Source: Escherichia phage phT4A. From it: 64,000 nt of DNA. The stretch lies in sequence record NC_055712.1. One strand, given 5' to 3'. Below, in pieces: positions 1-64,000 of the stretch. The notes under the pieces are model-generated. The model searched no databases, had not been told where the DNA came from, and was given only the letters and a program-made list of their open reading frames with translations. The position numbers were made by a program, and so were the translations under genes. Positions within the stretch are counted from its first letter, which is position 1. The number at the start of each line of letters is the position of its first letter.

Positions 1-203
1 ACAAGTTTGTTGTTTCCTGGGTACATCTTGACTAATAACAGATGCGCAATATAATGTTGACGCGCTGTAAGATTAACCAAATTATCATCAGAATCTGTTC
101 CACCTATGCACTTAGGTATGATATGGTGTGATTCTGTATATCCATCATACTGCGTTTGTTTAGCATGTTCTATGATAGAGTTATAAATTTTGTTATAGTT
201 CAT
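1..203 (-). CDS. HNH homing endonuclease (Mob-like), N-terminal part; gene continues past window start
   Basis: Reverse ATG at 203; translation MNYNKIYNSIIEHAKQTQYDGYTESHHIIPKCIGGTDSDDNLVNLTARQHYIAHL carries an HNH core; open to position 1. Confidence 0.6.
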   Translation of the reverse strand, partial: MNYNKIYNSIIEHAKQTQYDGYTESHHIIPKCIGGTDSDDNLVNLTARQHYIAHLLLVKMYPGNNKL

Positions 204-259
204 AAACATATCTCTTGTTTGATGGGCCGTTAGATACCCCTATTTAAGAGGATGAAATT

Positions 260-454
260 ATGTTATTAGAAAAATCTTTTGAATTAGAAACCGCTCCGGA
301 AATAGAGCGGTTTTATCTCCACAACAATTTTCTTGAAGAAAAACATATAGTTACTATGAAAGATGTTGAAGAAGCATTCAAAGATAACCCTATAGAGTTG
401 ACGCGAATCAAGAACAACAAAAGTTCTGTTTGGTTCCTCGAAAAAATCTATTGA
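260..454 (+). CDS. hypothetical protein
   Basis: ORF only; SD-like GAGGATG upstream. Confidence 0.3.
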   Translation: MLLEKSFELETAPEIERFYLHNNFLEEKHIVTMKDVEEAFKDNPIELTRIKNNKSSVWFLEKIY

Positions 455-480
455 CCGAAATCCATAAATACAGTAAAGTA

Positions 481-515
481 GCCCATGTAACGAAACGTGG
501 GCTTTGTTTTTATTT
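481..515 (+). terminator. rho-independent terminator
   Basis: Hairpin GCCCATGT-aacgaa-ACGTGGGC followed by TTTGTTTTTATTT. Confidence 0.6.
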
Positions 516-527
516 GAGGAACAATAA

Positions 528-2237
528 ATGATCACCGAATCCAAAATGACTTATCAGGAAGCACTGAAAGTTTTGGGCGCAACTGGTAGCGAAACCAGCG
601 CTGAAATGTCCAGACTCTTCAAACGTGCATCCTTACGCAATCACCCCGACCGTGGTGGTAGCAATGAATTAATGCAGAAAATCAACCAGGCTTACGATGT
701 CGTTACAAAAACTGGGCCTAGTGGCGCACGTTCTGAGACTGCTGGTGATGTTCGAGCACGTTATGCCCGTCAAAAGAAAGAATGGGAAGAAAAAGTTGAT
801 GCTTACTTTGTAGTGGCGAAAAACTATTTCAGCACCAAATTTAACGCACAGGAATTTGCGGATTACTTCACCAAATACACTGGATTGCCTACCACTTTCA
901 AACAGGAAGTAACAAAAGGTAGTCACGGTGTTTATGCTTCGTTCCGTTTCACTTCTGGTGATGCTTACTTTGATTTCGGTTTCAACTGCACCCCTCCGAA
1001 TGGACAAGGGTTAGCCGCTCCGGATTCATCTGCACTGGGTAGCGTTTCTGTTAGTACCTTTGTACTGGTTGGAACTAAAAAACACAAAATGGCAAGCCGT
1101 GATTATCAATGGGGCAAAAACCCGGATAAGATCACTCCGGAAAGCCTGTTCCCGTCTAAAAAACTGGAAAGCATTTTCAGCCCTGTACAGAAAAATATCA
1201 AATACAAACGTGCTGACTACCTGGCATCATTCCGTAAGCTGTTAGGCGCTGACGTTAGCGGAAACGATATCTTTGTTGAAGTTGGTACACTGAAAGTTCG
1301 TTTCTATCGTCACGTATTCATGCGCAAAGGTGCTTATGTGTTTAGCGCGGTGTATGATCCTGCTGTATCGAAGTATCGTCCGGCTGCACAACTTCGCGGA
1401 ACCATGTTCGAAGACGAGGACGGCGCTTGCCTGGATATGATCGTTGATACGTTCAAAGAGTTGCAGAAACTGAAACCGAGTGTTCAAGGCGTTGTGAACG
1501 CGATCGATAAGATGAACGCAGAGTTTGCGGCGGGGCATCGTTCAGCATCTTTTGTTAAACGTGTAGCTGCTCAGGAAGCCGCACCGAAGCCAGAAGAGAA
1601 GCCAAAACGCACTGTTAATCGTATCGGTAAAGAGGAATATTTCGCAGCACTAAAAGATATTGGTGCTCGTGTAATGCCTACCAGCGGTTATGTTGAATTT
1701 GATAACGGCGCTGGTGTTACTATCAACTTCAAGCGTATTGTTGTAAACCGTAAAGCATACTACTCATTCAGTAGCTTTGATTTCACGTACTCTGGTCAGA
1801 AACACATTGAGTGGTTGAAAGGAATCGATATCGCAGAAGATACCAAAGGCGCAAGCATTAGCCTACTCACTGATACTCTGAAATCTTTACGTGGGATCTC
1901 TGACTGGAACACTGTTAAGAGCGCTTTAGATCAAATGAATTCTAACTTCAAGGCGGGTAAATTCTCCGCACCTCATGTGAAGAAGGAAGCAGAGCAAAAA
2001 GCACCGAAACAGAAAGACGAAATCGGCGCACAGCCTACCAAACCACAGGCGGCTAAGAAAGATACACCAGAAGTGGAAAAATCACAGGCTGTTCATGCAG
2101 CACGTGAGAAAGCGAATATGAACAACACTATTCGTAAAATGATGACTATGTTAGTCAAAGCACAGCGCAAAGACACTCCGGAAGATATCAAGAAGGAAGT
2201 TGATGCAGCAATTCAATTGTGGCGCTTGACTTATTAA
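528..2237 (+). CDS. J-domain (DnaJ-like) protein with two internal repeats and Lys-rich C-terminus
   Basis: N-terminal YQEALKVLG...LRNHPDRGG has the HPD J-domain signature; internal repeat LQKLKPSVQGVVNAIDKMNAEFAAGHRSASFVKR vs LKSLRGISDWNTVKSALDQMNSNFKAGKFSAPHVKK; GAGGA SD before ATG. Confidence 0.75.
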   Translation: MITESKMTYQEALKVLGATGSETSAEMSRLFKRASLRNHPDRGGSNELMQKINQAYDVVTKTGPSGARSETAGDVRARYARQKKEWEEKVDAYFVVAKNYFSTKFNAQEFADYFTKYTGLPTTFKQEVTKGSHGVYASFRFTSGDAYFDFGFNCTPPNGQGLAAPDSSALGSVSVSTFVLVGTKKHKMASRDYQWGKNPDKITPESLFPSKKLESIFSPVQKNIKYKRADYLASFRKLLGADVSGNDIFVEVGTLKVRFYRHVFMRKGAYVFSAVYDPAVSKYRPAAQLRGTMFEDEDGACLDMIVDTFKELQKLKPSVQGVVNAIDKMNAEFAAGHRSASFVKRVAAQEAAPKPEEKPKRTVNRIGKEEYFAALKDIGARVMPTSGYVEFDNGAGVTINFKRIVVNRKAYYSFSSFDFTYSGQKHIEWLKGIDIAEDTKGASISLLTDTLKSLRGISDWNTVKSALDQMNSNFKAGKFSAPHVKKEAEQKAPKQKDEIGAQPTKPQAAKKDTPEVEKSQAVHAAREKANMNNTIRKMMTMLVKAQRKDTPEDIKKEVDAAIQLWRLTY

Positions 2238-2253
2238 TCAAATGAACTATAAT

Positions 2254-2284
2254 GGGAACTGTTAACGCAGTTCCCTTTTTATTT
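2254..2284 (+). terminator. rho-independent terminator
   Basis: Hairpin GGGAACTG-ttaacg-CAGTTCCC followed by TTTTTATTT. Confidence 0.5.
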
Positions 2285-2296
2285 GAGGAAAATATT

Positions 2297-2587
2297 ATGA
2301 GTTGTCCAACATGGTTACGTTTGGAAAATCTGAAAGAAGGTACACAAAAACGGATTTATATTAATCTTGGTTGGGTTCCTCCTACCGATTTTCAAATGGC
2401 TGAGATTTTAATCAATGCTGTTAAAGAAGTAAGCGACACTTACGAATGGGAAAGGCTCTATTTTCCTTTGATTGGTTTGTATATGACGCGAAATAAATTT
2501 GAAGAAATGAAACTTGCTGTTATTCGCGCTACGATTATTAATTCCCAACAAAGATTTACTTTGAAAAATGCATGGAGTTCTGAATGA
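2297..2587 (+). CDS. hypothetical protein
   Basis: ORF; start moved to ATG after the terminator, AGGAA SD upstream. Confidence 0.35.
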   Translation: MSCPTWLRLENLKEGTQKRIYINLGWVPPTDFQMAEILINAVKEVSDTYEWERLYFPLIGLYMTRNKFEEMKLAVIRATIINSQQRFTLKNAWSSE

Positions 2588-2814
2588 TTATTCAAGTATC
2601 TGTACAGGGTGACACTCTGACTGTCACCGAATCCATCAATACCGCTCTTGCTGTATGTCGTGACCATATCTCACAAAATCCTCCAGTGACTGAGATCCTG
2701 GAAATTGATGTTTGGGATCAGATTGGGATGATCGACGCATCATATGGATTTACCCCGCGAGATGAAGAACTATCTCGTATCGAATCATGGCTGAATGAAC
2801 AGGAAACGGAATGA
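2584..2814 (+). CDS. hypothetical protein
   Basis: ORF with ATGA start/stop overlap with upstream gene. Confidence 0.35.
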   Translation: MIIQVSVQGDTLTVTESINTALAVCRDHISQNPPVTEILEIDVWDQIGMIDASYGFTPRDEELSRIESWLNEQETE

Positions 2815-3068
2815 AACTCCCTAAGAACACAACACTACTAACCCGCGAAAAACTTCACTCTGTTGATTGGTGTCCTCTGGATATCATGATTTTTGATATT
2901 GAATCTCGCGTGATCAATGCAAAATATCAGGGGTGTAGTATTTTCTCTGTTGAATTCGAGAAGATTCGCGGGTATGATGAGAAGTACAAAGAAAAACTGA
3001 AAGTTATGATTGAAGCATTGGGCTATATTGTAACTGTTGAAGACAATAAAATGTGGATCGCAATATGA
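2811..3068 (+). CDS. hypothetical protein
   Basis: ORF with ATGA overlap on both sides. Confidence 0.35.
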   Translation: MKLPKNTTLLTREKLHSVDWCPLDIMIFDIESRVINAKYQGCSIFSVEFEKIRGYDEKYKEKLKVMIEALGYIVTVEDNKMWIAI

Positions 3069-3643
3069 GCATAGTAAAAGCGGTGTTTGCATTGGGGCAC
3101 GATATCTACCACGATGATTTCGCTTTTGGATATCAGCAAGGCTTGCCGTGGGGCCACTGTAAAGAAGATTTACAGAACTTCAAAGAAGAAACCGCCGATA
3201 GCGTTCTGATTATGGGTGCAAATACGTTTACCTCTCTTCCGGGTAAATTGCCTGGTAGAATTCATTGCGTTCTGTCTGGTTCCGGTAGTTTTTTGAAAAC
3301 CAAAAAAGGCGAGGTTGCTGATTACGTGATCCACGGTGGCGGGTTGTCTGCTGCTATTGGTACAATGCAAGCAACACACCCAGATAAAAATGTGTGTGTC
3401 ATTGGTGGTAAGGGGTTGCTTTTAGATTCAATCAATAATAAAATGGTTGATGAAGTAGTTTTGACACACATTTACGGACATCATGTATATAATGCCCCCG
3501 CATTTAAACGCGATGTTTCGTTTACTGCTTCTGAATTGGGTGATGCATTGTTAAAATATGAATTTTCTGATTTCGAAACTCAGTACATCAAAGAACATGA
3601 ACGCATTGAAAAAATCATAGTCGATCGATATAAAAAGGTATAA
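3065..3643 (+). CDS. frd: dihydrofolate reductase
   Basis: Similar to recalled T4 Frd (GLPWG..KEDLQNFK, IMGANTF.SLP, VIGG); directly upstream of td as in T4. Confidence 0.85.
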   Translation: MSIVKAVFALGHDIYHDDFAFGYQQGLPWGHCKEDLQNFKEETADSVLIMGANTFTSLPGKLPGRIHCVLSGSGSFLKTKKGEVADYVIHGGGLSAAIGTMQATHPDKNVCVIGGKGLLLDSINNKMVDEVVLTHIYGHHVYNAPAFKRDVSFTASELGDALLKYEFSDFETQYIKEHERIEKIIVDRYKKV

Positions 3644-3644
3644 A

Positions 3645-4520
3645 ATGAAACAATATCTGGATATTATTAAACTTGTACTTGATAACGGTGTTGAATCAAC
3701 TGATCGCACTGGTGTAGGTACTATTCGTATTTTCGGCGCACAAGCCCGATGGGATCTAAACAGAGGTTTCCCAGCAACTACCTGTAAAAAACTATTCTTC
3801 AAACCGTGCAAGCATGAATTGCAATGGTTCCTGTCCGGTTCAACCAACGTTGAAGAACTTCGCCGGATGACCTGGGGTGAAAATAGCGATAAGCGCACAA
3901 TCTGGGATGATAACTATGAAAAACAAGCTATTGATTTAGGATATGATTCTGGTTATCTGGGGCCAATCTACGGTCATCAATGGCGTTCGTTTGGTTCTCT
4001 TTATGGGGATGATGATAGTTATTATGGCGGTTGTGGTGTTGATCAGATTGCAAAAGTCATCGAACAACTGAAATCAACTCCAGACGATCGCGGGATCATC
4101 GTTTCTGCCTGGAACCCTGTTGATCTTGATGATATGGCTCTGCGTCCGTGTCACTGTTTCTTCCAGTTCGTTGTAATCAACGGTAAACTGTCTCTACAGT
4201 GGTATCAGCGTTCAGTTGATGTCTTCTTAGGGTTGCCGTTCAATATCGCCTCCTATGCTCTCCTGACGCATATTATCGCTGATATTTGCGGGTACGAAGT
4301 GGGCGATCTGGTTTGGACTGGTGGTGATGTCCATATCTATAAAAATGCGGTTGAACAGGCAAAAGAACTTTTACAGCCTAACCGTTCACCAATGCCATTA
4401 CCGATTCTAAAAATGCCGAAGGTAAATAGCTTACTTGATTTAGATCAAGAATTCTTTGACTCGATAACCTTAGAAGGGTATCATAATCACGGCTCTCTAA
4501 AAGCTGAAATGGCAGTATGA
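3645..4520 (+). CDS. td: thymidylate synthase, uninterrupted
   Basis: 291-aa ORF collinear with recalled T4 Td (DRTGVGT, SAWNP, QWYQRSVDVFLGLPFNIASYA); no intron-like interruption. Confidence 0.9.
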   Translation: MKQYLDIIKLVLDNGVESTDRTGVGTIRIFGAQARWDLNRGFPATTCKKLFFKPCKHELQWFLSGSTNVEELRRMTWGENSDKRTIWDDNYEKQAIDLGYDSGYLGPIYGHQWRSFGSLYGDDDSYYGGCGVDQIAKVIEQLKSTPDDRGIIVSAWNPVDLDDMALRPCHCFFQFVVINGKLSLQWYQRSVDVFLGLPFNIASYALLTHIIADICGYEVGDLVWTGGDVHIYKNAVEQAKELLQPNRSPMPLPILKMPKVNSLLDLDQEFFDSITLEGYHNHGSLKAEMAV

Positions 4521-4525
4521 AAAAT

Positions 4526-4546
4526 GGGGCTTCGGCCCCTTTCTTA
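4526..4546 (+). terminator. stem-loop, possible weak terminator
   Basis: GGGGCTTCGGCCCC hairpin followed by TTTCTT between td and nrdA. Confidence 0.4.
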
Positions 4547-4559
4547 ACAAGGTAAGAGA

Positions 4560-6054
4560 ATGAATGACATTAAAGTAGTAGTAAAATCCTCTGGTGTACG
4601 CCAGCCGTTTGACAAAGAAAAAATATACAAAGTGCTCAAGTGGGCCTGTGATGGTCATAATATCGATGTTCGTGCATTCCTTGAAAATGTATTAGAACTG
4701 ATCCGCGATGGTATGACTACCAAACAAATTCAACGTATCGCTATCAAGTATGCAGCAGATCATATTTCTGTTAAAGAACCGGATTGGCAATACGTAGCAT
4801 CGAATCTTGAAATGTTTGCATTGCGTAAAGACGTTTACGGTCAGTTCGATCCTATCCCGTTCTACGATCACATCGTTAAAATGGTTGAAGCGGGGAAATA
4901 CGATAAAGAGATCCTGGAAAAATACAGCAAGCAAGATATTCAAGTTTTCGAACGTGCAATTGATCATGATAAGGATTTTGAATTTTCGTATGCTGGTTCC
5001 CAACAGTTAATCGGGAAATATCTGGTTCAGGATCGCGATACTGGCGAAATCTTTGAAACCCCTCAGTATGCGTTTATGCTTATTGCGATGTGTCTGCATC
5101 AGGAAGAAACTGGGTTAGCACAGGTTACGCATATCGTTGATTTTTATAACGCAATTTCCGATCGCAAACTGTCTCTACCGACTCCAATTATGGCGGGTGT
5201 ACGTACTCCTACGCGCCAGTTCTCCAGTTGTGTAGTAATTGAATCGGGTGATTCTCTTGGTTCTCTTAACGCTGTAACCTCTGCGATCGTGAAGTATATT
5301 TCACAACGTGCTGGTATTGGGGTTAACGCGGGACATATTCGCGCAATGGGTTCTAAAATCCGTGGTGGTGAAGCTGTTCATACTGGTGTGATTCCTTTCT
5401 GGAAACATATTCAAACCGCTGTTAAATCCTGTTCACAGGGTGGCGTTCGTGGTGGTGCTGCAACACTGTATTATCCTTTCTGGCATCTGGAAGTTGAAAA
5501 CCTTCTGGTGTTGAAGAACAACAAAGGCGTAGAAGAAAACCGCGTTCGTCATCTTGATTATGGTGTACAGCTTAACCAGTTGATGTATAAACGCTTAATG
5601 AATCGTGATTACATTACGCTGTTTAGTCCGGATGTTGCTAACGATCGTCTGTATGATCTGTTCTATGAAGCTGATCAGACTGCATTTGAAGAACTGTATG
5701 AAAGCCTGGAAAAAGATCCAACTGTTCGTAAGAAACGCATCAAAGCGGTTGACCTGTTCCAACTTTTAGCACAGGAACGCGCACAGACAGGACGCAAATA
5801 CATTTTCAACACTCATCACGTCAACCAACAGGGTAGTTTTACGGTTCCTGTCCGTATGTCTAACCTGTGTTGTGAGATTGCGATCCCAACGTCGCCGCTG
5901 GATGACGATGATAAAATGGCTGGTGAAATCGGATTGTGTACGCTAATGGCTATCGTTCTGGATAACGCTGATATCAGCGAATTCCCGAAACTCACGCGTA
6001 TTGCAGTACGTGCGCTTGTATAACCTGTTGGATTACCGTAACTACCCTGTAAAA
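4560..6054 (+). CDS. nrdA: ribonucleotide reductase alpha subunit, N-terminal two thirds; frameshifted near 6018 and truncated by assembly gap
   Basis: ATP-cone N-terminus; active-site SNLCCEIAIP; frame 0 stops at 6021-6023 after AVRALV, but the +1 frame continues LYNLLDYRNYPVK, matching class I NrdA (AVRALDALLDYQDYP). Confidence 0.85.
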
Positions 6055-6154
6055 NNNNNNNNNNNNNNNNNNNNNNNNNNNNNNNNNNNNNNNNNNNNNN
6101 NNNNNNNNNNNNNNNNNNNNNNNNNNNNNNNNNNNNNNNNNNNNNNNNNNNNNN
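6055..6154. other. assembly gap (100 N)
   Basis: Run of exactly 100 N. Confidence 0.95.
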
Positions 6155-6571
6155 GCATGTGGTTAATGTTTTGTGTGGTAAGAAAAGATCACTTGACTTT
6201 TTGGATATATAAATGTATGAAAATCTGAATTCAACTTAACCCTTGATAAATGTGGTCGCATCGATCGAAGTTTTTGTTTAAAGTGTGGGTGAACTTAGGC
6301 ATTGTGTTTATTTTTATTGCAAATTAAACGATGAAATAGTATATGTTGGTAAATGTCGGGGATATGTGGAAGCGTTTAGACACATATCGCAATGCAAAGT
6401 ATTGGAGAGAAGCCAACCCCAGCAACATCTTAAAAACGTGTCGATTGGAAATGGCTATCAAAAAACGAAAAACTGTGAAACTTATCGTGACTACTCACGA
6501 TGAAAATACATATCATGATTATGAAATCAACATGATACGAAAATACAACCCTGAATGGAATAAACAGCACT

Positions 6572-7729
6572 ATGACAAAGGCACAAACTAAAATTATCAA
6601 TACCCTTTACAAACAACTCATGCAGTTGTGTGGTGAATCCGAAACATTTTTCTTCGTTGATCAAGTAACCGTGATGGGTACACCTGTTCGAATCTTTAAC
6701 TATCGCATGGCCTCATATACAGACTGGCTAAAGCCTGGTGCTCTGGAATGTCGCGGTATCATGTTTGAAATGGATGGAGATACCCCCGTATCAATCATCA
6801 GCCGCCCTATGGAGAAGTTTTTTAACTATGCCGAGGTAAAGGCATGGGAAGCGCTTAACGAGTCTCCTATTGAATTAGGCGAAGTTTTAGACGTGATGAT
6901 TAAAGAAGATGGTTCCTTGATCTCAACTTTCCTTGACGGTGGATTTCTGGCGGTCAAGTCTAAAGGTTCGGTTAAATCAGAACAAGCTATGGATGCGCAC
7001 AGCGTGTTAATGGCAAATCGTGAATTGCTGACCCGCTTAACTGAGATCGCTAAAGAAAACTATACGGTGAACATGGAATACGTTTCCCCGAAAAACCGTA
7101 TTGTCGTTGGTTATGATTCTCCTGATCTGCGTATCCTGAACGTTCGTCACAACATCACGGGTGAATACATCCCTTATGATGAACTCTTTGCTGACGCGCT
7201 GTTACGTGCGTATCTGGTTAAGCGTGAGAATATCGAAGTACTGGATCTGGATGCATTCGCAAAAGAAGCATATCAGAATGAAGGATTCGAAGGCTATGTT
7301 GTTCTGACAACGAAAGGGTTTGTAAAAATCAAAACAAACTGGTATGTCAATCTGCATCGCACAAAAGATAGCATCACCAACAATAAGGATCTTTTCCTAA
7401 ATATTGTTGAGAATACGGTCGATGACCTGAAACAGCTATTCAGTTCGGATCTGGTCTCTCTGAAAAAGATTGACGATTTCGAAAAACTTTTCCTTGATAG
7501 TCTCAATCGTTTGAGTGCAAAAGCGTTCAAAGCTATTGAAGATAATAAAGGGAAATCGCGTAAAGATTTTGCTATCAGTCTAAGCGCGGATTTGTCAAAC
7601 GACGGTCGGATCATCTTCGGGCCTCTTATGAAGTACTTCGAAGAAACCGATCCACAAAAACTGGTCGATCGCATCATTGAAATGATGGTTAAAAATTACG
7701 ATCAGTTCATTCCTGGAGAGTACAAGTGA
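6572..7729 (+). CDS. rnlA: RNA ligase 1
   Basis: Collinear with recalled T4 Rnl1: ALECRGIMFEMDG, SRPMEKFFN, KEDGSL (lysine nucleotidyl motif), EGYVV, C-terminal FIPGEY. Confidence 0.85.
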   Translation: MTKAQTKIINTLYKQLMQLCGESETFFFVDQVTVMGTPVRIFNYRMASYTDWLKPGALECRGIMFEMDGDTPVSIISRPMEKFFNYAEVKAWEALNESPIELGEVLDVMIKEDGSLISTFLDGGFLAVKSKGSVKSEQAMDAHSVLMANRELLTRLTEIAKENYTVNMEYVSPKNRIVVGYDSPDLRILNVRHNITGEYIPYDELFADALLRAYLVKRENIEVLDLDAFAKEAYQNEGFEGYVVLTTKGFVKIKTNWYVNLHRTKDSITNNKDLFLNIVENTVDDLKQLFSSDLVSLKKIDDFEKLFLDSLNRLSAKAFKAIEDNKGKSRKDFAISLSADLSNDGRIIFGPLMKYFEETDPQKLVDRIIEMMVKNYDQFIPGEYK

Positions 7730-8262
7730 AATCATTTGGCGCATATAGCCGAACGATAGAACAAGAAAAAGCAGGGATTGATTCCCTGCTTTCTTTCGTT
7801 GATGTTTTCCCCGAAACTGGAAAAATTTACTGGAATGATAAAGCATATCATAAAAGTAAGAGAGGAAAAGAAGCGGGTTCTATTGTTTGTGAAGAATACC
7901 CTTATACGAAAATAAAGTATGCTGGGAAAAATTACATGAGGCATAGAATAATATTTTACTATGTTCATGGTTACTTACCAATCATAGTTGATCATAAAAA
8001 TGGTCTTGATTTTGGTGATTGTATTGATAATCTTCAAGAATCCGATCCCGTTCATAATATATTGAAGAAAAACAAAACCAGAAAATCTAAAACTACCACA
8101 TCAAAAGGGGTTGACTATCGTTCTTCTCGTGGAAAATATAGAGCACAAATACGGATTAATGGTAAAACGAAACATATAGGATATTATGATACAGAAGAAC
8201 AGGCGTCTATCGCATATGAGGAAACTTTGAATGAATATCAAAAGCATCTTGGGTATGATTAA
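7726..8262 (+). CDS. HNH-AP2 homing endonuclease (paralog 1 of 4)
   Basis: GTG start overlapping rnlA stop; HNH core IVDHKNG...DNLQ; C-terminal AP2-like GV..RSSRGKYRAQI..NGK..HIGYYDTEEQAS.AYEE. Confidence 0.8.
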   Translation: MKSFGAYSRTIEQEKAGIDSLLSFVDVFPETGKIYWNDKAYHKSKRGKEAGSIVCEEYPYTKIKYAGKNYMRHRIIFYYVHGYLPIIVDHKNGLDFGDCIDNLQESDPVHNILKKNKTRKSKTTTSKGVDYRSSRGKYRAQIRINGKTKHIGYYDTEEQASIAYEETLNEYQKHLGYD

Positions 8263-8566
8263 TATAAAATCGTGGATATGGCCTATTATTGTTGCTTGCT
8301 CCCTAATAGCCCTTTTTTACATTGCAGTCGATACCAAAATTGAAAATGCATCATTACGCAAGGATATAAAATCTTTGCAAGACGATGTGAAGAAAGTAAA
8401 AGAGACAAATACAAGCAATACTGTGATCTATGTCGAACAAAAAGGTAAGGATCAGCAGTTGGTCAAGGATGCCGGACGTAAAGATCTGCTGTTTAAAAAA
8501 CCAGGACTGATCGAAATCAAGATCAACAAATCCTTCGAAGAGTATATGGCGGAATACGACAAATGA
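8231..8566 (+). CDS. i-spanin-like inner-membrane protein (T4 PseT.3-like)
   Basis: N-terminal TM segment WIWPIIVACSLIALFYIAV then charged coiled-coil region; directly followed by a lipoprotein gene; alternative start at 8255. Confidence 0.5.
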   Translation: MNIKSILGMINIKSWIWPIIVACSLIALFYIAVDTKIENASLRKDIKSLQDDVKKVKETNTSNTVIYVEQKGKDQQLVKDAGRKDLLFKKPGLIEIKINKSFEEYMAEYDK

Positions 8567-8880
8567 AAATTGCAACGTTAGCCCTTGTTCTGGGCGTTCT
8601 GTTGGTCGGGTGTGCTGAGAAGCCCCCAGAAAAGATTTTGCCTACGCTCCCCGCTAAGGTGAATCCGGTGAATGTGAAATGGAAAGTGGTTGCAGAAGTC
8701 CGAGAGATTGACGGTAAAAAATACCTTGTAATGCCCTATGACGGAAATCCTTATGTTGCATTATCATATCCAGATTCATTGATTTTTCGTAGCTGGATGA
8801 ACGACGTTAAAAGACAAAAGGATCAGACCGATAATGTTCTGTGTACTTTGGGATACCCTGAGAAATGCAAATCAAAATAA
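8563..8880 (+). CDS. o-spanin-like outer-membrane lipoprotein (T4 PseT.2-like)
   Basis: Signal peptide with lipobox LLVGC; ATGA overlap with upstream gene. Confidence 0.55.
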   Translation: MKIATLALVLGVLLVGCAEKPPEKILPTLPAKVNPVNVKWKVVAEVREIDGKKYLVMPYDGNPYVALSYPDSLIFRSWMNDVKRQKDQTDNVLCTLGYPEKCKSK

Positions 8881-9034
8881 CCAAAACATTTTTTCGTGAC
8901 ATAACAGAAGGAAAAGTTTATACTGCGAAAAAGGATAAAGAAGGTCTATGGATAGAAAACGATTGGAATCGTGATATATGGCTCAATCTGACGAATGAGT
9001 ATAACAAAGAACTAATTGAATATGAGATAGTGAA

Positions 9035-9421
9035 ATGAATCTGTTTATGACTATTGGCGTTCCGGGTAGTGGAAAAACTACCTGGGCGCATGAGAAAGCC
9101 CGTGAATTGGGTAATACTGTTACGATCTCTCGCGATGATCTGCGTAGCTCTTTGTATAATGCNNNNNNNNNNNNNNNNNNNNNNNNNNNNNNNNNNNNNN
9201 NNNNNNNNNNNNNNNNNNNNNNNNNNNNNNNNNNNNNNNNNNNNNNNNNNNNNNNNNNNNNNGATACCAGGACAGATTTTGAAGTAAAAGAAGAAATTTT
9301 GTTTGACAAGATTTTAGATAAGTATTATCCTGTTATTGCAGTGGACGATAGAGACACTCCGGTCGGGATGTGGCGAGCAAACGGGATTCCGTGCTTACAA
9401 GTCGATTATGGTGATTTCTGA
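9035..9421 (+). CDS. pseT: polynucleotide 5'-kinase/3'-phosphatase, interior replaced by assembly gap
   Basis: N-terminal P-loop MTIGVPGSGKTTWA and C-terminal DTR.D..VKEEI...DDR...VGMWR..G..C.QV..GDF both match recalled T4 Pnk; 100-N gap at 9163-9262 replaces most of the gene. Confidence 0.8.
   Translation: MNLFMTIGVPGSGKTTWAHEKARELGNTVTISRDDLRSSLYNXXXXXXXXXXXXXXXXXXXXXXXXXXXXXXXXXXDTRTDFEVKEEILFDKILDKYYPVIAVDDRDTPVGMWRANGIPCLQVDYGDF
9163..9262. other. assembly gap (100 N) inside pnk
   Basis: Run of exactly 100 N. Confidence 0.95.
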
Positions 9422-9473
9422 TTGACATCTAATGTGGGTATGTTAAAGTACCCACACAAAAGAGGATTACATT

Positions 9474-9761
9474 ATGAACGTTATTCGTGAAGATAAAGGC
9501 ATCATGGTTGAACTTGGCGATCGCATTCGCGTAGAAAATTTGGGCGATTTTAATCAAAAAGTTCGTTTGTTGTGCCAAAAAATTGCTAACAAAATCCAGG
9601 AACAGAGAAAAGCACCAGGCGGGTTTGAAGTTAGCGCCACTCCGGTTTCTCAGTACTCGTACATTGTGTATATTCATGACGTGGATACTAACAGCACCCA
9701 ATCTTTCGGGCTGGTGTTAAATCCTATTACTGGCTACGTTACATGGGCGGTTGTATTATGA
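9474..9761 (+). CDS. hypothetical protein
   Basis: ORF with AGAGGA SD upstream. Confidence 0.45.
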   Translation: MNVIREDKGIMVELGDRIRVENLGDFNQKVRLLCQKIANKIQEQRKAPGGFEVSATPVSQYSYIVYIHDVDTNSTQSFGLVLNPITGYVTWAVVL

Positions 9762-10009
9762 ACGTAAAAATTATTGATAGAGCGATGATCACGGACGAAT
9801 CTGTATACCCGGATCCTCGTTATTATGGCGGCGTTTTCGGATACATCAAAGGAACTGATATTGATGTAGTAACAAGTCCGATCGCTGAATATGATATCAA
9901 CAAAAATCAAACAGAAGTTCGCGTTACTACAATCAACGGTTCAGAATATATCGTTGAAGCGACTCCTGATTTTATCAAACAGTTACTAAAGGTGATGAAA
10001 GATGCTTGA
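9743..10009 (+). CDS. hypothetical protein
   Basis: ORF in same-strand array. Confidence 0.35.
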   Translation: MGGCIMNVKIIDRAMITDESVYPDPRYYGGVFGYIKGTDIDVVTSPIAEYDINKNQTEVRVTTINGSEYIVEATPDFIKQLLKVMKDA

Positions 10010-10286
10010 TCATCCTGGCTCTATGAGCATGGTTCTCCTGGAAGCATTAAAGGCATATGATATCCCTTGTCATTTCGGTGAAGTAAATGTTAATACTATT
10101 GTTGACGAAATCGACAACCCAAATACTTTCATTGCTTGTCTTGTTCGAAAATTCACAAGTTGTTTTCGTCCGAGTCCAGAAAAAGTAGTGATTAGTTCTG
10201 TTTCTGCACATCATCGAGTGTTGGATGATAGAAAGATTCAAGTTTACTGGAAAGTTCTTTATCACGTGGTGTATCATGAAGATTGA
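10002..10286 (+). CDS. hypothetical protein
   Basis: ORF in same-strand array. Confidence 0.3.
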   Translation: MLDHPGSMSMVLLEALKAYDIPCHFGEVNVNTIVDEIDNPNTFIACLVRKFTSCFRPSPEKVVISSVSAHHRVLDDRKIQVYWKVLYHVVYHED

Positions 10287-10782
10287 TGATATTATGTTTA
10301 TGCTTAGAGCGGTAAGCGCTTCTAAGTTCTCTCAATGTGTCTCTGTTAATGTCGGTGCTGCGTTGAGAAATGGTAACGGGCGTGTGTTTGTAGGCGCAAA
10401 TAATACGGTTGATCCTAGTCATCGTTGTACAGATCAGTGCAATCACTTATTAGATGATAACGGGAAACTGAGTGAAGAAAAGCGCCCTGAACATTCACAA
10501 TGGTCAGATCGCAACGAAGTACACGCAGAAATGCGCGTTATTATGCTGGCGGCGTCTCATGAACAAATCAAAGACGCAACTTTGTATACAACTCATTCCC
10601 CTTGCTCACAATGTGCGAAAAATATCGAATTTTGTGTTGCAACAGGTATGATTAAGCGTGTAGTATATCTACATAAATACGATCGTGGTGGCATCGAGTG
10701 GATATGGCGTCTACAGCAATACGGTGCCGAAGTAGTACAACTTGACCCCGAAGAAATGAATAAACATTTCCGGATCAAATAA
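10276..10782 (+). CDS. cd: dCMP deaminase
   Basis: Zinc-binding deaminase motifs HAEMRVI and SPCSQCA; start set at MKIDDIMF by alignment to recalled T4 Cd. Confidence 0.85.
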   Translation: MKIDDIMFMLRAVSASKFSQCVSVNVGAALRNGNGRVFVGANNTVDPSHRCTDQCNHLLDDNGKLSEEKRPEHSQWSDRNEVHAEMRVIMLAASHEQIKDATLYTTHSPCSQCAKNIEFCVATGMIKRVVYLHKYDRGGIEWIWRLQQYGAEVVQLDPEEMNKHFRIK

Positions 10783-10785
10783 CAA

Positions 10786-11139
10786 ATGAGTAAATGTATG
10801 TCTGAACTGAGTGTAAAAGCATCCTTTGAATATGTTTTGATTGAAACCAACGCTAAAGCGGCTGGAACTGAAATTGTATCACCTTCTGGTATTGTGACTG
10901 GTGTTCGTCAACACGGCGAGGAACCGATCTACGGCACAGTGTTATCATGTGGGCCGGATGTACCGGAAGAATATAAAACCCTGCTTATGGGTAAGCGAGT
11001 ACCGCTTCCTCATGCACAAATGGCAAACGTGCCGGATCCTGAACTGATTGCAGGAAAGGCAACAAAAGAAGAAGCTCGCAAGTATCCGGTTAAATATGTA
11101 ACCGCACACTATAAAGCGATTCAAGCAATTTACGAATAA
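10786..11139 (+). CDS. 31: GroES-like co-chaperonin (gp31)
   Basis: Matches recalled T4 gp31 (EYVLI, SCGPDVPEE, C-terminal VTAHYKAIQAIYE); sits after cd as in T4. Confidence 0.8.
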   Translation: MSKCMSELSVKASFEYVLIETNAKAAGTEIVSPSGIVTGVRQHGEEPIYGTVLSCGPDVPEEYKTLLMGKRVPLPHAQMANVPDPELIAGKATKEEARKYPVKYVTAHYKAIQAIYE

Positions 11140-11149
11140 GAGATCCAAC

Positions 11150-11401
11150 ATGGCTAAACAAATTCAAGCAATCATCGCCGATACCGTCGCAAAATCCAAA
11201 AAACTTTTCGACAAAGGCGACATCCTCGAAGCACCGACCCGCATCGATGTAATGACTTCAATGATCATTGATGCTCACCAGGGAAAACTGAATTCCCGTG
11301 CTTCGGAAGTAATGGAATACATCGTACAGTTCGAGGATGTATGCAAATACGCCAAAGCTGTTGATCCGGCTGTTCGCGAAATCTACCGCAAACAGTTCTA
11401 A
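11150..11401 (+). CDS. small protein, possibly rIII (lysis-inhibition accessory) by size and position
   Basis: 83-aa ORF directly downstream of gene 31; assignment is positional only. Confidence 0.4.
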   Translation: MAKQIQAIIADTVAKSKKLFDKGDILEAPTRIDVMTSMIIDAHQGKLNSRASEVMEYIVQFEDVCKYAKAVDPAVREIYRKQF

Positions 11402-11407
11402 AAATAT

Positions 11408-11484
11408 TGGCCCCTTAGCTCAATAGGTAGAGCTAATCACTCATAATGGTTAGGTTCCCGGTTCAAGTCACGGGAGGGGCCACC
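11408..11484 (+). tRNA. tRNA-Met (CAU)-like gene with an apparent extra A in the T-stem
   Basis: Acceptor GGCCCCT/AGGGGCC + A + CCA; D-arm GCTC-AATAGGTA-GAGC; anticodon arm AATCA-CTCATAA-TGGTT; T-arm CCCGG-TTCAAGT-CACGGG pairs perfectly only if the A at 11469 is removed. Confidence 0.55.
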
Positions 11485-11489
11485 AAACA

Positions 11490-11567
11490 AGGCAAGGCAC
11501 TTAGAGAAGCGGGAGGAACAGAATCTGATTCTGTTGGTTGTAGGTGCAAATCCTACCCTTGCCACCA
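11490..11567 (+). ncRNA. tRNA-like element (possible pseudo-tRNA or small stable RNA)
   Basis: Perfect 7-bp acceptor GGCAAGG/CCTTGCC + A + CCA and T-arm-like GTAGG-TGCAAAT-CCTAC, but degenerate D-arm and irregular anticodon arm. Confidence 0.3.
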
Positions 11568-11716
11568 AATTTGGGTGCGTAGCGCAATGCCGTTAAATGG
11601 TTCGGAATATGCAACCTTATCCACAGGAAAGGCTCTGTTGGTATCCGGTAATAGGTTCCCCGGAATGCGGGGTGAAGTAAAGAAACTTCCAGCCCACTAA
11701 TTTTAATGAGGTTTAT

Positions 11717-11998
11717 ATGAAATTTCGTGAAACTGTGAAATACCATAACGCGGTCGAATATACGCAGATTTTTGTTGATATGTCTCCTGCAAAATTCAAA
11801 GAACGCTATGGCATGACATTTAATGAATGGAAAGATGGATTGTCCGATGGGGATTACCGAAAAAACTTCAAATTCAGTGAATGTTATGTGGATGATGACC
11901 CTTACGATCTGGATGTTTGTAGTAAAACAACACCTCTCATTGAGAATTCACCAGAACAGCTTTACGAATCTTGTATTGATTCTGCATACGAAATTTAA
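11717..11998 (+). CDS. hypothetical protein
   Basis: ORF only. Confidence 0.4.
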   Translation: MKFRETVKYHNAVEYTQIFVDMSPAKFKERYGMTFNEWKDGLSDGDYRKNFKFSECYVDDDPYDLDVCSKTTPLIENSPEQLYESCIDSAYEI

Positions 11999-12007
11999 AG
12001 AGATAAC

Positions 12008-12427
12008 ATGAAAAATTTACAAAAACTGTTTAAAATGTCTCCGGCAATTAGAAAAATCATCGGAGAAAGCAATCCAACGAATCGCAATAAAAAGTTGATG
12101 GAACTTTTTGTAAAAGAGTTCGATGATTTTGATTCTGAACTTCGTAAAGCGCTTGAGGCATATTCCAAACAAGGGTTCTTTGCATCGCCGCAAGTGAATA
12201 GTAAGAAAGAGTATAGCGAACGATTCTTTGATTGGGAGATTGTCAACCTCGTTCGTAGAACAAATATATCTCCGAGCAATCACCAATTGATTTCTCTTGA
12301 TACTTCGGTATTCTTCATCCAGTATCTTATTAGTGGTGGTTTCAAAAATCCTGAAATTCCGTTTACAAATGAAGCGGTTAGCAGTGAATTTGATGAATCA
12401 TTTGTATACATCAACACAAACAAATAA
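12008..12427 (+). CDS. hypothetical protein
   Basis: ORF only. Confidence 0.4.
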   Translation: MKNLQKLFKMSPAIRKIIGESNPTNRNKKLMELFVKEFDDFDSELRKALEAYSKQGFFASPQVNSKKEYSERFFDWEIVNLVRRTNISPSNHQLISLDTSVFFIQYLISGGFKNPEIPFTNEAVSSEFDESFVYINTNK

Positions 12428-12462
12428 TCAAATGGCTATCTTCGGATAGCCTTATTTTTGGG

Positions 12463-13035
12463 GTGTCTATGCGCTTTTTAAAGTATGCAAGTTGGATCGT
12501 ACTCGTCCCTCTTGACATTATTACTGGAGTATTAGCAATTCTGTTTGCCCCGTTTGTTGTACCATTCTACAACGAGAAAACAGGGCATCTTCCTAAAGGC
12601 TTCCGGTGGATGGAAACCTTCGATAACCCTATTGATGGTGATGGTGGACATATCCGCCGTTGGGCGTCCATACGCTATCATCTGGGGGATTTTGGGGTGT
12701 ACATGCAACGTGTTGGCTGGTTGTGGAGAAACAAGGCTTATAACTTCGCATATCACGTTTTAGGACGTGAAGCGACAAGCAAATTCAACTGGAAAGGCAA
12801 CCCAAAAACAGAAGGTGGGCCGAACCCTGTAAATCATGGGTATCTGCTCATGTGGAACGAATCAGCATGGGGTTTGTACGTTTACAAACCGTGGCTACGG
12901 ATCCACAAAGTGCAATTCTGTTTGCGCGTTTATGCTGGATGGAAACTGAAACAAGAAGTTAGCGACCCAGTTAACCTGGATCGTGCAATGCTGGCGTTTC
13001 ATTTCAACCCGTTCAGGTATTATGTAATCAAGTAA
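12463..13035 (+). CDS. hypothetical membrane protein
   Basis: N-terminal hydrophobic segment [25 protein letters not shown]; Trp-rich. Confidence 0.4.
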
Positions 13036-13045
13036 AGGTAATACA

Positions 13046-13408
13046 ATGAAAGCATTTCAAATTTTAGAAGGTTTGCATACTGGTACGATCTATCTGGAAG
13101 AAGGTAACGACGTTCGGATCGTAGTATCAAAAACATTAACTATGGATTCTGTGATCGGTAAAGCTCGCGTTACTCCGTTTGAAAAGCGAGAGATTGAGAT
13201 CGAATATCAACCAACTGTTAAGGTGGAAGGTGGACAGCATTTAAACGTAAACGTGTTGCGCCGCGAAACTCTCCTGGATGCGGTTGAACATCCTGAAAAA
13301 TATCCACAATTGACGATCCGTGTATCTGGTTATGCAGTGCGTTTTAACTCACTGACCCCTGAACAGCAACGCGACGTTATCGCCCGAACCTTTACAGAGA
13401 GTCTATAA
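13046..13408 (+). CDS. grcA: autonomous glycyl radical cofactor (GrcA/YfiD-like)
   Basis: C-terminal [59 protein letters not shown] is almost identical to recalled E. coli GrcA, including the RVSGY glycyl-radical motif; N-terminal half divergent. Confidence 0.8.
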
Positions 13409-13677
13409 TGGCAATTGATGATATCAAGGGTTATAAACCCCATACTGATAAAAAAGTAGAAACGGTAAACCGTATCAAAGATGCTGAAAATGCATTAGGT
13501 GCAATCCTGGAAGATATCGAACAGCGACTATCAAATTCAGATATTGATTCACTGATAGAGGAAGAATTAGATGAGGTGCTTGAACGTATCCATCAAATTC
13601 AACTAGCGAAAGACCGACTGAAAGAAGCCTCTATGTGGGCGTGTCGTGCGGTGTTTCAGCCTGACGAAAAATATTAA
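13408..13677 (+). CDS. hypothetical protein
   Basis: ORF with ATGG overlap with grcA-like stop. Confidence 0.4.
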   Translation: MAIDDIKGYKPHTDKKVETVNRIKDAENALGAILEDIEQRLSNSDIDSLIEEELDEVLERIHQIQLAKDRLKEASMWACRAVFQPDEKY

Positions 13678-13682
13678 AAATC

Positions 13683-13718
13683 AAGCCGTTGCCGAAAGGT
13701 AGCGGCTTTTTCTTTTTT
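13683..13718 (+). terminator. rho-independent terminator
   Basis: AAGCCG-ttgccgaaaggtag-CGGCTT hairpin followed by TTTTCTTTTTT. Confidence 0.6.
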
Positions 13719-13732
13719 GGTGTAAAAAGTTG

Positions 13733-13761
13733 TTGACTCCCTTCTCACATTCCCTTATAGT
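13733..13761 (+). promoter_or_regulatory. sigma70-type early promoter
   Basis: TTGACT, 17-nt spacer, TATAGT; ~40 nt upstream of the next ATG. Confidence 0.5.
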
Positions 13762-13802
13762 TAATCCCGTAGACAAGAAAACACTTTTATGAGGATGACA
13801 TT

Positions 13803-14096
13803 ATGAAACGCTCTTACAACATGAATGAACTGGTTTTCTTCAAAACTCGTCGTGAAGCACGTGCTTACGTTCTGGCGGCTGGTAAAAATACTTCTGCTGC
13901 TATCGATATGGGTACTGATAAAGCTGTTGGTGCTCGTTGGGCCGCTGTTATCGTTATCGCTGCTCCGGTTACTCCGGTTAAAACTCTGGTACTTGGTGCG
14001 CGTCACGCCGAAACTCTTAACACTGCTGCAAGCGGTAGGGGCCACGAAGTTAAAGTGTTCAAGAAGCGTTCTTATCTTTCATGTGCAAGGGGTTAA
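13803..14096 (+). CDS. hypothetical protein
   Basis: ORF downstream of promoter, GAGGATG SD. Confidence 0.4.
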   Translation: MKRSYNMNELVFFKTRREARAYVLAAGKNTSAAIDMGTDKAVGARWAAVIVIAAPVTPVKTLVLGARHAETLNTAASGRGHEVKVFKKRSYLSCARG

Positions 14097-14098
14097 CT

Positions 14099-14338
14099 AT
14101 GGCACGATTCATATATAAAGTGGAATACGAAAATACTGAGTTATCTGATACCTTTTTGAAGATGATTCGTGACCACGGGCAACGTCTGGAAAGAGTAACG
14201 ATTGATACTGCGTTTGATTGTCCTGTTGGGTTGGTTCTAACATTATCTTGCAGCCCTGCAAAAGAATCAGCCCGTGTTGAAATGTTACATAAACTAAATG
14301 CATTTTATGAAGGTGGTAGTGTATGGCGAGTATTGTAA
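14099..14338 (+). CDS. hypothetical protein
   Basis: ORF; start set at MARFIYK. Confidence 0.35.
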   Translation: MARFIYKVEYENTELSDTFLKMIRDHGQRLERVTIDTAFDCPVGLVLTLSCSPAKESARVEMLHKLNAFYEGGSVWRVL

Positions 14339-14737
14339 AATTTTTCACCGACTCAGTGAAAGAAATTAACAGCGCTCTGGAACAATGGAACACTCGCTGT
14401 GATGTATCCATTAAATCAGAGTACGAAACAACTTATGATCGTTATGATCAGGCCCGTGGTTTGCACAATAACCCCCATGAGGTGGAAGTGTGAAATACTA
14501 CGGATTCAAAACGAGTCATTTTGGTAAAGCGTATCGTACAGAAAACATCGATCGCAAACGTCCGTACTATGATTCTTTAGTACGCGCGGGACGCAAACGC
14601 GCTCGCCAGGAAGGGAAGAAGGAAGCAGAAAATGAACTTTGATCAACCCATTGCAATGATAATCGGTGCTGTCCTGGGAATGCTTCTTTTGTTTGGCGGA
14701 ATCCCATTAACTGCATATATCATGAGGTTATTCTAAA

Positions 14738-15178
14738 ATGGACATCGGATCAGGTAGTCAGTATCCCTCATGCGCTTTAAGCAACTTTGCCCCGCATCCG
14801 TTTACGTTCGACGGGGTAGAATGCGCATCGATGGAGGGGCTTTTACAAAGCCTGAAATTCAGCAATCCAGACATGCAAGCGCATGTATGTACGCTGGTTG
14901 GTAAAGCCGCCAAGTTCAAAGGCAAGAAAAAGAAATGGTATCGCGATCAGACCTTGTACTGGAAAGGTACACCGATCCATCGCGAATCCGAAGCGTACCA
15001 GATTCTTATTGAAAATGCGTACAATGCTCTTTTCCTGAATGACGGGTTCCGCCGTGCGCTGGCAGCAACCGGAAAAAGTACCTTGACACATTCAATGGGG
15101 AAATCTCGTATGAACGAAACTATTCTGACAGAACGAGAATTTATTAGAAATTTGAACAGGTTGAGAAATTTGTTATGA
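14738..15178 (+). CDS. NADAR (YbiA/DUF1768)-like protein
   Basis: LSNFAPHPFTFDGVECASMEGLLQSLKF resembles the NADAR N-terminal signature of E. coli YbiA (FSNF..P..DG......EH.FQA.KF). Confidence 0.6.
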   Translation: MDIGSGSQYPSCALSNFAPHPFTFDGVECASMEGLLQSLKFSNPDMQAHVCTLVGKAAKFKGKKKKWYRDQTLYWKGTPIHRESEAYQILIENAYNALFLNDGFRRALAATGKSTLTHSMGKSRMNETILTEREFIRNLNRLRNLL

Positions 15179-15693
15179 AAAGCGCTGATAACCTAAAAAA
15201 AGAAATTGAAGGAATCAAGAAATTATTGCATTATATCGATGTTGATATAGAGACTGGAATATGTACTTGGAAAAGACCCAGAAAATCTATAAATGTTGGT
15301 GATGTTGCTGGATGTAAGAAAGAAAAATATCATGTTATTTGTTTCGATTATAGGTTGTATAGACGACACAGGATTGTGTTCTATTTTGCTAAAGGTTACT
15401 TACCTCAAGTAGTAGACCACATTCATGGTGTTGAACATGGCGACGGTATTGATAATTTACAAGAGGCATCGCAAAGACAAAACGTTATTAAAAAGAAAGG
15501 ACAGAAAAACAACAAAAGTGGTTATCGAGGGGTGTGTTGGTCGTCTCGTGCTGAAAAGTATCGAGCAACTATAGGTATTGATGGAAAACAAATACATTTA
15601 GGATATTTCGATACTCCAGAAGAAGCAAGTAAAGCATATCATCAAAAAGCGAAAGAAACTTTTGGTGATTTTTATAATCCATTGGTTAAATGA
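15175..15693 (+). CDS. HNH-AP2 homing endonuclease (paralog 2 of 4)
   Basis: ATGA overlap with NADAR stop; VVDHIHG...DNLQ HNH core; AP2-like YRGVCWSSRAEKYRATIGIDGKQIHLGYFDTPEEASKAY. Confidence 0.8.
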   Translation: MKSADNLKKEIEGIKKLLHYIDVDIETGICTWKRPRKSINVGDVAGCKKEKYHVICFDYRLYRRHRIVFYFAKGYLPQVVDHIHGVEHGDGIDNLQEASQRQNVIKKKGQKNNKSGYRGVCWSSRAEKYRATIGIDGKQIHLGYFDTPEEASKAYHQKAKETFGDFYNPLVK

Positions 15694-15965
15694 GATCTGT
15701 TATGAGTGAAAAAGAAAGAGTAGAATGCGTGTTCCTGTTCAAAGGCGCGATTAATCCATTAGCGTTACTGTATGCGCAACATGCATTACGTTCAACGTTG
15801 ATTCAGAGTGTTATCTATAAAGCAGGTGTGTATTATGTTACCATCGGCGCAAATAACATGGTTGTTATTGAATCCTATGTTAAGGAATGTGCATCAAACG
15901 GCGTTGTCTTTGATAAAGTCGATTTTGATGCAGGGGTAGATGCTGTTTATATGTATAAGGGTTGA
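15690..15965 (+). CDS. hypothetical protein
   Basis: ORF only. Confidence 0.35.
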   Translation: MRSVMSEKERVECVFLFKGAINPLALLYAQHALRSTLIQSVIYKAGVYYVTIGANNMVVIESYVKECASNGVVFDKVDFDAGVDAVYMYKG

Positions 15966-15966
15966 T

Positions 15967-16188
15967 ATGAGTTACGTAGTTTATTTCGATTGTTCGGATC
16001 TCGATCCGTTCGTGCTTCAACAGGCAAAGAAATATCATCAAGATGTCGTTGGCATTGGTGTAACAAATGATGATATGTTGTGCATCGAATTTGAATATTA
16101 TCGGACATTTGAGCGTGAACAATTCCTGGGTGAATTGAATGCATTCAAAAGTACCCTTTTCTTTGATCGTTATGAGGTTATATCTTGA
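15967..16188 (+). CDS. hypothetical protein
   Basis: ORF; start set at MSYVVYF. Confidence 0.3.
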   Translation: MSYVVYFDCSDLDPFVLQQAKKYHQDVVGIGVTNDDMLCIEFEYYRTFEREQFLGELNAFKSTLFFDRYEVIS

Positions 16189-16799
16189 AACCTGTTATTC
16201 TTACCGATATTGACGGGATCGCCGTAAAATGGCAGTCGGGGTTGCCTTTCTTTTTGTCTAAGCACAACATGCCTACTGATATTGCATTGGAAATGGTTAC
16301 GGATGAAAAATTTCGTGATATGACCGAAATCTTCGGATGTGATCAGCAGTTGGCTAAAATCCTTATGGAAGAATACAATAACAGTTCTTTCATTCGTTAT
16401 CTGAATGCGTATGATGATGCATTGATTGTGATCAACCGTCTGAAAACGCAGTATGATTTCGTTGCCGTTACCGCTCTGGGAACAACACCAACGGCAAGCC
16501 TTAACCGAATTGCTAACCTGAATACTCTTTTCCCGTCTGCGTTTAAAGAGGTGATGGTCGTGGGCCACGGTGAAACAAAAACTCATCGTTACCTGGAAGC
16601 AAAAGCAAAGTATGGTAATCGTCTGGTTTGCTTTGTTGATGATCTCGCGATAAACTTAAACGAATGTCATAACGTCATTAGTCAGTTGCCGTTATTCCAT
16701 ATGTTACGTGGTGAACGTGAAGAAACAAATGCACCTCACCAGTTAGTAAAATCGTGGTTTGAAATTGAAGAGAAACTAAATGATCTTGTCAATCCTTAA
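16185..16799 (+). CDS. HAD-superfamily hydrolase, possibly 5'(3')-deoxyribonucleotidase-like
   Basis: N-terminal ILTDIDG matches HAD motif I (DxDG); overlaps ligase start. Confidence 0.45.
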   Translation: MKPVILTDIDGIAVKWQSGLPFFLSKHNMPTDIALEMVTDEKFRDMTEIFGCDQQLAKILMEEYNNSSFIRYLNAYDDALIVINRLKTQYDFVAVTALGTTPTASLNRIANLNTLFPSAFKEVMVVGHGETKTHRYLEAKAKYGNRLVCFVDDLAINLNECHNVISQLPLFHMLRGEREETNAPHQLVKSWFEIEEKLNDLVNP

Positions 16800-18309
16800 T
16801 GAACTTGCGTCTACTCTGAAAACCAAAGAGAAAGAAGCAATTTTAAAACGTAATGCCGATAATGAATTATTGAAAGAAGTTTTCCGCATTACGTATACAA
16901 AACAGATTATGTTTTATGTGCGTCAATTTCCTCTGGTAGAAGGGAAACCAGGCACAACACCGCTTTCCGATGCAATCAAAGCATTGCTGGAAGATTTAGC
17001 AAGCCGGAAATATACAGGCAATGCAGCGCGTGATCGTTTACTGGATATTGTATCATCAGTGAACATTAACGATCGTGAAGTGCTACGCCGTATCATTAAC
17101 CGCGATCTGGAATGTGGTGCTGGCACAACCTTACCAAACAGGGTATGGAAGAAACTCATTCCTGAACAGCCTCAATGCCTCGCTACGCCGTTTAGTGAAA
17201 AGGCTTTACGTCGCATCATTTTCCCTGCTTACTCGCAGCTTAAAGCCGATGGTGCGCGTTGTATGGCTGATTTGTTGGAAGCATTAAACCGTAAAGTATC
17301 GAGGGCGGGTAACGAGTACGAAGGGTTAACCCAACTTGATATCGATCTGAAAAAGATTCGCGATTATCTGGGATATGATGTAGTTCTGGATGGAGAATTG
17401 ATTTATGTTCCTTCCGGAACCGTACCAACATTACCTGAACCTGAAACAGACATGCCTTTTTCTTTATCTGCTTTCATGGACGATGATGATAACGACATTG
17501 CGTTATTTGCGGAAGAAGTTCGCAAAGTATCGACCCCAGAAGAAGAACAGGCCGAAGCAAAACGCGAAGAAGGGAACGGGATCGTAAACAAATCTCTGAA
17601 AGGGACGATCACCGAAGAAGAACAGCGAAACATTGTTTATGTTGTTTGGGATATTATTCCATATGAGGTGTATTACGGCGAAGCTGAAAGTGTTCAGACT
17701 TATGATGAACGGTTTAGCCTGTTGCGTGATATCCTCCTGGATCTTTCTCTGCCTTCTGTTCGTTTGATTCAGTCTAAGCTGGTTAATAACATTGCAGAAG
17801 CGAAACAGGACTATAACAATTACCGCAATGACGGTAAAGAAGGTTCTATTCTCAAAAACAGAAACTTCAAATGGAAAGATTCGCGAGTAGCCGATCAGGT
17901 TAAGCTGAAAAACAAAACCCCGATTGAACTACGGATCATTGATATCTACGCGCACACTAAAGAAGACCATAAGGTCGGCGGGTTTGTGGTGGAAGATTTA
18001 TCCGGAATGGCTCGAACGAATACCGGATCTGGGTTAACTGATACCGATTATCGTTACGATGATGATGGTATTACCCGTGTATACATTCCATTAGATGAAC
18101 GTGGTGAACTGGATCGCGAATACATCATGGCGCATAAAGATGAATACATTGGGGCCATTGTAGAAATGGAAGTTGACGGCCTCCAGAAGTCGAAAACGCG
18201 TAAGAAAGGGGAACCGGAATACAGTTTCTTCCTTCCTATTATCAAGAAGATAAGACGCGATAAGACCGAACCCGACGATATTCATGTTGTCTTTGCAGAT
18301 CTATTTTGA
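16780..18309 (+). CDS. 30: ATP-dependent DNA ligase
   Basis: N-terminus MILSILNELAS and adenylation motif KADGARC match recalled T4 DNA ligase; LIPEQPQ, SRAGNEY also conserved. Confidence 0.9.
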   Translation: MILSILNELASTLKTKEKEAILKRNADNELLKEVFRITYTKQIMFYVRQFPLVEGKPGTTPLSDAIKALLEDLASRKYTGNAARDRLLDIVSSVNINDREVLRRIINRDLECGAGTTLPNRVWKKLIPEQPQCLATPFSEKALRRIIFPAYSQLKADGARCMADLLEALNRKVSRAGNEYEGLTQLDIDLKKIRDYLGYDVVLDGELIYVPSGTVPTLPEPETDMPFSLSAFMDDDDNDIALFAEEVRKVSTPEEEQAEAKREEGNGIVNKSLKGTITEEEQRNIVYVVWDIIPYEVYYGEAESVQTYDERFSLLRDILLDLSLPSVRLIQSKLVNNIAEAKQDYNNYRNDGKEGSILKNRNFKWKDSRVADQVKLKNKTPIELRIIDIYAHTKEDHKVGGFVVEDLSGMARTNTGSGLTDTDYRYDDDGITRVYIPLDERGELDREYIMAHKDEYIGAIVEMEVDGLQKSKTRKKGEPEYSFFLPIIKKIRRDKTEPDDIHVVFADLF

Positions 18310-18310
18310 T

Positions 18311-18348
18311 AAAAAGCCCTTGACTCCGGTCGGGGGCTTTGTTATATT
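18311..18348 (+). promoter_or_regulatory. stem-loop + sigma70 promoter cassette (PeSL-like)
   Basis: Hairpin AGCCC..GGGGCT containing TTGACT at 18320-18325, 17-nt spacer, TATATT at 18343-18348. Confidence 0.55.
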
Positions 18349-18385
18349 GGGCCTATCGAAACGTAAATCACTAAGAGAATATATT

Positions 18386-18955
18386 ATGACTAGTAGTTAT
18401 CAGAAACACAAAACCCTTATGGCAAACCTGTCCGGTAAACATATCGACGAAGTAAAATCTCTGCTGACAGTAACCGAAGGTTCCCGTTTTGACACAAATC
18501 ACATTATCAAACCTTCTGTGAAGAAAGTACTGAAAGTGATTTACCGACATCCGGTGTATCAGTGCGTTCATATCATGAACAGCAACGCATTTATTTTCGT
18601 ATATAACGAATCCGATGATAAGTGTGTTGGTATTTTCCGAAAACCTAACTTTGAATGCATGAGCGAAGCGGCTGTTGCAACCCCGATCGTTGAAGAATAT
18701 CCGGATTATGTTCAACGCAACATGCGTTATGTGCAATCCCGACTTGATTATGCATACGATTTCAATTCTGACGCGGTAGAAGCGCTGGCGGATATCCTTT
18801 GCAAAAACCAGAAAGATCGTCAAATGACAAAATATCTGACTGACCCAACACCGTCAACAATCCGAATTTCTGTCGAAGTTCCGTTTGAAAATCATTTCAT
18901 GGCGGTTGAAGCACTTGCTAAACTTGGTTTAGAAGTGAAAACAGAAGCCGTTTAA
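18386..18955 (+). CDS. hypothetical protein
   Basis: ORF; start set at MTSSYQKH downstream of the promoter cassette. Confidence 0.4.
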   Translation: MTSSYQKHKTLMANLSGKHIDEVKSLLTVTEGSRFDTNHIIKPSVKKVLKVIYRHPVYQCVHIMNSNAFIFVYNESDDKCVGIFRKPNFECMSEAAVATPIVEEYPDYVQRNMRYVQSRLDYAYDFNSDAVEALADILCKNQKDRQMTKYLTDPTPSTIRISVEVPFENHFMAVEALAKLGLEVKTEAV

Positions 18956-18974
18956 TAGCACTTTTTGTTAAAGA

Positions 18975-19009
18975 AGCCTCTTGCAATGCAGGGGGCTTTT
19001 TTGTATAGT
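18975..19009 (+). promoter_or_regulatory. stem-loop + sigma70 promoter cassette (PeSL-like)
   Basis: TTGCAA at 18981-18986 inside a GCCTC..GGGGGC hairpin, 17-nt spacer, TATAGT at 19004-19009. Confidence 0.55.
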
Positions 19010-19046
19010 GTGTTCATCGAAACGAAACAGACAAAAGGAACATCAC

Positions 19047-19337
19047 ATGAACTTCATCGATATCAACAAAGATTTGGAAGGTAAAAACATCAAACTCGTT
19101 AACCGTGAAATGTTAGAGAGTCTTGGTAACGGTGGCGAAAAATTCAGTGAAGAATTCTATAACAATTTATCGTTGATGACGGTCAAGCGCGTTGATGTTC
19201 AGGGTGGTTCTGGTTGGGTTTCTGCAATTCCGGTTTCCCTTGTAGATCAAGCAACATATGACCCAGTTGCGGATTCATGGGATCTGGAAATGCCGTTGGT
19301 ATTCGAAGAAGTCATGAAGTGTTACGAAATCGCATAA
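19047..19337 (+). CDS. hypothetical protein
   Basis: ORF; start at MNFIDINKD with AAGGAA SD. Confidence 0.4.
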   Translation: MNFIDINKDLEGKNIKLVNREMLESLGNGGEKFSEEFYNNLSLMTVKRVDVQGGSGWVSAIPVSLVDQATYDPVADSWDLEMPLVFEEVMKCYEIA

Positions 19338-19347
19338 GGGTATTATT

Positions 19348-19659
19348 ATGAATAGCGGAAAATTACAAATGAAAGTTAGCGAAGAAGAAGTTAAAGAGCG
19401 GTTATCGGTAGCAAGAAGATTCCTTGAATCTATCGACCCTGATAAACTTGGAAAATGCCCTGATACGATTTGCCTTAATTGTGGGCGTTCTGTTCTTGTT
19501 GGTAAGTGTTGCGATAATCCAAATATAGTTGTGATGGAAAAGGAACAAGTATCCCCCGAAACATGGGATCAGATCCAGGAAATCATTAAAAACCCTCCAG
19601 CGCCAACTAAGAAATTACGTGAATTGATGACAAGGAAAATGAAATATGAGCAAATTTAA
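19348..19659 (+). CDS. hypothetical protein with Cys cluster
   Basis: ORF; CPDTICLNCG...CC motif. Confidence 0.35.
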   Translation: MNSGKLQMKVSEEEVKERLSVARRFLESIDPDKLGKCPDTICLNCGRSVLVGKCCDNPNIVVMEKEQVSPETWDQIQEIIKNPPAPTKKLRELMTRKMKYEQI

Positions 19660-20023
19660 ATTGAGTGCAACCGTTCGCCTTATTCGTTGGAATGGTGAAG
19701 AGATCCGTTATGATGACCCCGAATTCGCCCATGAAATTCTTTCGCATCGTTTGGGATTGAAAAACGCGTCATTGGTTCAAACTGTTAAAACATCAGCAGA
19801 GCCGGAAATTTGGCGTTGTGTTATTCTGGATCTCGATAACAACATTGATTATGATGATCCTAAGAACTATCCTCTTCTGGAAGCACAAGTTGAGAATGCT
19901 CCAGAAGACAGACAGTGTTTTTTGGTTGAGTTACCACGCGAACATTACGAAAACATCATAAAGGCCCGTAAAAAGGTCAATAACAATGTTTTCGATCTCC
20001 ACCTCGGATTGTTTGAGGATTAA
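19646..20023 (+). CDS. hypothetical protein
   Basis: ORF only. Confidence 0.35.
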   Translation: MSKFKLSATVRLIRWNGEEIRYDDPEFAHEILSHRLGLKNASLVQTVKTSAEPEIWRCVILDLDNNIDYDDPKNYPLLEAQVENAPEDRQCFLVELPREHYENIIKARKKVNNNVFDLHLGLFED

Positions 20024-21129
20024 GTACTGCTAGTTGTGTTCGTAGTAGCGGCGCTGGTAGGTTCCCCCACCTGTATACATTCAAGTGTTTGCAGGTGGAA
20101 ATCTTTTGATACGTCTCGAACACATTCAACGATCAGATATTTTCCTGCATACTCTTCCCCAAATACCTCAATGATTGCCCCTACCTTAACATCTAAACGA
20201 CCCTGCTTTATATCGAATCGGATCCGGCGTTCATAGCTGGATAACAATTGCATTTTAGACGCCTGGAAAGGTTTACCTTCTGAATCTGGGTTCTGAAAGT
20301 TGGTATCATAGATTGCATTACGGTTTGTGAAGATCCATGTATTTTCTGTGTCTGTATCAGCCAGTATGTCACCGTACATCTTTTTATCAGTCAATGACAG
20401 ACTAAAGAAACTGGCATCTTTAAACAGCGTTGTGTTATCCTTATGGGTAATATACTGGGCTTCTGTGAATATGACAGTATCACCAACAAACACGTTATCA
20501 ACGTTAAATTTGTATGCTGGGATCGGTGTCTGGGCCAGAATGTCAGTTGAACTTTTAAGGAAAATACCGGAACCATCTTCCCACAGATAACAGAAGTCAG
20601 AAGAAACTACACTTTGCCCGTTGTCCCTGATATAATCAAATATATCCTGATATGTACCATTTAGACATCCAGGAGGGATACGTATGTTACCGCCGTCAAC
20701 TTCGGGGGTAAGTAGTTTCATTTTGCTATACAGTGCCGTCATACACTCTGTAATCGTCTGTACGGCGTTGTTACTAAATGAACGGGCAAACTTACGTCTG
20801 AACGTTTTATGCAGCGGAGAGAGGTTCATACGCAGCACAGAACGGTTCTTATCGTCAGTATCTACGTTAGAGTAAAGCAATCCGTAATAATGTTGTTCCT
20901 GTGTACCGTTATACTGGAAAGATACCTGTATGATCGGCTGGATAAGTTGCTGATAGATTAACTGTGCGTCGTATATCTGCATCAGCGTTTCCGATGAGCC
21001 GTTAATCATCGTCTTTTCACTAAACGAGACAAGAGCGGGTAGCAATTCAGTATATGCGTTATCAATGTATTTTTCGTATGATGTATATAATTTAATCGAT
21101 GTGACTCGATTGACGATTTTTTCAGCCAT
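20020..21129 (-). CDS. baseplate hub protein, gp27-like (tentative)
   Basis: 369 aa; AGGAGGG SD; size and weak motif resemblance to recalled T4 gp27; adjacent to hub cluster. Confidence 0.4.
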   Translation of the reverse strand: MAEKIVNRVTSIKLYTSYEKYIDNAYTELLPALVSFSEKTMINGSSETLMQIYDAQLIYQQLIQPIIQVSFQYNGTQEQHYYGLLYSNVDTDDKNRSVLRMNLSPLHKTFRRKFARSFSNNAVQTITECMTALYSKMKLLTPEVDGGNIRIPPGCLNGTYQDIFDYIRDNGQSVVSSDFCYLWEDGSGIFLKSSTDILAQTPIPAYKFNVDNVFVGDTVIFTEAQYITHKDNTTLFKDASFFSLSLTDKKMYGDILADTDTENTWIFTNRNAIYDTNFQNPDSEGKPFQASKMQLLSSYERRIRFDIKQGRLDVKVGAIIEVFGEEYAGKYLIVECVRDVSKDFHLQTLECIQVGEPTSAATTNTTSST

Positions 21130-21171
21130 AAAAATCCCTCCTAATATATCCTATTTACTAAATAGTAAATA

Positions 21172-21774
21172 ATGACCCAGGTTCAATTTGAGGCAATAAT
21201 GAAAAATAAAACTCTTGATAAATTTATGACTACACGGCTTGAAATCAAGAAGACTAACGTTAAAACCGTTCATCTTCCGGATGGAACAGCCATTGAGATC
21301 CCTAAGATGTCGTATCGTCATTTTGTAAAGATTAAGACTCTGAAAGATGACCCAGTTGCGATCATGCGATTCATCATTGATGACATCAAACCGCGTGAAC
21401 TAACAGCAGCGGAAATTGAATTTGTGTTGATCCATATGTATGCACACAATAACGCTGATTATGCCAATACGCTTAAAGAAATTGGGCTAAATCTTGATGA
21501 CCTCAAAATCTCCGAACCTTGCTATGATTTTACGTTTGACAATGTGCGGTTAGTCTTTGACAAACCCAGCCTGTTAAATGCTCACCTTCCGTTCCTCATC
21601 AAAGAGGCATATGTTGACGGTAAGCCAGTAGAATTAACTGAGGATAAACGAGACGAATTAATTAATTGCCTGTACCGATTCGAATATGATCAGGTATCGC
21701 GTGGTGTCCTCCAGGAAGTATACATTATTCATGAGGGGAAAACCATCAAAGGGCTTAACATCATTGGTGAATGA
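21172..21774 (+). CDS. baseplate hub component, gp28-like by position (tentative)
   Basis: 200-aa ORF immediately upstream of the gp29-like gene. Confidence 0.3.
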   Translation: MTQVQFEAIMKNKTLDKFMTTRLEIKKTNVKTVHLPDGTAIEIPKMSYRHFVKIKTLKDDPVAIMRFIIDDIKPRELTAAEIEFVLIHMYAHNNADYANTLKEIGLNLDDLKISEPCYDFTFDNVRLVFDKPSLLNAHLPFLIKEAYVDGKPVELTEDKRDELINCLYRFEYDQVSRGVLQEVYIIHEGKTIKGLNIIGE

Positions 21775-21955
21775 TAATGGCTAACTCTTATTTCAACGAA
21801 GAACAAAAGAAAAAGTTCTGAACAGAAACAGCAACAAACAACCAGCGGTCACCAAAGTAACAGCCTCCCTTGATGCTGAAAGCGCCCGTGACCTAAAGGA
21901 AATCAACGATAACACCCTTGAAAGTGCAATCAATACTCTTGATATCAAAGAAGGG

Positions 21956-23551
21956 TTGAAATCGTTCGAAGAAAAATTCCGTGACAAATTCGCGGGGTTC
22001 AAAGAACAATACGAAGAGGATAAAAAGGAATCATTAGCCGAACAACTACCTGATTTCGTCGGCCCGATCCGTCCTATATCCTTAACCGATGATAACTCAA
22101 AAACTGTTGACAATACAGTAAACGTTAACCAAAATGGTCAGTTCGGTAAACTGGAAGAAAACACCGAATCTATTTTTCATGCTATTAACAAACTTGTTGA
22201 TTTATATGAAAATACTGATAAGCATAAGCCGCTTCCTGAACCAGTGGAAGAACCTGATCCGTATGTAGACACTAAGAAAAAACGCATCAATGATGATGAT
22301 GACAAAAGAAGCAAAACTCTGGATAGTATTGCTAAAAGTCTGGTTTCTATTAAAGGTTTTACATCGCAGATCCTTAGCCGTTTCATTGGTTACTCTCTGG
22401 AAGCAATGGCAAAGTTTGCTAAATGGACGCTCCTTATTGGTTCGTTAATCTTTACATTCGATGTGTTGCGCGTCACAATACGCAAATGGTTCGAAGATAT
22501 CCTGAAAGAAGGGGAATCCTCAAAGAAACTATTTGGTACATATCTGGGTAACGTAAAGGCTATCGTAACAAAGATCGAAGAAGGTTTGAACAACTTCAAT
22601 ATGAACAACTTAGGCGAATCACTTCGTGATTTGTTCGTTGAGCCTATGAAGTTGTTGGGGCAAACTGTACAAACGGCAATCACTGAGGGTATCGGTCGTC
22701 TTATTCAATCATTGGGTGAATCAACTGGCATAGACAGCATTACCAATGCCGGACGCGGAATGCAGATCACCGCTTTACGTGATAAACAGAAATTTGGTCT
22801 TGAATTGACTAAAGAAGATATTCTTATGATCAAGAAACAGGAACTAGAAGACCAAAAAGCGGCATTAGAAAAAGAAGATAAAGCTATTGCAGCACGTCAT
22901 GCATTAACAATAACTCCTTCTCAAATTCCTAATGGTTCTATCTATAAAGTTGCTCCTACTGATTATCAAGAAAGAAATCAGAAAACCGTAGATGCTGATA
23001 AAGAACGGCTTGATAATATGAAGAAAGCAACGGAAGAAATGCAGAAACAATACGATTTAGCTAAAAGCAGCGAAGAGGAAGCACAAAAATTAGCCGATGA
23101 GGAAAACAAACGCAACCGCGCACGTATAGAAGAAGCAAAAAGGTTAGAACAAGCGAGGAAGGAAGGAAAACAGCCGCCAGAAGGTGAAGAGAAAAAGGGT
23201 GATGATCTGTTGGGTAAAGCAACCAACTATGCTAACTCTGAAAATCTGGATGCAGCCGATATCAAATACATTAACGATGAACTGTTGGATCAGCTTGAAA
23301 AACGTCGTAATGAAGGCAATCTGGACGATGTACAGAAGGATAGAATCTCTGACCTTATCGAGAAATTGCAAAACAAGATTGCAGCCCGTACAGAATCCAG
23401 CGCCCCGATCGACGCACAGCCACCGTTAGCAGCAAATAAACCGGATGCTGATAAAGCAAGCAACATTCAGGTTAACAACAAAACTGTTAACAACAACGTA
23501 ACTCATTCAGTACAACGCACAGAGCATAAACCGCTCGTAGCGCTGGCATAA
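21956..23551 (+). CDS. baseplate hub / tail length determinator, gp29-like
   Basis: Long ORF with Lys/Glu-rich coiled-coil segments; no in-frame ATG near the 5' end, first candidate start is TTG at 21956. Confidence 0.45.
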   Translation: MKSFEEKFRDKFAGFKEQYEEDKKESLAEQLPDFVGPIRPISLTDDNSKTVDNTVNVNQNGQFGKLEENTESIFHAINKLVDLYENTDKHKPLPEPVEEPDPYVDTKKKRINDDDDKRSKTLDSIAKSLVSIKGFTSQILSRFIGYSLEAMAKFAKWTLLIGSLIFTFDVLRVTIRKWFEDILKEGESSKKLFGTYLGNVKAIVTKIEEGLNNFNMNNLGESLRDLFVEPMKLLGQTVQTAITEGIGRLIQSLGESTGIDSITNAGRGMQITALRDKQKFGLELTKEDILMIKKQELEDQKAALEKEDKAIAARHALTITPSQIPNGSIYKVAPTDYQERNQKTVDADKERLDNMKKATEEMQKQYDLAKSSEEEAQKLADEENKRNRARIEEAKRLEQARKEGKQPPEGEEKKGDDLLGKATNYANSENLDAADIKYINDELLDQLEKRRNEGNLDDVQKDRISDLIEKLQNKIAARTESSAPIDAQPPLAANKPDADKASNIQVNNKTVNNNVTHSVQRTEHKPLVALA

Positions 23552-23561
23552 GGAACATATA

Positions 23562-24635
23562 ATGAAGTTTTCTATTATTGATGACAGTATAAACACTCTC
23601 AAAAATATTAAAAATCGCGGTATCCCCTCTGGGGGTGCCGCAATCACAGAATCAGTATTAAAGCAAACTATCGTTACCGCCGAATTTCCGGCCCAACGTG
23701 CAGCAGGTATCGATAACGCTTATAATGCTTCGAGTCTGTATAATAACGGCCTTCTGTTCACTGCATATGATTTTAATGGTGTTGGTAGTAAAGACAACTA
23801 TCGTTCATTACGTCAGGCAGCACAGAACCCAAAACAAATACTATCATCTGCGACGGGTAATGTTAAGTACAAACAAGTGTTGAATAGTTCTATTGGTACT
23901 ATGGAACCTGTTTGCCAGATCCTGCTACCGCGAAGCCTGAACGATAACGAAGTAAACAGCCACCGCTATCAAGATGCAAACGATAGTTTCTTAACCAAAG
24001 GGTTGAGCCGTGTTGTTTCAAACATGGTATGGGGCGCTGTAGAATCCGTTTCAGGCGGTATTATGGCAGACCGAAGAGAAGCCCTTGATGTTGGTACTAA
24101 AGCCGCTTTCCAGGGTTCTGACAAGCGAACAAAGATGTATTACAATACATTCGTGATTGAAAGCCGTAATGATTTGCTGGAACTGATTAAAATCTACTAT
24201 CTGTTTACTGTTCTGGGATATGGCACAACTTCTGGCGGTACTGCTAAAGAGGTTGCTGCATTGGTTAAACAGTATTACGGTGTTCTGGGTGCTAAAACCG
24301 CTAACGCAATTAGCCCTTCCAGTAACCCAGTAACAGCGTCAGATTTTGATAATAGTCTGGGTAATGACGTGGTTGATTTCATTTCAAACGTAGAGGTTAT
24401 TAAATCGCCTCCTGTCTGGTTTATTCGTGATTTCCAGTCTGGGGATTCCTTGCGTTTACCTCATTCAACCTTTGGGCCAGCAGGTATTACCAGTGTTCGC
24501 TTTGGTCGTTCTATTGATAATATTGTAAATACATTAAGAGAATCACCAAATACCCCGATCTCACTTGAGGTCGAAATTCAATTTATGGAACTGATCGATA
24601 TGCGTCAGGATTCTATTTTTGATACAAATTACTAA
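23562..24635 (+). CDS. 48: baseplate tail-tube junction protein, gp48-like
   Basis: 357-aa ORF with AAGGAA SD, directly upstream of the gp54-like gene as in T4. Confidence 0.5.
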   Translation: MKFSIIDDSINTLKNIKNRGIPSGGAAITESVLKQTIVTAEFPAQRAAGIDNAYNASSLYNNGLLFTAYDFNGVGSKDNYRSLRQAAQNPKQILSSATGNVKYKQVLNSSIGTMEPVCQILLPRSLNDNEVNSHRYQDANDSFLTKGLSRVVSNMVWGAVESVSGGIMADRREALDVGTKAAFQGSDKRTKMYYNTFVIESRNDLLELIKIYYLFTVLGYGTTSGGTAKEVAALVKQYYGVLGAKTANAISPSSNPVTASDFDNSLGNDVVDFISNVEVIKSPPVWFIRDFQSGDSLRLPHSTFGPAGITSVRFGRSIDNIVNTLRESPNTPISLEVEIQFMELIDMRQDSIFDTNY

Positions 24636-24641
24636 GGAGAT

Positions 24642-25508
24642 ATGATGTTTTACAACGTAGATGAATTTTTATCAGGTATGGCTAATCGCGATTTTCAGCG
24701 TAGCAACCTGTTTAGCGTTGTATTTGCAACCAGCCCTGCATCACGTATCCTTGACAACACGATCGGTAGTATTCGAGATACTTTGATTGATGGATCTATT
24801 AGTTCTATCAACGCGAACAACCCGAACGAATTCATTAATGCTATCACTGGCGGTGTGAGTAAATTGTTTAGTTACACCGTTGATAAGGCGATTATGTCGC
24901 TGAACAAAACAGGATTTAGCAAAATCATCGGGGCAATTAGCCCCCGTTTGATTACTTCCCTGTTTGGTGATAGCATGTATGGACAACTGCTATCTGAATT
25001 CCGTGATGAAATGATGTATAATATGGGTTTAAGCATTATGGGAGTTAACCTCCCTGGTAAATCCATTGGGTACGAATACGTTTATAATGGTGGCGTACCT
25101 CAAATCAGATTCACTCGCCCTGAGAATGGGGAATTGTCATTGACGTTCCGCACCGATTCAGAAGCCCGTAACCTGAAAATCTTTAACGAATGGATTTCCG
25201 CTATTCGCGATGATGTAACAGGACAATACGCCTTCATTGATGAAGTGACAAGTACTATTCAGGTTAACTTACACGATCGTGATGGTTCACCGCATACAAC
25301 ATACGTATTTCAGAAGTGCTTGCCCGTCAAAATCAGTAACAGTGAATTGAGCTATGAGAACAACAACGAAATCTGGACATTTACTGTTGATTTTGCCTAT
25401 AAAACATCATGGGTTGTCGAGGCTGATAAAGAAGGCTGGGAAGGGTTCAAACAATCCGTAGAGGAAGGTTTAGCCATTGCAGCACGTACCGCAATTACAG
25501 GACAATAA
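24642..25508 (+). CDS. 54: baseplate tail-tube initiator, gp54-like
   Basis: N-terminal ANRDFQRSNLFSVVFATSP resembles the recalled gp54/gp48/gp19-family FQR.N.FS.VFAT motif; AAGGAG SD. Confidence 0.55.
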   Translation: MMFYNVDEFLSGMANRDFQRSNLFSVVFATSPASRILDNTIGSIRDTLIDGSISSINANNPNEFINAITGGVSKLFSYTVDKAIMSLNKTGFSKIIGAISPRLITSLFGDSMYGQLLSEFRDEMMYNMGLSIMGVNLPGKSIGYEYVYNGGVPQIRFTRPENGELSLTFRTDSEARNLKIFNEWISAIRDDVTGQYAFIDEVTSTIQVNLHDRDGSPHTTYVFQKCLPVKISNSELSYENNNEIWTFTVDFAYKTSWVVEADKEGWEGFKQSVEEGLAIAARTAITGQ

Positions 25509-25536
25509 AGGGGCTACGGCCCCTTTTGAGGATCTT

Positions 25537-26280
25537 ATGTTTGATATTATTCGAGTAACATTACCATCAGGGATCAAACGATTCCCTATGTTTACAGTTA
25601 AAGACCAGTTTAAATTAATGCTGACCCGTATTGATATGGAAGGTCGGCCCCTTAAAGAGCAACAGGAAATACTGGATGAAGTGTTGGATCTGCTTTACCC
25701 TGGGTATTCCAAAACAGAACAGGAATACATTTTCAGCCGGGTGTATTGTGGTTCGTTCGGTAAAAACGTTATCAAGGTTGTGATAGGTGGTAAAGGTGGG
25801 GGCCACTCCGAAGCCTTCATGGTGATTAATGATATTCAACTGGAAAATGAATACAAGCTGAATGATGAAATCACATTAGGGTTTAACTTCCCCCGTACAC
25901 GCAATACAAGCGAAGAGTTGTTTCTTGAATGTATTAGTTATGTAATATACAACGAACAGCGCTATGAATGGACATCACTAACCGAAGAAACGAAAGAAAA
26001 TATTCTTGATATCGTCGAACTTGATGATGTCGAAAAAATCGTTACTATGCTAACGAAATCGGTTGATGTGTCTATGCGCGGTAAATCATTTAGTGGTATG
26101 TTAACCCTGTTCAAGATCCTGTTTAGTCGTGGGGATCTGGATGAATTTGTGAAGACCAACTATCTGCTAAATAAAAACGGCCTGAACCTGGAACCTATCA
26201 TGAATAGTAGCCCGATGGAAAGGCAAATTTATACTGCATTGCTTGCAGAAGACTTGAAAAAACAAGGTGCTGTTAAATGA
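25537..26280 (+). CDS. baseplate hub assembly protein, gp51-like by position (tentative)
   Basis: ORF; start set at MFDIIRV after a GGGGCTACGGCCCC hairpin and GAGGA SD. Confidence 0.3.
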   Translation: MFDIIRVTLPSGIKRFPMFTVKDQFKLMLTRIDMEGRPLKEQQEILDEVLDLLYPGYSKTEQEYIFSRVYCGSFGKNVIKVVIGGKGGGHSEAFMVINDIQLENEYKLNDEITLGFNFPRTRNTSEELFLECISYVIYNEQRYEWTSLTEETKENILDIVELDDVEKIVTMLTKSVDVSMRGKSFSGMLTLFKILFSRGDLDEFVKTNYLLNKNGLNLEPIMNSSPMERQIYTALLAEDLKKQGAVK

Positions 26281-26831
26281 GAAAGCATGAATATAAACAC
26301 GTTGAGAAATATAATGTTGATTATCGTCCTCTGACACATACAGAGTTTACCCCCGACGCAGATTTTATCAAAGGGGATGTTTACCTGTATCAAAGAGAAT
26401 ATCTTTTCATTCTGGCACTTCTGGAAAGTAAAAATATTGATACCCGTCAACTGTTCATCAACTGTGAAGAATGTCAGGAAAGAATTGAATTCCAGCTTAA
26501 ACGCAATCAAATAATGGTTGAAGATTTCGACGATAAGCTATACGGCAATGACGGGATCGCGTTATCTGTTCACCCTCGTAAGACTGGTGATGAAGAAATC
26601 CCCGATCTTATCGATTACGTAATGATAGACGGCGAACAGATCATGTGGAGTGATTGCAGCGACAAAGATAAAGAAATGGTGTTGGATGCAATCGACTATG
26701 CAACCTATAAATCGATTTCTACCGCCCTGGATAAGCCAGCAGTGGTCGCAAACATTCCGGTAAGGTGTTCGTGTGGACATAGCCATATCGTCTCTCTGAG
26801 AGGCTTACAGCAATTTTTAAAGGTGGTCTAA
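26277..26831 (+). CDS. baseplate hub subunit, gp26-like by position (tentative)
   Basis: 184-aa ORF with ATGA overlap, directly upstream of gp25. Confidence 0.3.
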   Translation: MRKHEYKHVEKYNVDYRPLTHTEFTPDADFIKGDVYLYQREYLFILALLESKNIDTRQLFINCEECQERIEFQLKRNQIMVEDFDDKLYGNDGIALSVHPRKTGDEEIPDLIDYVMIDGEQIMWSDCSDKDKEMVLDAIDYATYKSISTALDKPAVVANIPVRCSCGHSHIVSLRGLQQFLKVV

Positions 26832-27224
26832 ATGGGTGTAAATCTGAGGTTGCTATATAGCGATATAGAACCTAACATGCAACGAGATTGGAATAATGAC
26901 GTAGCGGCCTCAAAAGGGGCCGCAGCAGTAAGAAATAGTTTGATTGGTATCGTAACCACGATCAAGGGTACACGTCCATTTGATAGTAACTTTGGTTGTG
27001 CAATTAGTGATATGCTGTTTGAGAACATGAACCCTCTGACAGCGGAATCAATTAGAACTTCTATCGTATCTGCGATCCGGACATATGAGCCTAGAGTATA
27101 TAATCTTTCTGTTGAAGTCATTCCACAGTATGATGATAACTCAGTAACAGTAACTATCTATTACAGCATCATTGATGACCCGGATGACGTAGAGCAAATC
27201 AAACTACAGCTTTCCGCATCATAA
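26832..27224 (+). CDS. 25: baseplate wedge subunit gp25
   Basis: Strong match to recalled T4 gp25: LYSDIEP, DWN.DV, GTRPFD..FGC..SD.LFENM.PLTA, YEPR, IPQYDDN, DDPDDVEQIKLQL. Confidence 0.85.
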   Translation: MGVNLRLLYSDIEPNMQRDWNNDVAASKGAAAVRNSLIGIVTTIKGTRPFDSNFGCAISDMLFENMNPLTAESIRTSIVSAIRTYEPRVYNLSVEVIPQYDDNSVTVTIYYSIIDDPDDVEQIKLQLSAS

Positions 27225-27225
27225 C

Positions 27226-27260
27226 AAAAAGCCCCTTCCTTTCGGTTGGGGCTTTCTTTT
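27226..27260. terminator. bidirectional rho-independent terminator
   Basis: GCCCC-ttcctttcggtt-GGGGC hairpin flanked by A-run and T-run, between convergent genes. Confidence 0.6.
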
Positions 27261-27714
27261 AGAATTCAATGAATCCCATTAGTGTTTGATATCGCAATTC
27301 AAACGGGGAGATATAACTTTGCATCTGGTTTTGATCGGATACGATGTAATAATACACCTCATCATTATCATCGTATAGTGCTTCTTTGATGATGCAATAT
27401 CGATCGGTTTCCACGTTCACATAAAGAGTATCCATGTACTTTGTAACTTTGGAACCCTGTGAACTGATTTCACGAATAGCGTTATCTATGAAAAGCGACA
27501 ATGCTTGCATGAAGTTATCAAACTCACCATATTCACAGCCCATAATAGAAATTGCAGTGTATTGGTGCCAGCCTTTGATTGTGTCTCCACGGCGGATCCA
27601 TCCAATTTGTCTACCCCCGATAGATACACACCACACTTTACCAACGGGACTATAGAACCGCACAACTTCTTTTAATAACAGGGACATGATCCCACATTTT
27701 GTATAAGGATTCAT
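27259..27714 (-). CDS. hypothetical protein
   Basis: ORF only. Confidence 0.4.
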   Translation of the reverse strand: MNPYTKCGIMSLLLKEVVRFYSPVGKVWCVSIGGRQIGWIRRGDTIKGWHQYTAISIMGCEYGEFDNFMQALSLFIDNAIREISSQGSKVTKYMDTLYVNVETDRYCIIKEALYDDNDEVYYYIVSDQNQMQSYISPFELRYQTLMGFIEF

Positions 27715-27721
27715 TTCAACC

Positions 27722-27973
27722 TCATTTCATATCAAGTAGCCAGGAAGGGCTAGTTTCAAGCGAAATTGCAGTATATTCGTATTTTACAGTATAACCTTTG
27801 AAACCGAAAGGAATGACTGCATTTTCATTGAGATATTTTACTTTATGCTTTGCTTCTTCTTCATTCAGAGCAGCACAGACTGTTGTTTGTTCAACGTTAC
27901 CAGCAGGAGAAGTAAATTTTTCAATGATAATGTATACGCAGTTCATCCTATTGCCCTCTTTCCATTTTTTCAA
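27722..27973 (-). CDS. hypothetical protein
   Basis: ORF only. Confidence 0.35.
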   Translation of the reverse strand: MKKWKEGNRMNCVYIIIEKFTSPAGNVEQTTVCAALNEEEAKHKVKYLNENAVIPFGFKGYTVKYEYTAISLETSPSWLLDMK

Positions 27974-28232
27974 GTTTCAGTGTATCCACTTGTAGTTGAA
28001 GTTTAAGAATACAACCTTTCGATATGTTATACAAGTAGTCACTAACGATTTTTGACTTTACCTGATCGTAATCAGAAGATAACGTAATCCAATCATACAT
28101 CGTTTGGTATGATGGAAGATACGTACATTGTTCTTCTTTTGATAACGCTTTAAATGATTGGTAATCGGTTGGAGGTTCCGAAGCAATTGCGGTTGTGGTC
28201 ATAAGACTAAGTGCAAGTAGTAGATATTTCAT
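27948..28232 (-). CDS. hypothetical secreted protein
   Basis: Start set at MKYLLLALSLMTTTAIA (signal-peptide-like); GAGGAA SD. Confidence 0.4.
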   Translation of the reverse strand: MKYLLLALSLMTTTAIASEPPTDYQSFKALSKEEQCTYLPSYQTMYDWITLSSDYDQVKSKIVSDYLYNISKGCILKLQLQVDTLKLEKMERGQ

Positions 28233-28262
28233 AATGTATTCCTCATTGTTTTCGATAGAACC

Positions 28263-28300
28263 AATATAGCAAAAAGCCCCGACCGAAGTCAAGGGCTTTT
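28263..28300 (-). promoter_or_regulatory. stem-loop + sigma70 promoter cassette (PeSL-like)
   Basis: On minus strand: hairpin GCCC..GGGGC containing TTGACT, ~18-nt spacer, TATATT. Confidence 0.5.
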
Positions 28301-28303
28301 TCA

Positions 28304-28588
28304 TCAATGCAAGAAAGATTTCACGTACTGTTCGATCTTTTCACGACATGTATCAACTGAGGTGCTTTCCGCAATTACGGCATGACATAACGCCTCGCCT
28401 CCGACCCAGAAACTCATCATGTACTGAATATCACGACCTTCCATTTCTTTTTGATGCGCTTTGATTCGATCGAAAGCGTTTTCGATTGTTTCAGTAGCAG
28501 TAAGCATTTCGGATTCCCCGTCAACCTCCGCCAGTTCCCCATCGATCATTTCGCTTTCGACTTCTTCCCAGTATACTATCGTTATCAT
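28304..28588 (-). CDS. hypothetical acidic protein
   Basis: ORF only. Confidence 0.35.
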   Translation of the reverse strand: MITIVYWEEVESEMIDGELAEVDGESEMLTATETIENAFDRIKAHQKEMEGRDIQYMMSFWVGGEALCHAVIAESTSVDTCREKIEQYVKSFLH

Positions 28589-28603
28589 GCATTACCCCAG
28601 TGG

Positions 28604-29074
28604 TTAACCGTCGTAATCCCCGCCACAATTCACATCGCCTTCAATGAACAGTTCGCGGTTATCACGTAATAAATTATACTTTCTTTCGAGTTCAGGCCCG
28701 AACGCGTCGGCGTCTTCATACCAGCTATAATTGTATCTTCCGCATTCATCATCATATTCTGGTTCATCACCGCGCTCGTTGAAGTGAACAATTTTAATAT
28801 CGTCCATCCCCAGTTCTTTCAGCTTATCCCAGATATACGAAATCTCAACGCTATGGGAACCGAACGCTTCCAGTGAGATCGTACCGTCGCTATCGACTTG
28901 AGGAACACCCCACTTCGAACGAGTATCATCGGTGATCATATCTATTAATGACTCAATATTATTCTCACCGTAGATATCAGCAACTTCCTTTTCTTTACCA
29001 GGGCGAACAAGTCCGATCCCGATAATAAAGCTACTGCTTGAGCTATTGCTCACAAACCCAGAACGAATTTTCAT
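28604..29074 (-). CDS. hypothetical protein, MKIRSGFVSNSSSSSF-family paralog A
   Basis: N-terminal 17 aa identical to ORF 32457-32972; about 50 nt at the 5' end about 88% identical at nucleotide level. Confidence 0.5.
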   Translation of the reverse strand: MKIRSGFVSNSSSSSFIIGIGLVRPGKEKEVADIYGENNIESLIDMITDDTRSKWGVPQVDSDGTISLEAFGSHSVEISYIWDKLKELGMDDIKIVHFNERGDEPEYDDECGRYNYSWYEDADAFGPELERKYNLLRDNRELFIEGDVNCGGDYDG

Positions 29075-29231
29075 CGCATCACCATATTACCAATCATGAA
29101 TAGAGGGATTAGCGCGAAGACGATACCCCATAGAATGACCTTATCTTCACGACGGTCACACCCATAATAGATAACACCTCCAGCGAAAATCAATACAACA
29201 ACTGAAACGAACGCGAATAAATAAATCATTT
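29075..29231 (-). CDS. small hydrophobic protein (52 aa)
   Basis: Short ORF MIYLFAFVSVVVLIFAGG...WGIVFALIPLFMIG with two predicted TM segments; below the ORF-track cutoff. Confidence 0.3.
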
Positions 29232-29876
29232 GCAGGTATCCATTCTCATAGAAACTTCTTTCAGGATCTTATTCAGATCGTGAAGCGCATCTTTTACGTT
29301 ACCTTCGTTATAGGTAAGCATATCCTGGTACAGCCCTTTCAAGCAACGATTGATTACATATGCTTTTTCAGAAGGTAACATTGTACCAGAGCGATTATAA
29401 TCTCTGAAAATGTCCATCATCGTGCCGTTGTTACCAGGTAATGACGGGTTGAAGTTAACCATACCGGACATCAAACTATCAACATACACAACTGTTGTGT
29501 TATCAGAACGATACGCGCCACCAACTTTAAACCAGTTGCTGAACACATACGGAGATTCCCGCACTTCGCTCAAATCGGTTCCGATTTCATCGATGTTTAC
29601 ACGAATGTTGTTAAAATACACCGATTCATCAATAGAACCATGACGCCATAAGATAGCACCATTGTTATTTTTGAATCCGACTACATCAACCTGCCAGCCG
29701 TTATCTGTTAACCGGACATCATCAACGACAATGAAATCAGGTAGCTGTGAATGAAAGCCGATGTTTTCAGGACGGGAATTACGAAACCCATCACGATTGG
29801 AGAAATAAAGGATGTCGCCTTGATTCAGTTCGCATATATTCATAAGATTTTTAAAGTCCAATTCAAGTAATTCCAC
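29226..29876 (-). CDS. hypothetical protein
   Basis: 216-aa ORF immediately downstream of the vWA gene. Confidence 0.4.
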   Translation of the reverse strand: MELLELDFKNLMNICELNQGDILYFSNRDGFRNSRPENIGFHSQLPDFIVVDDVRLTDNGWQVDVVGFKNNNGAILWRHGSIDESVYFNNIRVNIDEIGTDLSEVRESPYVFSNWFKVGGAYRSDNTTVVYVDSLMSGMVNFNPSLPGNNGTMMDIFRDYNRSGTMLPSEKAYVINRCLKGLYQDMLTYNEGNVKDALHDLNKILKEVSMRMDTCK

Positions 29877-29912
29877 AAGTCACCTCAAAGCCCCCTTTCG
29901 GGGGCAAATTCA

Positions 29913-32129
29913 TTAGAGTTTGACTTCTTTTTCTTCCAGAACGATTGTGCAATCAAATTTCACATCTTTCCAGAATTCCGCTGCAACGATATCTGTTGCG
30001 GTAACGCTTACGCTGGTTTCTTCGAAATCCAGATCCGCAAACCATGCGTGTCCGACGACAATACCGTACATTACACGACTCAGGCGATTATTAAGGGCGC
30101 GAACCTCTTTAATAGTTTCCTTTGTCTGTTTATCAAGATACTCGATCAGGTCATTCTTGTCAAGCGCTTCGATCTCTTTAGATACGGTATCGTAAGCCCA
30201 CAGAATGATCAGGTCACCATTGTTGAGTTTCTTCTTACCTTCGGCGCGTTTTGCAACGGTAGCCGCAACAGCCGGAAGTGATGAAACGCCTTTGATTTTC
30301 ACGTTCAGTTCTTTCGACATGTAAACATCAGTCGATTCTGTGCGCTCAACCTTCGGAGAGAAGCCGTAATCACGGATCCCTTGCTCAGACAACCATTCAC
30401 CAGCCGCCTCGCCAAAACGCTGTTTAAGCCCTTCTGCGTTGCGTAAACCAATCGCGTTATCACGGAAGAACTTCATTACCTTCTGACGGCCTTTCAGGAT
30501 TTCCAGACGGACGTTATCAGCAACAAATTCCTTACCAGAAATACCGCGAGTCATCGAACGGTTAACCAGAGGCAGAGAGGTAAAGTCAACCAGTACAGAC
30601 ATACGGTCTTCACCAATTTTAGCCAGCGGTTTGATAGTCAGACCAGAAGCACGTAAGTTTTTCAGAGTCGGAATATCGGTTTCCAGCGGAAGTACCTTAA
30701 CGTTCACGATACCATCTTTAACAATGGTAAAGTTACGCACTTGTTTGGTTTCTACTTTTTCCGGTAATCCAAACTCTTTTTGTTTGCTTTCCGGAATGGT
30801 TACATAACCTTGCAGATCCGTATTGATGGAAATGTTCGGACGGGAACTGTTACCCACCAGGTGTTTCACTGCAACTTTCGTTGTGGTTTGGGTAAATTCC
30901 GGTTTCCATACTTCATGCGCTACCAGTTGCGCCGCCAGTGCTTTACGTTCTTCCGGAGTAGAAGCGTTTGCAATCTGTTCTGACAGTTTATCCAGAGTAT
31001 CATCATCTTTCTGGACAGTCTGACGGCCTGTACGATTGTACGCCCAGTGTTCAGAAGACAGGTCGATCACTGTGTCGGTTTCTGCCAGCAGTTCGAGAGC
31101 ATCAACCAGAGTAAACGCGTTTTCATCAGGAACCATGTTGTAATCAACACCATCCATCAGACGTTTAGCCGGATCAACAACCGCTTCGGAGATCATATCT
31201 TTAGCGTTGGAATAATCCTGTTTGGTAAAGCAGTTATCGTATGCTTTAATCAGACGCACATCACCCAGCTTTTTCAGAACTTTCCATGCCAGATCTGGAT
31301 TCATGGTATGAAGCGCATGATACAGAACCACATACAGAACCTGTTCACCTTCTGCTGTTGCCGGATCGAAGCCGTCAACGTCATTGATCGCGTTTTCACC
31401 CAGCGCCCAAATGTTTTTGATATGTTCCGGAACCAGAACAACACCATTTGCAGCATTCAGGACATACACACGGCCTTCATCCAGGTAGATCGCATGGGTT
31501 GCATCGCCAACTTTGACTTCAACACGTGCGGAGGTTTGCGCGGTAATGATTTCATCAAATGCAGGTACATACGCATCAAACCCTTCAACGAATTTGTGTA
31601 ATGCGTTGGTTGCTTCCGCCATTTTTTCCAGCAGAGGACGGTTTACATAATAACCATATTCCAGGAAAGCAATGTTGTTAAACGTCAACGGCAGAGTAGA
31701 ACACGCTTTCAGGATATCATCAGTACGCCAGCAGTTATCATAACCATCAGTCAGGAAGATCAGACTGTTCAGATTGCCATTATCCGCTTGCAGATCGGTA
31801 GCGACTTCAACCGCCAGTTGCAGAGGTTCAACGAAGCCAGTACATCCGGTCGGACGCAGATAACGATCGATAGCATCATTGATTTTGCTCAGGTCGGATA
31901 CAGAGCTAACCTTTTCGCCAACGAATACAGAACCGAACTGACCACGGCTGGAGAAATACAGAATAGATACGGTATCATCCTGTTTAACCAGCGTTGCCAG
32001 GTTGTTTTTCAGGTGCTGACGAATGCGCGGGAGTTCGTTATACATCGATCCGGATACGTCACAAACAAAAACGTGGTTAGTCGGGGTTGGTTTGGCTACG
32101 GCGTTTTTGAATTCAATGTTAGTGATCAT
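29913..32129 (-). CDS. von Willebrand factor A (vWA) domain protein, 738 aa
   Basis: N-terminal VFVCDVSGSM matches the MIDAS DxSxS motif, with conserved T and D further into the fold (FLTDGYD). Confidence 0.65.
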   Translation of the reverse strand: MITNIEFKNAVAKPTPTNHVFVCDVSGSMYNELPRIRQHLKNNLATLVKQDDTVSILYFSSRGQFGSVFVGEKVSSVSDLSKINDAIDRYLRPTGCTGFVEPLQLAVEVATDLQADNGNLNSLIFLTDGYDNCWRTDDILKACSTLPLTFNNIAFLEYGYYVNRPLLEKMAEATNALHKFVEGFDAYVPAFDEIITAQTSARVEVKVGDATHAIYLDEGRVYVLNAANGVVLVPEHIKNIWALGENAINDVDGFDPATAEGEQVLYVVLYHALHTMNPDLAWKVLKKLGDVRLIKAYDNCFTKQDYSNAKDMISEAVVDPAKRLMDGVDYNMVPDENAFTLVDALELLAETDTVIDLSSEHWAYNRTGRQTVQKDDDTLDKLSEQIANASTPEERKALAAQLVAHEVWKPEFTQTTTKVAVKHLVGNSSRPNISINTDLQGYVTIPESKQKEFGLPEKVETKQVRNFTIVKDGIVNVKVLPLETDIPTLKNLRASGLTIKPLAKIGEDRMSVLVDFTSLPLVNRSMTRGISGKEFVADNVRLEILKGRQKVMKFFRDNAIGLRNAEGLKQRFGEAAGEWLSEQGIRDYGFSPKVERTESTDVYMSKELNVKIKGVSSLPAVAATVAKRAEGKKKLNNGDLIILWAYDTVSKEIEALDKNDLIEYLDKQTKETIKEVRALNNRLSRVMYGIVVGHAWFADLDFEETSVSVTATDIVAAEFWKDVKFDCTIVLEEKEVKL

Positions 32130-32136
32130 AATTTTC

Positions 32137-32457
32137 TCATTTATAGGTAAATTTGATTAAAATTTCGTTTACTTTTTTGCTAATTATATCTAATGCATCA
32201 TCGCATCCAAACTTACTACTCAACAATGAAACAAAATCATCCATCGTTGTTGTTTGAGACTCGCCAACGTCAAAAGACAGAGCGTAGGCAACAGGATTTT
32301 TAATCCTTACGATTTGAATAGTATACTCATTCAGGTCAAACCGTTCAAGATATTTTCGCAAAGAAAATAAATCAATCGGTACTGGTAGAGTTTGACTAAA
32401 CGTTATTTCTTCCCCCAGTTGATAGGGGGGCATTTTTACACAGATTTCGTATTCCAT
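32137..32457 (-). CDS. hypothetical protein
   Basis: ORF immediately upstream of the vWA gene. Confidence 0.4.
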   Translation of the reverse strand: MEYEICVKMPPYQLGEEITFSQTLPVPIDLFSLRKYLERFDLNEYTIQIVRIKNPVAYALSFDVGESQTTTMDDFVSLLSSKFGCDDALDIISKKVNEILIKFTYK

Positions 32458-32972
32458 CAGTGATGACTCTTCATAGTGTGTTCCAGATTACGGAAAATTT
32501 GCCCGTGTTCAAGCTGGGATTGGAATTCTCCGCATTCATCAGAGTAAGTAAATTCATAAATGAATACACCGTCCTGATTGCCAAATTTAGAGTTGTACTC
32601 TTCATACAACCACATCTTGATCAGAGCGTCTTTCTCTTCTGTTTCCAGATCATACCAGTCACGCCCATCATAAGCAAGCGCAATTTGAGGATTAGACCGA
32701 TATCGAGTTTCGGCGCTATCTTCGGTTTCCCATTCATAACGCTTATCATCATAGTATGATTCGAAGCTATTTCCCATATGACCGCCCAGGTCGCGGTGTA
32801 CCTGCTGTACAACTTCTTCCGCTGTCGGGCAAGTCATCCAGCTATAACCACAGTTAGGAACACAGTCACCCATCATTTCGCGGAGATTGTTGATATCAGT
32901 CGGATCCTTCGGGAACCGTACAATAAAGCTACTTGATGAACTATTGCTCACAAAACCAGAACGGATTTTCAT
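32457..32972 (-). CDS. hypothetical protein, MKIRSGFVSNSSSSSF-family paralog B
   Basis: Start set at MKIRSGF; N-terminus identical to paralog A; Cys/His-containing acidic remainder. Confidence 0.5.
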   Translation of the reverse strand: MKIRSGFVSNSSSSSFIVRFPKDPTDINNLREMMGDCVPNCGYSWMTCPTAEEVVQQVHRDLGGHMGNSFESYYDDKRYEWETEDSAETRYRSNPQIALAYDGRDWYDLETEEKDALIKMWLYEEYNSKFGNQDGVFIYEFTYSDECGEFQSQLEHGQIFRNLEHTMKSHH

Positions 32973-33211
32973 TATAATTTCTCCCACTCAAACGTTGTGA
33001 AATGTTTTCTTTCGTCATACCCAACAGTACAACAATGTGTTGGCTTTCCTGTGAATCCATCAAACACAGTTATACAATAGTAATGCAAAGATGGAAGCGG
33101 TGTATGCTTAATGTAGTTGATCGCGACGTTCAGGTCAACAGTAGAACATACACAATCAGACGTTTGATCAAAACGGCCATCAAAAATCAACTCAATGCTA
33201 TAGATGTTCAT
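32972..33211 (-). CDS. hypothetical protein
   Basis: ORF only. Confidence 0.3.
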   Translation of the reverse strand: MNIYSIELIFDGRFDQTSDCVCSTVDLNVAINYIKHTPLPSLHYYCITVFDGFTGKPTHCCTVGYDERKHFTTFEWEKL

Positions 33212-33500
33212 CTTTCACTTCCTTCATATTTTTCATAACTTCTTCAAAAGTTATAGGGTAAGGAGAAAACGTTATTTGATTAATATTTCTCGATTCCCAC
33301 CGAGTTCTATCTAGTTCTGAGTAGGATATTAACTTACTATTATCCCATACGCTAAAACGAATATTATCTATAGAACCAAGATATGAAAAACAATCATGGT
33401 TGTTTACTGCATCAATACAAACCTGTAGAGATTCAGATACACATATAATTTCGCCCGGTTCATAATCAAGCAATCTTTCTCCGACAAAAATCATAACCAC
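33198..33500 (-). CDS. hypothetical protein
   Basis: ORF only. Confidence 0.35.
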   Translation of the reverse strand: MVMIFVGERLLDYEPGEIICVSESLQVCIDAVNNHDCFSYLGSIDNIRFSVWDNSKLISYSELDRTRWESRNINQITFSPYPITFEEVMKNMKEVKDEHL

Positions 33501-33700
33501 CCCCTAACAATGCTAACCAGCAGTAAACCCAGGATCCAGAACACGGCAACCGCACAAATACGGGCCATTACTACATTTCCGCGACTAGTCCACTCCGCAC
33601 TAAGAAACAAGAGGACAAACGTTAACGCGTATAAAACCATTTCAATAACTTCGGTAATCATATAAACCCCACGAAAAAGCCCCTTTCGGGGCTTGATTAA

Positions 33701-33979
33701 TCAATGTCCGAACACACCACGAATAGACTCTGCGAATGCATACAGTTCAGGATTTTTAGCTTTCACTGTTTCGATTTGTTCCAGAATGTAATCTGGCTTG
33801 TATTTCGCACCGAACCAGCAGTAAGAGAAAGAGCGATCCCACATGAACACGTTATAGTATTCACCGTTGCGAACTTCAACCATCACATAACCAGGATTAG
33901 AACCCAGCGGATAATCTTTCAGAAGATTGAATTTCGCGCCAGCACCAGTACATCCGTTAAACAGGTCATTAAAAGTCAT
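33701..33979 (-). CDS. hypothetical protein
   Basis: ORF preceded by a GCCCC-TTTCG-GGGGC hairpin. Confidence 0.4.
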   Translation of the reverse strand: MTFNDLFNGCTGAGAKFNLLKDYPLGSNPGYVMVEVRNGEYYNVFMWDRSFSYCWFGAKYKPDYILEQIETVKAKNPELYAFAESIRGVFGH

Positions 33980-34037
33980 GGTATGTTCCTTTTGTCAGTT
34001 TCGTTTCAACAAGGTCACTATACTATTCTTCGTTAGC

Positions 34038-34571
34038 CTATGCAAGATTTAATTTAGCAAATTCTCCAAAATGTTTTATCGCTTCCTGGTCGTATGCTTT
34101 TGCAGCCTCTAACTCATCACTATAAGAACCGATATGCTTAACCTTACCATCAACCATTATCTGTGCAATGTAACGTATTCCGGTTGGTTGATTGCGTACA
34201 CATACACCCTTGAATATGCTGGTTCCTTCCTTTCGCCGTTTCCTGTTCTGAGAGTTGCGGGATTGGTTCGCTTCGCGCAAGTTATCAATCCCGTCACCAG
34301 CCTCAACACCATTTTTGTGATCAATCACATCAGGTAGTTTTCCGGTCGCAACGTAGTAGATGATTCGATGGCGTAGATACCCTTTGCTTTTGAAATAAAC
34401 GCGTGTATATCCTCCTTTGATCTTCGAACCAACTTCCTTTCCGATCAAGTCGGAACGTTTATGCGATGTTCGTATAATCTTTCCTGTGTGGACATCAACA
34501 GAAACAGTTTTGAGGAATTCATCAATTCCTCTCTGTTCTTCTTCAACTGTTCTTAATCCATTATGTGACAT
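34038..34571 (-). CDS. HNH-AP2 homing endonuclease (paralog 3 of 4)
   Basis: VIDHKNG...DNLREANQ HNH core; AP2-like FKGVCVRNQPTGIRYIAQIMVDGKVKHIGSYSDELEAAKAYD; start overlaps the 3' end of the methyltransferase gene by 19 nt. Confidence 0.8.
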   Translation of the reverse strand: MSHNGLRTVEEEQRGIDEFLKTVSVDVHTGKIIRTSHKRSDLIGKEVGSKIKGGYTRVYFKSKGYLRHRIIYYVATGKLPDVIDHKNGVEAGDGIDNLREANQSRNSQNRKRRKEGTSIFKGVCVRNQPTGIRYIAQIMVDGKVKHIGSYSDELEAAKAYDQEAIKHFGEFAKLNLA

Positions 34572-35476
34572 AACGCCTTCTTAATTTGTTTTGCTATGGC
34601 TTCAATCACTGGGATGGAAACTGAATTCCCAGCCTGTTTGTAAGCCTGTATTTTGCTTTCAGGGATGATAAACGAATCCGGAAACCCTTGTAACCTAAAA
34701 CATTCTCGCGGGCTTAATCTTCTAGGGTTCTTACCTTCCTGTAATACCAGACATTGAACACCGTCCTTTCCATATTGGGCTGTTATCGTCCCAGTACACA
34801 CAGAATCCACCATAACGGCCTGATAACCAAACCCCTTGCCGTTTGCCTTGTTTCGTTCTTTACGCTCTCTAAAGCCCTTCCAGGCACGATCTGATATGGT
34901 GTATTGATCATTATCCGGTTCGAGAATGTCACCGACCCTTGTTGGGGTACGTGGAGGAACAGGAAAACTAAAGAACACTGGATCGCGAAAGCAGACAATA
35001 AACACACGCTCTCTTCGTTGAGGCAATCCAAAATCTTTTGTATTCATTACCTGATAATGGATATCGTATCCTTCGTCCTGTAACAGCCTGTAGATGGTTT
35101 TAAACGTGTTTCCCTTGTCATGGGTTAATAGCTGGGGAACATTCTCAAAGAACAGCACAGAGGGCTTTTTAGCCCGTATAATGCGGAGTATTTCAAAGAT
35201 GATAGTACCGCGAGGATCTAACATGCCCTGTTTTAAACCTGCTTTACTGAACGCCTGACAAGGAAACCCAGCTAACAGGATATCATGATCAGGCACATCA
35301 TTTTCATCAATGGCGAATATATCACCCTGAATATTTTCATCGCCCCAGTTATCAGCATATGTTTGTTGTGCATGTTTATCGATTTCAGACGTTAAAAGGC
35401 ATTCGACCCCGCCGAATGCCTTATCGAAACCGAGCCTCACGCCACCAACACCAGCGCAAAGGTCAATTATTTTCAT
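34553..35476 (-). CDS. DNA (cytosine-5)-methyltransferase
   Basis: C5-MTase motifs: I DLCAGVGG, IV GFPCQAFS, VI ENV, QxRxR-like QRRER. Confidence 0.85.
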   Translation of the reverse strand: MKIIDLCAGVGGVRLGFDKAFGGVECLLTSEIDKHAQQTYADNWGDENIQGDIFAIDENDVPDHDILLAGFPCQAFSKAGLKQGMLDPRGTIIFEILRIIRAKKPSVLFFENVPQLLTHDKGNTFKTIYRLLQDEGYDIHYQVMNTKDFGLPQRRERVFIVCFRDPVFFSFPVPPRTPTRVGDILEPDNDQYTISDRAWKGFRERKERNKANGKGFGYQAVMVDSVCTGTITAQYGKDGVQCLVLQEGKNPRRLSPRECFRLQGFPDSFIIPESKIQAYKQAGNSVSIPVIEAIAKQIKKALCHIMD

Positions 35477-35739
35477 ACGTCGAAATCAACCTCATCGATT
35501 TTGTATGATTCTTCGCCAATATCAGCCCATAGCTGAATATTCACGCTTTTCGCATCACGATAAAGAGATTGACCACAAAGCCCACCTGTATAACAAGTTT
35601 CTGTAATCTCGTTAACTTCCAGGCGGAGGCTATTGCGCATAATTTTAACAACAGCCTTTTCCATTGCAGAATCCAGGGTTTTAGTATCACCCAATACTAC
35701 ATCTTTAACGTTCAAAATAACATCACTCATTATCGCCAC
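35473..35739 (-). CDS. hypothetical protein
   Basis: ORF only. Confidence 0.35.
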   Translation of the reverse strand: MAIMSDVILNVKDVVLGDTKTLDSAMEKAVVKIMRNSLRLEVNEITETCYTGGLCGQSLYRDAKSVNIQLWADIGEESYKIDEVDFDV

Positions 35740-35975
35740 TCCGTTTCAATTCCGTGTTTGTATGCGTCAACGCCCAGAGGGGTGATCACTAAACACATAT
35801 CAGTATTTTTCGTTGGTGAACTAAACGCCATAGATGCATAACCTTTTTGAATCAGGGCATCACGCCCCGATTTACTGGGAACATCGTTGAAATCTAAATC
35901 CAACATTTTTGACGAGTATCTGTAAAGTTTACACAGAACATCAATTTCAGCGCCGGATAATTTCGGGTATGTCAT
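35730..35975 (-). CDS. hypothetical protein
   Basis: ORF only. Confidence 0.35.
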   Translation of the reverse strand: MTYPKLSGAEIDVLCKLYRYSSKMLDLDFNDVPSKSGRDALIQKGYASMAFSSPTKNTDMCLVITPLGVDAYKHGIETEWR

Positions 35976-36940
35976 TTGTAGTACCTCACAACATGTTCAG
36001 AATACACACGTTCAATGAAATCATTCCAGAAATCGCGATCAACTTCTTTCGGATAACCAGATACAGCCGCCAGCTTTTCAACTTCACACATCGTTGATTC
36101 TAGCGCCTCTTGTACGGTTGCGAAAGGAACACCGCCAGCTTTAACCATTTTCAAAAATGCGCTATCCGGAAGAGGATACACAATATCACCTTCTTTGAAA
36201 ATCTGGATCAATTGCATACCACCGCGCAACGCATGAGAAAGAGCTTTCCAGTCGATCCCGTTGTTGGCTTCTGCTTGCCGTGCGCGTTCCCCGTATTCAT
36301 CCCAGAGTTTATACACGGATTTCTTCATTTCCGCTACAGTGATCGTAGACTGGAATTTACGCCCCAGAACTTCATAAAATTCCTGACAACCTGATTTCAG
36401 TGTTTTGTCTGTAACGAATCGACAAAACTCATTGGTCGGGAATCGGTTAGAAATCTCACCAACTTTGATGCGCTTGCCGTAATTAGATTCATCCACGTTA
36501 CCCAGCAATGATGTACCATACCAGTAATCGGGAATCATTTGTAACACATCAACAACTTCACGCAGTGCCGCCAGGCGAGAACCTTTAACACCATACTTCG
36601 CCGCTTGCTTACGAACATAACCAAACAGGCCAGTTAATTCCGTAGTGTAGAAGCGCGAACGGTTAGCGCGGAGATATTGCCAGATATCAGAGTTAGCGAT
36701 CAGCTTGCTATCATCTGCATGAAGCATATCAATCGCCACGGTATCACCATCACATGCGAGGCTAATAAACTTTTGCAGACTGTAAATCTGACGATCTACG
36801 TCATTAACATCGTTCTTTGAGTTTTTATCACCAGTTGATGTATCGATAGACTTCTTCGCAGTGCCTAACAGGATTTCGCGAGGATGAGGGAGATAGATCC
36901 CTTTGTAGTCTTTATCGCTTGTTGGTGTTTCCAGTCCGTA
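35972..36940 (-). CDS. nucleotidyltransferase-fold protein, 5' end lost in assembly gap
   Basis: Reading frame is open from the gap edge: YGLETPTSDKDYKGIYLP... is a Pol-beta-type NTase signature (SDxD after a Gly-rich strand). Confidence 0.4.
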   Translation of the reverse strand, partial: YGLETPTSDKDYKGIYLPHPREILLGTAKKSIDTSTGDKNSKNDVNDVDRQIYSLQKFISLACDGDTVAIDMLHADDSKLIANSDIWQYLRANRSRFYTTELTGLFGYVRKQAAKYGVKGSRLAALREVVDVLQMIPDYWYGTSLLGNVDESNYGKRIKVGEISNRFPTNEFCRFVTDKTLKSGCQEFYEVLGRKFQSTITVAEMKKSVYKLWDEYGERARQAEANNGIDWKALSHALRGGMQLIQIFKEGDIVYPLPDSAFLKMVKAGGVPFATVQEALESTMCEVEKLAAVSGYPKEVDRDFWNDFIERVYSEHVVRYYK

Positions 36941-37040
36941 NNNNNNNNNNNNNNNNNNNNNNNNNNNNNNNNNNNNNNNNNNNNNNNNNNNNNNNNNNNN
37001 NNNNNNNNNNNNNNNNNNNNNNNNNNNNNNNNNNNNNNNN
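36941..37040. other. assembly gap (100 N)
   Basis: Run of exactly 100 N. Confidence 0.95.
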
Positions 37041-37410
37041 CTACATGGGTAACAATACCATCAACAGCAGAACGAGAATTAACATAAATTTTGCTAATCT
37101 CCGCCATGAAAACACTATCTCTCAGATATCGAGCAGTCACTTTATCTAAACACTGAGAAGATACTTTATCTCCGCCAGGATATACTGAGATAATCATTAC
37201 ATGACCCTGAACACGAGCGGTTCCTACTTTATGCAGAATGTAAACCATCGAACCATCAGAATCTTTAGATACAAGGATCACACTGAAAGATTCTTTGTGT
37301 TGCTTCCGAGTTTCTCCACAAGTAAAAGATACTTCCAGAAAATCACCAACTTTAACACCACGGGGTTTTGCTACTTGTTCACGAACACTAATAACAGGGA
37401 TCATAATCAT
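37041..37410 (-). CDS. hypothetical protein, 3' end lost in gap (may be the N-terminal part of the NTase-fold gene)
   Basis: ORF from ATG at 37410 is open into the gap. Confidence 0.3.
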
Positions 37411-37679
37411 TTCCTCACAGTTTCAAATTCTTCATCAGATTTCCAATATACGTTAAAATTACGACAATCGTGTTCGGATGTCAACGTGTATTTTTCATTT
37501 GTTTTTTCGTCAGTGATAACCATAGTTTCATTCTCGATCGAGTTAACACCGTAAACGAAAACATTCTCACCACGTTTGTTTAAAAACGCATCACCCTTTT
37601 CAATCAACTGCCAACAGGTAACAGGCAAACCACCCGGACTAACCGGGCGGGTAACAAGACAATAGGGATGTTTAATCAT
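37407..37679 (-). CDS. hypothetical protein
   Basis: ORF with ATGA-type overlap. Confidence 0.35.
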   Translation of the reverse strand: MIKHPYCLVTRPVSPGGLPVTCWQLIEKGDAFLNKRGENVFVYGVNSIENETMVITDEKTNEKYTLTSEHDCRNFNVYWKSDEEFETVRK

Positions 37680-37870
37680 TTAAATTCTTCCATTGCATAG
37701 GAAGTAAGATCTTTGAAATACCTTGCGGTGTTGCCTTCTGGGTTGTTTGTAATCTCCATCAGGATAACAGCACTATCAACTCCTGCTTTCTTAGCCATGA
37801 ATGAAAGGGCTTCGGTAGCAATAATCGTTGCTTTCATAACATCAGCTTTAGAAACGTTGATTGTATTCAT
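37676..37870 (-). CDS. hypothetical protein
   Basis: ORF downstream of a promoter cassette. Confidence 0.35.
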   Translation of the reverse strand: MNTINVSKADVMKATIIATEALSFMAKKAGVDSAVILMEITNNPEGNTARYFKDLTSYAMEEFK

Positions 37871-37906
37871 TTTTCTTCCTTTTCATTAATCACTTGGTAT
37901 GTGTGT

Positions 37907-37950
37907 ATAATACAAAAGCCCTCACGAGAACGCAAGGGCTTTTTATTAAA
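37907..37950 (-). promoter_or_regulatory. stem-loop + sigma70 promoter cassette (PeSL-like)
   Basis: Minus strand: hairpin GCCCTTGCGTTCTCGTGAGGGC carrying TTGCGT, 17-nt spacer, TATTAT. Confidence 0.5.
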
Positions 37951-38043
37951 TTTCGTATAAATCTGGATTCACAATAACCGCACATAAAAGATCATCTATA
38001 TGTGCGGCTTCTTGTTCTAAGGTTTGCTTAGATGAATGTGCTT

Positions 38044-38622
38044 TCAAGCAACCCCCGTAAAGGCGTTTACTATCTGGAAATGATCATCGAAGAATTCCCC
38101 TTGTCGTTGCACGACCTCATGCATAGGTAGCCAGAACGCGTCTGCTGCATCATCAGCACCGCCCATGATACGAGGCAATGAACCATCGTTATTAGGTTCG
38201 AGCTTGATATACTGTGCTACAGTCGGTTTTGAGAAGTACACCGAACGTTTCGGATGATCGAACAGCATCGAATTACGGATAGAACCACGAATAACCTTTT
38301 CAGGTACTTTAATTCGTACTTCTTCCAGTAATTCACGGATCGCACAATCAAGGAACGTTTCGTTACCGTTTTTGTGTCCACCCGGAAGCGCTAACGCATC
38401 TTTACCAGGCGCAAACTTACGACGGATTACTAACACGTGGTTATTACATACGACCACTGAATCAGCCGTGCAACAGTTCAGAGAATCCGGATACGGATAT
38501 TTTTTGAACTTGTCAATCTCTCGTTGCCAGTGCGCATCTTCATGGGACAAACGCTGGAATTCTTTTGTTTGTGTCCATTCATCGATAAAGGAAACCGTAG
38601 TGCTAGGCGCATATTTTAACAA
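38044..38622 (-). CDS. Nudix hydrolase
   Basis: Nudix box GGHKNGNETFLDCAIRELLEEV; overlaps the upstream NMNAT gene by 7 nt. Confidence 0.75.
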   Translation of the reverse strand: MLKYAPSTTVSFIDEWTQTKEFQRLSHEDAHWQREIDKFKKYPYPDSLNCCTADSVVVCNNHVLVIRRKFAPGKDALALPGGHKNGNETFLDCAIRELLEEVRIKVPEKVIRGSIRNSMLFDHPKRSVYFSKPTVAQYIKLEPNNDGSLPRIMGGADDAADAFWLPMHEVVQRQGEFFDDHFQIVNAFTGVA

Positions 38623-39116
38623 ATCTTCGTCCCAGCTTCATGGTGTTCCCAGATAATTTTGCGTAAATTGGTCGAGGACAGATCCTGGTCTCCAACCTTC
38701 ACAGATTCAACCGGAATATGATTCCATCCGAATGCTTTAAGCCAGTAAGAATCTTTGTCTTTTTCGTACCCGACGATCGCAATTCGGTCATTTCGAGTTT
38801 CATCGATTGCCATACGAACACGGGATTTCCATTTTTCCTCGTTATAGAGATAATCCGGAATGTGAGCGAATTTGATTCTGGCTGCATCTTCAACATCAAG
38901 TTTGCAGATAGACCAGCGAGTGATCATTGCTTGACGCTGTTTAGCGGTCAATGGGTTTAATGTGTTCGGATATGCATAAGCAGAACCGATCAGAATGTAA
39001 ACCGTATCAGCAACAGCAAGGGCTTCCCTTACCATTTTCTCATGACCATAGTGAAAAGGTTGAAAACGTCCAATTACTACAGCTTTATCATATTTGTGTT
39101 TCATAACGTGCTCCAC
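38616..39116 (-). CDS. nicotinamide-nucleotide adenylyltransferase (NadM-type)
   Basis: GRFQPFHYGH nucleotidyltransferase signature near N-terminus; about 166 aa. Confidence 0.75.
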   Translation of the reverse strand: MEHVMKHKYDKAVVIGRFQPFHYGHEKMVREALAVADTVYILIGSAYAYPNTLNPLTAKQRQAMITRWSICKLDVEDAARIKFAHIPDYLYNEEKWKSRVRMAIDETRNDRIAIVGYEKDKDSYWLKAFGWNHIPVESVKVGDQDLSSTNLRKIIWEHHEAGTKIC

Positions 39117-39280
39117 GTTTAAAGGTTAATCATAAAACAGACGCAATTATTAAAACACCAAACAATCCACCAATGAAACCAAAGAATAGTGAAATGAGTA
39201 TTGTCAATACGATCTGTTTTATGTTCATTATAGTATTCTCGTTTTAGATGTCAAGCCCCCAAAGAGGGGGCTTTAAAACA

Positions 39281-40207
39281 TTATTTACGAGAATCGAAAA
39301 TCACTTTACCCGCATAATCCGAACCCATTACAGTTTGAGGTACGCCACCTTTATAGCGGGTAGAGTAGTTCATCTGTACATCCAGTTCTTTCCAGCGGAT
39401 CATTTCCGGTGTAATGGTGCGTTGCAGGGCGGCGTTGGCTTCTGCTTCTTTCTTCGCTGCATACAGACGGGCATCAGCATCACGTTCGTTAGCGATTGCA
39501 GCGTTTTCACGCGCCTGGCGATCGGCTTCCGCTTGTTTTACTGCTTGTAATGAAGTCTGTTCTACTTTTTGCAGTTCAGCTTTAGCAGCGTTAACCTGTT
39601 CTTCGCGGATCTTCGTGTTAGTTACCTGTTCCATGATAACTTCCGGCAGGGTGATATCCTGCAAGAATACCTGTTTCACAGTGTAACCGTAAGGCCGTGC
39701 ATAATCTTCTACTTCCTGCTGAATTGCGATTTGCAGTTGGTTTTGGATCTTCGCATCAAACAGGTCTTGCGCTTTTGGTACGGATTTACCAAATTCGCGA
39801 ACAGTGGAAAGCAGTTTTTCAGTTACATACTTATCCAGTGCCTGATCCTGATTACCCGCGTTGATACGGTTGATCGGTGCTTTGCTACCGTCGAATTGCA
39901 GCATTACGGTCATATCCACAGTGGATTTAAATTTATCCTGGGACGGAACCTGTAATTTGTCGAACTTCATCGCGATGTCTTTGGTGCTGAACGTATCAAA
40001 CGTTGCCAGCGGGTTTACAATGTGGAAACCAGGCAGTACGGGTTTCGGTGATACTTTACCCATGAAGGTTTCAGTTTTAACCGTACCGTCTTGCACAATG
40101 GTATACATGTTAGGCACTAACCACAGTGCTGCGACTACGCCCAGAGCGATCAGAGAGGTTTTCTTCGGGTTGTTCACGATAGTGTTTAAGTTCATCATAA
40201 TTTCCAT
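39281..40207 (-). CDS. SPFH/band-7 (prohibitin/HflC-like) membrane protein
   Basis: N-terminal TM segment then a long Ala/Glu/Gln-rich coiled-coil typical of SPFH proteins. Confidence 0.6.
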   Translation of the reverse strand: MEIMMNLNTIVNNPKKTSLIALGVVAALWLVPNMYTIVQDGTVKTETFMGKVSPKPVLPGFHIVNPLATFDTFSTKDIAMKFDKLQVPSQDKFKSTVDMTVMLQFDGSKAPINRINAGNQDQALDKYVTEKLLSTVREFGKSVPKAQDLFDAKIQNQLQIAIQQEVEDYARPYGYTVKQVFLQDITLPEVIMEQVTNTKIREEQVNAAKAELQKVEQTSLQAVKQAEADRQARENAAIANERDADARLYAAKKEAEANAALQRTITPEMIRWKELDVQMNYSTRYKGGVPQTVMGSDYAGKVIFDSRK

Positions 40208-40266
40208 AAGTTGTTGTTCAATTCGATAGTTATTCTATCATCACATTTCACGCTGTCAAACTATTT

Positions 40267-40650
40267 TTAAGAAAGTTTTGTCAGCTTGTAGATTGTTTGA
40301 TAGCACAAGCCCTTAATCTCGTCCAGGATGTTCTTCAAAGAACTATCTACTGATTCGTAGATCTCGTTTGCTTCGTTGGCTATTTTACGGAGATACGCCA
40401 CCGTGTCAAGCACATTTTCGGTTTTTAGCACAGGTTTGTATCTTCCCGTGATTCCTATGTGGATTTCGGTGAATTTATCAACCAAATCCTGCATATCTTC
40501 GTAAAAACCCTCATATGCTTTATGTTGTGAGTATGAACCTGTTGCAAAATGTGCGCTATGCATATAGGTAACGGACATAAGGCACATGCCAATAAAGGCA
40601 TCTATCTTGCTTGAGTTCTCAGATTCTGTAATTTGTTTAAATGATTGCAT
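40267..40650 (-). CDS. hypothetical protein
   Basis: ORF; start set at MQSFKQI with AAGGGA SD. Confidence 0.35.
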   Translation of the reverse strand: MQSFKQITESENSSKIDAFIGMCLMSVTYMHSAHFATGSYSQHKAYEGFYEDMQDLVDKFTEIHIGITGRYKPVLKTENVLDTVAYLRKIANEANEIYESVDSSLKNILDEIKGLCYQTIYKLTKLS

Positions 40651-40660
40651 GATGATCCCT

Positions 40661-40942
40661 TTATGAACGATGGATACTTGCAAACTCATACGCGACCCTG
40701 ATTCCTAGCTTTGCGCATTCGGATTCAGATCGGCATTGTTTTTGGTGCCATTTTCGTTCCATGTAGTTGTAGAATAGTTCGCTTGTATTTACGCTGGGAG
40801 GGATCGTTGTGATGTATACTTGAAGGGCCGCATTAATATAATCGTCAAATTCTTTCTGAACCGGACGGTCGGCGGCGTGTGTTGTGGGTGTCATCATCAA
40901 CAATCCGAACAGCACAGCCATTGATATGCGTTTAATGTTCAT
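40661..40942 (-). CDS. hypothetical secreted protein
   Basis: Start set at MNIKRISMAVLFGLLMMTPTTHA (signal-peptide-like). Confidence 0.4.
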   Translation of the reverse strand: MNIKRISMAVLFGLLMMTPTTHAADRPVQKEFDDYINAALQVYITTIPPSVNTSELFYNYMERKWHQKQCRSESECAKLGIRVAYEFASIHRS

Positions 40943-40991
40943 AACAATTACTCTTTTACTCATAGACCCACTATAGGTCTACTCCTGTATA

Positions 40992-40999
40992 TATTTATA
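40992..40999 (-). promoter_or_regulatory. T4-type late promoter motif
   Basis: Exact TATAAATA on minus strand about 50 nt upstream of the 40942 start. Confidence 0.4.
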
Positions 41000-41047
41000 G
41001 CAAAAACGAGGCCAAGCCTCGTTATAATATTTTTGCTGTAAAGTCAA

Positions 41048-41440
41048 TCAAGTAATGTCATACCAACACAAACTTCTTTCGAAAGCGCGTATTTTGTTCA
41101 CGTTTTCTACGTTTTCGTCCCAACCGATCACACCAGCTTTCATACGTTTCAGTTCCTGACGTAAACGGGTACGTACTTTTGAATCAATTTTCTTTACTGC
41201 AATAGAAAGCATTGCATTCAGATCGCCATGAGCTTTGTTACCGTCGCGACACAGATTATTATCAAATCGAATGTATGCACATCCTGATTTGTGTTTCCAG
41301 TTGGTTGAGTACCAACGCAACCCATCCGGATCAATACCATGTTGAGCATAATAACGAGAATACTCTTTTACTTCTTCGATCTTTTCGTTAGATGAACGGT
41401 CACGAAGAGGATTGTATTTCTTACGGTAAGTGCGACTCAT
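41048..41440 (-). CDS. hypothetical protein
   Basis: ORF immediately downstream of tk. Confidence 0.4.
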   Translation of the reverse strand: MSRTYRKKYNPLRDRSSNEKIEEVKEYSRYYAQHGIDPDGLRWYSTNWKHKSGCAYIRFDNNLCRDGNKAHGDLNAMLSIAVKKIDSKVRTRLRQELKRMKAGVIGWDENVENVNKIRAFERSLCWYDIT

Positions 41441-41456
41441 AATGATCTCCTTTTGT

Positions 41457-42065
41457 TTATTCTTCCACTGTATCAGGGTTGTTCTTTAGTTGCAAGTAAT
41501 GTTTTCGACAAAGTGAAACATATTTGTCTTCGGCCCCGATCTCAATCTGGTCGCCATTAGCAACAAATTTGCCATTTGCATCAATACGGGCAACGGTAGT
41601 TGCTTTCTTTCCACAATGACAAACCCCCCGCAACTCCCTGATCTCATCAGCAAGTGCCAGCAACATATAAGAACCTTCAAACAGGTTCAACTGAAAATCG
41701 GTTCTTAGTCCATATGTCATTACGGGTATATCTAATTCGTCAACAACCCGACACAGATCCATGACATTTTTCCTGGAAAGGAATTGTGCTTCGTCCACAA
41801 ACACACAAGAAACTAGTTTCTGGCTGTCGCTATAAAAATGATTGTTGTGAACATCATAATATAAGTCCATATCAGGTGTGATCATGGTACATGTTGCTTC
41901 CAACCCAATACGCGAAGAGATACTCTGTTTACCTTCTCGCGTATCAATTGCTGGTTTGTACATCAGGATCCGCATACCGCGTTCCTGGTAGTTGTATGCA
42001 TCGGTGAGTAAACGAGCACTCTTGCCAGCATTCATTGATGCATAATGAAAATATAGTTTAGCCAT
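41457..42065 (-). CDS. tk: thymidine kinase
   Basis: P-loop YASMNAGKSARL, VDEAQF, and C-terminal zinc ribbon CHCG...C. Confidence 0.85.
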   Translation of the reverse strand: MAKLYFHYASMNAGKSARLLTDAYNYQERGMRILMYKPAIDTREGKQSISSRIGLEATCTMITPDMDLYYDVHNNHFYSDSQKLVSCVFVDEAQFLSRKNVMDLCRVVDELDIPVMTYGLRTDFQLNLFEGSYMLLALADEIRELRGVCHCGKKATTVARIDANGKFVANGDQIEIGAEDKYVSLCRKHYLQLKNNPDTVEE

Positions 42066-42288
42066 TTATCCTCTCAACAAAATCTGGGGTATTTTGGAAT
42101 TTCCCTTCCCCTTCATGGTTTTTGCATGTTTTATTTGAACAGTAGATCCACCAATCCCACTCATCATAAGGGGGTTTGGTAATGTTCATTACGCAAATTA
42201 AAGGGAAATGACAATCCCGACAACGAACTTTTTCTATAATGTGTGCGTTAGCCAATTGAAAACCATCCTTTACCCATGAGTTTTTCAT
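42058..42288 (-). CDS. hypothetical Cys-rich protein (start uncertain)
   Basis: ORF overlapping neighbours; start set at an internal Met. Confidence 0.25.
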   Translation of the reverse strand: MKNSWVKDGFQLANAHIIEKVRCRDCHFPLICVMNITKPPYDEWDWWIYCSNKTCKNHEGEGKFQNTPDFVERING

Positions 42289-42475
42289 TATGTCGCGCAA
42301 GATACTCTTTGATTTCTGGCATCCGGATCGCAGTGTCATACTCTTCTTTCGTCATGGTATGATTTGCGCAACCCATACACCCGCACACCTGCGCGTTACA
42401 CCAACGGAGTGTTCCATATGTCGCAATCACCTTCATTGCTTTAGCTTTGATTTTGTCAGTCATGATTATAACCAC
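42248..42475 (-). CDS. hypothetical Cys-rich protein
   Basis: ORF with CNAQVCGCMGCANH cluster. Confidence 0.3.
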   Translation of the reverse strand: MVIIMTDKIKAKAMKVIATYGTLRWCNAQVCGCMGCANHTMTKEEYDTAIRMPEIKEYLARHNEKLMGKGWFSIG

Positions 42476-42743
42476 TCATTTCGTTATCTTGTGCTTGATG
42501 TATATCAAGATACCACATATTGATTTTGCTTTTCAGTTCGTCCATTTCCTTACTCAGACAATTGTCAACGATACATAGAACATTAACAGTTTCTTTACGC
42601 TGCATAATGTTGATGTTATTCGCTTTCATCGCTTGCGCCAATGCATTATAGGTTTTAACCAGTGCGGCGCGTTGTCCTTTGATTACGGCGATCCGCTTGT
42701 TTGCTTTCTTAATCTCCCGACCTGCTTTGATAGGATCCATCAT
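42456..42743 (-). CDS. hypothetical protein
   Basis: ORF only. Confidence 0.35.
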   Translation of the reverse strand: MMDPIKAGREIKKANKRIAVIKGQRAALVKTYNALAQAMKANNINIMQRKETVNVLCIVDNCLSKEMDELKSKINMWYLDIHQAQDNEMSGYNHD

Positions 42744-42745
42744 GA

Positions 42746-43219
42746 TTAATTCGCCTTACGAGGATCGAAATGAACGACAATGATCGGGTAATCACCAGTC
42801 ACCTCATTAATAATGCGCTTAATGAGTTCCCAGTCGCCCCCAGCGAGGCCAGCACCGATTAAAGGTGTGATGATAGGCTTTCCAGTCTTAACGGCGTCAG
42901 CAAGCCCTACAGCCTGTTTAAAAGCATTGCCGATTGCGTCATAATCGACACGCGGCCCAGGTGTCCAGAAATCATATTGAGTATATGCATTGAAAACAAT
43001 GTTGCCTTTTTCGCCAATGTAAACAGAACAAGTTCCGAGCTTATCACGGGAACCTTTTAACGTATTGGCATCAACTTGAAATGCACCAGGAATACGATCG
43101 CGGATTTCGCGAGCAATACCAGCGCCCATATTGCAATAGCAGTTGCATCCGTGGATCAAATGGCCTTCACCGTTCAGATACATATTGACAGCATTACCTT
43201 TCACTTCTTTAATGATCAT
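42746..43219 (-). CDS. macro-domain protein (ADP-ribose binding/processing)
   Basis: HGCNCYCNMGAGIAREI and PLIGAGLAGG resemble the macro-domain Gly-rich loops (NAAN...GGGV..AI, P.ISTG..G); start set at MIIKEVKG. Confidence 0.6.
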   Translation of the reverse strand: MIIKEVKGNAVNMYLNGEGHLIHGCNCYCNMGAGIAREIRDRIPGAFQVDANTLKGSRDKLGTCSVYIGEKGNIVFNAYTQYDFWTPGPRVDYDAIGNAFKQAVGLADAVKTGKPIITPLIGAGLAGGDWELIKRIINEVTGDYPIIVVHFDPRKAN

Positions 43220-43303
43220 TTTTATTTTTCCGATATAGTAGGGCCACAACAAGGCCCATCAAAATCACAAGGATCCACAATACAGTGAATTGAACCCCTA
43301 CGC

Positions 43304-43492
43304 TCATTTTCTCGCTTTCCGTTCACGGCGGCGATCTTCTTGATGACACATATATAAAACACCACCAAAAATTATAAAACCGATAACAACGCCTATAAAG
43401 TATCCAGCACTAAACATAGTCATCATCCCCGCAATAGTAACAAGGCCCAGTGCTCTCATGCTTACCAGCATTGTACGCCAAGAACACCACAA
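43304..43492 (-). CDS. small membrane protein
   Basis: Two hydrophobic segments, basic C-terminus. Confidence 0.35.
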   Translation of the reverse strand: MWCSWRTMLVSMRALGLVTIAGMMTMFSAGYFIGVVIGFIIFGGVLYMCHQEDRRRERKARK

Positions 43493-43525
43493 CCGCCGCC
43501 ATAATAATAAAAATCCAGATAGCCA

Positions 43526-43849
43526 TTAGTAAAGTCCTATGCCAGCATTGAATTCGTCAACCAAATAAGTACGGAACTTTTCGCACCGTTCCTTATTTGG
43601 CGCTTGTTTGCATAGATTCATCATTGGTTCAGACTGCAAAAACTCTTTTTGTTTCAGCAACTTACCGCGTTTATACAGGTGAGCATTTTCCTCTCCCCAC
43701 ATATAAGCAACATCTAACTGTTCTGCGATCACTTGCTTACATACTGCGACATCTTTGATATCACGATTGTTGCATAACTCATCCAGGCGAGCATCACCCG
43801 CGTGAGCAAATCCAGCAACCAGAGTTAAAAGCAGTGCTAACTTTTTCAT
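43526..43849 (-). CDS. hypothetical secreted protein
   Basis: N-terminal MKKLALLLTLVAGFAHA signal peptide; paired Cys. Confidence 0.45.
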   Translation of the reverse strand: MKKLALLLTLVAGFAHAGDARLDELCNNRDIKDVAVCKQVIAEQLDVAYMWGEENAHLYKRGKLLKQKEFLQSEPMMNLCKQAPNKERCEKFRTYLVDEFNAGIGLY

Positions 43850-43858
43850 GATGATTCC

Positions 43859-44458
43859 TTATTCATCCTCTTCGATAGGAGTATAATAATGCGCATTACA
43901 GATATACGCAAGAACTTTTTTCAGAGACATATCCGAGAATGTCGGATCCTGGTTTCGTCTCATCCCACTACCAGTTTCAACAGCCCAACGTTTGTTAGCT
44001 GGATTGTATGTCAGCCAGTAACAATCCCATTCAGACAGAGTATGTTCGAACAGATCGAAACGCTTACGCCCATTTGCTTGCGGCCTGACAAAAGGTTCAA
44101 CCATTTCTAAAGCGGTTAAAACTCGATTAAGGTTTGAACCGTCTTCATCCATCGCGATCCGCAAACAGTATTGGTTAATGTCCGGATCCATACCATCGAT
44201 ACCCAGACCGATAGATTCGAAAAATTTTGTTGCCGCGTGATAAGACACACTGGAAGAACGATATTCCAACATCACGGGGATCTTTTCCCCGTCCTTGACG
44301 TTGTTAATGATATCCTGATCGATGAGTTCAATCAGGTCTCTTTTCTCTTTAATCAACGTGGAAATTTCTTCTTGCAGTGGGGCTATCTGTGCATGAAGTT
44401 CTTTTATCCGTTGATCAATTACGGTCACTTCGAAAGCTAAATTTCTCATTGTACCCAT
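43859..44458 (-). CDS. hypothetical protein
   Basis: ORF only. Confidence 0.4.
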   Translation of the reverse strand: MGTMRNLAFEVTVIDQRIKELHAQIAPLQEEISTLIKEKRDLIELIDQDIINNVKDGEKIPVMLEYRSSSVSYHAATKFFESIGLGIDGMDPDINQYCLRIAMDEDGSNLNRVLTALEMVEPFVRPQANGRKRFDLFEHTLSEWDCYWLTYNPANKRWAVETGSGMRRNQDPTFSDMSLKKVLAYICNAHYYTPIEEDE

Positions 44459-44620
44459 TCCCCGTTTTTGTCAATATACATGATCCAATCAGCAACCGAC
44501 CAATGGGAAGTATTGCCTTTCGGAGTCGCTACGATGTAGGAACCAGCTTTAAACAGTACGCGTTTAGTTTCGTTCAGGATCAGGTCGCTCATAATGTATT
44601 CCTCTCAATTAGATGCATCC

Positions 44621-44660
44621 ATAATAAAAAAGCCCCCGACCGAAGTCAAGGGCTTTTTGT
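44621..44660 (-). promoter_or_regulatory. stem-loop + sigma70 promoter cassette (PeSL-like)
   Basis: Minus strand: hairpin GCCCTTGACTTCGGTCGGGGGC carrying TTGACT, 17-nt spacer, TATTAT. Confidence 0.5.
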
Positions 44661-45301
44661 CAAATGATTTGTTTTTCTTCTAACAGCTTCGCGGTTGTAT
44701 TAACCATACGAGCATAATCACGGGCTTCTTTCTTTGTATACTTGAAACCAGCGTTATAGCTCGCCAGCGCCTTTTTCAAGTCGCCTTTGTGGTAATCAAG
44801 CCAATACTCCAGTTCATAGATCGCATACTTCGATCCACCTTGAAGAGTTTCGAGCTTTTTGATTACTACGCGTTTAGGATATGACTTATCCATTCGTGCG
44901 CTGGCGCTCCTTGCGGTAACTTGCCAGCATCCATAAGCGTGATGGCCTTTTTTACCTTTACCGACATTCTCACATGCGCGAGACTCGATCCAGGCAATAG
45001 CCGCTAAATGATAGCCTAAACGTTTAGCCTTATCTTTTTCTACAGGTTTTGCAGTCTTCAAATCATAGTTGTGTCCAACTCGATAAGCATACTCCAAAAC
45101 CTCTTTCTGCTTCGGTGTAATGTTATCCAAATCCTTGATGTAGGATGGAGAATTTTTGTTTGCCGGAGGCTTCACAGTAGCCTTTTGTAAAGGCAATTGA
45201 TGAGTAGGCAAATCCGCAATGAAATCCCCTAGCGGATCCGTCGCAGCGTTGCCAGAAAAAGAGCACAAGAAAATGCTGGCAGCAATAATAATTTTCTTCA
45301 T
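44660..45301 (-). CDS. secreted lytic transglycosylase-like protein (SLT domain)
   Basis: Signal peptide MKKIIIAASIFLCSFSGNA; SLT-like IAWIESR, GCWQV, SYNAG motifs. Confidence 0.5.
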   Translation of the reverse strand: MKKIIIAASIFLCSFSGNAATDPLGDFIADLPTHQLPLQKATVKPPANKNSPSYIKDLDNITPKQKEVLEYAYRVGHNYDLKTAKPVEKDKAKRLGYHLAAIAWIESRACENVGKGKKGHHAYGCWQVTARSASARMDKSYPKRVVIKKLETLQGGSKYAIYELEYWLDYHKGDLKKALASYNAGFKYTKKEARDYARMVNTTAKLLEEKQII

Positions 45302-45365
45302 TTTAATACCTATGTTGCAAAAAGAGGGGCAATAATACACCCCACTTTATATTTATGCAACTATT

Positions 45366-45920
45366 TTAGATAGTTTTCGCGTCACGTAGTTTATCGGCGA
45401 TAAACTCAGCAATGTTATAATTTGAAATAGCCTTGTTAGGATCGTATAGCGCAATGATTTCATCTAACGATACCATAACGGCATGTTTAAAGTAGACGCT
45501 CCAGCTAGTAGTAAGGATCTCACTGTTGTCAAATCCACAATCAGGGCTGAACAATGCGCGGTATTTGTACCCACTGTATTTCGTCAGACGATTTGTGCTG
45601 TGCGCATCACTGGTGATCAGAAAAGTCCCCTGGTGAGTTTCAACAACGAAAAAGTATCCGAGGCGTTCTTTGTTGTCCAGCATCTTTTCAAACTTGCGAT
45701 CGGTTTCTTCGCGAACAATACGAGAAGTCAGCATTTCCAACACTTTATCGTATTCAGGCCAATCATTCTCGATCACGATTGCATCAAATGGTTTCTTACC
45801 ATTAATCCCGCGCCCGATTTCGATTTTCGTGCAAATTTCGTTGAACGTTTTCAAATCTTCTGGCGTCAGTTCTTTAAGATCGCTCAACTTTGCTACATAA
45901 TAACGTTTTTCTAGTTTCAT
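45366..45920 (-). CDS. hypothetical protein
   Basis: ORF; start set at MKLEKRYY. Confidence 0.35.
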   Translation of the reverse strand: MKLEKRYYVAKLSDLKELTPEDLKTFNEICTKIEIGRGINGKKPFDAIVIENDWPEYDKVLEMLTSRIVREETDRKFEKMLDNKERLGYFFVVETHQGTFLITSDAHSTNRLTKYSGYKYRALFSPDCGFDNSEILTTSWSVYFKHAVMVSLDEIIALYDPNKAISNYNIAEFIADKLRDAKTI

Positions 45921-45921
45921 T

Positions 45922-46116
45922 TTACAATTCAACCTCGTTTTTACAGTATATACATTCAATAAAATCAACTTTTCGCATGTTGAAGAAATATGAACCCTCA
46001 GAAGATTTTTCCTTGTGTTTTACATCTTCCGCGTCATATTTCATAGTAGTATCACAACAATTGCACGTAACAATACGAGATTTTGCATTTATGATCTCAA
46101 TCATGATACACCTCAA
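45922..46116 (-). CDS. small zinc-ribbon protein (tandem paralog 1)
   Basis: CxCC ... CxxC arrangement; similar layout to the adjacent ORF. Confidence 0.4.
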   Translation of the reverse strand: MRCIMIEIINAKSRIVTCNCCDTTMKYDAEDVKHKEKSSEGSYFFNMRKVDFIECIYCKNEVEL

Positions 46117-46316
46117 TTCAAAAATAATTTCACAGAGTTACCACATTTAGGGCATGTGATAAATTTTTTCACGACATAATCAGCAGCAGAGAAAAATCCA
46201 TTGTAAATCGATTCTCTCTTTTGCTGTATATCAGATAGTTCGTATTCTAACCCACTTTTACAGCAACTGCAAACAGTAATTAGTTTTTGGCTATGGATGA
46301 CAGTAATCATATACAC
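46113..46316 (-). CDS. small zinc-ribbon protein (tandem paralog 2)
   Basis: ITVCSCCKS ... ITCPKCGN. Confidence 0.4.
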   Translation of the reverse strand: MYMITVIHSQKLITVCSCCKSGLEYELSDIQQKRESIYNGFFSAADYVVKKFITCPKCGNSVKLFLN

Positions 46317-46346
46317 CTCACAAAAAGGGGGCTTTCGCCCCCATCA

Positions 46347-47693
46347 TTAGAAATTGTCTTCGACAAACGCCGCGAGACGGGAACGATACACTGTATCAAG
46401 AATGATATGGCTTGAGTGTTCGTATTCTTTCAGCTTTTCAACAGCCCATACAAACCCGTTGTTTACGGCAGTGTTTCGAGGGTTGTCGATCTGCTTAATG
46501 TTCCCGCATAGTATCAGAAGTGTGTTCTCTCCGCAACGAGAAATGATAGATTTAATTTCGTGGTTGCTAAGGTTTTGACATTCATCAACAATTAGCACAG
46601 AACCTTTGCCCGGATCCGGATGTCCGATACTGCGACCACGGAAGTAATACAGGCTAGGGAATTGCACCACCCCTTTTTCAATCAAACCTTCAATGTATTT
46701 TTCAGATTCCGGATTATCCTTAAACAGAATATTCAGGCTAGTAATACAAGGTTCAATAGAAGGCCGGAGTTTTTCGCCCAATGTACCAGGAAGGAAGCCG
46801 ATTTCACTTGATAACGGGCTATCTGACTTCACATACATCAAGTTAGCGTAATGTCCACTATTAACCAGGTGCATAGCACCGGAAACAGCAAGCATTGTTT
46901 TACCAGAACCAGCGCCGCCCATAATGGTAGCAACATCGATTTCATTGCTCATAATGGATTCAACGAAAGCCGCTTGCAGAGAATCACGGGGCTGGATAGC
47001 TTTCATGAGTTTGCGTTTCATCGCCTGTTCATGCTTAACAGGTAAGACATTCAAGCAAATCTCATCAGCAGTCACTACACGCCCGACTAACTCACCATTA
47101 GAGGTAATGTACTGGTTAGGATAAAAATCTTCGTCAGGAAGCGAACTGTAAGTGATTTGGGCTACATTATCCGTATATCCCAACACTTCCACGGTATCCC
47201 AGAAATCAGGGATCTCTACGTAACCGGAATACAACACATCGCTATCTTTTAACGTATCGTCGCCAGTATACTGTTCTACCTTACACCCACGGGACATTGC
47301 GATCAGCAACATCATAATATCGCGAGTAACTAAGGTTGCATCCTGCTGCATACAAGTTTCAATGATTCGTTCGTCTTGCTTGTCAAGAGCAAACGTTTTG
47401 TTTCCGACATAATCAACCACTTTAAGGGTGATAGTGTCAGACAGTGCTGGGTTTGTCAGGTTTAAAGGAATACCTGATTTCGTAATCGCATCATATGACT
47501 GACCGAAAATAACTTTTGACAGAAGCCGGATCGCCAATCGTGCTTCGTGCGCTGTTCGTTCTTTCGTTTTCAGGTGATCTAATTCACCCATAGTAGCAGA
47601 GGTAATAATGATTTCTGTACCAGGTTGAGTGAATGAATAGATTGAATAGGGGTTACTAATCAAAACATTGGTGTCTAATACGTATTTTGACAT
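46347..47693 (-). CDS. phoH: PhoH-like ATPase with N-terminal PIN domain
   Basis: N-terminal PIN-like YVLDTNVLI; Walker A GGAGSGKT; Walker B LIVDECQN. Confidence 0.8.
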   Translation of the reverse strand: MSKYVLDTNVLISNPYSIYSFTQPGTEIIITSATMGELDHLKTKERTAHEARLAIRLLSKVIFGQSYDAITKSGIPLNLTNPALSDTITLKVVDYVGNKTFALDKQDERIIETCMQQDATLVTRDIMMLLIAMSRGCKVEQYTGDDTLKDSDVLYSGYVEIPDFWDTVEVLGYTDNVAQITYSSLPDEDFYPNQYITSNGELVGRVVTADEICLNVLPVKHEQAMKRKLMKAIQPRDSLQAAFVESIMSNEIDVATIMGGAGSGKTMLAVSGAMHLVNSGHYANLMYVKSDSPLSSEIGFLPGTLGEKLRPSIEPCITSLNILFKDNPESEKYIEGLIEKGVVQFPSLYYFRGRSIGHPDPGKGSVLIVDECQNLSNHEIKSIISRCGENTLLILCGNIKQIDNPRNTAVNNGFVWAVEKLKEYEHSSHIILDTVYRSRLAAFVEDNF

Positions 47694-47702
47694 ACATTAA
47701 CC

Positions 47703-48227
47703 TTATGTGGTTTCGTTAAAAAATGCACCGAAAACCTCTTTTGCTTTCCGGTTATAAACGGATTTTGCTTCTTCTGGAGTGTTATAGTACCCCAAAAATT
47801 TTCTTTTTCCATCTATGTTTATCTGCGCTTTGTACTTCCCATTGGCTTTATGATAAGAAACACCTTTCAACCCTGTACTACTGTTTGAGTTACATTTCTT
47901 TTTCATCGCATTTTGCTGGTTCGTCGCTTTCTGTAAATTTCTTGCTGTATCTCCATTCTCAACACCATATACATGATCTACGATAGGAGGAAGATAACCA
48001 TTCTCAACGTAAAACACTATTCGGTGTCGCAAATACATAGAACCTTTAAAATGAATTTGGGAATACTCGTTTTTGCTTCCGGCTTCACTTCCAGGAAACA
48101 TAGGGCCGCGCTGAACTTTCCAATACACTTTACCTGTAGATGTATCAACATCTACAAAATTCAGAAGAGATTCGATCCCTTGAATCTCTTCATGTATGGT
48201 TCTTGATGAATAGCCATGACTTTTCAT
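47703..48227 (-). CDS. HNH-AP2 homing endonuclease (paralog 4 of 4)
   Basis: IVDHVYG...NLQKATNQ HNH core; AP2-like LKGVSYHKANGKYKAQINIDGKRKFLGYYNTPEEAKSVY; start overlaps upstream stop. Confidence 0.75.
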   Translation of the reverse strand: MKSHGYSSRTIHEEIQGIESLLNFVDVDTSTGKVYWKVQRGPMFPGSEAGSKNEYSQIHFKGSMYLRHRIVFYVENGYLPPIVDHVYGVENGDTARNLQKATNQQNAMKKKCNSNSSTGLKGVSYHKANGKYKAQINIDGKRKFLGYYNTPEEAKSVYNRKAKEVFGAFFNETT

Positions 48228-48685
48228 TACATACCCAGCGAAATTACGTGAATATATGCTAATGGATGTTTCTTTTGTACACAATGCATGAGTGTATTAT
48301 ACACAATGTCCATGCGTTCATTGCGCGTAAGATCACACTCATCAAAAATAAGGTTTATTGCCTGGTGCTCTATTCGACGTCCACGGAAATGATTAAGAAT
48401 TGCCCCTTTACTGGTCAATACATCACATCCGGTAGCACCATTTAGCTGTTTGGCGTCTTGTGCTGCATTTAACGTATGCGCTACGTAAATGTTAAGGGAA
48501 CTATGGGAACGTTTCATAAAATCAAACGCGCCTTTAGTCTTTTGCGTTTCTCTGCCCAGATCCAGCCTGGTTTCGAATACCATAAAATCGTTAGGGCCGT
48601 AATTATGCGTTGGTTCTTCCAACTCTCGCATAAGATGCATCTTACGACATTCTTCAATTGTCTTTACATAAAATTCACTATTCAT
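48227..48685 (-). CDS. hypothetical protein
   Basis: ORF only. Confidence 0.4.
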   Translation of the reverse strand: MNSEFYVKTIEECRKMHLMRELEEPTHNYGPNDFMVFETRLDLGRETQKTKGAFDFMKRSHSSLNIYVAHTLNAAQDAKQLNGATGCDVLTSKGAILNHFRGRRIEHQAINLIFDECDLTRNERMDIVYNTLMHCVQKKHPLAYIHVISLGM

Positions 48686-48716
48686 GTTTTACCTTTAAGG
48701 GGCCAAAGCCCCTTTG

Positions 48717-49112
48717 TTACGCTAATTCCACATGCGGGGCATCAATGAATTTTGTTTCGATCGGAAGGTTCGGATCATTTTTCCAGTTGATACCAAAACG
48801 CAGTTTAACACCCAGTTCATCACCTGCTTGTTTAACAGCATTCAGGACAGGCAACCACACTTTAGGGTTTGTTTGCCAGCCTTGAGGCAACACGCTAGGA
48901 TACAGATCCACCGCATCACCCGTGATGTGTTTTGAGTTCATTGTTTGAGATACACCCTTACGGACATTCTCGCGCTGTTGTTCTACAGTACGCAGACCTT
49001 CACGTACACCAAAATCAACAGGAGACAGTTGCAGAGCACGTTCTACGACTTTCACCAGTTGAGGTTTAACGCCTTTAAGGTTGTTAAGGCTTTTTTGACT
49101 GAATTTAAACAT
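48717..49112 (-). CDS. peptidase M15-family protein, candidate endolysin
   Basis: SKHITGDAVDL matches the M15 zinc-ligand motif SxHxxGxAxD. Confidence 0.55.
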   Translation of the reverse strand: MFKFSQKSLNNLKGVKPQLVKVVERALQLSPVDFGVREGLRTVEQQRENVRKGVSQTMNSKHITGDAVDLYPSVLPQGWQTNPKVWLPVLNAVKQAGDELGVKLRFGINWKNDPNLPIETKFIDAPHVELA

Positions 49113-49179
49113 AAATCACCTCTTGTAAAAATACCCTGTTTGGGTACACAGGGTATTTATGGTTTAAGAGGTTCGATAC

Positions 49180-49590
49180 TTAATAATCGTAAAGATCACC
49201 GAAACATTCGTCATACTCGCGTTTACGTTCAATTTGCTCGTTTCTACGATCTTCCATATATGGAGGAAGACGGTTTTCATTGACTTCATCAATGTAAGCC
49301 TGTGCATCCTCTTTTGTTAGAAAGAATGCATGGAAATTGTACCCGTTGTACCCGTTGTACCCGTTCATACTACGATCTTCAAGAGAGAATTCTGTGTGAC
49401 AGTCCCAGTCTTTGTACAGGGTGATACATTTAGCAAACAGCCCAATACCGCGATGAATGTATGGGAATCCAGTAACAATCATCTTGCTACCCATTTCCGC
49501 ATTTTCTCCGTTCACACAGAATACTTCATACATGATCGCGCCTGGTTTAACATCTTTCTTAACAGCACGTTTTTCAAAAGCACTTTTCAT
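49180..49590 (-). CDS. hypothetical protein with YNG tandem repeat
   Basis: ORF containing the 3 x 9-bp repeat. Confidence 0.4.
   Translation of the reverse strand: MKSAFEKRAVKKDVKPGAIMYEVFCVNGENAEMGSKMIVTGFPYIHRGIGLFAKCITLYKDWDCHTEFSLEDRSMNGYNGYNGYNFHAFFLTKEDAQAYIDEVNENRLPPYMEDRRNEQIERKREYDECFGDLYDY
49338..49364. repeat. perfect tandem repeat, 3 x TGTACCCGT
   Basis: Three exact 9-bp copies at 49338-49364 inside the CDS, in frame. Confidence 0.9.
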
Positions 49591-49644
49591 AATATATTCC
49601 TCTCAATTGGTGTAACTACAGATTACTAGTTTAGTTTCTGAATG

Positions 49645-49968
49645 TCAACAAGGTTTATCGTTTTTTGACGGAAAAGTTAGAGTGAACAAACGATCATGAA
49701 GGTTGTCGATCCGTTCACAAGCCTGTTTCAGTATGGTTTTATCACCATCATTTGTTGTTTCAATGCATCCAAGTTCATCGGCGTCAATGTTCACTACATC
49801 GCTCATCAATGAAGCAAACACGTTAACATCAGGATGTAACAGTTCTTCGATTTCGGCCTTCATGCCGTCGTGTTCAGAAAGGATATCAATAATATCACGG
49901 GTTAAATCTCCCTGGTACGGGAACCCTGTTTCTAAATGATTGATGATCCTTTGTGCTTTCGTAATCAT
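49645..49968 (-). CDS. hypothetical protein
   Basis: ORF only. Confidence 0.35.
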   Translation of the reverse strand: MITKAQRIINHLETGFPYQGDLTRDIIDILSEHDGMKAEIEELLHPDVNVFASLMSDVVNIDADELGCIETTNDGDKTILKQACERIDNLHDRLFTLTFPSKNDKPC

Positions 49969-50007
49969 AATTTTACCTACAAAAAAGCCCCTTTCGGGGC
50001 TAGTTAA

Positions 50008-50271
50008 TTAAAGTTCACAGCAACGGCACACACCGTATTTTGTAAATGGAGCATCACCGCTAACGTAGGCCCAGAAATCACATGCTTCTTCGGCAGTATC
50101 GAAGATTGCGGCATCATAGAACCCGTGGGCTTCGTTACCGTTCTCATCGATGAAAACCGGAGTCCAGATATTAGGATTGAAGCAATCGTCAACAACAACC
50201 CAACCTTCTTTATCTTTCATTGCTTCTTTGTTGGCTTCGATGTGAGCTAAGATTTCGTTCATGATGTCCAT
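50008..50271 (-). CDS. hypothetical protein
   Basis: ORF only. Confidence 0.35.
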   Translation of the reverse strand: MDIMNEILAHIEANKEAMKDKEGWVVVDDCFNPNIWTPVFIDENGNEAHGFYDAAIFDTAEEACDFWAYVSGDAPFTKYGVCRCCEL

Positions 50272-50340
50272 TTTTCTCTCCTAAAGTGTGTTTCGTTTCT
50301 ACAGGGCTATAGTCTCATAACCCCGTATCTACGTCAACAC

Positions 50341-50601
50341 TTATTTGAAGCGAATTGTGCTATTTTTGAAAAATAGTCCAGAGCACACAGCACCTTCAAT
50401 TTTCACCCCTGTAGGGCTTTTAGCAACGAACCCTGTTGCGTAGGTGTCTTTCTCATCACATGCGAACCAGGCGTGGCCTGTGTACGTGATATCGCTAAAC
50501 CCGTTAGCAGTCAGAATACGTTCGGCTTCTTTCTCATCGGTGCATCCGGATTGTGCTAAAACGACAATAACGACTAACACCAAAGCAATAATATATTTCA
50601 T
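50341..50601 (-). CDS. putative lipoprotein
   Basis: Signal peptide with lipobox LAQSGC. Confidence 0.45.
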   Translation of the reverse strand: MKYIIALVLVVIVVLAQSGCTDEKEAERILTANGFSDITYTGHAWFACDEKDTYATGFVAKSPTGVKIEGAVCSGLFFKNSTIRFK

Positions 50602-50602
50602 G

Positions 50603-51034
50603 TTAAACTCTTTTTAAGTTGGTTTTACTGGCTTCAATCCAGTACACGGGATCAGAATAGTTACCGCACATACCCAGTAACACAGTTGTACATCCTAAAT
50701 GATCGGAAGGTCTCAATCCATCAGGATGAAAAGGCAATTCGTTAACACCGATACTGGTAGCAAAAAGAGCACCTCCAGTACTGTAAAATGTTTTGATATG
50801 ATCGTATGCATCATCAGGCCACTGAAAACGATAAGTTTTATTGTCAATGGTTACTGTATACATATCATATTCCGTAAACAACGGATCTTTTCCTTGTGTT
50901 GCCCCATACAGAGCGCCGCGCCATTCAACCAGATTTGCTTCAATGTCGCTTACACAAATTTCGTTACCCATACGCAAATCATGAAGGATCCCTTCAATGG
51001 TACGAATAGCCCCACTAAGTTCATTAGTTAACAT
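50603..51034 (-). CDS. hypothetical protein
   Basis: ORF only. Confidence 0.35.
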   Translation of the reverse strand: MLTNELSGAIRTIEGILHDLRMGNEICVSDIEANLVEWRGALYGATQGKDPLFTEYDMYTVTIDNKTYRFQWPDDAYDHIKTFYSTGGALFATSIGVNELPFHPDGLRPSDHLGCTTVLLGMCGNYSDPVYWIEASKTNLKRV

Positions 51035-51214
51035 AGAGTTTCCTTTAAATCGGTTTAATGGTTTTCAGGTGTAGTTTAGCATAAGAAGAACCAAATGAGT
51101 TACCATTATGATCAAACTTATGTTCTTCACTCTTCCAGTATTTCCCCGATTTCATCAAGGGTATACGCTTCTTACCTGCTGTTATCGTTTCAACCATTCC
51201 GGTATGAGTGAATG

Positions 51215-51562
51215 TCATGATATACCCTCTTCTTTCAGCACTTCCCAGATCAGTTTATCAAGGTGCATCAGGTTCCACATAACCGAATCATAAGAACCCA
51301 GTGAGCGGGAGTAAATCACTCCCCATGAACGATAACTTTTCTGGAATGCTTCTGCACTATCTACATCATACGGCATATCATCACCGGATGCAATCAAAAG
51401 TTTAAGGATCATCAGACTGTTCAGAAGTTTTGAACTAGCGTCTTGTGCTTGTACTTTTGCACAATAATTTTCAATAATCGCTTTTGCCTTTGGTTCGGTG
51501 ATGCGTCCATTTTTGCATCGCTCTTTGTACACATACATAAGTTCATCGATTATTTCTTGCAT
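51215..51562 (-). CDS. hypothetical protein
   Basis: ORF only. Confidence 0.35.
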   Translation of the reverse strand: MQEIIDELMYVYKERCKNGRITEPKAKAIIENYCAKVQAQDASSKLLNSLMILKLLIASGDDMPYDVDSAEAFQKSYRSWGVIYSRSLGSYDSVMWNLMHLDKLIWEVLKEEGIS

Positions 51563-51896
51563 ACATTCTTTCCTTCTGTTCTGTGCTCATGCCATACAAC
51601 TGAGAGCGTATACGGTCTTGTATACGACGCGTTTCGTTTTGCATCAGTTGGTTTGAAAGAATCAAATCGACCACCGCGCCGCGAACTTTCCATAGATAAT
51701 CAATCATCGCCATATCTTCATCAGTATGGAAACCCTTCGCATCACATTCATAGATAATGCTTTGCCTTTCCGCCATTGCCATTTCTGCTGTCGCCGGAGT
51801 AGCCAGAGAATATTCATACTTCTCGATCAATGATTCCAGTGTACGTGGTTTTACGGGAATGTCAACAGTTATTGGACGAATCATATACAGCCCCAC
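51543..51896 (-). CDS. hypothetical protein
   Basis: ORF only. Confidence 0.35.
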   Translation of the reverse strand: MGLYMIRPITVDIPVKPRTLESLIEKYEYSLATPATAEMAMAERQSIIYECDAKGFHTDEDMAMIDYLWKVRGAVVDLILSNQLMQNETRRIQDRIRSQLYGMSTEQKERMYARNNR

Positions 51897-52177
51897 TTAT
51901 CACCATCTGCTTTAATCTGTAAATTAGCCAGGAATGAAAACATAATATCACAGTTGCTTTCGATTAGATAGCGATATTTTAATACGGTACTTACCTCTTC
52001 CGGTTCTACCGTAGTGACCTTAATGTCTTTAGCACAAAGATCATAATCGTTACAGTACCCGTCAATATCCATAAGCGTTTTGTTTTCATCTGGATATAAT
52101 TCCAGCAAATACGCATCTTCATCAGTTACCAGCGCAACTATCCGGTTGCGCCTTGTGTTATAGGTTAAGATCTTCAT
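51881..52177 (-). CDS. hypothetical protein
   Basis: ORF only. Confidence 0.35.
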   Translation of the reverse strand: MKILTYNTRRNRIVALVTDEDAYLLELYPDENKTLMDIDGYCNDYDLCAKDIKVTTVEPEEVSTVLKYRYLIESNCDIMFSFLANLQIKADGDKWGCI

Positions 52178-53328
52178 TTCAATTCCACCGCGTATACATC
52201 CAATTCAGGGGCTTTGTGTACGCGCATATCTTTACCACATACAGCATAAGCCGGACAGTTACGGCAACCATTATGATCCTTATTACCGATCAATTCCTGA
52301 CGGAATTTCTTAGTTTTCGGATGTTCCCAGATATCTTTGATAAAGTCACTGGCTTCCAGTACGTTAAGCCCTTCTGACCATCCACCCTCGACCCAACGTT
52401 CAGTAAAGGAACAAGGGAAGAATTCACCCTTCTCGTTGATGTACGAGCTAAACATAGTTGCTTCGCAATCTTCCGCGTACTGTTTGTATTGTTCAAAATT
52501 TTCATGCCCTTCCATAGCCTCTACAAAGGCCGGAGCGGAACAGGAATCAAAACCGAACCCTACACCGGATTCAAGGCAATAATCTACCAGCGCTTTATAC
52601 TGCTCGCGTGTAACGGTATCCCAGTTCTTCCCACGACCTTTTTGTTTCAGACCCAGGAATACGATCGCGTTAACTTGTTTCAAGCGCGGATCATTCTTTA
52701 CAGCATCAACCACGTTAAACGCGTCATCATAGGTTTTAGAGCTAACCATGAAATGAAGGTTGATTTGCTGTTGTCCGGCTTCTGCAAGATTAGCCACTGA
52801 ATTAAACGCTACATCGAATCCAGCATGTTTGTATACTGATACCGCAACAGCCCCAGCAACAGCCGCTAAACGCGCTGCAACGTCTTTTGATACATCAGCA
52901 ATGGTAAGGTTCGGCACAATGCCTTTAGAACGCGCATAGGCCATCATATCAAACATATCAGGGTTTGTTTGTCCCTGTGCATCAGCACCGAGGGCGCATT
53001 GAGTCAGCCAGGGCATTTTGTCGATGATTTTGGTGAAGGTGGCAAGATCCATGTTGAACCCGTTCGGGTTATTGGACTTGTAGCAGAACCCGCAGAGTTT
53101 ACCCGCTGGCCCGTTGCATTTGGTAGTGATCTCGATATCGAGGATAAAAGGAAAATGACTATAAATAGGATCGTCAGCAGGAGTTTTTCCCCAAGTCATC
53201 ATATGACCTGTTTTCATATCAAAATTAAAATTAACCTCTTCGGAACGATAGATTTTCTTTCCTTTCGCTTCCAGTAGAAGTCCAACAGGCGTTTTGATAT
53301 GTTTGGCGTTTACTTTAACGTGTCTCAT
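52174..53328 (-). CDS. cysteine-rich putative Fe-S protein (radical SAM/SPASM-like, non-canonical spacing)
   Basis: Cys triad C-x7-C-x2-C (TKCNGPAGKLCGFCY) and C-terminal CRNCPAYAVC (CxxCx5C); start set at MRHVKV. Confidence 0.35.
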   Translation of the reverse strand: MRHVKVNAKHIKTPVGLLLEAKGKKIYRSEEVNFNFDMKTGHMMTWGKTPADDPIYSHFPFILDIEITTKCNGPAGKLCGFCYKSNNPNGFNMDLATFTKIIDKMPWLTQCALGADAQGQTNPDMFDMMAYARSKGIVPNLTIADVSKDVAARLAAVAGAVAVSVYKHAGFDVAFNSVANLAEAGQQQINLHFMVSSKTYDDAFNVVDAVKNDPRLKQVNAIVFLGLKQKGRGKNWDTVTREQYKALVDYCLESGVGFGFDSCSAPAFVEAMEGHENFEQYKQYAEDCEATMFSSYINEKGEFFPCSFTERWVEGGWSEGLNVLEASDFIKDIWEHPKTKKFRQELIGNKDHNGCRNCPAYAVCGKDMRVHKAPELDVYAVELK

Positions 53329-53340
53329 AGGAACCTCATA

Positions 53341-54069
53341 ATGTATTACGTTTACAGAATCACGAATGTTATAGAGAACAAGCACTATTATGGATCAAGA
53401 AAACCTAAAAAGTCAATGCTTGCTTCCGACGATTTAGGGAAACACTATTTCAGTAGTTCCCGTGATAGTCATTTCATCCAGGATCAGAAGGAAAATCCAG
53501 GACACTACAAATATAAAATAATCGTATCTGGGTTGTCAAGGGAAAAAGCGATGAAACTTGAGAAAAGGTTACACGAAATCTACAAGGTGGACAAGAACCC
53601 ACATTTTTATAACAAACACATACACAACAGCATTGATTTTTCATGTACGCCAGAAACAGGAAAGAAGATTTCTCAAACACATCAGAAATACGCAGCAAAG
53701 AAAATCTCAGAATCCCATAAAAGGCGATTCAAGGAAGGTATTGCATCACACAAAGGAGAGAACAACCCACGATACAACGACCATCGGTCTTATGAAGAGA
53801 TACACGGAGAGGAAAGAGCGGAAGCTATACGTAAAGCGCAATCTGAATCAAGAAGTGGAAAAGGCAATTCCCGCGCGGTTATGTGGAGATTTACTTCCCC
53901 TACTGGAGAAGAATTTTTAGTTGAAGGAGAATGTAAAAAGTTTTGCAAAGACAGAAATATTTCCATGCGCAAACTGAAAACATATTTTGGTGAAGTCATC
54001 ACAACATGTGATAAACCCTACGATATCTCTAAGAATACCGTAGGATGGAAATTAGAAAAGATTATTTGA
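53341..54069 (+). CDS. GIY-YIG homing endonuclease (Seg-like)
   Basis: N-terminal YYVYRITNVIENKHYYGSRK is a GIY-YIG motif; NUMOD-like segments (ETGKKISQTHQ, GENNPRYN); sole plus-strand gene within a minus-strand array. Confidence 0.8.
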   Translation: MYYVYRITNVIENKHYYGSRKPKKSMLASDDLGKHYFSSSRDSHFIQDQKENPGHYKYKIIVSGLSREKAMKLEKRLHEIYKVDKNPHFYNKHIHNSIDFSCTPETGKKISQTHQKYAAKKISESHKRRFKEGIASHKGENNPRYNDHRSYEEIHGEERAEAIRKAQSESRSGKGNSRAVMWRFTSPTGEEFLVEGECKKFCKDRNISMRKLKTYFGEVITTCDKPYDISKNTVGWKLEKII

Positions 54070-54316
54070 ATCTTCTTTTACGTTCGTCAGCCAGTTCTTT
54101 TTTGTACGTTTTGATGTACTTCCCGTTAAGGATGCGAAGCTGTTGGAAAACCTTGTTGCACAAAGCACGTTTCGCTTTGTATTCAGGCGTATTGCGGATT
54201 GATTCGATCGTCATCCCCATTTCATTTTTAGGGTACGCGCTCAACTCCCTGCCGATCTCTCTGTGCCAGTTGCTTAACTGATCACGCTGTGCTTTGTACT
54301 CTTCAAAAGTTAACAT
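54062..54316 (-). CDS. hypothetical protein
   Basis: ORF only. Confidence 0.35.
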   Translation of the reverse strand: MLTFEEYKAQRDQLSNWHREIGRELSAYPKNEMGMTIESIRNTPEYKAKRALCNKVFQQLRILNGKYIKTYKKELADERKRRFK

Positions 54317-54382
54317 AACAATCTCCGGTTTCGTTTCTATGTGTGTAAGGTATCATTACCCTACACACAACGCAAGCGATTT

Positions 54383-54583
54383 TTATTTTCCGTAAAGAAC
54401 ACAACATTTTTTATATTTTTCACGGGCTTTTTCTTCATTACTAAAGGAAACTCCCATTCCAAAATCAGAACCTTCGTAAGTAACATCCCACGATTCATAC
54501 CCATCTTCCGAATAATAGGAAAGTGTTATTTTACGATCTTCAAGAACAAGTTGTTCAACAACAATATCAATTTCAGTAGTCAT
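54383..54583 (-). CDS. hypothetical protein
   Basis: ORF only. Confidence 0.3.
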   Translation of the reverse strand: MTTEIDIVVEQLVLEDRKITLSYYSEDGYESWDVTYEGSDFGMGVSFSNEEKAREKYKKCCVLYGK

Positions 54584-54722
54584 AGTTCATTTCCATAATC
54601 TTTTGCTGCATCTTCGGGGGTTGCGTCCAGTCGATAAAGCTCAACGGCTAACGGACTGGGTTTGATTTCGCGGTTCAGGATCTCACTGATACCGCGAAGG
54701 AATTCGATATAAGGACGGAATC

Positions 54723-54974
54723 TCATTTGATACGTACCGCGTTAAAAGCCTGGTTGCGCAGTTCATAAGCCTGTTCAAGCTGTTCAGTAGTGAACAGAGG
54801 ACTATCAGTGTTAGTGGTGAAACTGCAAATGGTTTTGTTGTCGGCGTTGACTTCTTCGACAACGATTTCATAACCCCAGATCCCGCTGTACTCACATTTC
54901 ACGTTCCGGTACTTGATGTAAACTGCTGCAACATCTTCTTTTTTGTAGTTCCGGCTTTTGTAGATGATTTCCAT
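54723..54974 (-). CDS. hypothetical protein
   Basis: ORF only. Confidence 0.35.
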   Translation of the reverse strand: MEIIYKSRNYKKEDVAAVYIKYRNVKCEYSGIWGYEIVVEEVNADNKTICSFTTNTDSPLFTTEQLEQAYELRNQAFNAVRIK

Positions 54975-55045
54975 GATTTCCTCCTTCGTTTCGATGTGTG
55001 TACAATAACAGATCAGGGTTATCGAGTTTTAGCAATTTGTGCTAA

Positions 55046-55324
55046 TTATGCCATTTTCTTAGCGATTTTCCAGGAGGCTTTGAACGCCGGAACGTCTTCA
55101 ATATCAATCCAGAAACCAGATCCGAAACCATCACTATAGCAAGGGCAACCGTCGCAGTAGTTTTCCCAGGTCATCACTTCACCACCAACAGAAGCACCAG
55201 TTTCCATAGCACGTAATGCATCTTCAACTTTTTCCAGTTTTTCGGCGTTGTCGTCGTAAATGACAAAGTACCATTTACCGTTGTATTCGTTACCAAGTTT
55301 GATAGCTTCGCGAACAAGTTTCAT
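55046..55324 (-). CDS. hypothetical protein
   Basis: Start set at MKLVREAIK, downstream of a promoter cassette with AAGGAAA SD. Confidence 0.4.
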   Translation of the reverse strand: MKLVREAIKLGNEYNGKWYFVIYDDNAEKLEKVEDALRAMETGASVGGEVMTWENYCDGCPCYSDGFGSGFWIDIEDVPAFKASWKIAKKMA

Positions 55325-55362
55325 GATGATTTCCTTTTTGTCTGTTTCGTTTCTATGTGTGT

Positions 55363-55400
55363 AATATAACAAAACCCCTCACCATTGGCAAGGGGTTTTT
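55363..55400 (-). promoter_or_regulatory. stem-loop + sigma70 promoter cassette (PeSL-like)
   Basis: Minus strand: hairpin CCCCTTGCCAATGGTGAGGGG carrying TTGCCA, 17-nt spacer, TATATT, then conserved leader ACACACATAGAAACGAAACAG. Confidence 0.55.
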
Positions 55401-55407
55401 GCAAAAA

Positions 55408-55668
55408 TTATCGTTTGATTGGGGTATTATCTATAACCCGTTGAATTTCCGAACGCATCGTAGAATACTGGCACAATTCGGTAAGCGCCCGATCCAGGTG
55501 CATCATAGCGTAAGAAAACTCTTTTCCGCATTTGTCGCATCGAGCGTATAAATGTAAATGGATGCGCCCGATCCCATCTACCTGACTATATTTCTTGAAT
55601 ATGTAAGGTTTTGCACCTCGATAGCCAGTAGCTTCATGCTTACACTCTCGTTTTTTGAACCATGACAT
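55408..55668 (-). CDS. hypothetical protein
   Basis: ORF only. Confidence 0.35.
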   Translation of the reverse strand: MSWFKKRECKHEATGYRGAKPYIFKKYSQVDGIGRIHLHLYARCDKCGKEFSYAMMHLDRALTELCQYSTMRSEIQRVIDNTPIKR

Positions 55669-56243
55669 TAATAATATCCTTGTACGTTGAAGCGGTCACA
55701 CAACAATCTACGTGTTTGGTTAGTATCGCTTTGGATAGAATGCAACATAGCGCTGAACATGTTTAGGTTATTTTGCATCATTTCCGCGCTCATGAGAACT
55801 TCCATACGCGCACGTAAGCGTTTATTTTCTTCTTCCAACTCAACCATACGGTCATATGCTTTGATGCGCTCTAAGGGCATATCAGGACGCTCTTTGAGTA
55901 CGCGAGCACGTTCAACCTCACAAGCATGATTTGCTTTCCAGTGGTTCGATTCCGCTTCAAATTTATTAAGGCGGCGGATCTCTTCAACCATCTTTTTGAT
56001 CATGTGTGGATCCATCATGTCGATGAATTTCATCAGGCAATTGGATTTTGTTTTGTTGTCAGCACCAGACCAAGACGAATTATACGTAACGGTAAACGTG
56101 CGGCCCATTTCATCAACAACCCCGATCTTGTTATCATCGGTGATTGTAGCCGCCCATTTATCCCGCATGGCTGTACAGGTTCCGCTGGCGACACTATGCA
56201 ACTTGTTTAATGTTGCATCATCAAATACAATTTCATCACTCAT
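55668..56243 (-). CDS. hypothetical protein
   Basis: ORF only. Confidence 0.4.
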   Translation of the reverse strand: MSDEIVFDDATLNKLHSVASGTCTAMRDKWAATITDDNKIGVVDEMGRTFTVTYNSSWSGADNKTKSNCLMKFIDMMDPHMIKKMVEEIRRLNKFEAESNHWKANHACEVERARVLKERPDMPLERIKAYDRMVELEEENKRLRARMEVLMSAEMMQNNLNMFSAMLHSIQSDTNQTRRLLCDRFNVQGYY

Positions 56244-56250
56244 ATATGCC

Positions 56251-56649
56251 TCACATAGATTTCAAAATACGCAGAAGTGCGTTAGTAAAGATATCAGGAA
56301 CACAACCACCAAACAACTTATGATTCATCAGCGCTAATTTCATGCTGTGATTTTCAGTATATCGCCCGTTATGGATCCCCCAGGCAACGACATTACCAGG
56401 TTCATGAATAACTAAGTTAGTGAGAGTAACGGTCATGCGCTCTTTATCATTGATAGAGAATGAATAGCAGTAACCGGATCCGATGTCGCCGTAAAGGTTA
56501 AGGTCTTTCAATTTCCCTTGCTCATGCAAGCGTTTCATATGAACTGCACATGCATGATTAATGGTCATTTCGTCATCCCTAGCCCAATCATCAATACCAG
56601 AGGTATAACGAATATTGAAATAGTTAGTCAGTTCATTTGATACGCTCAT
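56251..56649 (-). CDS. hypothetical protein
   Basis: Start set at MSVSNELT with GTGAGG SD. Confidence 0.35.
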   Translation of the reverse strand: MSVSNELTNYFNIRYTSGIDDWARDDEMTINHACAVHMKRLHEQGKLKDLNLYGDIGSGYCYSFSINDKERMTVTLTNLVIHEPGNVVAWGIHNGRYTENHSMKLALMNHKLFGGCVPDIFTNALLRILKSM

Positions 56650-56827
56650 TAGAAACCTCACTTTTATAAAATTCTTTACCAGTCCCATTACAGCTACTGC
56701 ATTTGGGGGAACGGTTGCTATCATACCGCCCCGATCCGTTACATGCAACACATTTCCTTAATTTCCAGCCATACACGAACCTCATATAATAATCAGTTCG
56801 TGCGGCCTTGCGTTCGTGGAAATTCAT
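56633..56827 (-). CDS. small zinc-finger protein (DnaJ-type CxxCxGxG repeats)
   Basis: CVACNGSG and CSSCNGTG. Confidence 0.4.
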   Translation of the reverse strand: MNFHERKAARTDYYMRFVYGWKLRKCVACNGSGRYDSNRSPKCSSCNGTGKEFYKSEVSNERIK

Positions 56828-56967
56828 TCGATTTCTACCGAGTAACCTTCTTTACGTTTTTGGTCAGCGAAATTTCTTGCGCCTCCCCAATCGTAACAGG
56901 TTCTACGACCAACTTCTGAATCATTATGAAACCAAATCACGGTATATCGCTTTCCCATAATAACCTC

Positions 56968-57171
56968 TTAAACTTTGTTGTAAACCTGAACCAACCACAT
57001 TTCGATGTTAGGCGCGTAAGTAACGTTTACCTTATGCATTGTGCGGTATTTGTAAGCGGCTTTGTATGCATCGAGTTCAGTCGGAACACAGAAAGAGAAA
57101 CCGTTGTCATAGCGTTCTGCGTTAGAAACTTCACAACCAACTACAGCGGCAATATTTTTGTTCATGTTCAT
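56968..57171 (-). CDS. hypothetical protein
   Basis: Start set at MNMNKNIAAV downstream of a promoter cassette. Confidence 0.35.
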   Translation of the reverse strand: MNMNKNIAAVVGCEVSNAERYDNGFSFCVPTELDAYKAAYKYRTMHKVNVTYAPNIEMWLVQVYNKV

Positions 57172-57207
57172 GATGTTTTCCTTTCTCTGTTTCGTTTCGA
57201 TGTGTGT

Positions 57208-57245
57208 AATATAACAAAGCCCCTGCACTAATGCAAGGGCTTTTT
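57208..57245 (-). promoter_or_regulatory. stem-loop + sigma70 promoter cassette (PeSL-like)
   Basis: Minus strand: hairpin GCCCTTGCATTAGTGCAGGGGC carrying TTGCAT, 17-nt spacer, TATATT, then leader ACACACATCGAAACGAAACAG. Confidence 0.55.
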
Positions 57246-57247
57246 GA

Positions 57248-58162
57248 TTATTTTGGTAATTTTTCGATTGTTGCTTTCAACTCATTGATTTTATTAAAGA
57301 GTTCATCGCTATATTTCATCAACTCACTACGGCGTTTTTCGGCCCACTTGATCAGGAATTCAGGAGAATCTACACCATACGTGTAACCTTCTGCACTCAG
57401 TTGAATACGAGCACGGGAACCATAATCAACAGAACTTTGTTCAATGAGAAACTTAACCGCATCAAGCAGGGCTAAATCTTCATGACTTACCATGATTCCT
57501 TCTGCCTTTGGAAGATCCACAACTTCATCCTGAATGAGTTCACGGCGGGTTGTTTCTTCCAGTGTTTCATGATTCTGGATCATCGTTTCGACCGGATCCT
57601 TTGCCACGGCTGGTTTGTTTTCACCTACTTCTTCCAAAAACATCAAAATCCATCCAGGAATTTTAGTCCGGAAAGAACTTTGTACTTCACTGGTGCATGA
57701 ATTTCCCAGAATGTGGATCGCGTTACCATGCATATCAGCTTTATTGATATAGATAACGTTCTGCTGTTCCTGTCGGTTGCTACCATAAGAAAGGAAGCGG
57801 CGTAACGATGTGTTATGACCATACTTCCCTAAATCGATTTCAGCCAGGCAATCAATGATCCCACGGTTAGAAACCTTGTAACGCTTACCCTGTTTGAAAA
57901 ATAACGATTCTTCCAGGTGAGTAGGGGTAAACTCTTCATAAAGAACATAGAATTCTTTAGGAATTTTGCGCTGAACCAGACTCAGTTTACAATTATTAGA
58001 AGGAACAATAACAGAGTGAATGTTTCCTTCGGTATCACACATAGCTTGCATTACTTGCGGATAGTAAAGATGGTCTTTCTTGCAAGTATAGCTATGGATA
58101 CGACTCTGACGTTTTTTGAAGTACCATTTACCAGTTTCAAAAGGCGCTGTTGTAAAATTCAT
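57248..58162 (-). CDS. hypothetical protein
   Basis: 304-aa ORF. Confidence 0.4.
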   Translation of the reverse strand: MNFTTAPFETGKWYFKKRQSRIHSYTCKKDHLYYPQVMQAMCDTEGNIHSVIVPSNNCKLSLVQRKIPKEFYVLYEEFTPTHLEESLFFKQGKRYKVSNRGIIDCLAEIDLGKYGHNTSLRRFLSYGSNRQEQQNVIYINKADMHGNAIHILGNSCTSEVQSSFRTKIPGWILMFLEEVGENKPAVAKDPVETMIQNHETLEETTRRELIQDEVVDLPKAEGIMVSHEDLALLDAVKFLIEQSSVDYGSRARIQLSAEGYTYGVDSPEFLIKWAEKRRSELMKYSDELFNKINELKATIEKLPK

Positions 58163-58686
58163 TTTGCATTCTCATACATAGTTAAAATTGCTTGCATATG
58201 TTCCGGTGATTGTGGAACCCCTGCAAAGTTCACTTTCAAAAAGAAATTCAACCGATCTTTTATGTTGCACTCATCGAGTCCAAGCGCTGGCAATGAAATG
58301 TTTTCAAAAGCACGTTGTTCATGTCTTTCCATTTCACCCCAAAACAAACGGGAACCGTTAGGCATCGGTATTCCAATTTCATTGTTCCAGAATTTCATGA
58401 TAGTTGTCAAGCGTTGTTTTCCATCAATGACTTCTACCCATCGAGATTCGTTGAATTCACTATCAACCGCGATCGCAATGATACCGCAAGGAAACCCAGT
58501 AATCAAAGTCTTCATGAAAGCATCTTGCTCTTTCTGCTTCCACACGTAGGGCCGCTGATAGGACGGATTCAGATCCAGATCGTTGTTCTTGAACCAATGA
58601 ATGTAACTACCAACCATGATCGCATGATCGCGACTTTGGAAAGTTTTTAACTCACGAATACGGTTTCTTACAATTTCGTCTGTCAT
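58159..58686 (-). CDS. DUF262 (ParB/Srx-like, GmrSD N-terminal-type) domain protein
   Basis: YQRPYVW and IDGKQR match the DUF262 core; no C-terminal DUF1524/HNH part; start set at MTDEIV. Confidence 0.55.
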   Translation of the reverse strand: MTDEIVRNRIRELKTFQSRDHAIMVGSYIHWFKNNDLDLNPSYQRPYVWKQKEQDAFMKTLITGFPCGIIAIAVDSEFNESRWVEVIDGKQRLTTIMKFWNNEIGIPMPNGSRLFWGEMERHEQRAFENISLPALGLDECNIKDRLNFFLKVNFAGVPQSPEHMQAILTMYENAK

Positions 58687-59009
58687 TATAAAATCACCAT
58701 CCAGTATATAATCGTAATCATAACCGCTACAGTGAAACACATTGCAGCATACACACGCGCATTATGAACCTGTGTTTTCAATTCTGCGATCTCTTGATCC
58801 TTTTCGCTTTCAAACTCTTCGCGAGTACCATAATACCCAGGATCGTTAGCAGTTGCCAATCTAACCGCATCTTTTTCAACCAGCGTTGCGTAACCGCTTT
58901 TTATTTGTGTCGCCCCGTACCATCCACCCCGATCGTTGTTAATGATCAGATGATCGCCTTTTTCGTTATGCTTTGATTCGCCAACAACAATAACCCGCTT
59001 ACCATTCAT
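58686..59009 (-). CDS. hypothetical protein with C-terminal TM segment
   Basis: C-terminal hydrophobic AAMCFTVAVMITIIYWMVIL. Confidence 0.35.
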   Translation of the reverse strand: MNGKRVIVVGESKHNEKGDHLIINNDRGGWYGATQIKSGYATLVEKDAVRLATANDPGYYGTREEFESEKDQEIAELKTQVHNARVYAAMCFTVAVMITIIYWMVIL

Positions 59010-59037
59010 AATATGATCCTCAAAGGGGCCGAAGCCC

Positions 59038-59295
59038 CTATTTCGCGTTCTTCTGTAGATAATCTAACAGATTTCCGCTTTGATGTAAATCCAAAACTTT
59101 AGAAAACTTCTCTGCGTTTCTTTCGTTTGTGAGTTCGTCGAAATGCCATACACCATCATCAGCTATTAACGCGCCAGGTGATGAACCTGTTTCTACATCA
59201 CGGGAAAGCGCAAGCCCCAGAGGGTGTAAGATTTCGCGGTTAATGCGCCAAACAAGGCCCATTTCAGATAGAGTAGTAAAATCGACGTATTTCAT
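59038..59295 (-). CDS. hypothetical protein
   Basis: ORF only. Confidence 0.35.
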   Translation of the reverse strand: MKYVDFTTLSEMGLVWRINREILHPLGLALSRDVETGSSPGALIADDGVWHFDELTNERNAEKFSKVLDLHQSGNLLDYLQKNAK

Positions 59296-59296
59296 A

Positions 59297-59680
59297 TTAT
59301 GCCTTTGGTTTCACACCGTAGGCCAACATACCAAAACGATGATCATTATCTGCATCTTTAAACAGAACTTCGTTACCATCAATGCAGAGAACCTTTGCTT
59401 CCGGATCGATGTATGGAAGCAACCACAAAGGGATCAGGCGTAGGCCGCTATGTTCATCCCAGCGACTGAAATTAAGTTCTTCCAGTTCATCAAGGGAAAA
59501 CTCATTAGGATCGATATAACGGAACCATTTGGTATTTTTGAGGCGGTCAGGGAAGTTTACAATTTCTTCATAGCCGAATTCAGCACTCCATGAAGAGTAA
59601 ACAGTGACTTCGGATGCTTTGGTTAAAACAGCATCGCGAATTGATTTGCAGATATCGATTAAAGTCAGTTGATTTTCCAT
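59297..59680 (-). CDS. hypothetical protein
   Basis: ORF only. Confidence 0.35.
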   Translation of the reverse strand: MENQLTLIDICKSIRDAVLTKASEVTVYSSWSAEFGYEEIVNFPDRLKNTKWFRYIDPNEFSLDELEELNFSRWDEHSGLRLIPLWLLPYIDPEAKVLCIDGNEVLFKDADNDHRFGMLAYGVKPKA

Positions 59681-59690
59681 GATATATTTC

Positions 59691-60098
59691 TCATCTTGCT
59701 AAAATTTTAGGCAGTAGTTGCCCCATCGTTTTACGTGCATGTGACGGAATCTGTGATACTGGGACATATTTGAAATCATCCATTTCACGTATAGTCCGTC
59801 CGTTCTTAACGAAAGTGGATGCACAATAGCATTCTTCCGCTACTGGGTAATCTTGCCCTACATAGAGAAATAAAGCAAGGTTTTTTGTTTTCGTGTAATC
59901 GAGAACACCCAGGCTAACCAATTCCTCCGCGAACACTTCAAATCCTGTTTCTTCAAAGCATTCACGGATCGCCGCGTCAATATGAGTTTCGCCCTTTTCA
60001 ACATGCCCCTTCGGAATATCCCAATGGGGCGTTTCAGTGGCATGGCCCATCAACACGGCACCATCTTTAATAAAGATAATACCCGCTGATAGTTCCAT
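59691..60098 (-). CDS. Nudix hydrolase (second copy)
   Basis: Nudix box GHVEKGETHIDAAIRECFEETG. Confidence 0.7.
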   Translation of the reverse strand: MELSAGIIFIKDGAVLMGHATETPHWDIPKGHVEKGETHIDAAIRECFEETGFEVFAEELVSLGVLDYTKTKNLALFLYVGQDYPVAEECYCASTFVKNGRTIREMDDFKYVPVSQIPSHARKTMGQLLPKILAR

Positions 60099-60344
60099 TT
60101 ATTCACCTTCAAAAGCGTTATCAAATGCTTCAAGTGCTTTGTTAGCGCGAGCACTGGCTTTTGTCACACCAGCAGAAAGGTTTTCGAAGAAAGTATGTTT
60201 CCACACTTCGCGGCGACTGGATTCATGTTCCAGACTGTTTTTGTGATCACCGCGAATCTGTTCTTCCATGTCATAACGGTACAGATCGAGTTCTGCGTTT
60301 AATTTCTGTTCTAATGCCTGTGCAAATACATGTTCAATATTCAT
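60099..60344 (-). CDS. hypothetical protein
   Basis: ORF only. Confidence 0.35.
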   Translation of the reverse strand: MNIEHVFAQALEQKLNAELDLYRYDMEEQIRGDHKNSLEHESSRREVWKHTFFENLSAGVTKASARANKALEAFDNAFEGE

Positions 60345-60592
60345 TTTGTATAGCCTATTTCAGATTTAAGGTTTTCGAGGGTGGAGTGATAAACAACATT
60401 CCCTTCGTGTCGAGTATACCATACTTTTCCGTTCTGGTTACACTCATTCATTACATTTTCATCTAAACCAGGGATCGGCTTCATGCTGGGAGAAAACGCG
60501 ATAGACATCATTTGTTCCGCACTATCAGCAAACCCACAAGGGAAAACAGATCCAGTTGGTTTATCAAGATACATCAACTCTACTTTAGCCAT
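60341..60592 (-). CDS. hypothetical protein
   Basis: Start set at MAKVELMY. Confidence 0.3.
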   Translation of the reverse strand: MAKVELMYLDKPTGSVFPCGFADSAEQMMSIAFSPSMKPIPGLDENVMNECNQNGKVWYTRHEGNVVYHSTLENLKSEIGYTK

Positions 60593-60878
60593 AGATTTCT
60601 TCGAAATCCTCACAATCAGGCAAATACGTTTCACAGAAGGTGCAAAGCGTAAAGAATGCAGGTTGACGAATACCAGGATTATCCGGTAGATACATCCAGA
60701 AGGTGTTAGCAAACACGATGAATGTTTTCAGGTTTTCGGTGGTAATTTCGCTAACACCATCATACCCGGATTGATTGATCGCGCGTTGCAGTGGCACCTC
60801 GTACTGTTCGCAATAGTCGGCATAATGATCGCTTGTTACAAGGCCATTAGCCATTTTAATCAAATCGACGATTTTCAT
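60585..60878 (-). CDS. hypothetical protein
   Basis: ORF only. Confidence 0.35.
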   Translation of the reverse strand: MKIVDLIKMANGLVTSDHYADYCEQYEVPLQRAINQSGYDGVSEITTENLKTFIVFANTFWMYLPDNPGIRQPAFFTLCTFCETYLPDCEDFEEIYG

Positions 60879-61267
60879 GATTTTACATATTCCACTTTAA
60901 CAGGTTTTGCAACAAATTTATCTTTGGTGCGCCCATGACCATTACACAGGTCACATTCTTTGTTGAAATCTTTCATATCTTCGACCCATCCAGAATCTGG
61001 CAACCCAGACGGATATGCGTTATAACGAATGGTTTCATAACCTTTTCCGTTGCATTTCGGGCAAACATGAGGACGTTCTTTTTTAGCAGACTCTGCCAGT
61101 TCGCGAAGGGTGGTAGAACTACCATAAGCCCGACACATGTTTTCAAAGTCTTTTAAAGTCATTCTATAAACATCAATGACGTTATATTTTTTGCCGGATG
61201 GTTTAGCCATAATATATTTCTCACTTAAAGAATTTTTTGATGAAAGAGATAGCAAGGCCGATACCAA
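60875..61267 (-). CDS. zinc-finger protein (DnaJ-type CxxCxGxG repeats)
   Basis: CPKCNGKG and CDLCNGHG. Confidence 0.4.
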   Translation of the reverse strand: MVSALLSLSSKNSLSEKYIMAKPSGKKYNVIDVYRMTLKDFENMCRAYGSSTTLRELAESAKKERPHVCPKCNGKGYETIRYNAYPSGLPDSGWVEDMKDFNKECDLCNGHGRTKDKFVAKPVKVEYVKS

Positions 61268-61450
61268 AGAAAATTAAGTAACCTTTTCCGTCACCGTGCG
61301 CCAAAACATAGAGTGAGCTGCCGTATGCGATGAGTTCTGCGATGTTCATTAAGTTTCTCATGATATCCTCCTTTTTCTATATTAAGTATCTTACCATAAT
61401 ATAAACCAAAGTCAACAACAAAGTTTTATCAACCCACTTATCACCAGTCA

Positions 61451-61591
61451 TTAGTAATCCCCTACAGGTTGAGACGCCGCAACACTCAGGATCTTGAAAG
61501 TGCAATTGTTCCATTCACAATAAGTTTTTGCGCAATGAACACTTCCTTTCATAACAAACCCGTTTGAGAAAATTAACCAGTAAAGTTTCAT
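61451..61591 (-). CDS. small hypothetical protein
   Basis: Start set at MKLYWLIF with GGAGG SD, downstream of a promoter cassette. Confidence 0.3.
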   Translation of the reverse strand: MKLYWLIFSNGFVMKGSVHCAKTYCEWNNCTFKILSVAASQPVGDY

Positions 61592-61618
61592 GATAGCCTC
61601 CTTTGTTTCGACAAGGCC

Positions 61619-61650
61619 AATATAACAAAGCCCCTGCACGAATGCAAGGG
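61619..61650 (-). promoter_or_regulatory. stem-loop + sigma70 promoter cassette (PeSL-like)
   Basis: Minus strand: hairpin GCCCTTGCATTCGTGCAGGGGC carrying TTGCAT, 17-nt spacer, TATATT. Confidence 0.55.
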
Positions 61651-61656
61651 CTTTTT

Positions 61657-62196
61657 TCAGTTTTTCAACATCCAAAGTTGCGGAGGACAATCTTTAGAAG
61701 CGATTAGACGATCCAGGCGGGACATAACCCGACGATAACCGTCGTATTCAAAATTAATTTTTGGTGGAACGTAGTTGACCTGGATTGTTTTTCTGTTAGC
61801 TAAAGAAACATACTCAGGGATCACCGTTCGCAACCGTATAGCGATCACTGGCTTCTCTTCGCCTTCGTTAAAGAACATTTGAACAGTTATAGGACAAGCA
61901 AAGATTTTACCATTTACCCGACGATAAACAATAACTTCCTGTGTCCCTTCTGTTTTGGCCTTCACCGCGTAGGTTAGAACATAACACGAATAATGATTTG
62001 CTAGACTCATCATGATATCGCGATAAGTTTCAATATCTTTTTTAATCGATACTGAACGGTCTTTAAAGCGATCTGCAATGTGGTCAGCAGTAGCCGCTAC
62101 CTTGATTGTATACCAGTCACCTAACGCGCTAGTAAACGCCTCGCTAACTTCTTTTCGTACACTGTTAACAAGATACATTAAACGTGTTCTGTTCAT
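61657..62196 (-). CDS. hypothetical protein
   Basis: Start set at MNRTRLMYLV with GTGAGGA SD. Confidence 0.35.
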   Translation of the reverse strand: MNRTRLMYLVNSVRKEVSEAFTSALGDWYTIKVAATADHIADRFKDRSVSIKKDIETYRDIMMSLANHYSCYVLTYAVKAKTEGTQEVIVYRRVNGKIFACPITVQMFFNEGEEKPVIAIRLRTVIPEYVSLANRKTIQVNYVPPKINFEYDGYRRVMSRLDRLIASKDCPPQLWMLKN

Positions 62197-62203
62197 ATAA
62201 TCC

Positions 62204-62827
62204 TCACTGATTTTTGAAGTATTCGATCTGACGCAAACGCTTTTCAGCGGCGGCTTTCGAATCGTATTCACCAAGTTCTTTTGTGTGATCGTGATTCAAA
62301 ACAACCCACTTATCGCCACGCTGTTCAATGTGTTCTGTAATATCTTTTAACGACTTATCCAGATCCAGTGATTCAGCCTCTTCACAGATAATAGTCAAAT
62401 CCACGGGCAGTGTCAACAACCTTTTTACTCCGCTGATATCATCAAGCATCGAATCGTATGCAAGGGTTACGTGCGGTTTGTAATCCGGATAATCGTATGT
62501 TGCGCCAGCATCAATAGAATCTTTGAAACGGCTATGCAGGTATTCAGATTCCAGGATCCCTACGATAGTGCTACCGTATTTTGTGTCCCACTTTTCAACA
62601 TCAACCAGTTTAGCAGGTTCTGTGATGTCCTGTTGCGGGAACAAATCAACCGTTTTCCGGCTGTATACGATCGTTGTATGCATCTTTTCGGCTGAAACAG
62701 CATTCTTTGTGATACCTAATGTCTTTTGAACATTTTTCAAAGCCTCACATGAAGCCTGATCGAATTTAGCACACATGTAGATACCAGGATCTACAACAGG
62801 TTTTGTGATTTCAAGAAATGATTTCAT
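62204..62827 (-). CDS. 2H phosphoesterase-superfamily protein (LigT/cyclic phosphodiesterase-like)
   Basis: Two H-x-T-x motifs, HTTIVY and HVTLAY, about 75 aa apart. Confidence 0.55.
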   Translation of the reverse strand: MKSFLEITKPVVDPGIYMCAKFDQASCEALKNVQKTLGITKNAVSAEKMHTTIVYSRKTVDLFPQQDITEPAKLVDVEKWDTKYGSTIVGILESEYLHSRFKDSIDAGATYDYPDYKPHVTLAYDSMLDDISGVKRLLTLPVDLTIICEEAESLDLDKSLKDITEHIEQRGDKWVVLNHDHTKELGEYDSKAAAEKRLRQIEYFKNQ

Positions 62828-62878
62828 AAAACACCCCAATAAAAAAGGGGCCGAAGCCCCTTTGTAATAAATTTGTTT

Positions 62879-63151
62879 TTACGCTTCTTCGCCAAAGTCG
62901 GCTTCATCTTCCGCGCCTTTTTCGACTTCAACGGAAGGGATCAGAGCGGATACCGCGCCAATCACTGCTTCTGGGGTTACTGGCTGGCTTGCGTCAATAC
63001 CCAGTACCGAACACAGGTCGGACAGAAGTTGACGATGAACAGAGAGTTCACTTTCTTTTTGCGCGATTACTTCGTTCAGATCGAATGCGCGGCCTTTCAG
63101 TACCAGTACTTCATTTTGCAGTTTTTGAATATCAGACATTTTATTACCCAT
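62879..63151 (-). CDS. hypothetical acidic coiled-coil protein
   Basis: ORF only. Confidence 0.35.
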   Translation of the reverse strand: MGNKMSDIQKLQNEVLVLKGRAFDLNEVIAQKESELSVHRQLLSDLCSVLGIDASQPVTPEAVIGAVSALIPSVEVEKGAEDEADFGEEA

Positions 63152-63153
63152 TG

Positions 63154-63849
63154 TTAAAATTTAAAAGTATCGAGCACTTTGCTCTTTAGTTGTTTCAAAG
63201 TACCTTCGTTAGTGATGATACTATCTCCCGGTTGAGGTGTCAAACCTTTTTCCGTGGAATGTTCATCAACAATTCCGGTATCTTTTACAATAAACACAAA
63301 CTTAGCACCCAAGCGTTTCAGGTATTTATATTCGTGTTCCTGACGACAGTCAGTTACCAGAAGATGATTGTATTCGTCACCAGCATATTTATTGACGAAT
63401 CTTTCCAGTGTGTAACGAACCCAAACCGTGTTATCATACTTGCATACGATATCAGTTCCAAACACTTGCATCAAGCGTCTGATACTCCAGGGAGTATCGT
63501 TACTCATAATCAGATTATCAATATCATCAGGACTATAAACAATATTGTATCCACGTTCTTTGAGGATTTCAAGCCCGATTTTGAAAATATTTAGAACATC
63601 TTCATTAGACATCACAAGAGGTTTCTCTCGATCACCTTCGTAAAAAATAGCATCCGGATCAGAATATTTTCCTTCAACCAGACTACGAATGTATGGTTTA
63701 GCGTAACCATATCGCTGCATTGCTACTCTTAGCGTTCTTTTGATACCAAATGCCAGTGCTTCACACTGAACATCATTGTACGCCTCTTGAATAAATTTAG
63801 CAACCGTATCTTTACCAGTTCGCTTTTTTCCACTAATCACATAAATCAT
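63154..63849 (-). CDS. 1: deoxynucleoside monophosphate kinase
   Basis: N-terminal P-loop SGKKRTGKDT and overall collinearity with recalled T4 gp1 (WSIRRLMQ.FGTD, VTDCRQEHE, ITNEGTL). Confidence 0.8.
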   Translation of the reverse strand: MIYVISGKKRTGKDTVAKFIQEAYNDVQCEALAFGIKRTLRVAMQRYGYAKPYIRSLVEGKYSDPDAIFYEGDREKPLVMSNEDVLNIFKIGLEILKERGYNIVYSPDDIDNLIMSNDTPWSIRRLMQVFGTDIVCKYDNTVWVRYTLERFVNKYAGDEYNHLLVTDCRQEHEYKYLKRLGAKFVFIVKDTGIVDEHSTEKGLTPQPGDSIITNEGTLKQLKSKVLDTFKF

Positions 63850-64000
63850 TAGCTCATTCTCTTTTGAGAAGTGACTACTTTTCCGTCAATTTCAACTTCC
63901 ATATGAAGGAAGCCAAAAGTTGCCATACACGTAACCGCTTCATCACTATCGTTAGTATAACCCAATTCAACCTCACCCAAGTTTGTTGGGAAGGCACCAT
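63849..64000 (-). CDS. hypothetical protein, C-terminal part; gene runs off window end
   Basis: Minus-strand frame open from the window edge to a TAA overlapping the gp1 start (TAATG). Confidence 0.3.
   Translation of the reverse strand, partial: GAFPTNLGEVELGYTNDSDEAVTCMATFGFLHMEVEIDGKVVTSQKRMS

Follow-up and report, generated by a model that had tools for sequence, protein, structure and literature searches.

Six free-standing homing endonuclease genes in a 64-kb segment of a Slopekvirus-like phage genome

The 64-kb stretch of DNA analysed here (the window) carries six free-standing homing endonuclease genes (HEGs), more than any sampled relative: one MobE-like HNH gene, four HNH-AP2 paralogs and one Seg-like GIY-YIG gene. 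The window is ∼98.8% identical to published genomes of Slopekvirus-like myophages and very probably represents part of the genome of a Klebsiella Slopekvirus-like (RB43-type ‘pseudo-T-even’) phage in which the six HEGs accumulated by homing. An earlier sequence-only reading had announced six HEG open reading frames (ORFs), a heavy HEG load and start/stop overlaps with core genes. All six ORFs were found where it had placed them and its homing-endonuclease interpretation is supported; the observation as a whole is partly confirmed, with corrections mainly to strand, overlaps and one neighbouring gene. The genes and associated features are:

1..209, minus strand: HEG1, a MobE-like HNH free-standing HEG, represented by its first 69 codons, the remainder lying beyond the left window edge
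7726..8262, plus strand: HEG2, HNH-AP2, with a GTG start within the rnlA stop (GTGA)
8245..8257, plus strand: 13-nt copy CATCTTGGGTATG, equal to codons 5–9 of the spanin gene in the HEG-minus allele (Matisse empty site)
14491..15178, plus strand: HEG3-linked allele of a T4 gp30.3-family gene (Pfam Phage_30_3, 6e-55)
15175..15693, plus strand: HEG3, HNH-AP2, with an ATGA overlap with the gp30.3-family gene
34023..34046, minus strand: relic of the original methyltransferase (MTase) 3' end, from junction comparison
34038..34571, minus strand: HEG4, HNH-AP2, inserted in a C5 cytosine MTase gene
34574..34800, minus strand: MTase 3' coding tract adjoining HEG4, ∼80% identical to HEG-minus alleles
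47703..48227, minus strand: HEG5, HNH-AP2, with a TAATG overlap with the upstream 152-aa gene
53146..54076, no strand assigned: HEG6 cassette relative to Matisse, comprising a divergent radical-SAM 5' end and HEG6
53160..53167, plus strand: TATAAATA, a match to the T4 late-promoter consensus in the cassette, 174 nt upstream of the HEG6 ATG
53341..54069, plus strand: HEG6, Seg-like GIY-YIG gene (longer ORF from 53299)

The claim of a high load is borne out by the relatives: 110 records with at least one of the six HEGs carry 1.9 on average, with a maximum of five among 60 records listed. For the whole genome of Matisse, five HEGs have been reported, two of them AP2-type (PMC4591321). Six is a lower bound for the window, because three runs of 100 N (6055–6154, 9163–9262 and 36941–37040) conceal ∼3.7 kb, as judged by comparison with relatives. 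A search of the window for further HNH-AP2 paralogs returned none, and 20 other mid-size ORFs checked there contain no HEG domains. The HEG classes are ones already described, and annotated as homing endonucleases, in close relatives; copies identical or at least 99% identical to the HNH-AP2 genes have been deposited under the annotation ‘HNH/homing endonuclease’.

Domain architecture and predicted folds

HEG1 had been described as a partial Mob-like HNH gene at 1–203. The Mob-like HNH assignment stands, but the gene lies on the minus strand and spans 1–209 (translation MFMNYNKIYN...HHIIPK...N). The partial gene matches Pfam HNH (E=3e-4) and agrees at 100% identity with nt 1–209 of a CDS annotated ‘homing endonuclease’ in phage Prick1. 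That CDS encodes 241 aa, the full length in relatives, one of which matches PHROG 655 (9e-63). It is also 64% identical to the ‘MobE-like endonuclease’ found at the same locus in Lw1.

The four HNH-AP2 genes are paralogs, as had been proposed, sharing 39–48% protein identity in full-length alignments that include the C-terminal AP2 part, whose alignability the sequence-only reading had left to be checked. Pfam HNH_3 is matched by all four (HEG2 4e-5, HEG3 7e-6, HEG4 4e-7, HEG5 2e-4) and Pfam AP2 by three (HEG2 3e-8, HEG3 5e-7, HEG5 9e-5), HEG4 giving no AP2 match at E<0.01; PHROG 99 is matched by HEG2 (1e-44), HEG4 (4e-51) and HEG5 (1e-54). The catalytic D-H...N...N residues are retained in all four paralogs and are nearly invariant in 53 homologs. 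Against the PDB, the family profile matches I-HmuI of Bacillus phage SPO1 (1u3e; E=8e-10) and the plant AP2/ERF proteins WRI1 (7wq5; E=2e-13) and AtERF1 (1gcc; 9e-5), and the best Foldseek matches for the AlphaFold model of HEG3 (pLDDT 94.6) are likewise I-HmuI and AP2 domains.

The likeness to I-HmuI lies in the N-terminal half, in profile and fold, and extends over the beta-beta-alpha-metal motif and the beta-hairpin region ahead of it. I-HmuI is intron-encoded and its C-terminal DNA-binding modules are of non-AP2 type, whereas the HEGs described here are free-standing. I-HmuI nicks one strand. The likeness to plant AP2/ERF proteins lies in the C-terminal 55–60 residues, which in the high-confidence model form a three-stranded sheet and a helix that superpose on the AP2 domains of AtERF1, WRI1 and TEM1 (7et4) at 1.3–2.0 Å over 48–59 columns. 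The doubt that the AP2-like C-termini might not be DNA-binding domains is thus answered by both model and profile. In plants the AP2 domain is joined to transcription-factor regions, whereas here a viral protein combines it with a nuclease.

HNH-AP2 is a recognized class of HEG in RB43 and RB16 (PMC2993671 Table 5, 2010; PMC1524935), and a literature search found no paper characterizing an HNH-AP2 enzyme of a T4-like phage. The putative RB43-type HEGs of RB43, RB16, RB49, KP15, Matisse and Miro share with those in the window the HNH_3 and AP2 domains, a length of ∼170–180 aa, the phage lineage and several insertion sites. There is no difference in kind, only that here 64 kb contain four of them and none of the six surveyed sites is empty.

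HEG6 had been read as a Seg-like GIY-YIG gene, and this assignment is upheld by a match to PHROG 314 ‘homing endonuclease’ (3e-24) and by its AlphaFold model (pLDDT 86), for which the catalytic domain of I-TevI is the best Foldseek match (probability 0.96). Foldseek E-values are modest for the HEG3 and HEG6 models alike (0.01–0.1). Against Pfam, HEG6 gave no significant match (SegE_GIY-YIG E=0.62; the GIY-YIG model was not reached), which sets it apart from the Seg proteins. Invariant residues include Y5, R6, Y17, G18, E74 and N91, and NUMOD3 is found in homologs; the fold of HEG6 is that of a GIY-YIG enzyme, with the catalytic residues in place.

Insertion sites and flanking sequence

Each HEG is present in 11–46% of ∼110–170 related records: HEG1 in 47/113, HEG2 in 28/160, HEG3 in 19/169, HEG4 in 19/163, HEG5 in 61/134 and HEG6 in 17/106. 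The sequence-only reading had named universal presence in relatives as the counter-case, and the HEGs are not universal; the other records mostly show clean empty sites, from which just the length of the insert is missing, or a different HEG, as at the HEG1 site of Matisse, which holds a different HNH-AP2 gene on the plus strand. Since each single-site search returned about one place per record, the HEGs are site-specific.

The insert of HEG2 (7730–8259) is missing from empty sites that are ∼520 bp shorter. At its 3' end HEG2 runs into the start of the i-spanin gene, and its C-terminal codons embed the copy of CATCTTGGGTATG directly upstream of the rebuilt spanin start, a coincidence for which our own estimate of the chance expectation is about 4e-5. 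On either side of the HEG3 insert (15179–15691) the target junction recurs as an imperfect direct repeat (15163–15178 and 15692–15705), and a 495-bp tract 99% identical to RB43 begins exactly at this site. The gene upstream of HEG3 had been called a NADAR gene; this identity was rejected, as Pfam NADAR gives only E=0.069, and the gene belongs rather to the T4 gp30.3 family. HEG4 is a precise 527-bp insert relative to Prick1 and Matisse (34047–34573), placed seven codons ahead of the original MTase stop. Downstream of it survives a relic of the MTase 3' end, CTT GCA TAG GCT AAC GAA GAA TAG, where empty sites read CTT GCA CAG GCT AAA GAA TAA, the CAG-to-TAG change providing the HEG4 stop codon. 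The presence of this relic establishes the polarity of the event as insertion into the MTase gene and not deletion of the HEG.

HEG5 stands in place of a 55-bp intergenic hairpin region upstream of a PhoH-like gene, with an empty site in PMBT1. Its body is 90–97% identical to the copy in the Pseudotevenvirus GAP161, annotated there as similar to ‘RB16 HNH(AP2) 1’, whereas the flanks are just 67–82% identical; this counts as support for a probable lateral spread across genera. HEG6 is, as had been observed, the sole supported plus-strand gene in a minus-strand array running from ∼27.2 to 64 kb, and 12 nt separate its ATG from that of a divergently oriented radical-SAM/SPASM gene, the ‘Fe-S-like’ gene whose start it had been said to abut. 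Its cassette includes the divergent 5' end of this gene (53146–53328, minus strand), and the radical-SAM N-termini of the window and Matisse differ up to the motif ILDIEITTKCNG. At the same position Matisse has a 406-bp segment with a 67-aa ORF. An 84-aa ORF downstream of HEG6 (54062–54316) is just 73% identical.

Host genes beside the HEGs are 77–89% identical to HEG-minus alleles against 97.7% overall. About 17 windows of 300 bp show low identity to Matisse, and by the author's count ∼12 of them are no more than 1.2 kb away from the four HEGs missing in Matisse. The clearest tracts are the gp30.3-family gene (77.6%; 79.1% by BLAST over the allele), the MTase 3' end (∼80%; 80.6% in the window 34501–34800) and the radical-SAM N-terminus. 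Flank identity around HEG3 is 88–89.5% in all HEG3-minus phages among the records listed and 96.7–99.9% in HEG3-plus ones; around HEG4 it is 89–96% in HEG4-minus records and 98–99.6% in HEG4-plus Klebsiella phages. Such a pattern is counted as support for a co-conversion signature and, together with the presence data and the HEG5 comparison, supports mobile free-standing HEGs.

Homing and the alternatives

From these comparisons we infer the following mode of cleavage, targeting and transfer. In intronless homing each enzyme would, during co-infection, recognize the HEG-minus allele near its own insertion point through a DNA-binding module, AP2 in the four paralogs and probably NUMOD-type repeats in the GIY-YIG enzyme. 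The allele would be nicked or cut, and recombinational repair from the HEG-plus genome would copy the HEG along with the host-gene sequence next to it; disruption or divergence of the site is proposed to protect the HEG-plus genome.

Free-standing HEGs and intronless homing are known from phage T4, with SegF, SegG and MobE, and with SegH/Hef replacing mobC/mobE. The T4 genes are likewise ORFs lying between conserved genes, polymorphic among close relatives and bordered by co-converted or diverged flanks, and a given site may harbour alternative HEGs, as the HEG1 site does in Matisse. HEG1 resembles T4 MobE, and the Seg proteins and I-TevI share the GIY-YIG fold of HEG6. Homing has been proven experimentally in T4, whereas here it is deduced from comparison. 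Barth, Dunham and Seed (2023; PMC10448857) reported nuclease genes at the edges of regions exchanged between phages, and the ‘HEG islands’ of their study show the same sharp shifts in nucleotide identity at HEG insertion points as the gp30.3-family gene (79%) and the 495-bp RB43 tract. Those islands exceed 10 kb and are bracketed by two HEGs, whereas the tracts described here measure from a few hundred bp to ∼1 kb.

An unlikely alternative holds that the HEGs did not spread by homing but date back to the ancestor of the lineage and are being deleted from most relatives, the nucleases now serving the phage, for example by excluding competing phages or degrading host DNA. In its favour, all copies are intact and operon-embedded, and same-site copies exist in other genera, for HEG2 at 75% identity (EC-W2 and leE) and for HEG4 at 83–85% (EC-F1 and HMGUkp1); as this is ordinary inter-genus divergence, presence and absence may partly reflect old residence followed by loss. 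However, the MTase relic after HEG4 and the duplicated target junction at HEG3 show insertion, HEG5 is far better conserved across genera than its flanks, HEG presence co-varies with flank alleles, and deletions would not yield exact in-frame empty sites with overlaps intact in more than 100 genomes.

On a still less probable view, the HNH-AP2 proteins are mainly sequence-specific DNA-binding regulators, or nickases for transcription, replication or packaging, their polymorphism being accessory-gene flux. Transcription factors of plants and apicomplexans carry AP2 domains, as the PDB matches reflect, the genes share the orientation of the host operons into which they are translationally packed, and I-HmuI, the closest HNH relative with a solved structure, acts as a nickase; yet the HNH catalytic residues are invariant in all four paralogs and nearly so in 53 homologs, each gene is dispensable, being absent from most relatives, and site specificity and flank co-variation fit homing. 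Least credible of all is that the apparent high load arose through chimeric or mis-scaffolded joining of pieces of several phages during assembly: three scaffold gaps do interrupt the window and no single genome among the records listed holds all six HEGs, but each HEG junction is contiguous sequence with 96–100% identity to published complete genomes, all 64 kb are syntenic with Prick1 and Matisse without a break, and in Prick1 alone five of the six HEGs occupy these same sites.

Gene overlaps and expression

Three HNH-AP2 genes had been said to start on or within the stop codon of the upstream gene. This holds for the 4-nt overlaps of HEG2 with rnlA (GTGA) and of HEG3 with the gp30.3-family gene (ATGA), but not for the MTase gene, where the overlap with HEG4 is 19 nt and not at the stop codon because the insert sits inside the MTase 3' end. 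The fourth copy, HEG5, also overlaps its upstream neighbour, by 1 nt (TAATG), an overlap that had been overlooked. Overlaps of this kind are the normal gene packing of the genome and are not specific to HEGs: in an annotated relative 42 of the 89 same-strand neighbouring pairs overlap (47%), 19 of them by 4 nt.

Such tight packing, with the four genes in sense orientation, points to co-transcription with the neighbours as the most likely mode of expression, and translation would most likely start from Shine-Dalgarno-like sequences inside the 3' end of the upstream gene. Hairpins sequestering the ribosome-binding site were looked for and none was found (z-scores −0.8 to −1.9). HEG6, antisense to its neighbours, would probably use its own T4-type late promoter. 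Matches to the late-promoter consensus are not enriched in the window (three found against 4.1 expected), and TATAAATA, the putative late promoter, is the only one of the three on the plus strand and is kept in Prick1.

Occupancy of six homing endonuclease sites

Six free-standing homing endonuclease genes (HEGs) lie in the window, each an open reading frame where the sequence-only reading had placed it. The left-edge gene, which that reading had taken for a partial Mob-like HNH gene at 1-203, is indeed of a MobE-like class and lies on the minus strand at 1-209.

1-209, minus strand: HEG1, MobE-like HNH gene, 5' part
7726-8262, plus strand: HEG2, HNH-AP2 gene
15175-15693, plus strand: HEG3, HNH-AP2 gene
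34038-34571, minus strand: HEG4, HNH-AP2 gene
47703-48227, minus strand: HEG5, HNH-AP2 gene
53341-54069, plus strand: HEG6, GIY-YIG gene

All six are separate reading frames with uninterrupted neighbours, and neither intron nor intein is involved; for annotation they can be labelled as free-standing HEGs of three kinds, MobE-like HNH (one), HNH-AP2 (four) and GIY-YIG (one).

When the first 25 kb were searched by megablast, matches of 95-99% identity were returned for more than 100 Klebsiella myophages, of which vB_KpnM_Prick1_ER44 (hereafter Prick1; 98.8%) is the closest; Miro, Matisse, PMBT1, KP15 and KP27 are among the further matches. The matched Klebsiella phages belong to Slopekvirus, in the RB43-type 'pseudo-T-even' branch of the Straboviridae. 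Synteny with Prick1 and Matisse is continuous across the full 64 kb and the gene order of T4 is mirrored in the window (frd, td, nrdA, (nrdB), denA, rnlA, spanins, pseT, cd, DNA ligase, baseplate), the baseplate genes being followed by a long minus-strand early-gene array. The window is interrupted at 6055-6154, 9163-9262 and 36941-37040 by three runs of N, each exactly 100 long, which represent scaffold gaps or masks and stand in for approximately 2.2, 0.6 and 0.9 kb present in Prick1 and Matisse; gene counts in the window are therefore a lower bound. In relatives the first gap contains the 3' end of nrdA, nrdB, a small ORF and the 5' end of denA, the second the pseT region and the third a nucleotidyltransferase region. 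Owing to the N run at 6055-6154, nrdA is truncated and appears as a 487-residue ORF at 4560-6023.

The distribution of each HEG was surveyed by using the gene with 300-bp flanks as query, HEG-plus records giving about 100% coverage and empty sites about 50%.

Presence of each HEG at its site among the matched records
HEG1: 47 of 113
HEG2: 28 of 160
HEG3: 19 of 169
HEG4: 19 of 163
HEG5: 61 of 134
HEG6: 17 of 106

The HEGs are thus not universal at their sites, and empty sites are visible at the nucleotide level. These are shorter by the length of the insert, 517-527 bp for HEG2 to HEG4 and 481 bp for HEG5, and HEG6-minus genomes carry around 400 bp of other sequence at the HEG6 site, including a 67-residue ORF. 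As each single-site search returned about as many places as records, every HEG has one fixed site. When the six HEG bodies alone were the query, 209 places were recovered from 110 records, or 1.9 per record on average; among the 60 matches listed, the highest number per record is five (VAC66 and Kiwi_ER50), and Prick1 carries five of the six. The claim of a high HEG load is correct for the lineage, since the window holds all six, and of the genomes sampled this one has the six sites most completely filled. In the whole 176-kb genome of Matisse five HEGs have been counted, two of them with AP2 domains (PMC4591321), and the HEG total of T4 is 15 (PMC2993671 Table 5).

A 2006 paper drew attention to AP2-HNH genes of RB49 and RB43 (PMC1524935), and in 2010 the class was tabulated with three members in RB43 and six in RB16, mob-like and seg-like genes being listed alongside (PMC2993671 Table 5). 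Copies of the window HEGs are already deposited at 99-100% identity in Prick1, Matisse, Miro and others, annotated as 'homing endonuclease' or 'HNH endonuclease'. With the class published and its copies annotated, the finding is already known: the feature picked out by the sequence-only reading is real, correctly interpreted and of a well-known kind. No paper characterizing a T4-like HNH-AP2 enzyme was found in the literature searched. The new elements are descriptive, namely the six-site occupancy, the nucleotide-level junctions and the co-variation of the flanks.

Domain content of the endonucleases

The four HNH-AP2 genes had been described as paralogous, and their products align over the full length at 39-48% identity. 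All four sequences agree at 39 positions, among them the HNH residues D89, H90, N102 and N111; the corresponding catalytic pattern D-H...N...N (D81, H82, N94, N103) is at least 90% conserved among 53 homologs. All four match Pfam HNH_3 (E 4e-7 to 2e-4; the gathering threshold is passed by two of the four) and PHROG 99 'HNH endonuclease' (1e-44 to 2e-57), and the N-terminal part of the 53-homolog profile matches I-HmuI in the PDB (1u3e, 8e-10). These matches and conserved residues show HEG2 to HEG5 to encode predicted HNH/His-Me finger nucleases with intact catalytic residues.

The C-termini, proposed to be AP2-like, are alignable across all four paralogs, with invariant positions present. Pfam AP2 is matched by three copies (E=3e-8, 5e-7 and 9e-5), with the gathering score exceeded by the 7726-8262 protein only; HEG4 has no Pfam AP2 match at E 0.01. 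The C-terminal third of the 53-homolog profile recovers the solved AP2/ERF domains of WRI1 (2e-13), TEM1 (5e-8), ERF096 (3e-6) and AtERF1 (9e-5). The AlphaFold model of the HEG3 protein, the one HNH-AP2 copy modelled, has a mean pLDDT of 94.6, and its C-terminus consists of three strands (120-123, 128-135 and 138-145) followed by a helix (148-166), all at pLDDT 90-98. Foldseek searches with this model place I-HmuI at the top, followed by the AP2 domains of TEM1, WRI1 and AtERF1 with a probability of 1.00 and an rmsd of 1.3-2.0 A. Profile, model and structural comparison agree in showing a predicted AP2/ERF DNA-binding-domain fold, as had been suspected. The four paralogs might make up a natural panel of AP2-directed nucleases, each with a putative specificity of its own.

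HEG1 matches a 241-residue 'homing endonuclease' CDS of Prick1 at its 5' end with 100% identity, and its Pfam HNH match is borderline (21.2 bits against a cut-off of 21.4). The full-length relative matches PHROG 655 (9e-63), shares 64% identity with a 'MobE-like endonuclease' of Lw1 at the equivalent locus beside gp46 and is about 35% identical to nrdA-adjacent HEGs of Tequatrovirus-like phages; the MobE-type likeness comes from comparison with these Lw1 and Tequatrovirus-like proteins. At the equivalent intergenic site Matisse carries a plus-strand gene for a 160-residue HNH_3 and AP2 protein (36247-36729; 1248-1730 of the Matisse locus L003), so two unrelated HEGs alternate at one site.

The GIY-YIG assignment of HEG6 is borne out by its catalytic residues and an I-TevI-like predicted fold, though the Pfam threshold is missed: the curated model SegE_GIY-YIG scores 10.7 bits (E=0.62) against a cut-off of 25 bits. 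The protein matches PHROG 314 'homing endonuclease' (3e-24) and bears the motif Y-V-Y-R-I-T-N ... H-Y-Y-G. In the 54 homologs aligned, Y5, R6, I7, Y16, Y17, G18, E74 and N91 never vary, and conservation of R20 reaches at least 90%; E74 and N91 are the counterparts of I-TevI E75 and N90. A fold comparison was needed because the GIY-YIG family profile retrieved nothing from the PDB sequences at E<=1. Residues 1-95 are modelled at pLDDT 94-97, and Foldseek ranks three I-TevI catalytic domains highest, with probabilities of 0.93-0.96 and target TM-scores of 0.57-0.60 at an E of only about 0.1. Many HEG6 homologs contain NUMOD3 (PF07460); the window protein gives no NUMOD match at E<=1, and its linker is modelled at low confidence.

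When hmmsearch was run with both family profiles on every stop-to-stop ORF of 40 residues or more, 709 in number, only the five known genes emerged, and Pfam detected no HEG domain in 20 other mid-size ORFs of the window. Two plus-strand ORFs, at 56926-57231 and 33704-34036, were discarded as spurious since minus-strand ORFs there match PHROGs.

Junctions, flanks and the homing interpretation

Three of the HNH-AP2 genes had been reported to begin on or within the stop codon of the upstream gene. This holds for HEG2, whose GTG start is common to the rnlA stop (GTGA) and is supported by the fact that the paralogs also begin MKS-. Its insert, 7730-8259, takes the place of 13 bp of spacer; it ends in codons that run into a rebuilt i-spanin start, and positions 8245-8257, in the 3' end of the HEG, are a 13-nt copy of spanin codons 5-9 as they read in the HEG-minus allele. 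The ATGA overlap at the start of HEG3 is likewise present, but the upstream gene (14738-15178, plus strand), read as NADAR, belongs to the Phage_30_3 family of T4 gp30.3 (Pfam E=6e-55); its NADAR match, at only E=0.069, makes that link at best distant. In empty sites this ATGA joins the gp30.3-family gene straight to the downstream gene, and the 513-bp HEG3 insert sits between imperfect direct repeats of this stop/start junction, 14-16 nt long: GAGAAATTTGTTATGA at 15163-15178 and GAGATCTGTTATGA at 15692-15705.

HEG4 also overlaps the C5-methyltransferase (MTase) gene, not at the stop codon but starting 19 nt before a new MTase stop. The 527-bp insert, 34047-34573, entered seven codons ahead of the original stop and supplants the last six MTase codons, out of frame with the MTase, so that the enzyme now ends in ...KKALCHIMD* where it formerly read ...KKALAQAKE*. 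What was once the MTase 3' end persists as a relic downstream of HEG4, where a CAG-to-TAG change supplies the HEG4 stop; the polarity is therefore insertion, not deletion. HEG5 overlaps the upstream gene for a 152-residue protein by 1 nt (TAATG), and its insert takes the place of a 55-bp hairpin-bearing spacer upstream of a PhoH-like gene. HEG6 runs against the minus-strand array, as had been observed, its ATG at 53341 lying 12 nt from the divergent ATG at 53328 of a radical-SAM/SPASM gene; at the 3' end HEG6 shares 8 nt with the minus-strand ORF that comes next. Start/stop overlap was rejected as a HEG-specific trait: in Prick1, 42 of the 89 same-strand neighbouring pairs (47%) overlap, 19 by 4 nt and six by 1 nt.

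Flank identity follows HEG status for HEG2, HEG3, HEG4 and HEG6. The HEG3 flanks are 88-89.5% identical to the window in minus records versus 96.7-99.9% in plus records, and the HEG4 flanks 89-96% versus 98-99.6%. Matisse, which is without these four HEGs, is 97.7% identical overall, and most of its low-identity 300-bp windows adjoin the four sites (by-hand count). Identity falls to 77-79% across some 690 bp of the gp30.3-family gene upstream of HEG3, to about 80% in the MTase 3' end, to 88% in the spanin 5' end and to 73-91% in both HEG6 flanks, the N-terminal 60 residues of the radical-SAM protein being a different allele as far as the motif ILDIEITTKCNG. Downstream of HEG3, a 495-bp tract with two small ORFs (15694-16188) is 99.0% identical to Escherichia coli phage RB43, of another genus, and the DNA around it only 75-86%; the left edge of the tract is exactly the HEG3 insertion point and the right edge an indel relative to Prick1. 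No donor of the HEG3-linked gp30.3 allele was identified among the sampled Pseudotevenvirus genomes, and derivation from these was rejected, the allele being 82-83% identical to RB43/EcRAM-01 and 79% to Matisse. The HEG5 body is 90-97% identical to its copy in the Pseudotevenvirus Cronobacter phage GAP161 and the flanking genes 67-82%, a profile to be expected had the HEG by itself spread laterally in recent times. Three further patches, at 33001-33600, 49201-49500 and 51564-52120, are 73-88% identical to or unmatched in Matisse and Prick1; they adjoin none of the six HEGs directly, so part of the mosaicism is not HEG-linked.

Fixed polymorphic sites, insertion polarity at HEG4, co-variation of the flanks and cross-genus conservation of HEG5 are thus observed, and the flank patterns agree with published intronless homing (PMC2993671) and with nucleases at exchange boundaries (PMC10448857). 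In a homing scheme, each enzyme would act during co-infection, recognizing the HEG-minus allele close to the site of its own gene and nicking or cutting it, and repair would copy the HEG together with neighbouring markers from the HEG-plus genome, itself presumably immune because its site is split or diverged.

The same distribution could arise if the HEGs were old residents undergoing loss. This has some support, as the HEG2 and HEG4 copies of other genera occupy equivalent sites at ordinary divergence, but it leaves the MTase relic, the junction duplication and the HEG5 identity profile unexplained. That the HNH-AP2 proteins are a regulator or nickase domesticated by the phage is unlikely, given that each gene is missing from most relatives. 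A chimeric assembly as the origin of the six-HEG load is excluded by HEG junctions that are contiguous and 96-100% identical to complete genomes. A bolder proposal is that HNH-AP2 genes might enter new sites not only by classical double-strand-break repair, and that their entry could create short target duplications that rebuild the interrupted gene junction. The imperfect 14-16-nt repeats at HEG3 and the 13-nt spanin copy at HEG2 are pointers in this direction, and we regard the proposal as very improbable. Were such duplications general, they would imply a transposon-like or template-switch integration step preserving the translation signals of both neighbours, and costless colonization of overlapping-gene junctions by HEGs would be explained.

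Expression signals and other loci

The four HNH-AP2 genes would share transcripts with their neighbours, and their translation would start from Shine-Dalgarno-like sequences within the 3' end of the upstream gene; the sequences in question are GGAG, GAGA, AAGG and GGGT, 6-12 nt ahead of the start. HEG6 could be transcribed from a candidate T4-type late promoter, TATAAATA at 53160-53167, which is the sole plus-strand match in the window, lies inside the HEG6 cassette and is kept in Prick1. The motif is not enriched in the window (three found versus 4.1 expected); only the placement of the match upstream of HEG6 is suggestive. RNA hairpins that mask the ribosome-binding site have been reported for some T4-family HEGs; none convincing appeared when 75-nt windows were folded at the five complete HEG starts (z -1.9 to +0.6). 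Two minus-strand sigma-70-like matches, at 53510-53539 (11/12) and 53387-53416 (10/12), lie inside the 5' part of HEG6 and point toward the radical-SAM gene; such matches in the HEG6 region are not above chance (five found versus 3.9 expected).

The finding raises no new question: publications already cover the HNH-AP2 class, how abundant it is in RB43-type phages and the link between HEGs and recombination boundaries. The practical interest resides in a natural experiment: over 100 Klebsiella phages are nearly identical, many being candidates for therapy, and differ mainly by these HEG cassettes and adjoining host-gene alleles. Such a set could help to locate the target sites of HNH-AP2 enzymes and to quantify marker exclusion when phages are combined in cocktails.

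Several other genes of the window deserve mention. On the minus strand at 58159-58740 a 193-residue protein contains a GmrSD_N (DUF262) domain (E=9e-19), and directly downstream, at 57248-58162, a 304-residue protein lacks a Pfam match and falls in PHROG 10932, of unknown function; the pair may represent a split GmrSD-like nuclease of the phage. The two genes are kept in Matisse, and other sequence occupies their place in Prick1. The minus-strand ORF at 62204-62839, annotated as 'RNA ligase' in relatives, matches the Pfam anti-CBASS family Acb1 (E=2e-47). A 738-residue protein encoded at 29913-32129, also on the minus strand, bears a von Willebrand factor A domain at its N-terminus (E=1.5e-6) and is labelled 'hypothetical' in every relative examined.

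Follow-up and report, generated by a model that had tools for sequence, protein, structure and literature searches.

A tRNA-Ile2(CAU)-type gene, a tRNA-like element and a covariation-supported RNA in one intergenic gap of Slopekvirus phages

The window analysed here, a stretch of 64,000 nucleotides from Escherichia phage phT4A (NC_055712.1), is DNA of a KP15-like Slopekvirus, that is of a T4-type Klebsiella phage group, and it contains an intergenic gap of about 300 bases that carries three RNA elements, which we refer to as E1, E2 and E3. An initial annotation of the stretch had pointed to all three, and all are present. The elements lie between a probably rIII-like ORF and the next ORF, on the strand shared with these flanking genes (+, as for every feature described below). 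The upstream ORF (83 aa, 11150..11401) directly follows gp31 and belongs to phrog_7211, with a further weak match to phrog_1457, ‘lysis inhibition accessory protein’, and its rIII-like label is drawn from this family and the gene order. The downstream ORF (93 aa, 11717..11998) belongs to phrog_3723, has no match in Pfam and has its ribosome-binding site (RBS) 6-10 nt past E3. A scan of the + strand from 10277 to 12008 found no promoter-like or terminator-like site, and the first terminator-like hairpin 3′ of the array is at 12434..12451, and a terminator is given for the corresponding position in the records of KP15 and KP27; this hairpin is likely to be the end of the transcription unit containing E1-E3. 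As the three elements share the strand of their neighbours and no promoter or terminator match falls inside the array, they are probably co-transcribed with the flanking genes, and the gap may be viewed as a modular array of three RNA genes. Literature searches on E1, E2 and E3 gave annotation-level mentions alone, and nothing relevant on Slopekvirus transcriptomes or on a described motif. What is shown here for the elements is their sequence, fold support, homology, distribution and polymorphism.

E1 (11409..11485) is called by ARAGORN at default settings as a tRNA(cat) with an encoded CCA, one base downstream of the start at 11408 given earlier, and it scores 53.3 bits against the Rfam tRNA family RF00005 (gathering score 29) in a full-length alignment to model positions 1-71. 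The sequence and both programs agree on the anticodon, CAT at 11442..11444. The universal tertiary nucleotides U8, A14, G18-G19, U54-U55-C56 and A58 are all in place, as can be read directly from T8, the D loop AATAGGTA and the T-arm segment GGTTCAAGTC, and the fold is more stable than that of shuffled sequences (z = -3.05). When eight homologs are aligned (alignment A2), the cloverleaf is 97% paired with five compensatory pairs. The element had been described as a tRNA-Met-like gene; the tRNA part of that description stands, but the type indicated by the acceptor stem and the TilS determinants is tRNA-Ile2(CAU). The acceptor stem, GGCCCCU/AGGGGCC, is the same as that of the chromosomal E. coli tRNA-Ile2, overall identity to this tRNA is 81% compared with 73% to metT/metU, and among the matches listed all 5632 of 5632 E. 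coli records have ‘tRNA-Ile’ annotated under the E1 match. In E. coli C4-G69 and C5-G68 are determinants for TilS, while A11-U24 is a discriminator of fMet (PMC1635315); E1 carries both TilS pairs and has C11-G24 and G1-C72, so that neither the A11-U24 pair nor the 1-72 mismatch of the fMet type is found. Judged by its sequence, E1 is a genuine tRNA, of the tRNA-Ile2(CAU) type rather than Met.

The T arm of E1 departs from the canonical 5-bp stem and 7-nt loop by one additional A. Infernal places this base in an insert state at 11470, after C61 and thus at the C61/C62 boundary of the 3′ strand of the stem; the anomaly had been noticed before and was rightly ascribed to a single A, which was however put at 11469, the position of C61 itself. 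In the ARAGORN drawing the same arm appears as 4 bp with a G53:A mismatch and an 8-nt loop. With the A treated as an insertion in four of the eight homologs, pairing of the T stem reaches 100%, and its other five pairs are retained in all E1 homologs. KP15, KP27, phiEap-3, RB43, Miller and Lw1 carry the extra A, which is absent from RB16, L009, E. coli and a P1-like plasmid; within alignment A2, of eight tRNAs, it is confined to the lineage of KP15, phiEap-3, RB43/Miller and Lw1, and the T4 tRNA-Ile, aligned pairwise with E1, is also without it. The stems of E1 covary across genera while the A stays, and a compensatory change is found right next to it, from C49-G65 in KP15 to U49-A65 in RB43 and Lw1. 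This conservation answers the earlier question about read support for the base: as Slopekvirus, RB43, Miller and Lw1 all retain it, with a compensatory change beside it, it is not a sequencing error. The extra A would then be an inherited feature of one phage lineage, either tolerated or selected, and E1 shows that phage tRNAs can stably pass on a bulge in the T stem. Such a bulge lies outside the canonical tRNA structure, may affect EF-Tu, TilS or IleRS, and counts against a plain working-tRNA view of E1.

These data also bear on the proposal that E1 is an elongator tRNA-Met and its extra A an assembly error. The CAT anticodon would suit that assignment, as would the tRNA-Met label in most GenBank records, but records based on tRNAscan-SE 2 say tRNA-Ile or Ile2, the acceptor stem and TilS determinants are those of tRNA-Ile2, the closest E. 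coli relatives among the matches listed are all tRNA-Ile, and more than 100 independent assemblies and a second genus have the A with covariation flanking it; we regard the proposal as highly improbable. For a tRNA-Ile2, host TilS would turn the CAU anticodon into lysidine-AU, and it follows from this predicted conversion that E1 would read AUA, a rare codon, as isoleucine. AUA accounts for 12% of the Ile codons of the phage and for 8.1 per 1000 codons in the ORFs of the window. The ‘tRNA-Met’ of more than 100 Klebsiella phage records is thus almost certainly an AUA-reading tRNA-Ile2, a relabelling that bears on codon-usage and host-range arguments for phage-therapy genomes.

E2 (11491..11567) begins after a spacer of five nucleotides (AACAA, 11486..11490), as first described, and is a tRNA-like gene of 77 nt, one fewer than the 78 initially counted. 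The arms conform to the cloverleaf both in the sequence and in the ARAGORN drawing: the acceptor stem is a perfect 7 bp followed by A73 and an encoded CCA, and the T stem has 5 bp and a 7-nt loop, UGCAAAU, all in agreement with the perfect stem, CCA and T-arm-like hairpin reported before. The anticodon arm, which had been called irregular, is regular, with 5 bp (ACAGA/UCUGU) and the loop AUCUGAU containing U33 and a purine, A37, at position 37; the anticodon, CTG, is at 11525..11527. The D arm is indeed degenerate, its stem being 3 bp including a G-U pair instead of the canonical 4 bp, and the core departs from the canon, with C8 (11498), G55 (11546) and no standard placement of A14 and A21. 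Against the Rfam tRNA model E2 scores 23.3 bits, below the threshold of 29, in an alignment that misplaces the acceptor (E = 0.012 for 351 nt searched), ARAGORN does not call it at default settings and returns tRNA-Gln(ctg) at a 95% threshold, and its folding relative to shuffles is marginal (z = -1.79). The check by covariance models and ARAGORN suggested in the initial annotation thus accepts E1 and rejects E2 at the curated threshold. Public records label E2 as tRNA-Gln or as a tRNA-Leu pseudogene, some pipelines giving ‘Leu’ for a CTG anticodon. We also considered whether E2 had diverged from E1, from the tRNA-Gly of RB16 or from one of the E. coli and T4 tRNAs examined, and set this aside, as identity does not exceed 64% and there is no specific relative.

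These features leave a rather small chance that E2 is an ordinary, divergent tRNA-Gln(CUG), charged by GlnRS and used in translation. It is a tRNA-Gln in the KP15 and KP27 RefSeq records and by tRNAscan-SE 2 (PMC5219037), as it is for ARAGORN at its 95% threshold. The anticodon loop is fully canonical, with U33, CUG, A37 and U38 as in E. coli glnV/glnX. The main GlnRS determinant is the anticodon, and the E. coli identity set outside it comprises U1-A72, G2-C71, G3-C70, G10 and G73; of these five E2 matches only one, having G1-C72, G2-C71, C3-G70, C10 and A73. Further points against a translated tRNA-Gln are the sub-gathering Rfam score, the pseudogene flag in Pharokka-type annotations, the replacement of the universal U8 and U55 by C8 and G55, and the occurrence of a Leu anticodon (CAG) on the same body in three phages. 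There is also no obvious codon demand for such a tRNA, since CAG is not more frequent in the phage than CAA (16.3 and 17.6 per 1000, respectively).

The distribution of E2 is narrow and its variation unusual. It is confined to Slopekvirus, where 104 of 110 records are identical and every inspected variant is one of two anticodon substitutions, 11526 T>A, which gives CAG in the three phages mentioned, and 11525 C>T, which gives TTG; the anticodon thus holds the sole polymorphic positions of the element, and one tRNA-like body bears three anticodons in closely related phages. The chance that two random variable sites among 77 both fall in the anticodon triplet is 3/2926, or about 0.001. Identity among the Slopekvirus genomes is about 98% here, with 1.6-2% variable sites in the upstream ORFs, so that a frozen body is not in itself evidence of selection. 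Elsewhere the slot of E2 holds a canonical tRNA-Gly(UCC) in RB16-type phages and a 79-aa ORF in CfP1, and is empty in RB43, and no copies of E2 or E3 were found in 72,556 plasmids and 5,426 E. coli genomes. E2 may alternatively form a hairpin of 8 bp with a 3-nt loop, whose tip consists of the two variable anticodon bases; change costs least at such a tip, which counts against a special meaning of the substitutions.

The suggestion that E2 is a pseudo-tRNA finds a partial echo here, in that the element is tRNA-like, non-canonical and sub-threshold, but its non-random variation argues against plain decay. A functionless, decaying pseudogene that is still there merely because the genus is young would account for the sub-threshold scores and the degenerate D arm and core, and with a local divergence of about 2% decay would barely be visible so far. 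We nevertheless find such a relic unlikely, since the acceptor, anticodon and T stems are perfect, the CCA is kept, no indels are seen, and both polymorphic sites lie in the anticodon triplet, an improbable outcome (again about 0.001) of uniform neutral change; in these genomes E3 next door has 8 variable positions over 133 nt.

More likely than a routine tRNA-Gln, we suggest, is a non-standard or non-decoding tRNA mimic, a view that follows from a core without the universal tertiary nucleotides and an acceptor end without the GlnRS identity set. The minihelix of acceptor and T arm with its encoded CCA should suit RNase P and 3′-end trimming enzymes, and as an expected substrate of both E2 is probably excised to give a stable RNA of some 77 nt; its processing would at the same time liberate E1 at its 3′ end and E3 at its 5′ end. 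Such a mimic could serve as a decoy, or a nuclease-resistant substitute, against a host factor recognising the anticodon loop, or alternatively as a plain processing punctuation mark. On the more speculative reading given below, the body with CUG, CAG or UUG would be read by a host nuclease or modifier specific for the anticodon loop and not by the ribosome. We know of no Klebsiella nuclease aimed at Gln or Leu tRNAs. The sole precedent found is the Mycobacterium tuberculosis VapC-mt11, which cuts tRNA-Gln(CUG) and tRNA-Leu(CAG) (PMC6459853). E2 offers a compact system in which to ask if translation or counter-defence is what phage ‘tRNAs’ are for.

E3 (11567..11703) is a structured RNA of about 130 nt, defined by an alignment (A1), RNAalifold, pair counts and a covariance model (R1) derived from 13 sequences of E3, which scores 156.7 bits on the copy in the window. 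P1 pairs the 5′ strand GGGU (11573..11576) with GCCC (11692..11695), and its alignment pair 8-132 is G-C in nine sequences and U-A in four. P2 joins UCGG-A-AUAUGCA, with a bulged A (11602..11613), to 11636..11648, and changes between G-C, C-G and U-A at pair 40-83 and between A-U and U-A at pair 43-81. P3 (11615..11632) is a variable hairpin of 18 or 19 nt depending on the clade, with compensatory changes at four pairs. P4 (11658..11672), CCCCG-GAAUG-CGGGG, is C-G in 11 sequences and U-A in two at pair 98-106; it is the CCCCGG..GCGGGG hairpin noted earlier within 11568-11700, now seen as one helix of a larger conserved RNA. The 26 pairs of the core are 97.3% paired, compared with 35-50% when the partners are slid, and double changes occur at eight pairs in four helices. 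The covariation score is 0.239, which slid controls (at most 0.068) and all of 500 shuffles fail to reach, and RNAalifold finds six invariant G-U pairs that are compatible with the + strand alone. Long, invariant joining strands lie between the covarying helices. Since the folding energy is not beyond that of shuffles (z = -0.49), the case for the structure rests on covariation. A further helix, P5 (11676-11678 with 11685-11687, and an extension), was rejected, and is omitted from the supported model because of A-C and U-U mismatches in several clades. Searches of Rfam 15 with the E3 copies of the window, Drulisvirus and POP12 at E <= 10 gave no overlapping family, the only weak matches being of terminator type and lying beside them. 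By these data E3 qualifies as a discrete, covariation-supported RNA family that lies outside Rfam and is not related to tRNA.

There are 181 public copies of E3, and the family is narrow, with 13 distinct sequences in three or four clades: Slopekvirus, Pseudotevenvirus, POP12 and a few Drulisvirus podophages. In the Slopekvirus phage Squirrel_ER27 (PP738772), which bears the UUG form of E2, exactly 11569-11701 is missing and the same RBS and gene are kept. In Drulisvirus E3 follows the terminator of the capsid gene in about four of more than 300 genomes. The POP12 copy has an intrinsic terminator after it, the only one found directly after E3, and then a new promoter. The genes 3′ of E3 (the 93-aa ORF, a 140-aa ORF and tail tubular protein A) are unrelated among the clades. 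Pattern scans of IMG/VR, metagenomes and GTDB for more distant relatives returned the same Slopekvirus and Pseudotevenvirus phages and two chance matches (L029, L030). A match in a ‘Flagellimonas’ assembly is to a 178-kb phage contig inside it. We describe E3 as an independent four-helix RNA and a dispensable cassette exchanged between T4-type and T7-type phages of Enterobacterales. Its function is open to direct test, thanks to its sporadic, cassette-like spread over two families of phages and to the deletion mutant that exists in nature.

Slopekvirus copies of E3 contain an ATG-initiated ORF of 37 codons that matches phrog_22418, which some records name ‘anti-CBASS protein acb2’ or ‘tail tubular protein A’, and it might be argued that E3 simply encodes this protein. 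Frameshifts interrupt this ORF in RB16, RB43, POP12 and Drulisvirus, Lw1 has a stop codon within it, POP12 and K40 are without its ATG, nucleotides are conserved in all frames, stem substitutions are compensatory and there is no Pfam match. With the ORF broken in most clades though the nucleotides are conserved, we rejected a protein gene, to which we assign next to no probability, and the phrog_22418, ‘Acb2’ and ‘tail tubular protein A’ labels appear to denote a fictitious protein that current pipelines translate from E3.

A cis-acting 5′ leader (a riboswitch, a protein-binding operator or a structured, mRNA-stabilising 5′ end left by tRNA processing) rather than a free RNA is a reading that we hold only tentatively, as one with a modest chance. 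In Slopekvirus, Pseudotevenvirus and Drulisvirus, 6-45 nt separate the end of E3 from an RBS and start codon of the same strand, invariant joining strands amid covarying helices are a usual sign of a pocket for a ligand or protein, and in POP12 the 3′ strand of P1 (AGCCAU) complements the 3′ arm of the next terminator, which would allow an antiterminator. A leader is harder to reconcile with downstream genes that differ between the clades as described, with the terminator and fresh promoter that stand before the next gene in POP12, with Squirrel_ER27, which retains its RBS and gene without E3, and with the finding, by inspection, of no conserved pairing with the RBS.

The accessory cassette is mobile between phages, and RNA anti-CRISPRs (Racrs) against type I-E systems exist (PMC10651486), so that E3, or its P4, could also be imagined to mimic a type I-E repeat and sequester Cas6e. 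When P4 with its flank, GUUCCCCG-GAAUG-CGGGG, is compared with the repeat GAGUUCCCCGCGCCAGCGGGGAUAAACCG, taken from the E. coli K-12 genome, the 8-nt 5′ flank and five of six stem pairs are shared, but the stem is shorter by one pair, the loop is another and the 3′ handle AUAAACCG is missing. A stem pair is moreover altered in RB43-type copies, and about 100 other nucleotides of E3, of which a repeat mimic needs none, are as conserved as P4; we consider this mimicry very doubtful. A viral CRISPR-like regulatory RNA array was likewise rejected, as its ‘spacer’ would hold the covarying strands of P3 and P2, and the preprint on such RNAs lists no Klebsiella or T4-type case.

E3 most likely works as a free or protein-bound small RNA, as is assumed for the T4 stable RNAs C and D. 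Of the earlier alternatives ‘pseudo-tRNAs or small stable RNAs’, the first does not apply to E1, which passes covariance and heuristic detectors, and the second remains apt for E3 as a candidate. For the array as a whole we favour, as a reasonably probable account, a working tRNA-Ile2 (E1), a non-standard or non-decoding tRNA mimic (E2) and an independent folded RNA (E3); their transcription, processing, modification and charging, and every function proposed, we infer. A bolder and more speculative possibility, less probable than not by some way, is that E3 is the first of a new class of trans-acting phage RNAs, moving between virulent phages of T4 and T7 type and directed against a host factor, and E2 a tRNA mimic with its anticodon, on a body otherwise frozen, under diversifying selection; the factor neutralised or hijacked by E3 would then most plausibly be a defence or RNA-processing protein.

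Several known systems can be set beside these elements. E1 shares with E. coli tRNA-Ile2 (ileX/ileY, in which CAU becomes lysidine-AU) the CAU anticodon, the C4-G69/C5-G68 acceptor pairs and the T-loop segment GGUUCAAGUC, and differs in the sequence of the anticodon stem; phage T4 likewise encodes a CAU tRNA annotated as Ile. E2 has the anticodon loop (A/UUCUGAU), overall length and cloverleaf arms of the E. coli tRNA-Gln(CUG) of glnV/glnX, whereas identity is 62%, the 1-72 and 3-70 pairs and positions 73 (G in E. coli, A in E2) and 10 (G and C, respectively) differ, and C8, G55 and the 3-bp D stem set it apart. Phage tRNAs are known to escape or replace the targets of host anticodon nucleases (eLife 2023 PMC10264068; Nat Commun 2024 PMC11555353); like E2 these have variation concentrated in the anticodon loop and occupy an accessory, swappable genome slot, but they are canonical and chargeable, while the core of E2 is non-canonical. 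Racrs, which are solitary repeat units (PMC10651486), resemble E3 as small structured phage RNAs on an accessory cassette, from which E3 differs by being about four times the length of a repeat unit, conserved throughout and without the 3′ handle of the repeat. We rejected homology of E3 to stable RNAs C and D of T4 (species 1 and 2 RNA): a few short strings match by eye, but R1 has no match in T4 66000-76000 at E <= 10. There is no homology of sequence or structure, and E3 is found in T7-type podophages too, and in places that have no tRNAs. The two T4 RNAs are encoded directly after tRNA-Arg and are presumed to be freed by the tRNA-processing machinery. What they have in common with E3 is the arrangement: each is a small non-coding RNA gene that follows tRNA genes head-to-tail, on their strand, in a T4-type genome.

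The 351 bases around the RNA locus are 100% identical to those of several Klebsiella phages of the genus Slopekvirus (KP15-like T4-type myoviruses of the Straboviridae) and 99.7% identical to those of KP15 itself, where the order is pseT, cd (dCMP deaminase), gene 31, a small ORF, the RNA locus, two small ORFs and a terminator. Directly upstream, after gp31, an 83-aa ORF (11150-11401) matches phrog_7211 and, weakly (E = 7.6e-6), the PHROG of the T4 lysis-inhibition accessory protein; it is probably a homologue of rIII, in agreement with the T4 gene order 31-rIII. As no sigma-70-like promoter or terminator match was found on the + strand in 10277-12008, and the first terminator-like hairpin downstream of the locus lies at 12434-12451, the three + strand elements E1, E2 and E3 are probably embedded in one polycistronic transcript. 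Elsewhere in the window, three stretches (6055-6154, 9163-9262 and 36941-37040) are masked, each by exactly 100 N, and the second of them breaks an ORF with a P-loop N-terminus (9035-9421) placed where KP15 has the polynucleotide kinase PseT.

The initial annotation of the locus, which described a tRNA-Met-like gene, a second tRNA-like element and a downstream hairpin, holds as a whole with small corrections. Its suggestion of pseudo-tRNAs or small stable RNAs, which rejection of both tRNA-like elements by covariance models would have refuted, is borne out in part: E1 (11409-11485) is a genuine tRNA, called by ARAGORN with anticodon CAT and scoring 53.3 bits against the Rfam tRNA threshold of 29, and E2 scores 23.3 bits, under that threshold. 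The isotype originally given to E1 is also that of most public records, which label it tRNA-Met, with tRNA-Ile or Ile2 appearing in those annotated by tRNAscan-SE 2. From its sequence, however, E1 is identified as tRNA-Ile2, not tRNA-Met, and a predicted reader of AUA: in alignments with genes of K-12 and a second E. coli strain, tRNA-Ile2 shares 81% identity with it and elongator tRNA-Met 73%, the acceptor stem of tRNA-Ile2 (GGCCCCU/AGGGGCC) recurs in it without change, and the gene under its match is annotated tRNA-Ile in every one of 5632 E. coli records. The acceptor stem contains C4-G69 and C5-G68, the pairs needed by the E. coli lysidine synthetase TilS, and A11-U24, which marks the initiator, is missing from the D stem (PMC1635315). 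In the ORFs of the window AUA makes up 12% of Ile codons (8.1 per 1000). The host uses this codon about half as often, which would make an extra AUA-reading tRNA useful. Among E. coli sequences, E1 is closest (80.5%) to a tRNA-Ile2 carried by P1-type phage-plasmids (L033, p1_000533, 601-676), which is followed after ~450 nt by a gene annotated as Thoeris anti-defense Tad2 family.

The one-base T-stem anomaly first noted in E1 is real: the Rfam alignment places one inserted 'a' on the 3' side of the T stem, though the base is 11470 and not 11469, the earlier coordinates being one too low. This extra A is kept in all Slopekvirus copies examined and is found in the Pseudotevenvirus phages RB43, Miller, CfP1 and Lw1, whose homologues have the neighbouring pair C49-G65 changed to U49-A65 and compensatory changes in the anticodon stem; it is absent from RB16-type phages, E. 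coli and P1-like plasmids. Across eight homologues the cloverleaf is 97% paired, against 34-50% in slid controls, and the T stem around the inserted A is 100% paired. Such a pattern argues that the extra A is inherited and not an error. E1 is a tRNA-Ile2 of working type with a conserved oddity.

E2 (11491-11567) begins five bases after E1, as first described, and is 77 rather than 78 nt long. The perfect 7-bp acceptor stem followed by A73-CCA, the T arm (perfect 5-bp stem, loop UGCAAAU) and the degenerate D arm (three pairs only) all stand; the anticodon arm, previously called irregular, is regular, with a perfect 5-bp stem and the loop AUCUGAU (U33, CUG, A37). Where tRNAs almost always have U, E2 has C (position 8) and G (T-loop position 55). 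An ordinary tRNA-Gln would fit the CUG anticodon, and ARAGORN, which makes no call at default, reports tRNA-Gln(ctg) at a 95% threshold; in the KP15/KP27 paper ARAGORN gave one tRNA and tRNAscan-SE 2 an additional tRNA-Gln(CTG) (PMC5219037). Other records leave E2 unannotated or label it 'tRNA-Leu, pseudogene', and no E. coli or T4 tRNA examined exceeded 64% identity to it. Outside the anticodon, GlnRS recognises U1-A72, G2-C71, G3-C70, G10 and G73. E2 lacks four of these five: where E. coli tRNA-Gln has U1-A72, G3-C70, G10 and G73, E2 has G1-C72, C3-G70, C10 and A73, and an ordinary tRNA-Gln appears doubtful.

E2 is confined to Slopekvirus (110 records), and its slot holds a canonical tRNA-Gly(UCC) in RB16-type phages, a 79-aa ORF in CfP1 and nothing in RB43. 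Over 85 nt, 104 of the 110 copies are identical and six have one differing base. In the four distinct variant phages examined, the E2 body is otherwise unchanged: 11526 T>A in Earwig, phiEap-3 and Miro alters anticodon position 35 to give CAG (a Leu anticodon), and 11525 C>T in Squirrel alters position 34 to give UUG (Gln). The chance of both variable sites falling in the anticodon triplet, if placed at random over 77 nt, is ~0.001. Two points call for caution: the same bases would lie at the apex of a possible hairpin of 8 bp and a 3-nt loop, and, with Slopekvirus divergence at the locus of only ~2%, the unchanged body cannot by itself be taken to show selection. A plain pseudogene would accommodate the sub-threshold score and weak D arm, less so the intact stems and CCA end, and is unlikelier still than a tRNA-Gln. 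An acceptor/T minihelix with CCA is the recognition unit of RNase P and end-trimming enzymes, so E2 is probably processed like a tRNA. The use of this tRNA-like RNA is uncertain; a non-standard tRNA mimic is likelier than a routine decoder. The M. tuberculosis toxin VapC-mt11, whose only in vivo targets are tRNA-Gln(CUG) and tRNA-Leu(CAG) (PMC6459853), serves purely as a precedent.

The CCCCG/CGGGG hairpin noted downstream is present and proves to be one helix of E3 (11567-11703), which on comparative grounds represents a new structured-RNA family. In an alignment of 13 distinct sequences (141 columns), RNAalifold and our own inspection concur on four helices: P1 (11573-11576 with 11692-11695), P2 (11602-11613 with 11636-11648, with a bulged A), the variable hairpin P3 (11615-11632) and the hairpin in question, P4 (11658-11672). 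The 26 pairs are paired in 97.3% of cells, against 35-50% with slid partners; eight show both-sided changes, one P2 pair being seen as G-C, C-G and U-A, and the covariation score of 0.239 (≤0.068 in slid controls) was reached by 0/500 shuffles. Six invariant G-U pairs are compatible with the + strand only, and the long joining strands are invariant; folding energy by itself is unremarkable (z = -0.49). No Rfam 15 match was found at E ≤ 10 for the three clades checked, and a covariance model from the alignment found no second copy in the window and no match in the T4 rnaC/rnaD region; plasmids and E. coli genomes gave no match to E3.

In some records E3 is annotated as coding for a 37-aa protein, phrog_22418 (11586-11699; L037 519-632), under the name 'anti-CBASS protein acb2' in Roth22 and as 'putative tail tubular protein A' in VAC66, and in NTUH-K2044-K1-1 the start codon of tail tubular A is set too early, inside E3 (L004 2536 onward), making E3 its N-terminus. 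We reject a protein gene, as the ORF is frameshifted, stopped or start-less in most clades while the nucleotides are still conserved. Some of the public records already annotate E1 and E2; as far as our searches show, the conserved T-stem feature, the polymorphism limited to the anticodon and the E3 family are undescribed in the literature.

E3 is a discrete element in 181 phage records, from Slopekvirus, Pseudotevenvirus (RB16, RB43, Miller, Lw1 and Cronobacter/Citrobacter/Enterobacter phages) and the Pectobacterium T4-type phage POP12, and occurs at 80-82% identity in a few Drulisvirus podophages (NTUH-K2044-K1-1, cp48, K40PH129C1). The Pseudotevenvirus tRNA-Gly and E3 locus is also carried by a 178,077-bp contig of a 'Flagellimonas marina' assembly (L024, NZ_JBHSCL010000010.1), which is as long as a Pseudotevenvirus genome and probably stems from contamination by an enterobacterial phage. 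E3 forms a cassette: its absence from Squirrel_ER27 covers precisely 11569-11701, flanked by AATTT repeats, and leaves the downstream RBS and gene unchanged, and in Drulisvirus, where only ~4 of >300 matching genomes have it, E3 directly follows the capsid-gene terminator in place of 24 nt of E3-less relatives, a spot at which other genomes have HNH endonuclease genes. Squirrel_ER27 (L028, PP738772), the single Slopekvirus found without E3, also bears UUG in E2 and is thus a natural double variant. The Drulisvirus spacer between capsid and tail tubular A is an insertion hotspot (L004 2240-2660, L034, L035, L017), holding a ~190-nt extra block (NTUH, NKA196), HNH endonuclease genes (xx20, SRD2021) or the E3 cassette (NTUH, cp48, K40PH129C1).

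The main rival to a free RNA is a cis-acting leader or stabiliser. In Drulisvirus E3 is closed by a ~30-bp duplex (-34 to -36 kcal/mol; L004 2470-2660, L017 970-1160), in which the capsid terminator U tract and following bases pair with the region holding the next gene's RBS, and which could serve as an RNase III site or as a translational lock. In POP12 an ORF precedes E3; an 11-bp terminator comes after it, and behind that a promoter match (10/12) for the next gene. As both the contexts and the genes downstream vary, we favour E3 as a putative small RNA that is free, trans-acting or protein-bound; a cis role seems rather unlikely. P4 partly resembles the stem of the E. coli type I-E CRISPR repeat, but the remainder of that repeat is unmatched in E3, so an RNA anti-CRISPR is highly improbable. 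Compared with T4, whose tRNA-Ile also has a CAU anticodon as in E1, the favoured small RNA E3 resembles RNAs C and D in its placement.

Follow-up and report, generated by a model that had tools for sequence, protein, structure and literature searches.

The window, i.e., the whole 64-kb stretch of DNA analysed here, comes from a Klebsiella phage that is T4-like and belongs to the genus Slopekvirus, and the 2.5 kb around the gene under study are 99.5% identical to Klebsiella phage vB_KpnM-VAC66 and ~99% identical to phages Miro, KP27, and PMBT1. The gene, an autonomous glycyl-radical cofactor gene of the vs.6/Y06I type, is located at 13046..13408 on the plus strand and consists of an ATG-to-TAA open reading frame (ORF) of 120 aa plus stop. 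A Shine-Dalgarno-like AAGGT (13035..13039, plus strand) was read from the sequence 6 nt 5′ of the ATG, with its first base being the last base of the stop codon of the upstream gene (13033-13035), and a ribosome binding site is annotated at the equivalent place in Miro. Two halves of the protein were considered separately: the N-half (aa 1-59; 13046..13222, plus strand), a phage-type GrcA N-terminal region that evolves fast but under purifying selection (characterised by hhalign, Smith-Waterman alignment, PHROG 1209, pN/pS and AlphaFold2), and the C-half (aa 60-120; 13223..13405, plus strand), a glycyl-radical domain equivalent to residues 67-127 of GrcA and 699-759 of PflB. The codon of Gly95, the predicted radical-bearing glycine of RVSG95Y (13328..13330, plus strand), corresponds to G102 of GrcA and G734 of PflB in the alignments with these proteins, and the RVSGY motif, which begins at 13319, is the only one of its kind within the 64-kb window.

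The gene lies in a short putative transcription unit on the plus strand. Upstream there is a DUF7338 gene (190 aa; 12463..13035; Pfam PF24027, E 5e-65; PHROG 2143) with a terminator-like hairpin 5′ of it (12434-12451), while the downstream gene (13408..13677) is of the Acb2/Vs.4 type (Pfam Acb2_Tad1_hairpin PF24729, E 3.4e-17) and encodes a protein of the anti-CBASS sponge family with 48% identity to T2 vs.4 (E 1e-23). As the ATG of the Acb2-type gene shares one base with the stop codon of the grcA-like gene (TAATG), the two are probably translationally coupled. An intrinsic-terminator-like hairpin plus T-run (13683..13708, plus strand) forms the 3′ end of this DUF7338-grcA-acb2 unit, at a place where a terminator is annotated in Miro, and is followed by a promoter-like site (13733-13761). 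Across 2.76 kb, the window differs from Miro at 26 sites, of which 13 lie within the 363-nt grcA-like gene (at 13111-13324), all 13 except one being synonymous, and this local cluster of divergence suggests allelic exchange among Slopekviruses.

Some further features of the window were recorded along the way. A tRNA-Met (CAT) at 11409-11485 was placed on the plus strand by ARAGORN, and the equivalent tRNA is found on the minus strand in the Miro annotation. A 172-aa ORF with HNH_3 and AP2 domains (15175-15693, plus strand) resembles a homing endonuclease, and its equivalent in Miro seems to consist of shorter ORFs. The ORF of the class I ribonucleotide reductase (RNR) large subunit at 4560-6023 (plus strand; ATP-cone, all-alpha, and barrel domains) stops at position 260 of 523 in the barrel profile, and this nrdA gene may be split or interrupted. 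The minus strand encodes a PIN+PhoH fusion protein (46347-47693) and, at 52174-53385, a protein of 403 aa that contains a SPASM iron-sulfur domain.

By tblastn, 1,586 phage records were found to contain a homologue of the grcA-like gene, and in 1,531 of them the match covered at least 80% of the protein. These records include T4-like, T5-like, and jumbo phages and comprise Straboviridae, Demerecviridae, an Eneladusvirus (a jumbo phage), and a phage of Vibrio. The protein matches PHROG 1209 from end to end (1-120 of 121, E 2.6e-59), is 100% identical in other Slopekviruses and in Klebsiella phage vB_KleM_kp20, and shares 90% identity with its counterpart in Citrobacter phage Miller, 76.7% with T2 Vs.6, ~77% with other Tequatroviruses, and 52% with T5-like phages. 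The gene family is already known from the biochemistry of T4 Y06I (2001) and is annotated in near-identical Klebsiella phages, with Miro and other records carrying the label "glycyl radical cofactor, T4-like". Moreover, vs.6 is among the 11 uncharacterised T4 ORFs that Nolan et al. found conserved in all T4-like genomes compared (PMC1524935); a vs.6-type gene is not discussed in the Klebsiella M5al phage paper. As cited in PMC8683613, Wagner et al. 2001 showed in vitro that T4 Y06I is radicalised by the activating enzyme of pyruvate formate-lyase (PFL-AE) and restores O2-cleaved PFL, and E. coli YfiD was validated likewise.

Both sequence and gene order tie the window copy to vs.6 of the T-even phages. 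The T2 and T4 proteins (Vs.6 and Y06I) are likewise 120 aa long, colinear throughout with ours, members of PHROG 1209, and encoded with an Acb2/Vs.4 gene downstream, which in the window follows directly. The gene order in T2 is vs.7-vs.6-vs.5-vs.4-vs.3-regB, and the Jiaodavirus and Karamvirus copies also sit just 5′ of regB. Unlike T2, the window lacks vs.5 and vs.7 and carries the DUF7338 gene upstream instead, and residues 77 and 81 are L and E in the window but E and K in T2. With regard to the bacterial families, the protein scores 151.6 bits against the GrcA equivalog model (NCBIfam TIGR04365, "spare_glycyl"), below the cut-off of 170 because its N-half is divergent; T2 Vs.6, the T4 orthologue of which is the active Y06I, reaches 153.3 and E. 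coli GrcA 234. GrcA2 and GrcA3 (NF008341 and NF038360; ~80 aa) share the glycyl-radical C-half, but these models have no N-terminal domain, whereas the window protein has a full N-half and scores 92.7 vs. 145 and 109.1 vs. 158, respectively. Nor does it qualify as a full glycyl-radical enzyme of the PflB/TdcE type, since only residues 696-759 of PflB are matched (TIGR01255, 91.7 vs. 994). The protein presumably works as GrcA does, but it is best filed as a member of the phage Vs.6/Y06I subfamily.

The C-half matches GrcA far above chance. BLASTP against E. coli GrcA gave an E-value of 1e-50 and 69% identity over aa 19-120, and for residues 60-120 the identity rises to 59/61 with E. coli GrcA (L77 and E81 of the phage being replaced by E and K) and 61/61 with Klebsiella, Raoultella, and Salmonella GrcA. 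The glycyl-radical family was recognised well above its gathering threshold (Pfam Gly_radical PF01228, aa 60-101, E 3.6e-18, 66.5 bits vs. 22.2), phmmer matched 6owr (GrcA) and 1h16 (PFL 696-759), and Foldseek matched 6owr, 2pfl, and further glycyl-radical enzymes. Residues 57-120 align to PflB 696-759 with 75-80% identity (E 1.6e-27), and the resemblance to glycyl-radical enzymes other than PflB is only distant. The preliminary description, which had recognised a GrcA/YfiD-like gene with an RVSGY motif and a last ~60 aa nearly those of E. coli GrcA, was therefore right on this point, and the identity breakpoint that it proposed to locate against Enterobacteriaceae grcA was found as a step near codons 56-60 (nt 13211-13225); at the DNA level, similarity with the E. 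coli gene is detected from gene nt 178 onwards. Besides the 97-100% identity of the C-terminal 61 residues, including RVSGY, to bacterial GrcA/YfiD (E. coli P68066; PDB 6OWR; TIGR04365), the protein shares the glycine loop, L77 and E81, and a fold match with the C-terminus of PflB (696-759; PDB 1H16/2PFL). It differs from PflB in having 120 instead of 759 residues, no catalytic barrel, and neither Cys418 nor Cys419, so that it can act only as a supplement to a damaged PFL. Two bacterial records deserve mention in this context: Klebsiella sp. WOUb02 "plasmid unnamed4" (275 kb) carries a full-length bacterial grcA, the replicon possibly being a chromid or a mis-assigned contig, and the "Vagococcus sp. 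WN89Y" genome, named after a Gram-positive genus, contains a typical enterobacterial grcA (91% to E. coli GrcA) that is likely due to contamination or mislabelling.

The N-half had been described as unrelated to GrcA, and this part did not survive closer comparison. It is a diverged, faster evolving, colinear homologue of the GrcA N-half, with an identity of 24-25%. Its Smith-Waterman score was 55, compared with 22 ± 4.2 in 2000 shuffles (z 7.8), none of which reached 55 (0/2000), and when the N-halves alone were compared as phage and bacterial profiles, hhalign returned a probability of 96% (E 3.9e-9, 46 columns). The N-half by itself also matches PHROG 1209 (E 1.9e-12), and metagenomic sequences of an intermediate type bridge the phage and bacterial N-halves. 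In an alignment of 37 phage and bacterial sequences, Q5, I6, R24, K29, R48, E49, P56, and V58 are invariant or nearly so. The consensus of the bacterial N-terminal region reads MITGIQIT...NSFWLLD...EARC..AK...EYREV; in the phage N-half, which is shorter by 7 residues, NSFWLLD is missing but R24, K29, R48, E49, P56, and V58 are retained. AlphaFold2 predicted a five-strand beta domain both in the phage N-half (pLDDT 91-93) and in the N-half of Salmonella GrcA (84-91), although the predictions are non-independent because they share an alignment. The shuffle statistics, the hhalign comparison, the predicted fold, and the fact that the N-half matches PHROG 1209 by itself thus led us to reject a foreign origin of this half. 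A Foldseek search with the N-half gave only insignificant KOW/SH3-like matches (E > 0.2), and consequently we claim no fold assignment. As a side observation on the models, the beta domain is predicted with confidence for both N-halves, including residues 1-60 of Salmonella GrcA, while NMR work found GrcA 1-60 to be disordered (PMC8683613); the C-half, which folds only inside PFL, receives lower AlphaFold2 confidence.

The contrast between the two halves is a general property of these proteins. In 16 of 16 pairs, whether phage-phage, phage-bacterium, or bacterium-bacterium, divergence in the N-half outpaces that in the C-half severalfold. For instance, identities in the N-half and C-half are 58% and 95% between the window and T2, 33% and 79% between the window and T5-like phages, 74% and 100% between the GrcA of E. 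coli and Serratia, and 77% and 98% between those of E. coli and Aggregatibacter; bacterial GrcA N-halves are 74-86% identical to one another. Against phage Miller, the window copy has a pN of 0.08 and a pS of 0.48 in the N-half, and 0.04 and 0.72 in the C-half, values that point to purifying selection on both halves among phages, weaker but real in the N-half. As the fast N-half and slow C-half recur in every pair compared, they are explained by heterogeneity of constraint and rate and not by mosaicism. The pattern also fits the known two-part architecture of GrcA, in which the C-half duplicates the PFL C-terminus and inserts into the enzyme, while the N-half is dispensable for catalysis and aids both binding to cleaved PFL and installation of the radical (PMC8683613). 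The dN of ~0 in the C-half is accounted for by its having to fit a near-invariant PFL core and PflA. The "chimeric structure" that had been proposed for this gene is hence not borne out: both halves are GrcA homologues, and the difference in rate is found in all 16 pairs. The preliminary description had itself set an ancient phage family, with uniform moderate divergence along the whole protein, against its own reading of a recent capture; in substance such a family is what we found, but the divergence is not uniform.

If the 3′ half had been derived recently from a host, it should be nearly identical to a bacterial grcA at synonymous sites as well, and this was not observed for the window copy. 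The best match of the 3′ half (gene nt 178-363) among 5,426 complete E. coli genomes was 81.7% identical, and the 5′ half gave no DNA alignment in the same genomes. Across 82 grcA genes of Enterobacterales/Pasteurellales, the DNA of the C-half was 76-84% identical (pN 0-0.06, pS 0.57-0.88), with a median of 0.79 and a maximum of 0.836 over 81 grcA genes. Among the Klebsiella-type sequences, a Klebsiella MAG was 82.0% identical, Raoultella 82.5%, and another metagenome contig of Klebsiella type 80.3%, and three Klebsiella and one Raoultella grcA genes that are 87-91% identical mutually are 80-82.5% identical to the window (pN 0, pS 0.70-0.72 where computed). Against grcA genes encoding the identical 61 residues, pN was 0 and pS 0.65-0.79. 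The synonymous sites of the C-half are near saturation with respect to bacterial grcA, the median identity at third positions is 0.48, and the synonymous mismatches are evenly spread, with no tract visible. As a null expectation, the same peptide was encoded with codons drawn independently from the neighbouring genes of the phage and from bacterial grcA, which resulted in 76.2 ± 2.5% identity; since the observed identity is barely above this value, almost nothing is left beyond protein-level constraint. A nucleotide donor was sought in the complete E. coli genomes, 80 GTDB species genomes, and one Klebsiella-type contig, a sample without K. pneumoniae, and none exceeded 83.6%. A nucleotide-level element was also considered as the cause of the conservation of the C-half, but the free variation at third positions (median identity 48%) led us to reject it.

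Some of the related phages do carry a host tract, and they served as a positive control (96-98% in T2-type copies). Over the C-half, T2 vs.6 shares 96.2% of its nucleotides with E. coli grcA, with 2 mismatches in ~173 nt, and the identity of this 3′ half is 95-99% across the 5,426 E. coli genomes (up to 97.8% with some strains). The tract begins and ends abruptly, with its limits at the VEGGQ codons and ~10 nt 5′ of the stop, and the 5′ half shows no similarity at the DNA level. In six further Tequatrovirus-type contigs from IMG/VR, E. coli grcA is matched at 96-97% identity, and uninterrupted matches extend over 71-88 nt. This Tequatrovirus tract looks like a recent host-to-phage gene conversion, judged by its sequence, and the 96-98% tracts indicate that conversion of the C-half from host to phage occurs in the family. 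One could ask whether the window gene, too, arose by recombination between an unrelated 5′ half of phage origin and a 3′ half newly acquired from an enterobacterial host, as 59/61 (E. coli) or 61/61 (Klebsiella-type) identical amino acids next to an N-half with 24-25% identity, together with the existence of such a tract in Tequatrovirus copies (T2 96.2%, up to 97.8%), might suggest. We consider this extremely unlikely: the T2/T4-type 3′ tract of 96-98% DNA identity to E. coli grcA is absent from the window copy, which reaches 81.7% in the 5,426 E. coli genomes and 80-84% against Klebsiella, Raoultella, and 78 other grcA genes; a pS of 0.65-0.72 with a pN of 0 is about the level expected without shared nucleotide history; the synonymous differences are evenly spread; and the N-half is homologous to that of GrcA and not foreign. 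The "recent acquisition followed by recombination" put forward in the preliminary description is accordingly contradicted by a DNA identity of at most 83.6% to sampled bacterial grcA with pN 0 and pS near saturation; recombination with the host holds for the Tequatrovirus relatives with their 96-98% tract, but not for the window copy on a recent time scale. The capture is not recent; the relationship with bacterial GrcA is old and extends over the full length of the protein.

An older exchange has to be weighed separately. The C-half of the Slopekvirus copy could once have been overwritten by gene conversion from a Klebsiella-type grcA and have drifted synonymously ever since, with its function unchanged. 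The two C-half positions that vary in enterobacterial GrcA, 77 and 81, carry the states of Klebsiella, Raoultella, and Salmonella (L and E), just as T2 carries those of E. coli (E and K), so that both phages have host-type residues here, and a 20-nt exact run with Raoultella spans codons 77 and 81. However, L and E are also present in PflB and in E. coli phage kaaroe (RB49-like) and may therefore be ancestral, and the Karamvirus and Krischvirus copies mismatch the states of their hosts at 77/81; with only six genera, about four of which fit, the data are too few for a claim of host tracking. An old overwriting would also agree with the graded nucleotide identity of the C-half to bacterial grcA, which declines from Tequatrovirus (96-98%) to Jiaodavirus (87-88%) and to Slopekvirus and Pseudotevenvirus (83-84%), with the higher pS in the C-half (0.72) than in the N-half (0.48) between the window and Miller, and with the rise in GC3 from N-half to C-half, which is 0.32 to 0.41 in the window and stronger in T2 (0.19 to 0.44) and Jiaodavirus (0.25 to 0.57). 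Nevertheless, the differences in pS and GC3 rest on ~60 codons each and amount to ~2 standard errors, and the nucleotide signal exceeds the null slightly, if at all (median 0.79 and maximum 0.836 of 81 genes vs. 0.762 ± 0.025), so that the window sequence itself bears no significant trace of such an event. On balance, we regard an old mosaic as possible but doubtful. The same tentative status applies to its extension to the family, namely that 3′ halves of phage vs.6 have been repeatedly overwritten by host grcA via homologous recombination, the Tequatrovirus tract being a fresh instance, the Jiaodavirus tract an intermediate one, and the Slopekvirus copy an old, synonymously eroded one.

Taken together, the gene is very probably the Slopekvirus orthologue of T4 vs.6 (Y06I), a full-length GrcA/YfiD homologue of the phage lineage that acts as a spare part for PFL, and not a recent chimera. 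Compared with bacterial GrcA, its N-half is homologous and colinear, with the same predicted beta domain, and its mechanism is presumed to be the same; what sets it apart is its location in a phage genome (E. coli grcA adjoins ung), and an N-half that is 24-25% identical, 7 residues shorter, and without NSFWLLD, together with an equivalog score below the cut-off. The suggestion that it is an auxiliary metabolic gene rescuing damaged PFL appears the most plausible one, given the in vitro precedent of T4 Y06I as reported in PMC8683613. In this mechanism, the protein would be expressed from the short DUF7338-vs.6-acb2 transcription unit, as gene spacing, the start/stop overlap, and the terminators indicate. 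Host PflA, the radical SAM PFL-activating enzyme, would install the radical on Gly95 of the RVSGY loop, since the entire C-half, this loop included, is the same as in host-type GrcA and T4 Y06I behaves in this way in vitro. The C-half would then fill the site in PflB left after O2 cleavage at Gly734, restoring the conversion of pyruvate and CoA to acetyl-CoA and formate, and the N-half would help the protein to recognise damaged PFL and to be activated efficiently, as in E. coli GrcA. The identity of the C-half to host-type GrcA argues strongly for such a mechanism. The way in which the N-half binds PFL could differ from that of GrcA, because it is 7 residues shorter and lacks NSFWLLD.

For the phage, the benefit would be that the supply of fermentative ATP, acetyl-CoA, and formate is maintained in micro-oxic, gut-like conditions, and it would arise after shut-off of host expression, when the grcA of the host is no longer inducible. 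Formate is the reductant of class III RNR. A second glycyl-radical motif or an nrdD gene was searched for within the 64-kb window, and none was found. A different partner, such as a class III RNR of phage or host or another glycyl-radical enzyme, is nonetheless brought to mind by a homologue two genes after nrdD in a Yersinia jumbo phage, by another directly after nrdAB in a Vibrio phage, by the role in nucleotide metabolism guessed by Nolan et al. (PMC1524935), and by the divergent N-half, which could alter the choice of partner; alternatively, the protein might be a decoy that titrates PflA and shuts down host PFL. Both readings appear very unlikely to us, as the C-half is identical to GrcA, 75-80% identical to PflB 696-759, and distant from other glycyl-radical enzymes, the window contains no nrdD-type motif, and T4 Y06I, in the account given by PMC8683613, reconstituted PFL activity and did not inhibit it.

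These results have consequences for how such genes are read. A block of near-identity at the protein level does not show recent capture; here, the synonymous sites argue against it, and homology extends to the half that has diverged. In the T-even phages, the vs.6 tract would illustrate cleanly how, in nature, an auxiliary metabolic gene can undergo internal gene conversion from host to phage, and a narrow literature search found no published description of a vs.6/grcA mosaic at the nucleotide level. The phage N-half forms a distinct conserved subfamily and may be useful as a probe of how the N-terminal region of the spare part recognises damaged PFL. If the repeated overwriting of 3′ halves by host grcA holds true, it would keep the spare part of the phage matched to the local PFL and PFL-AE.
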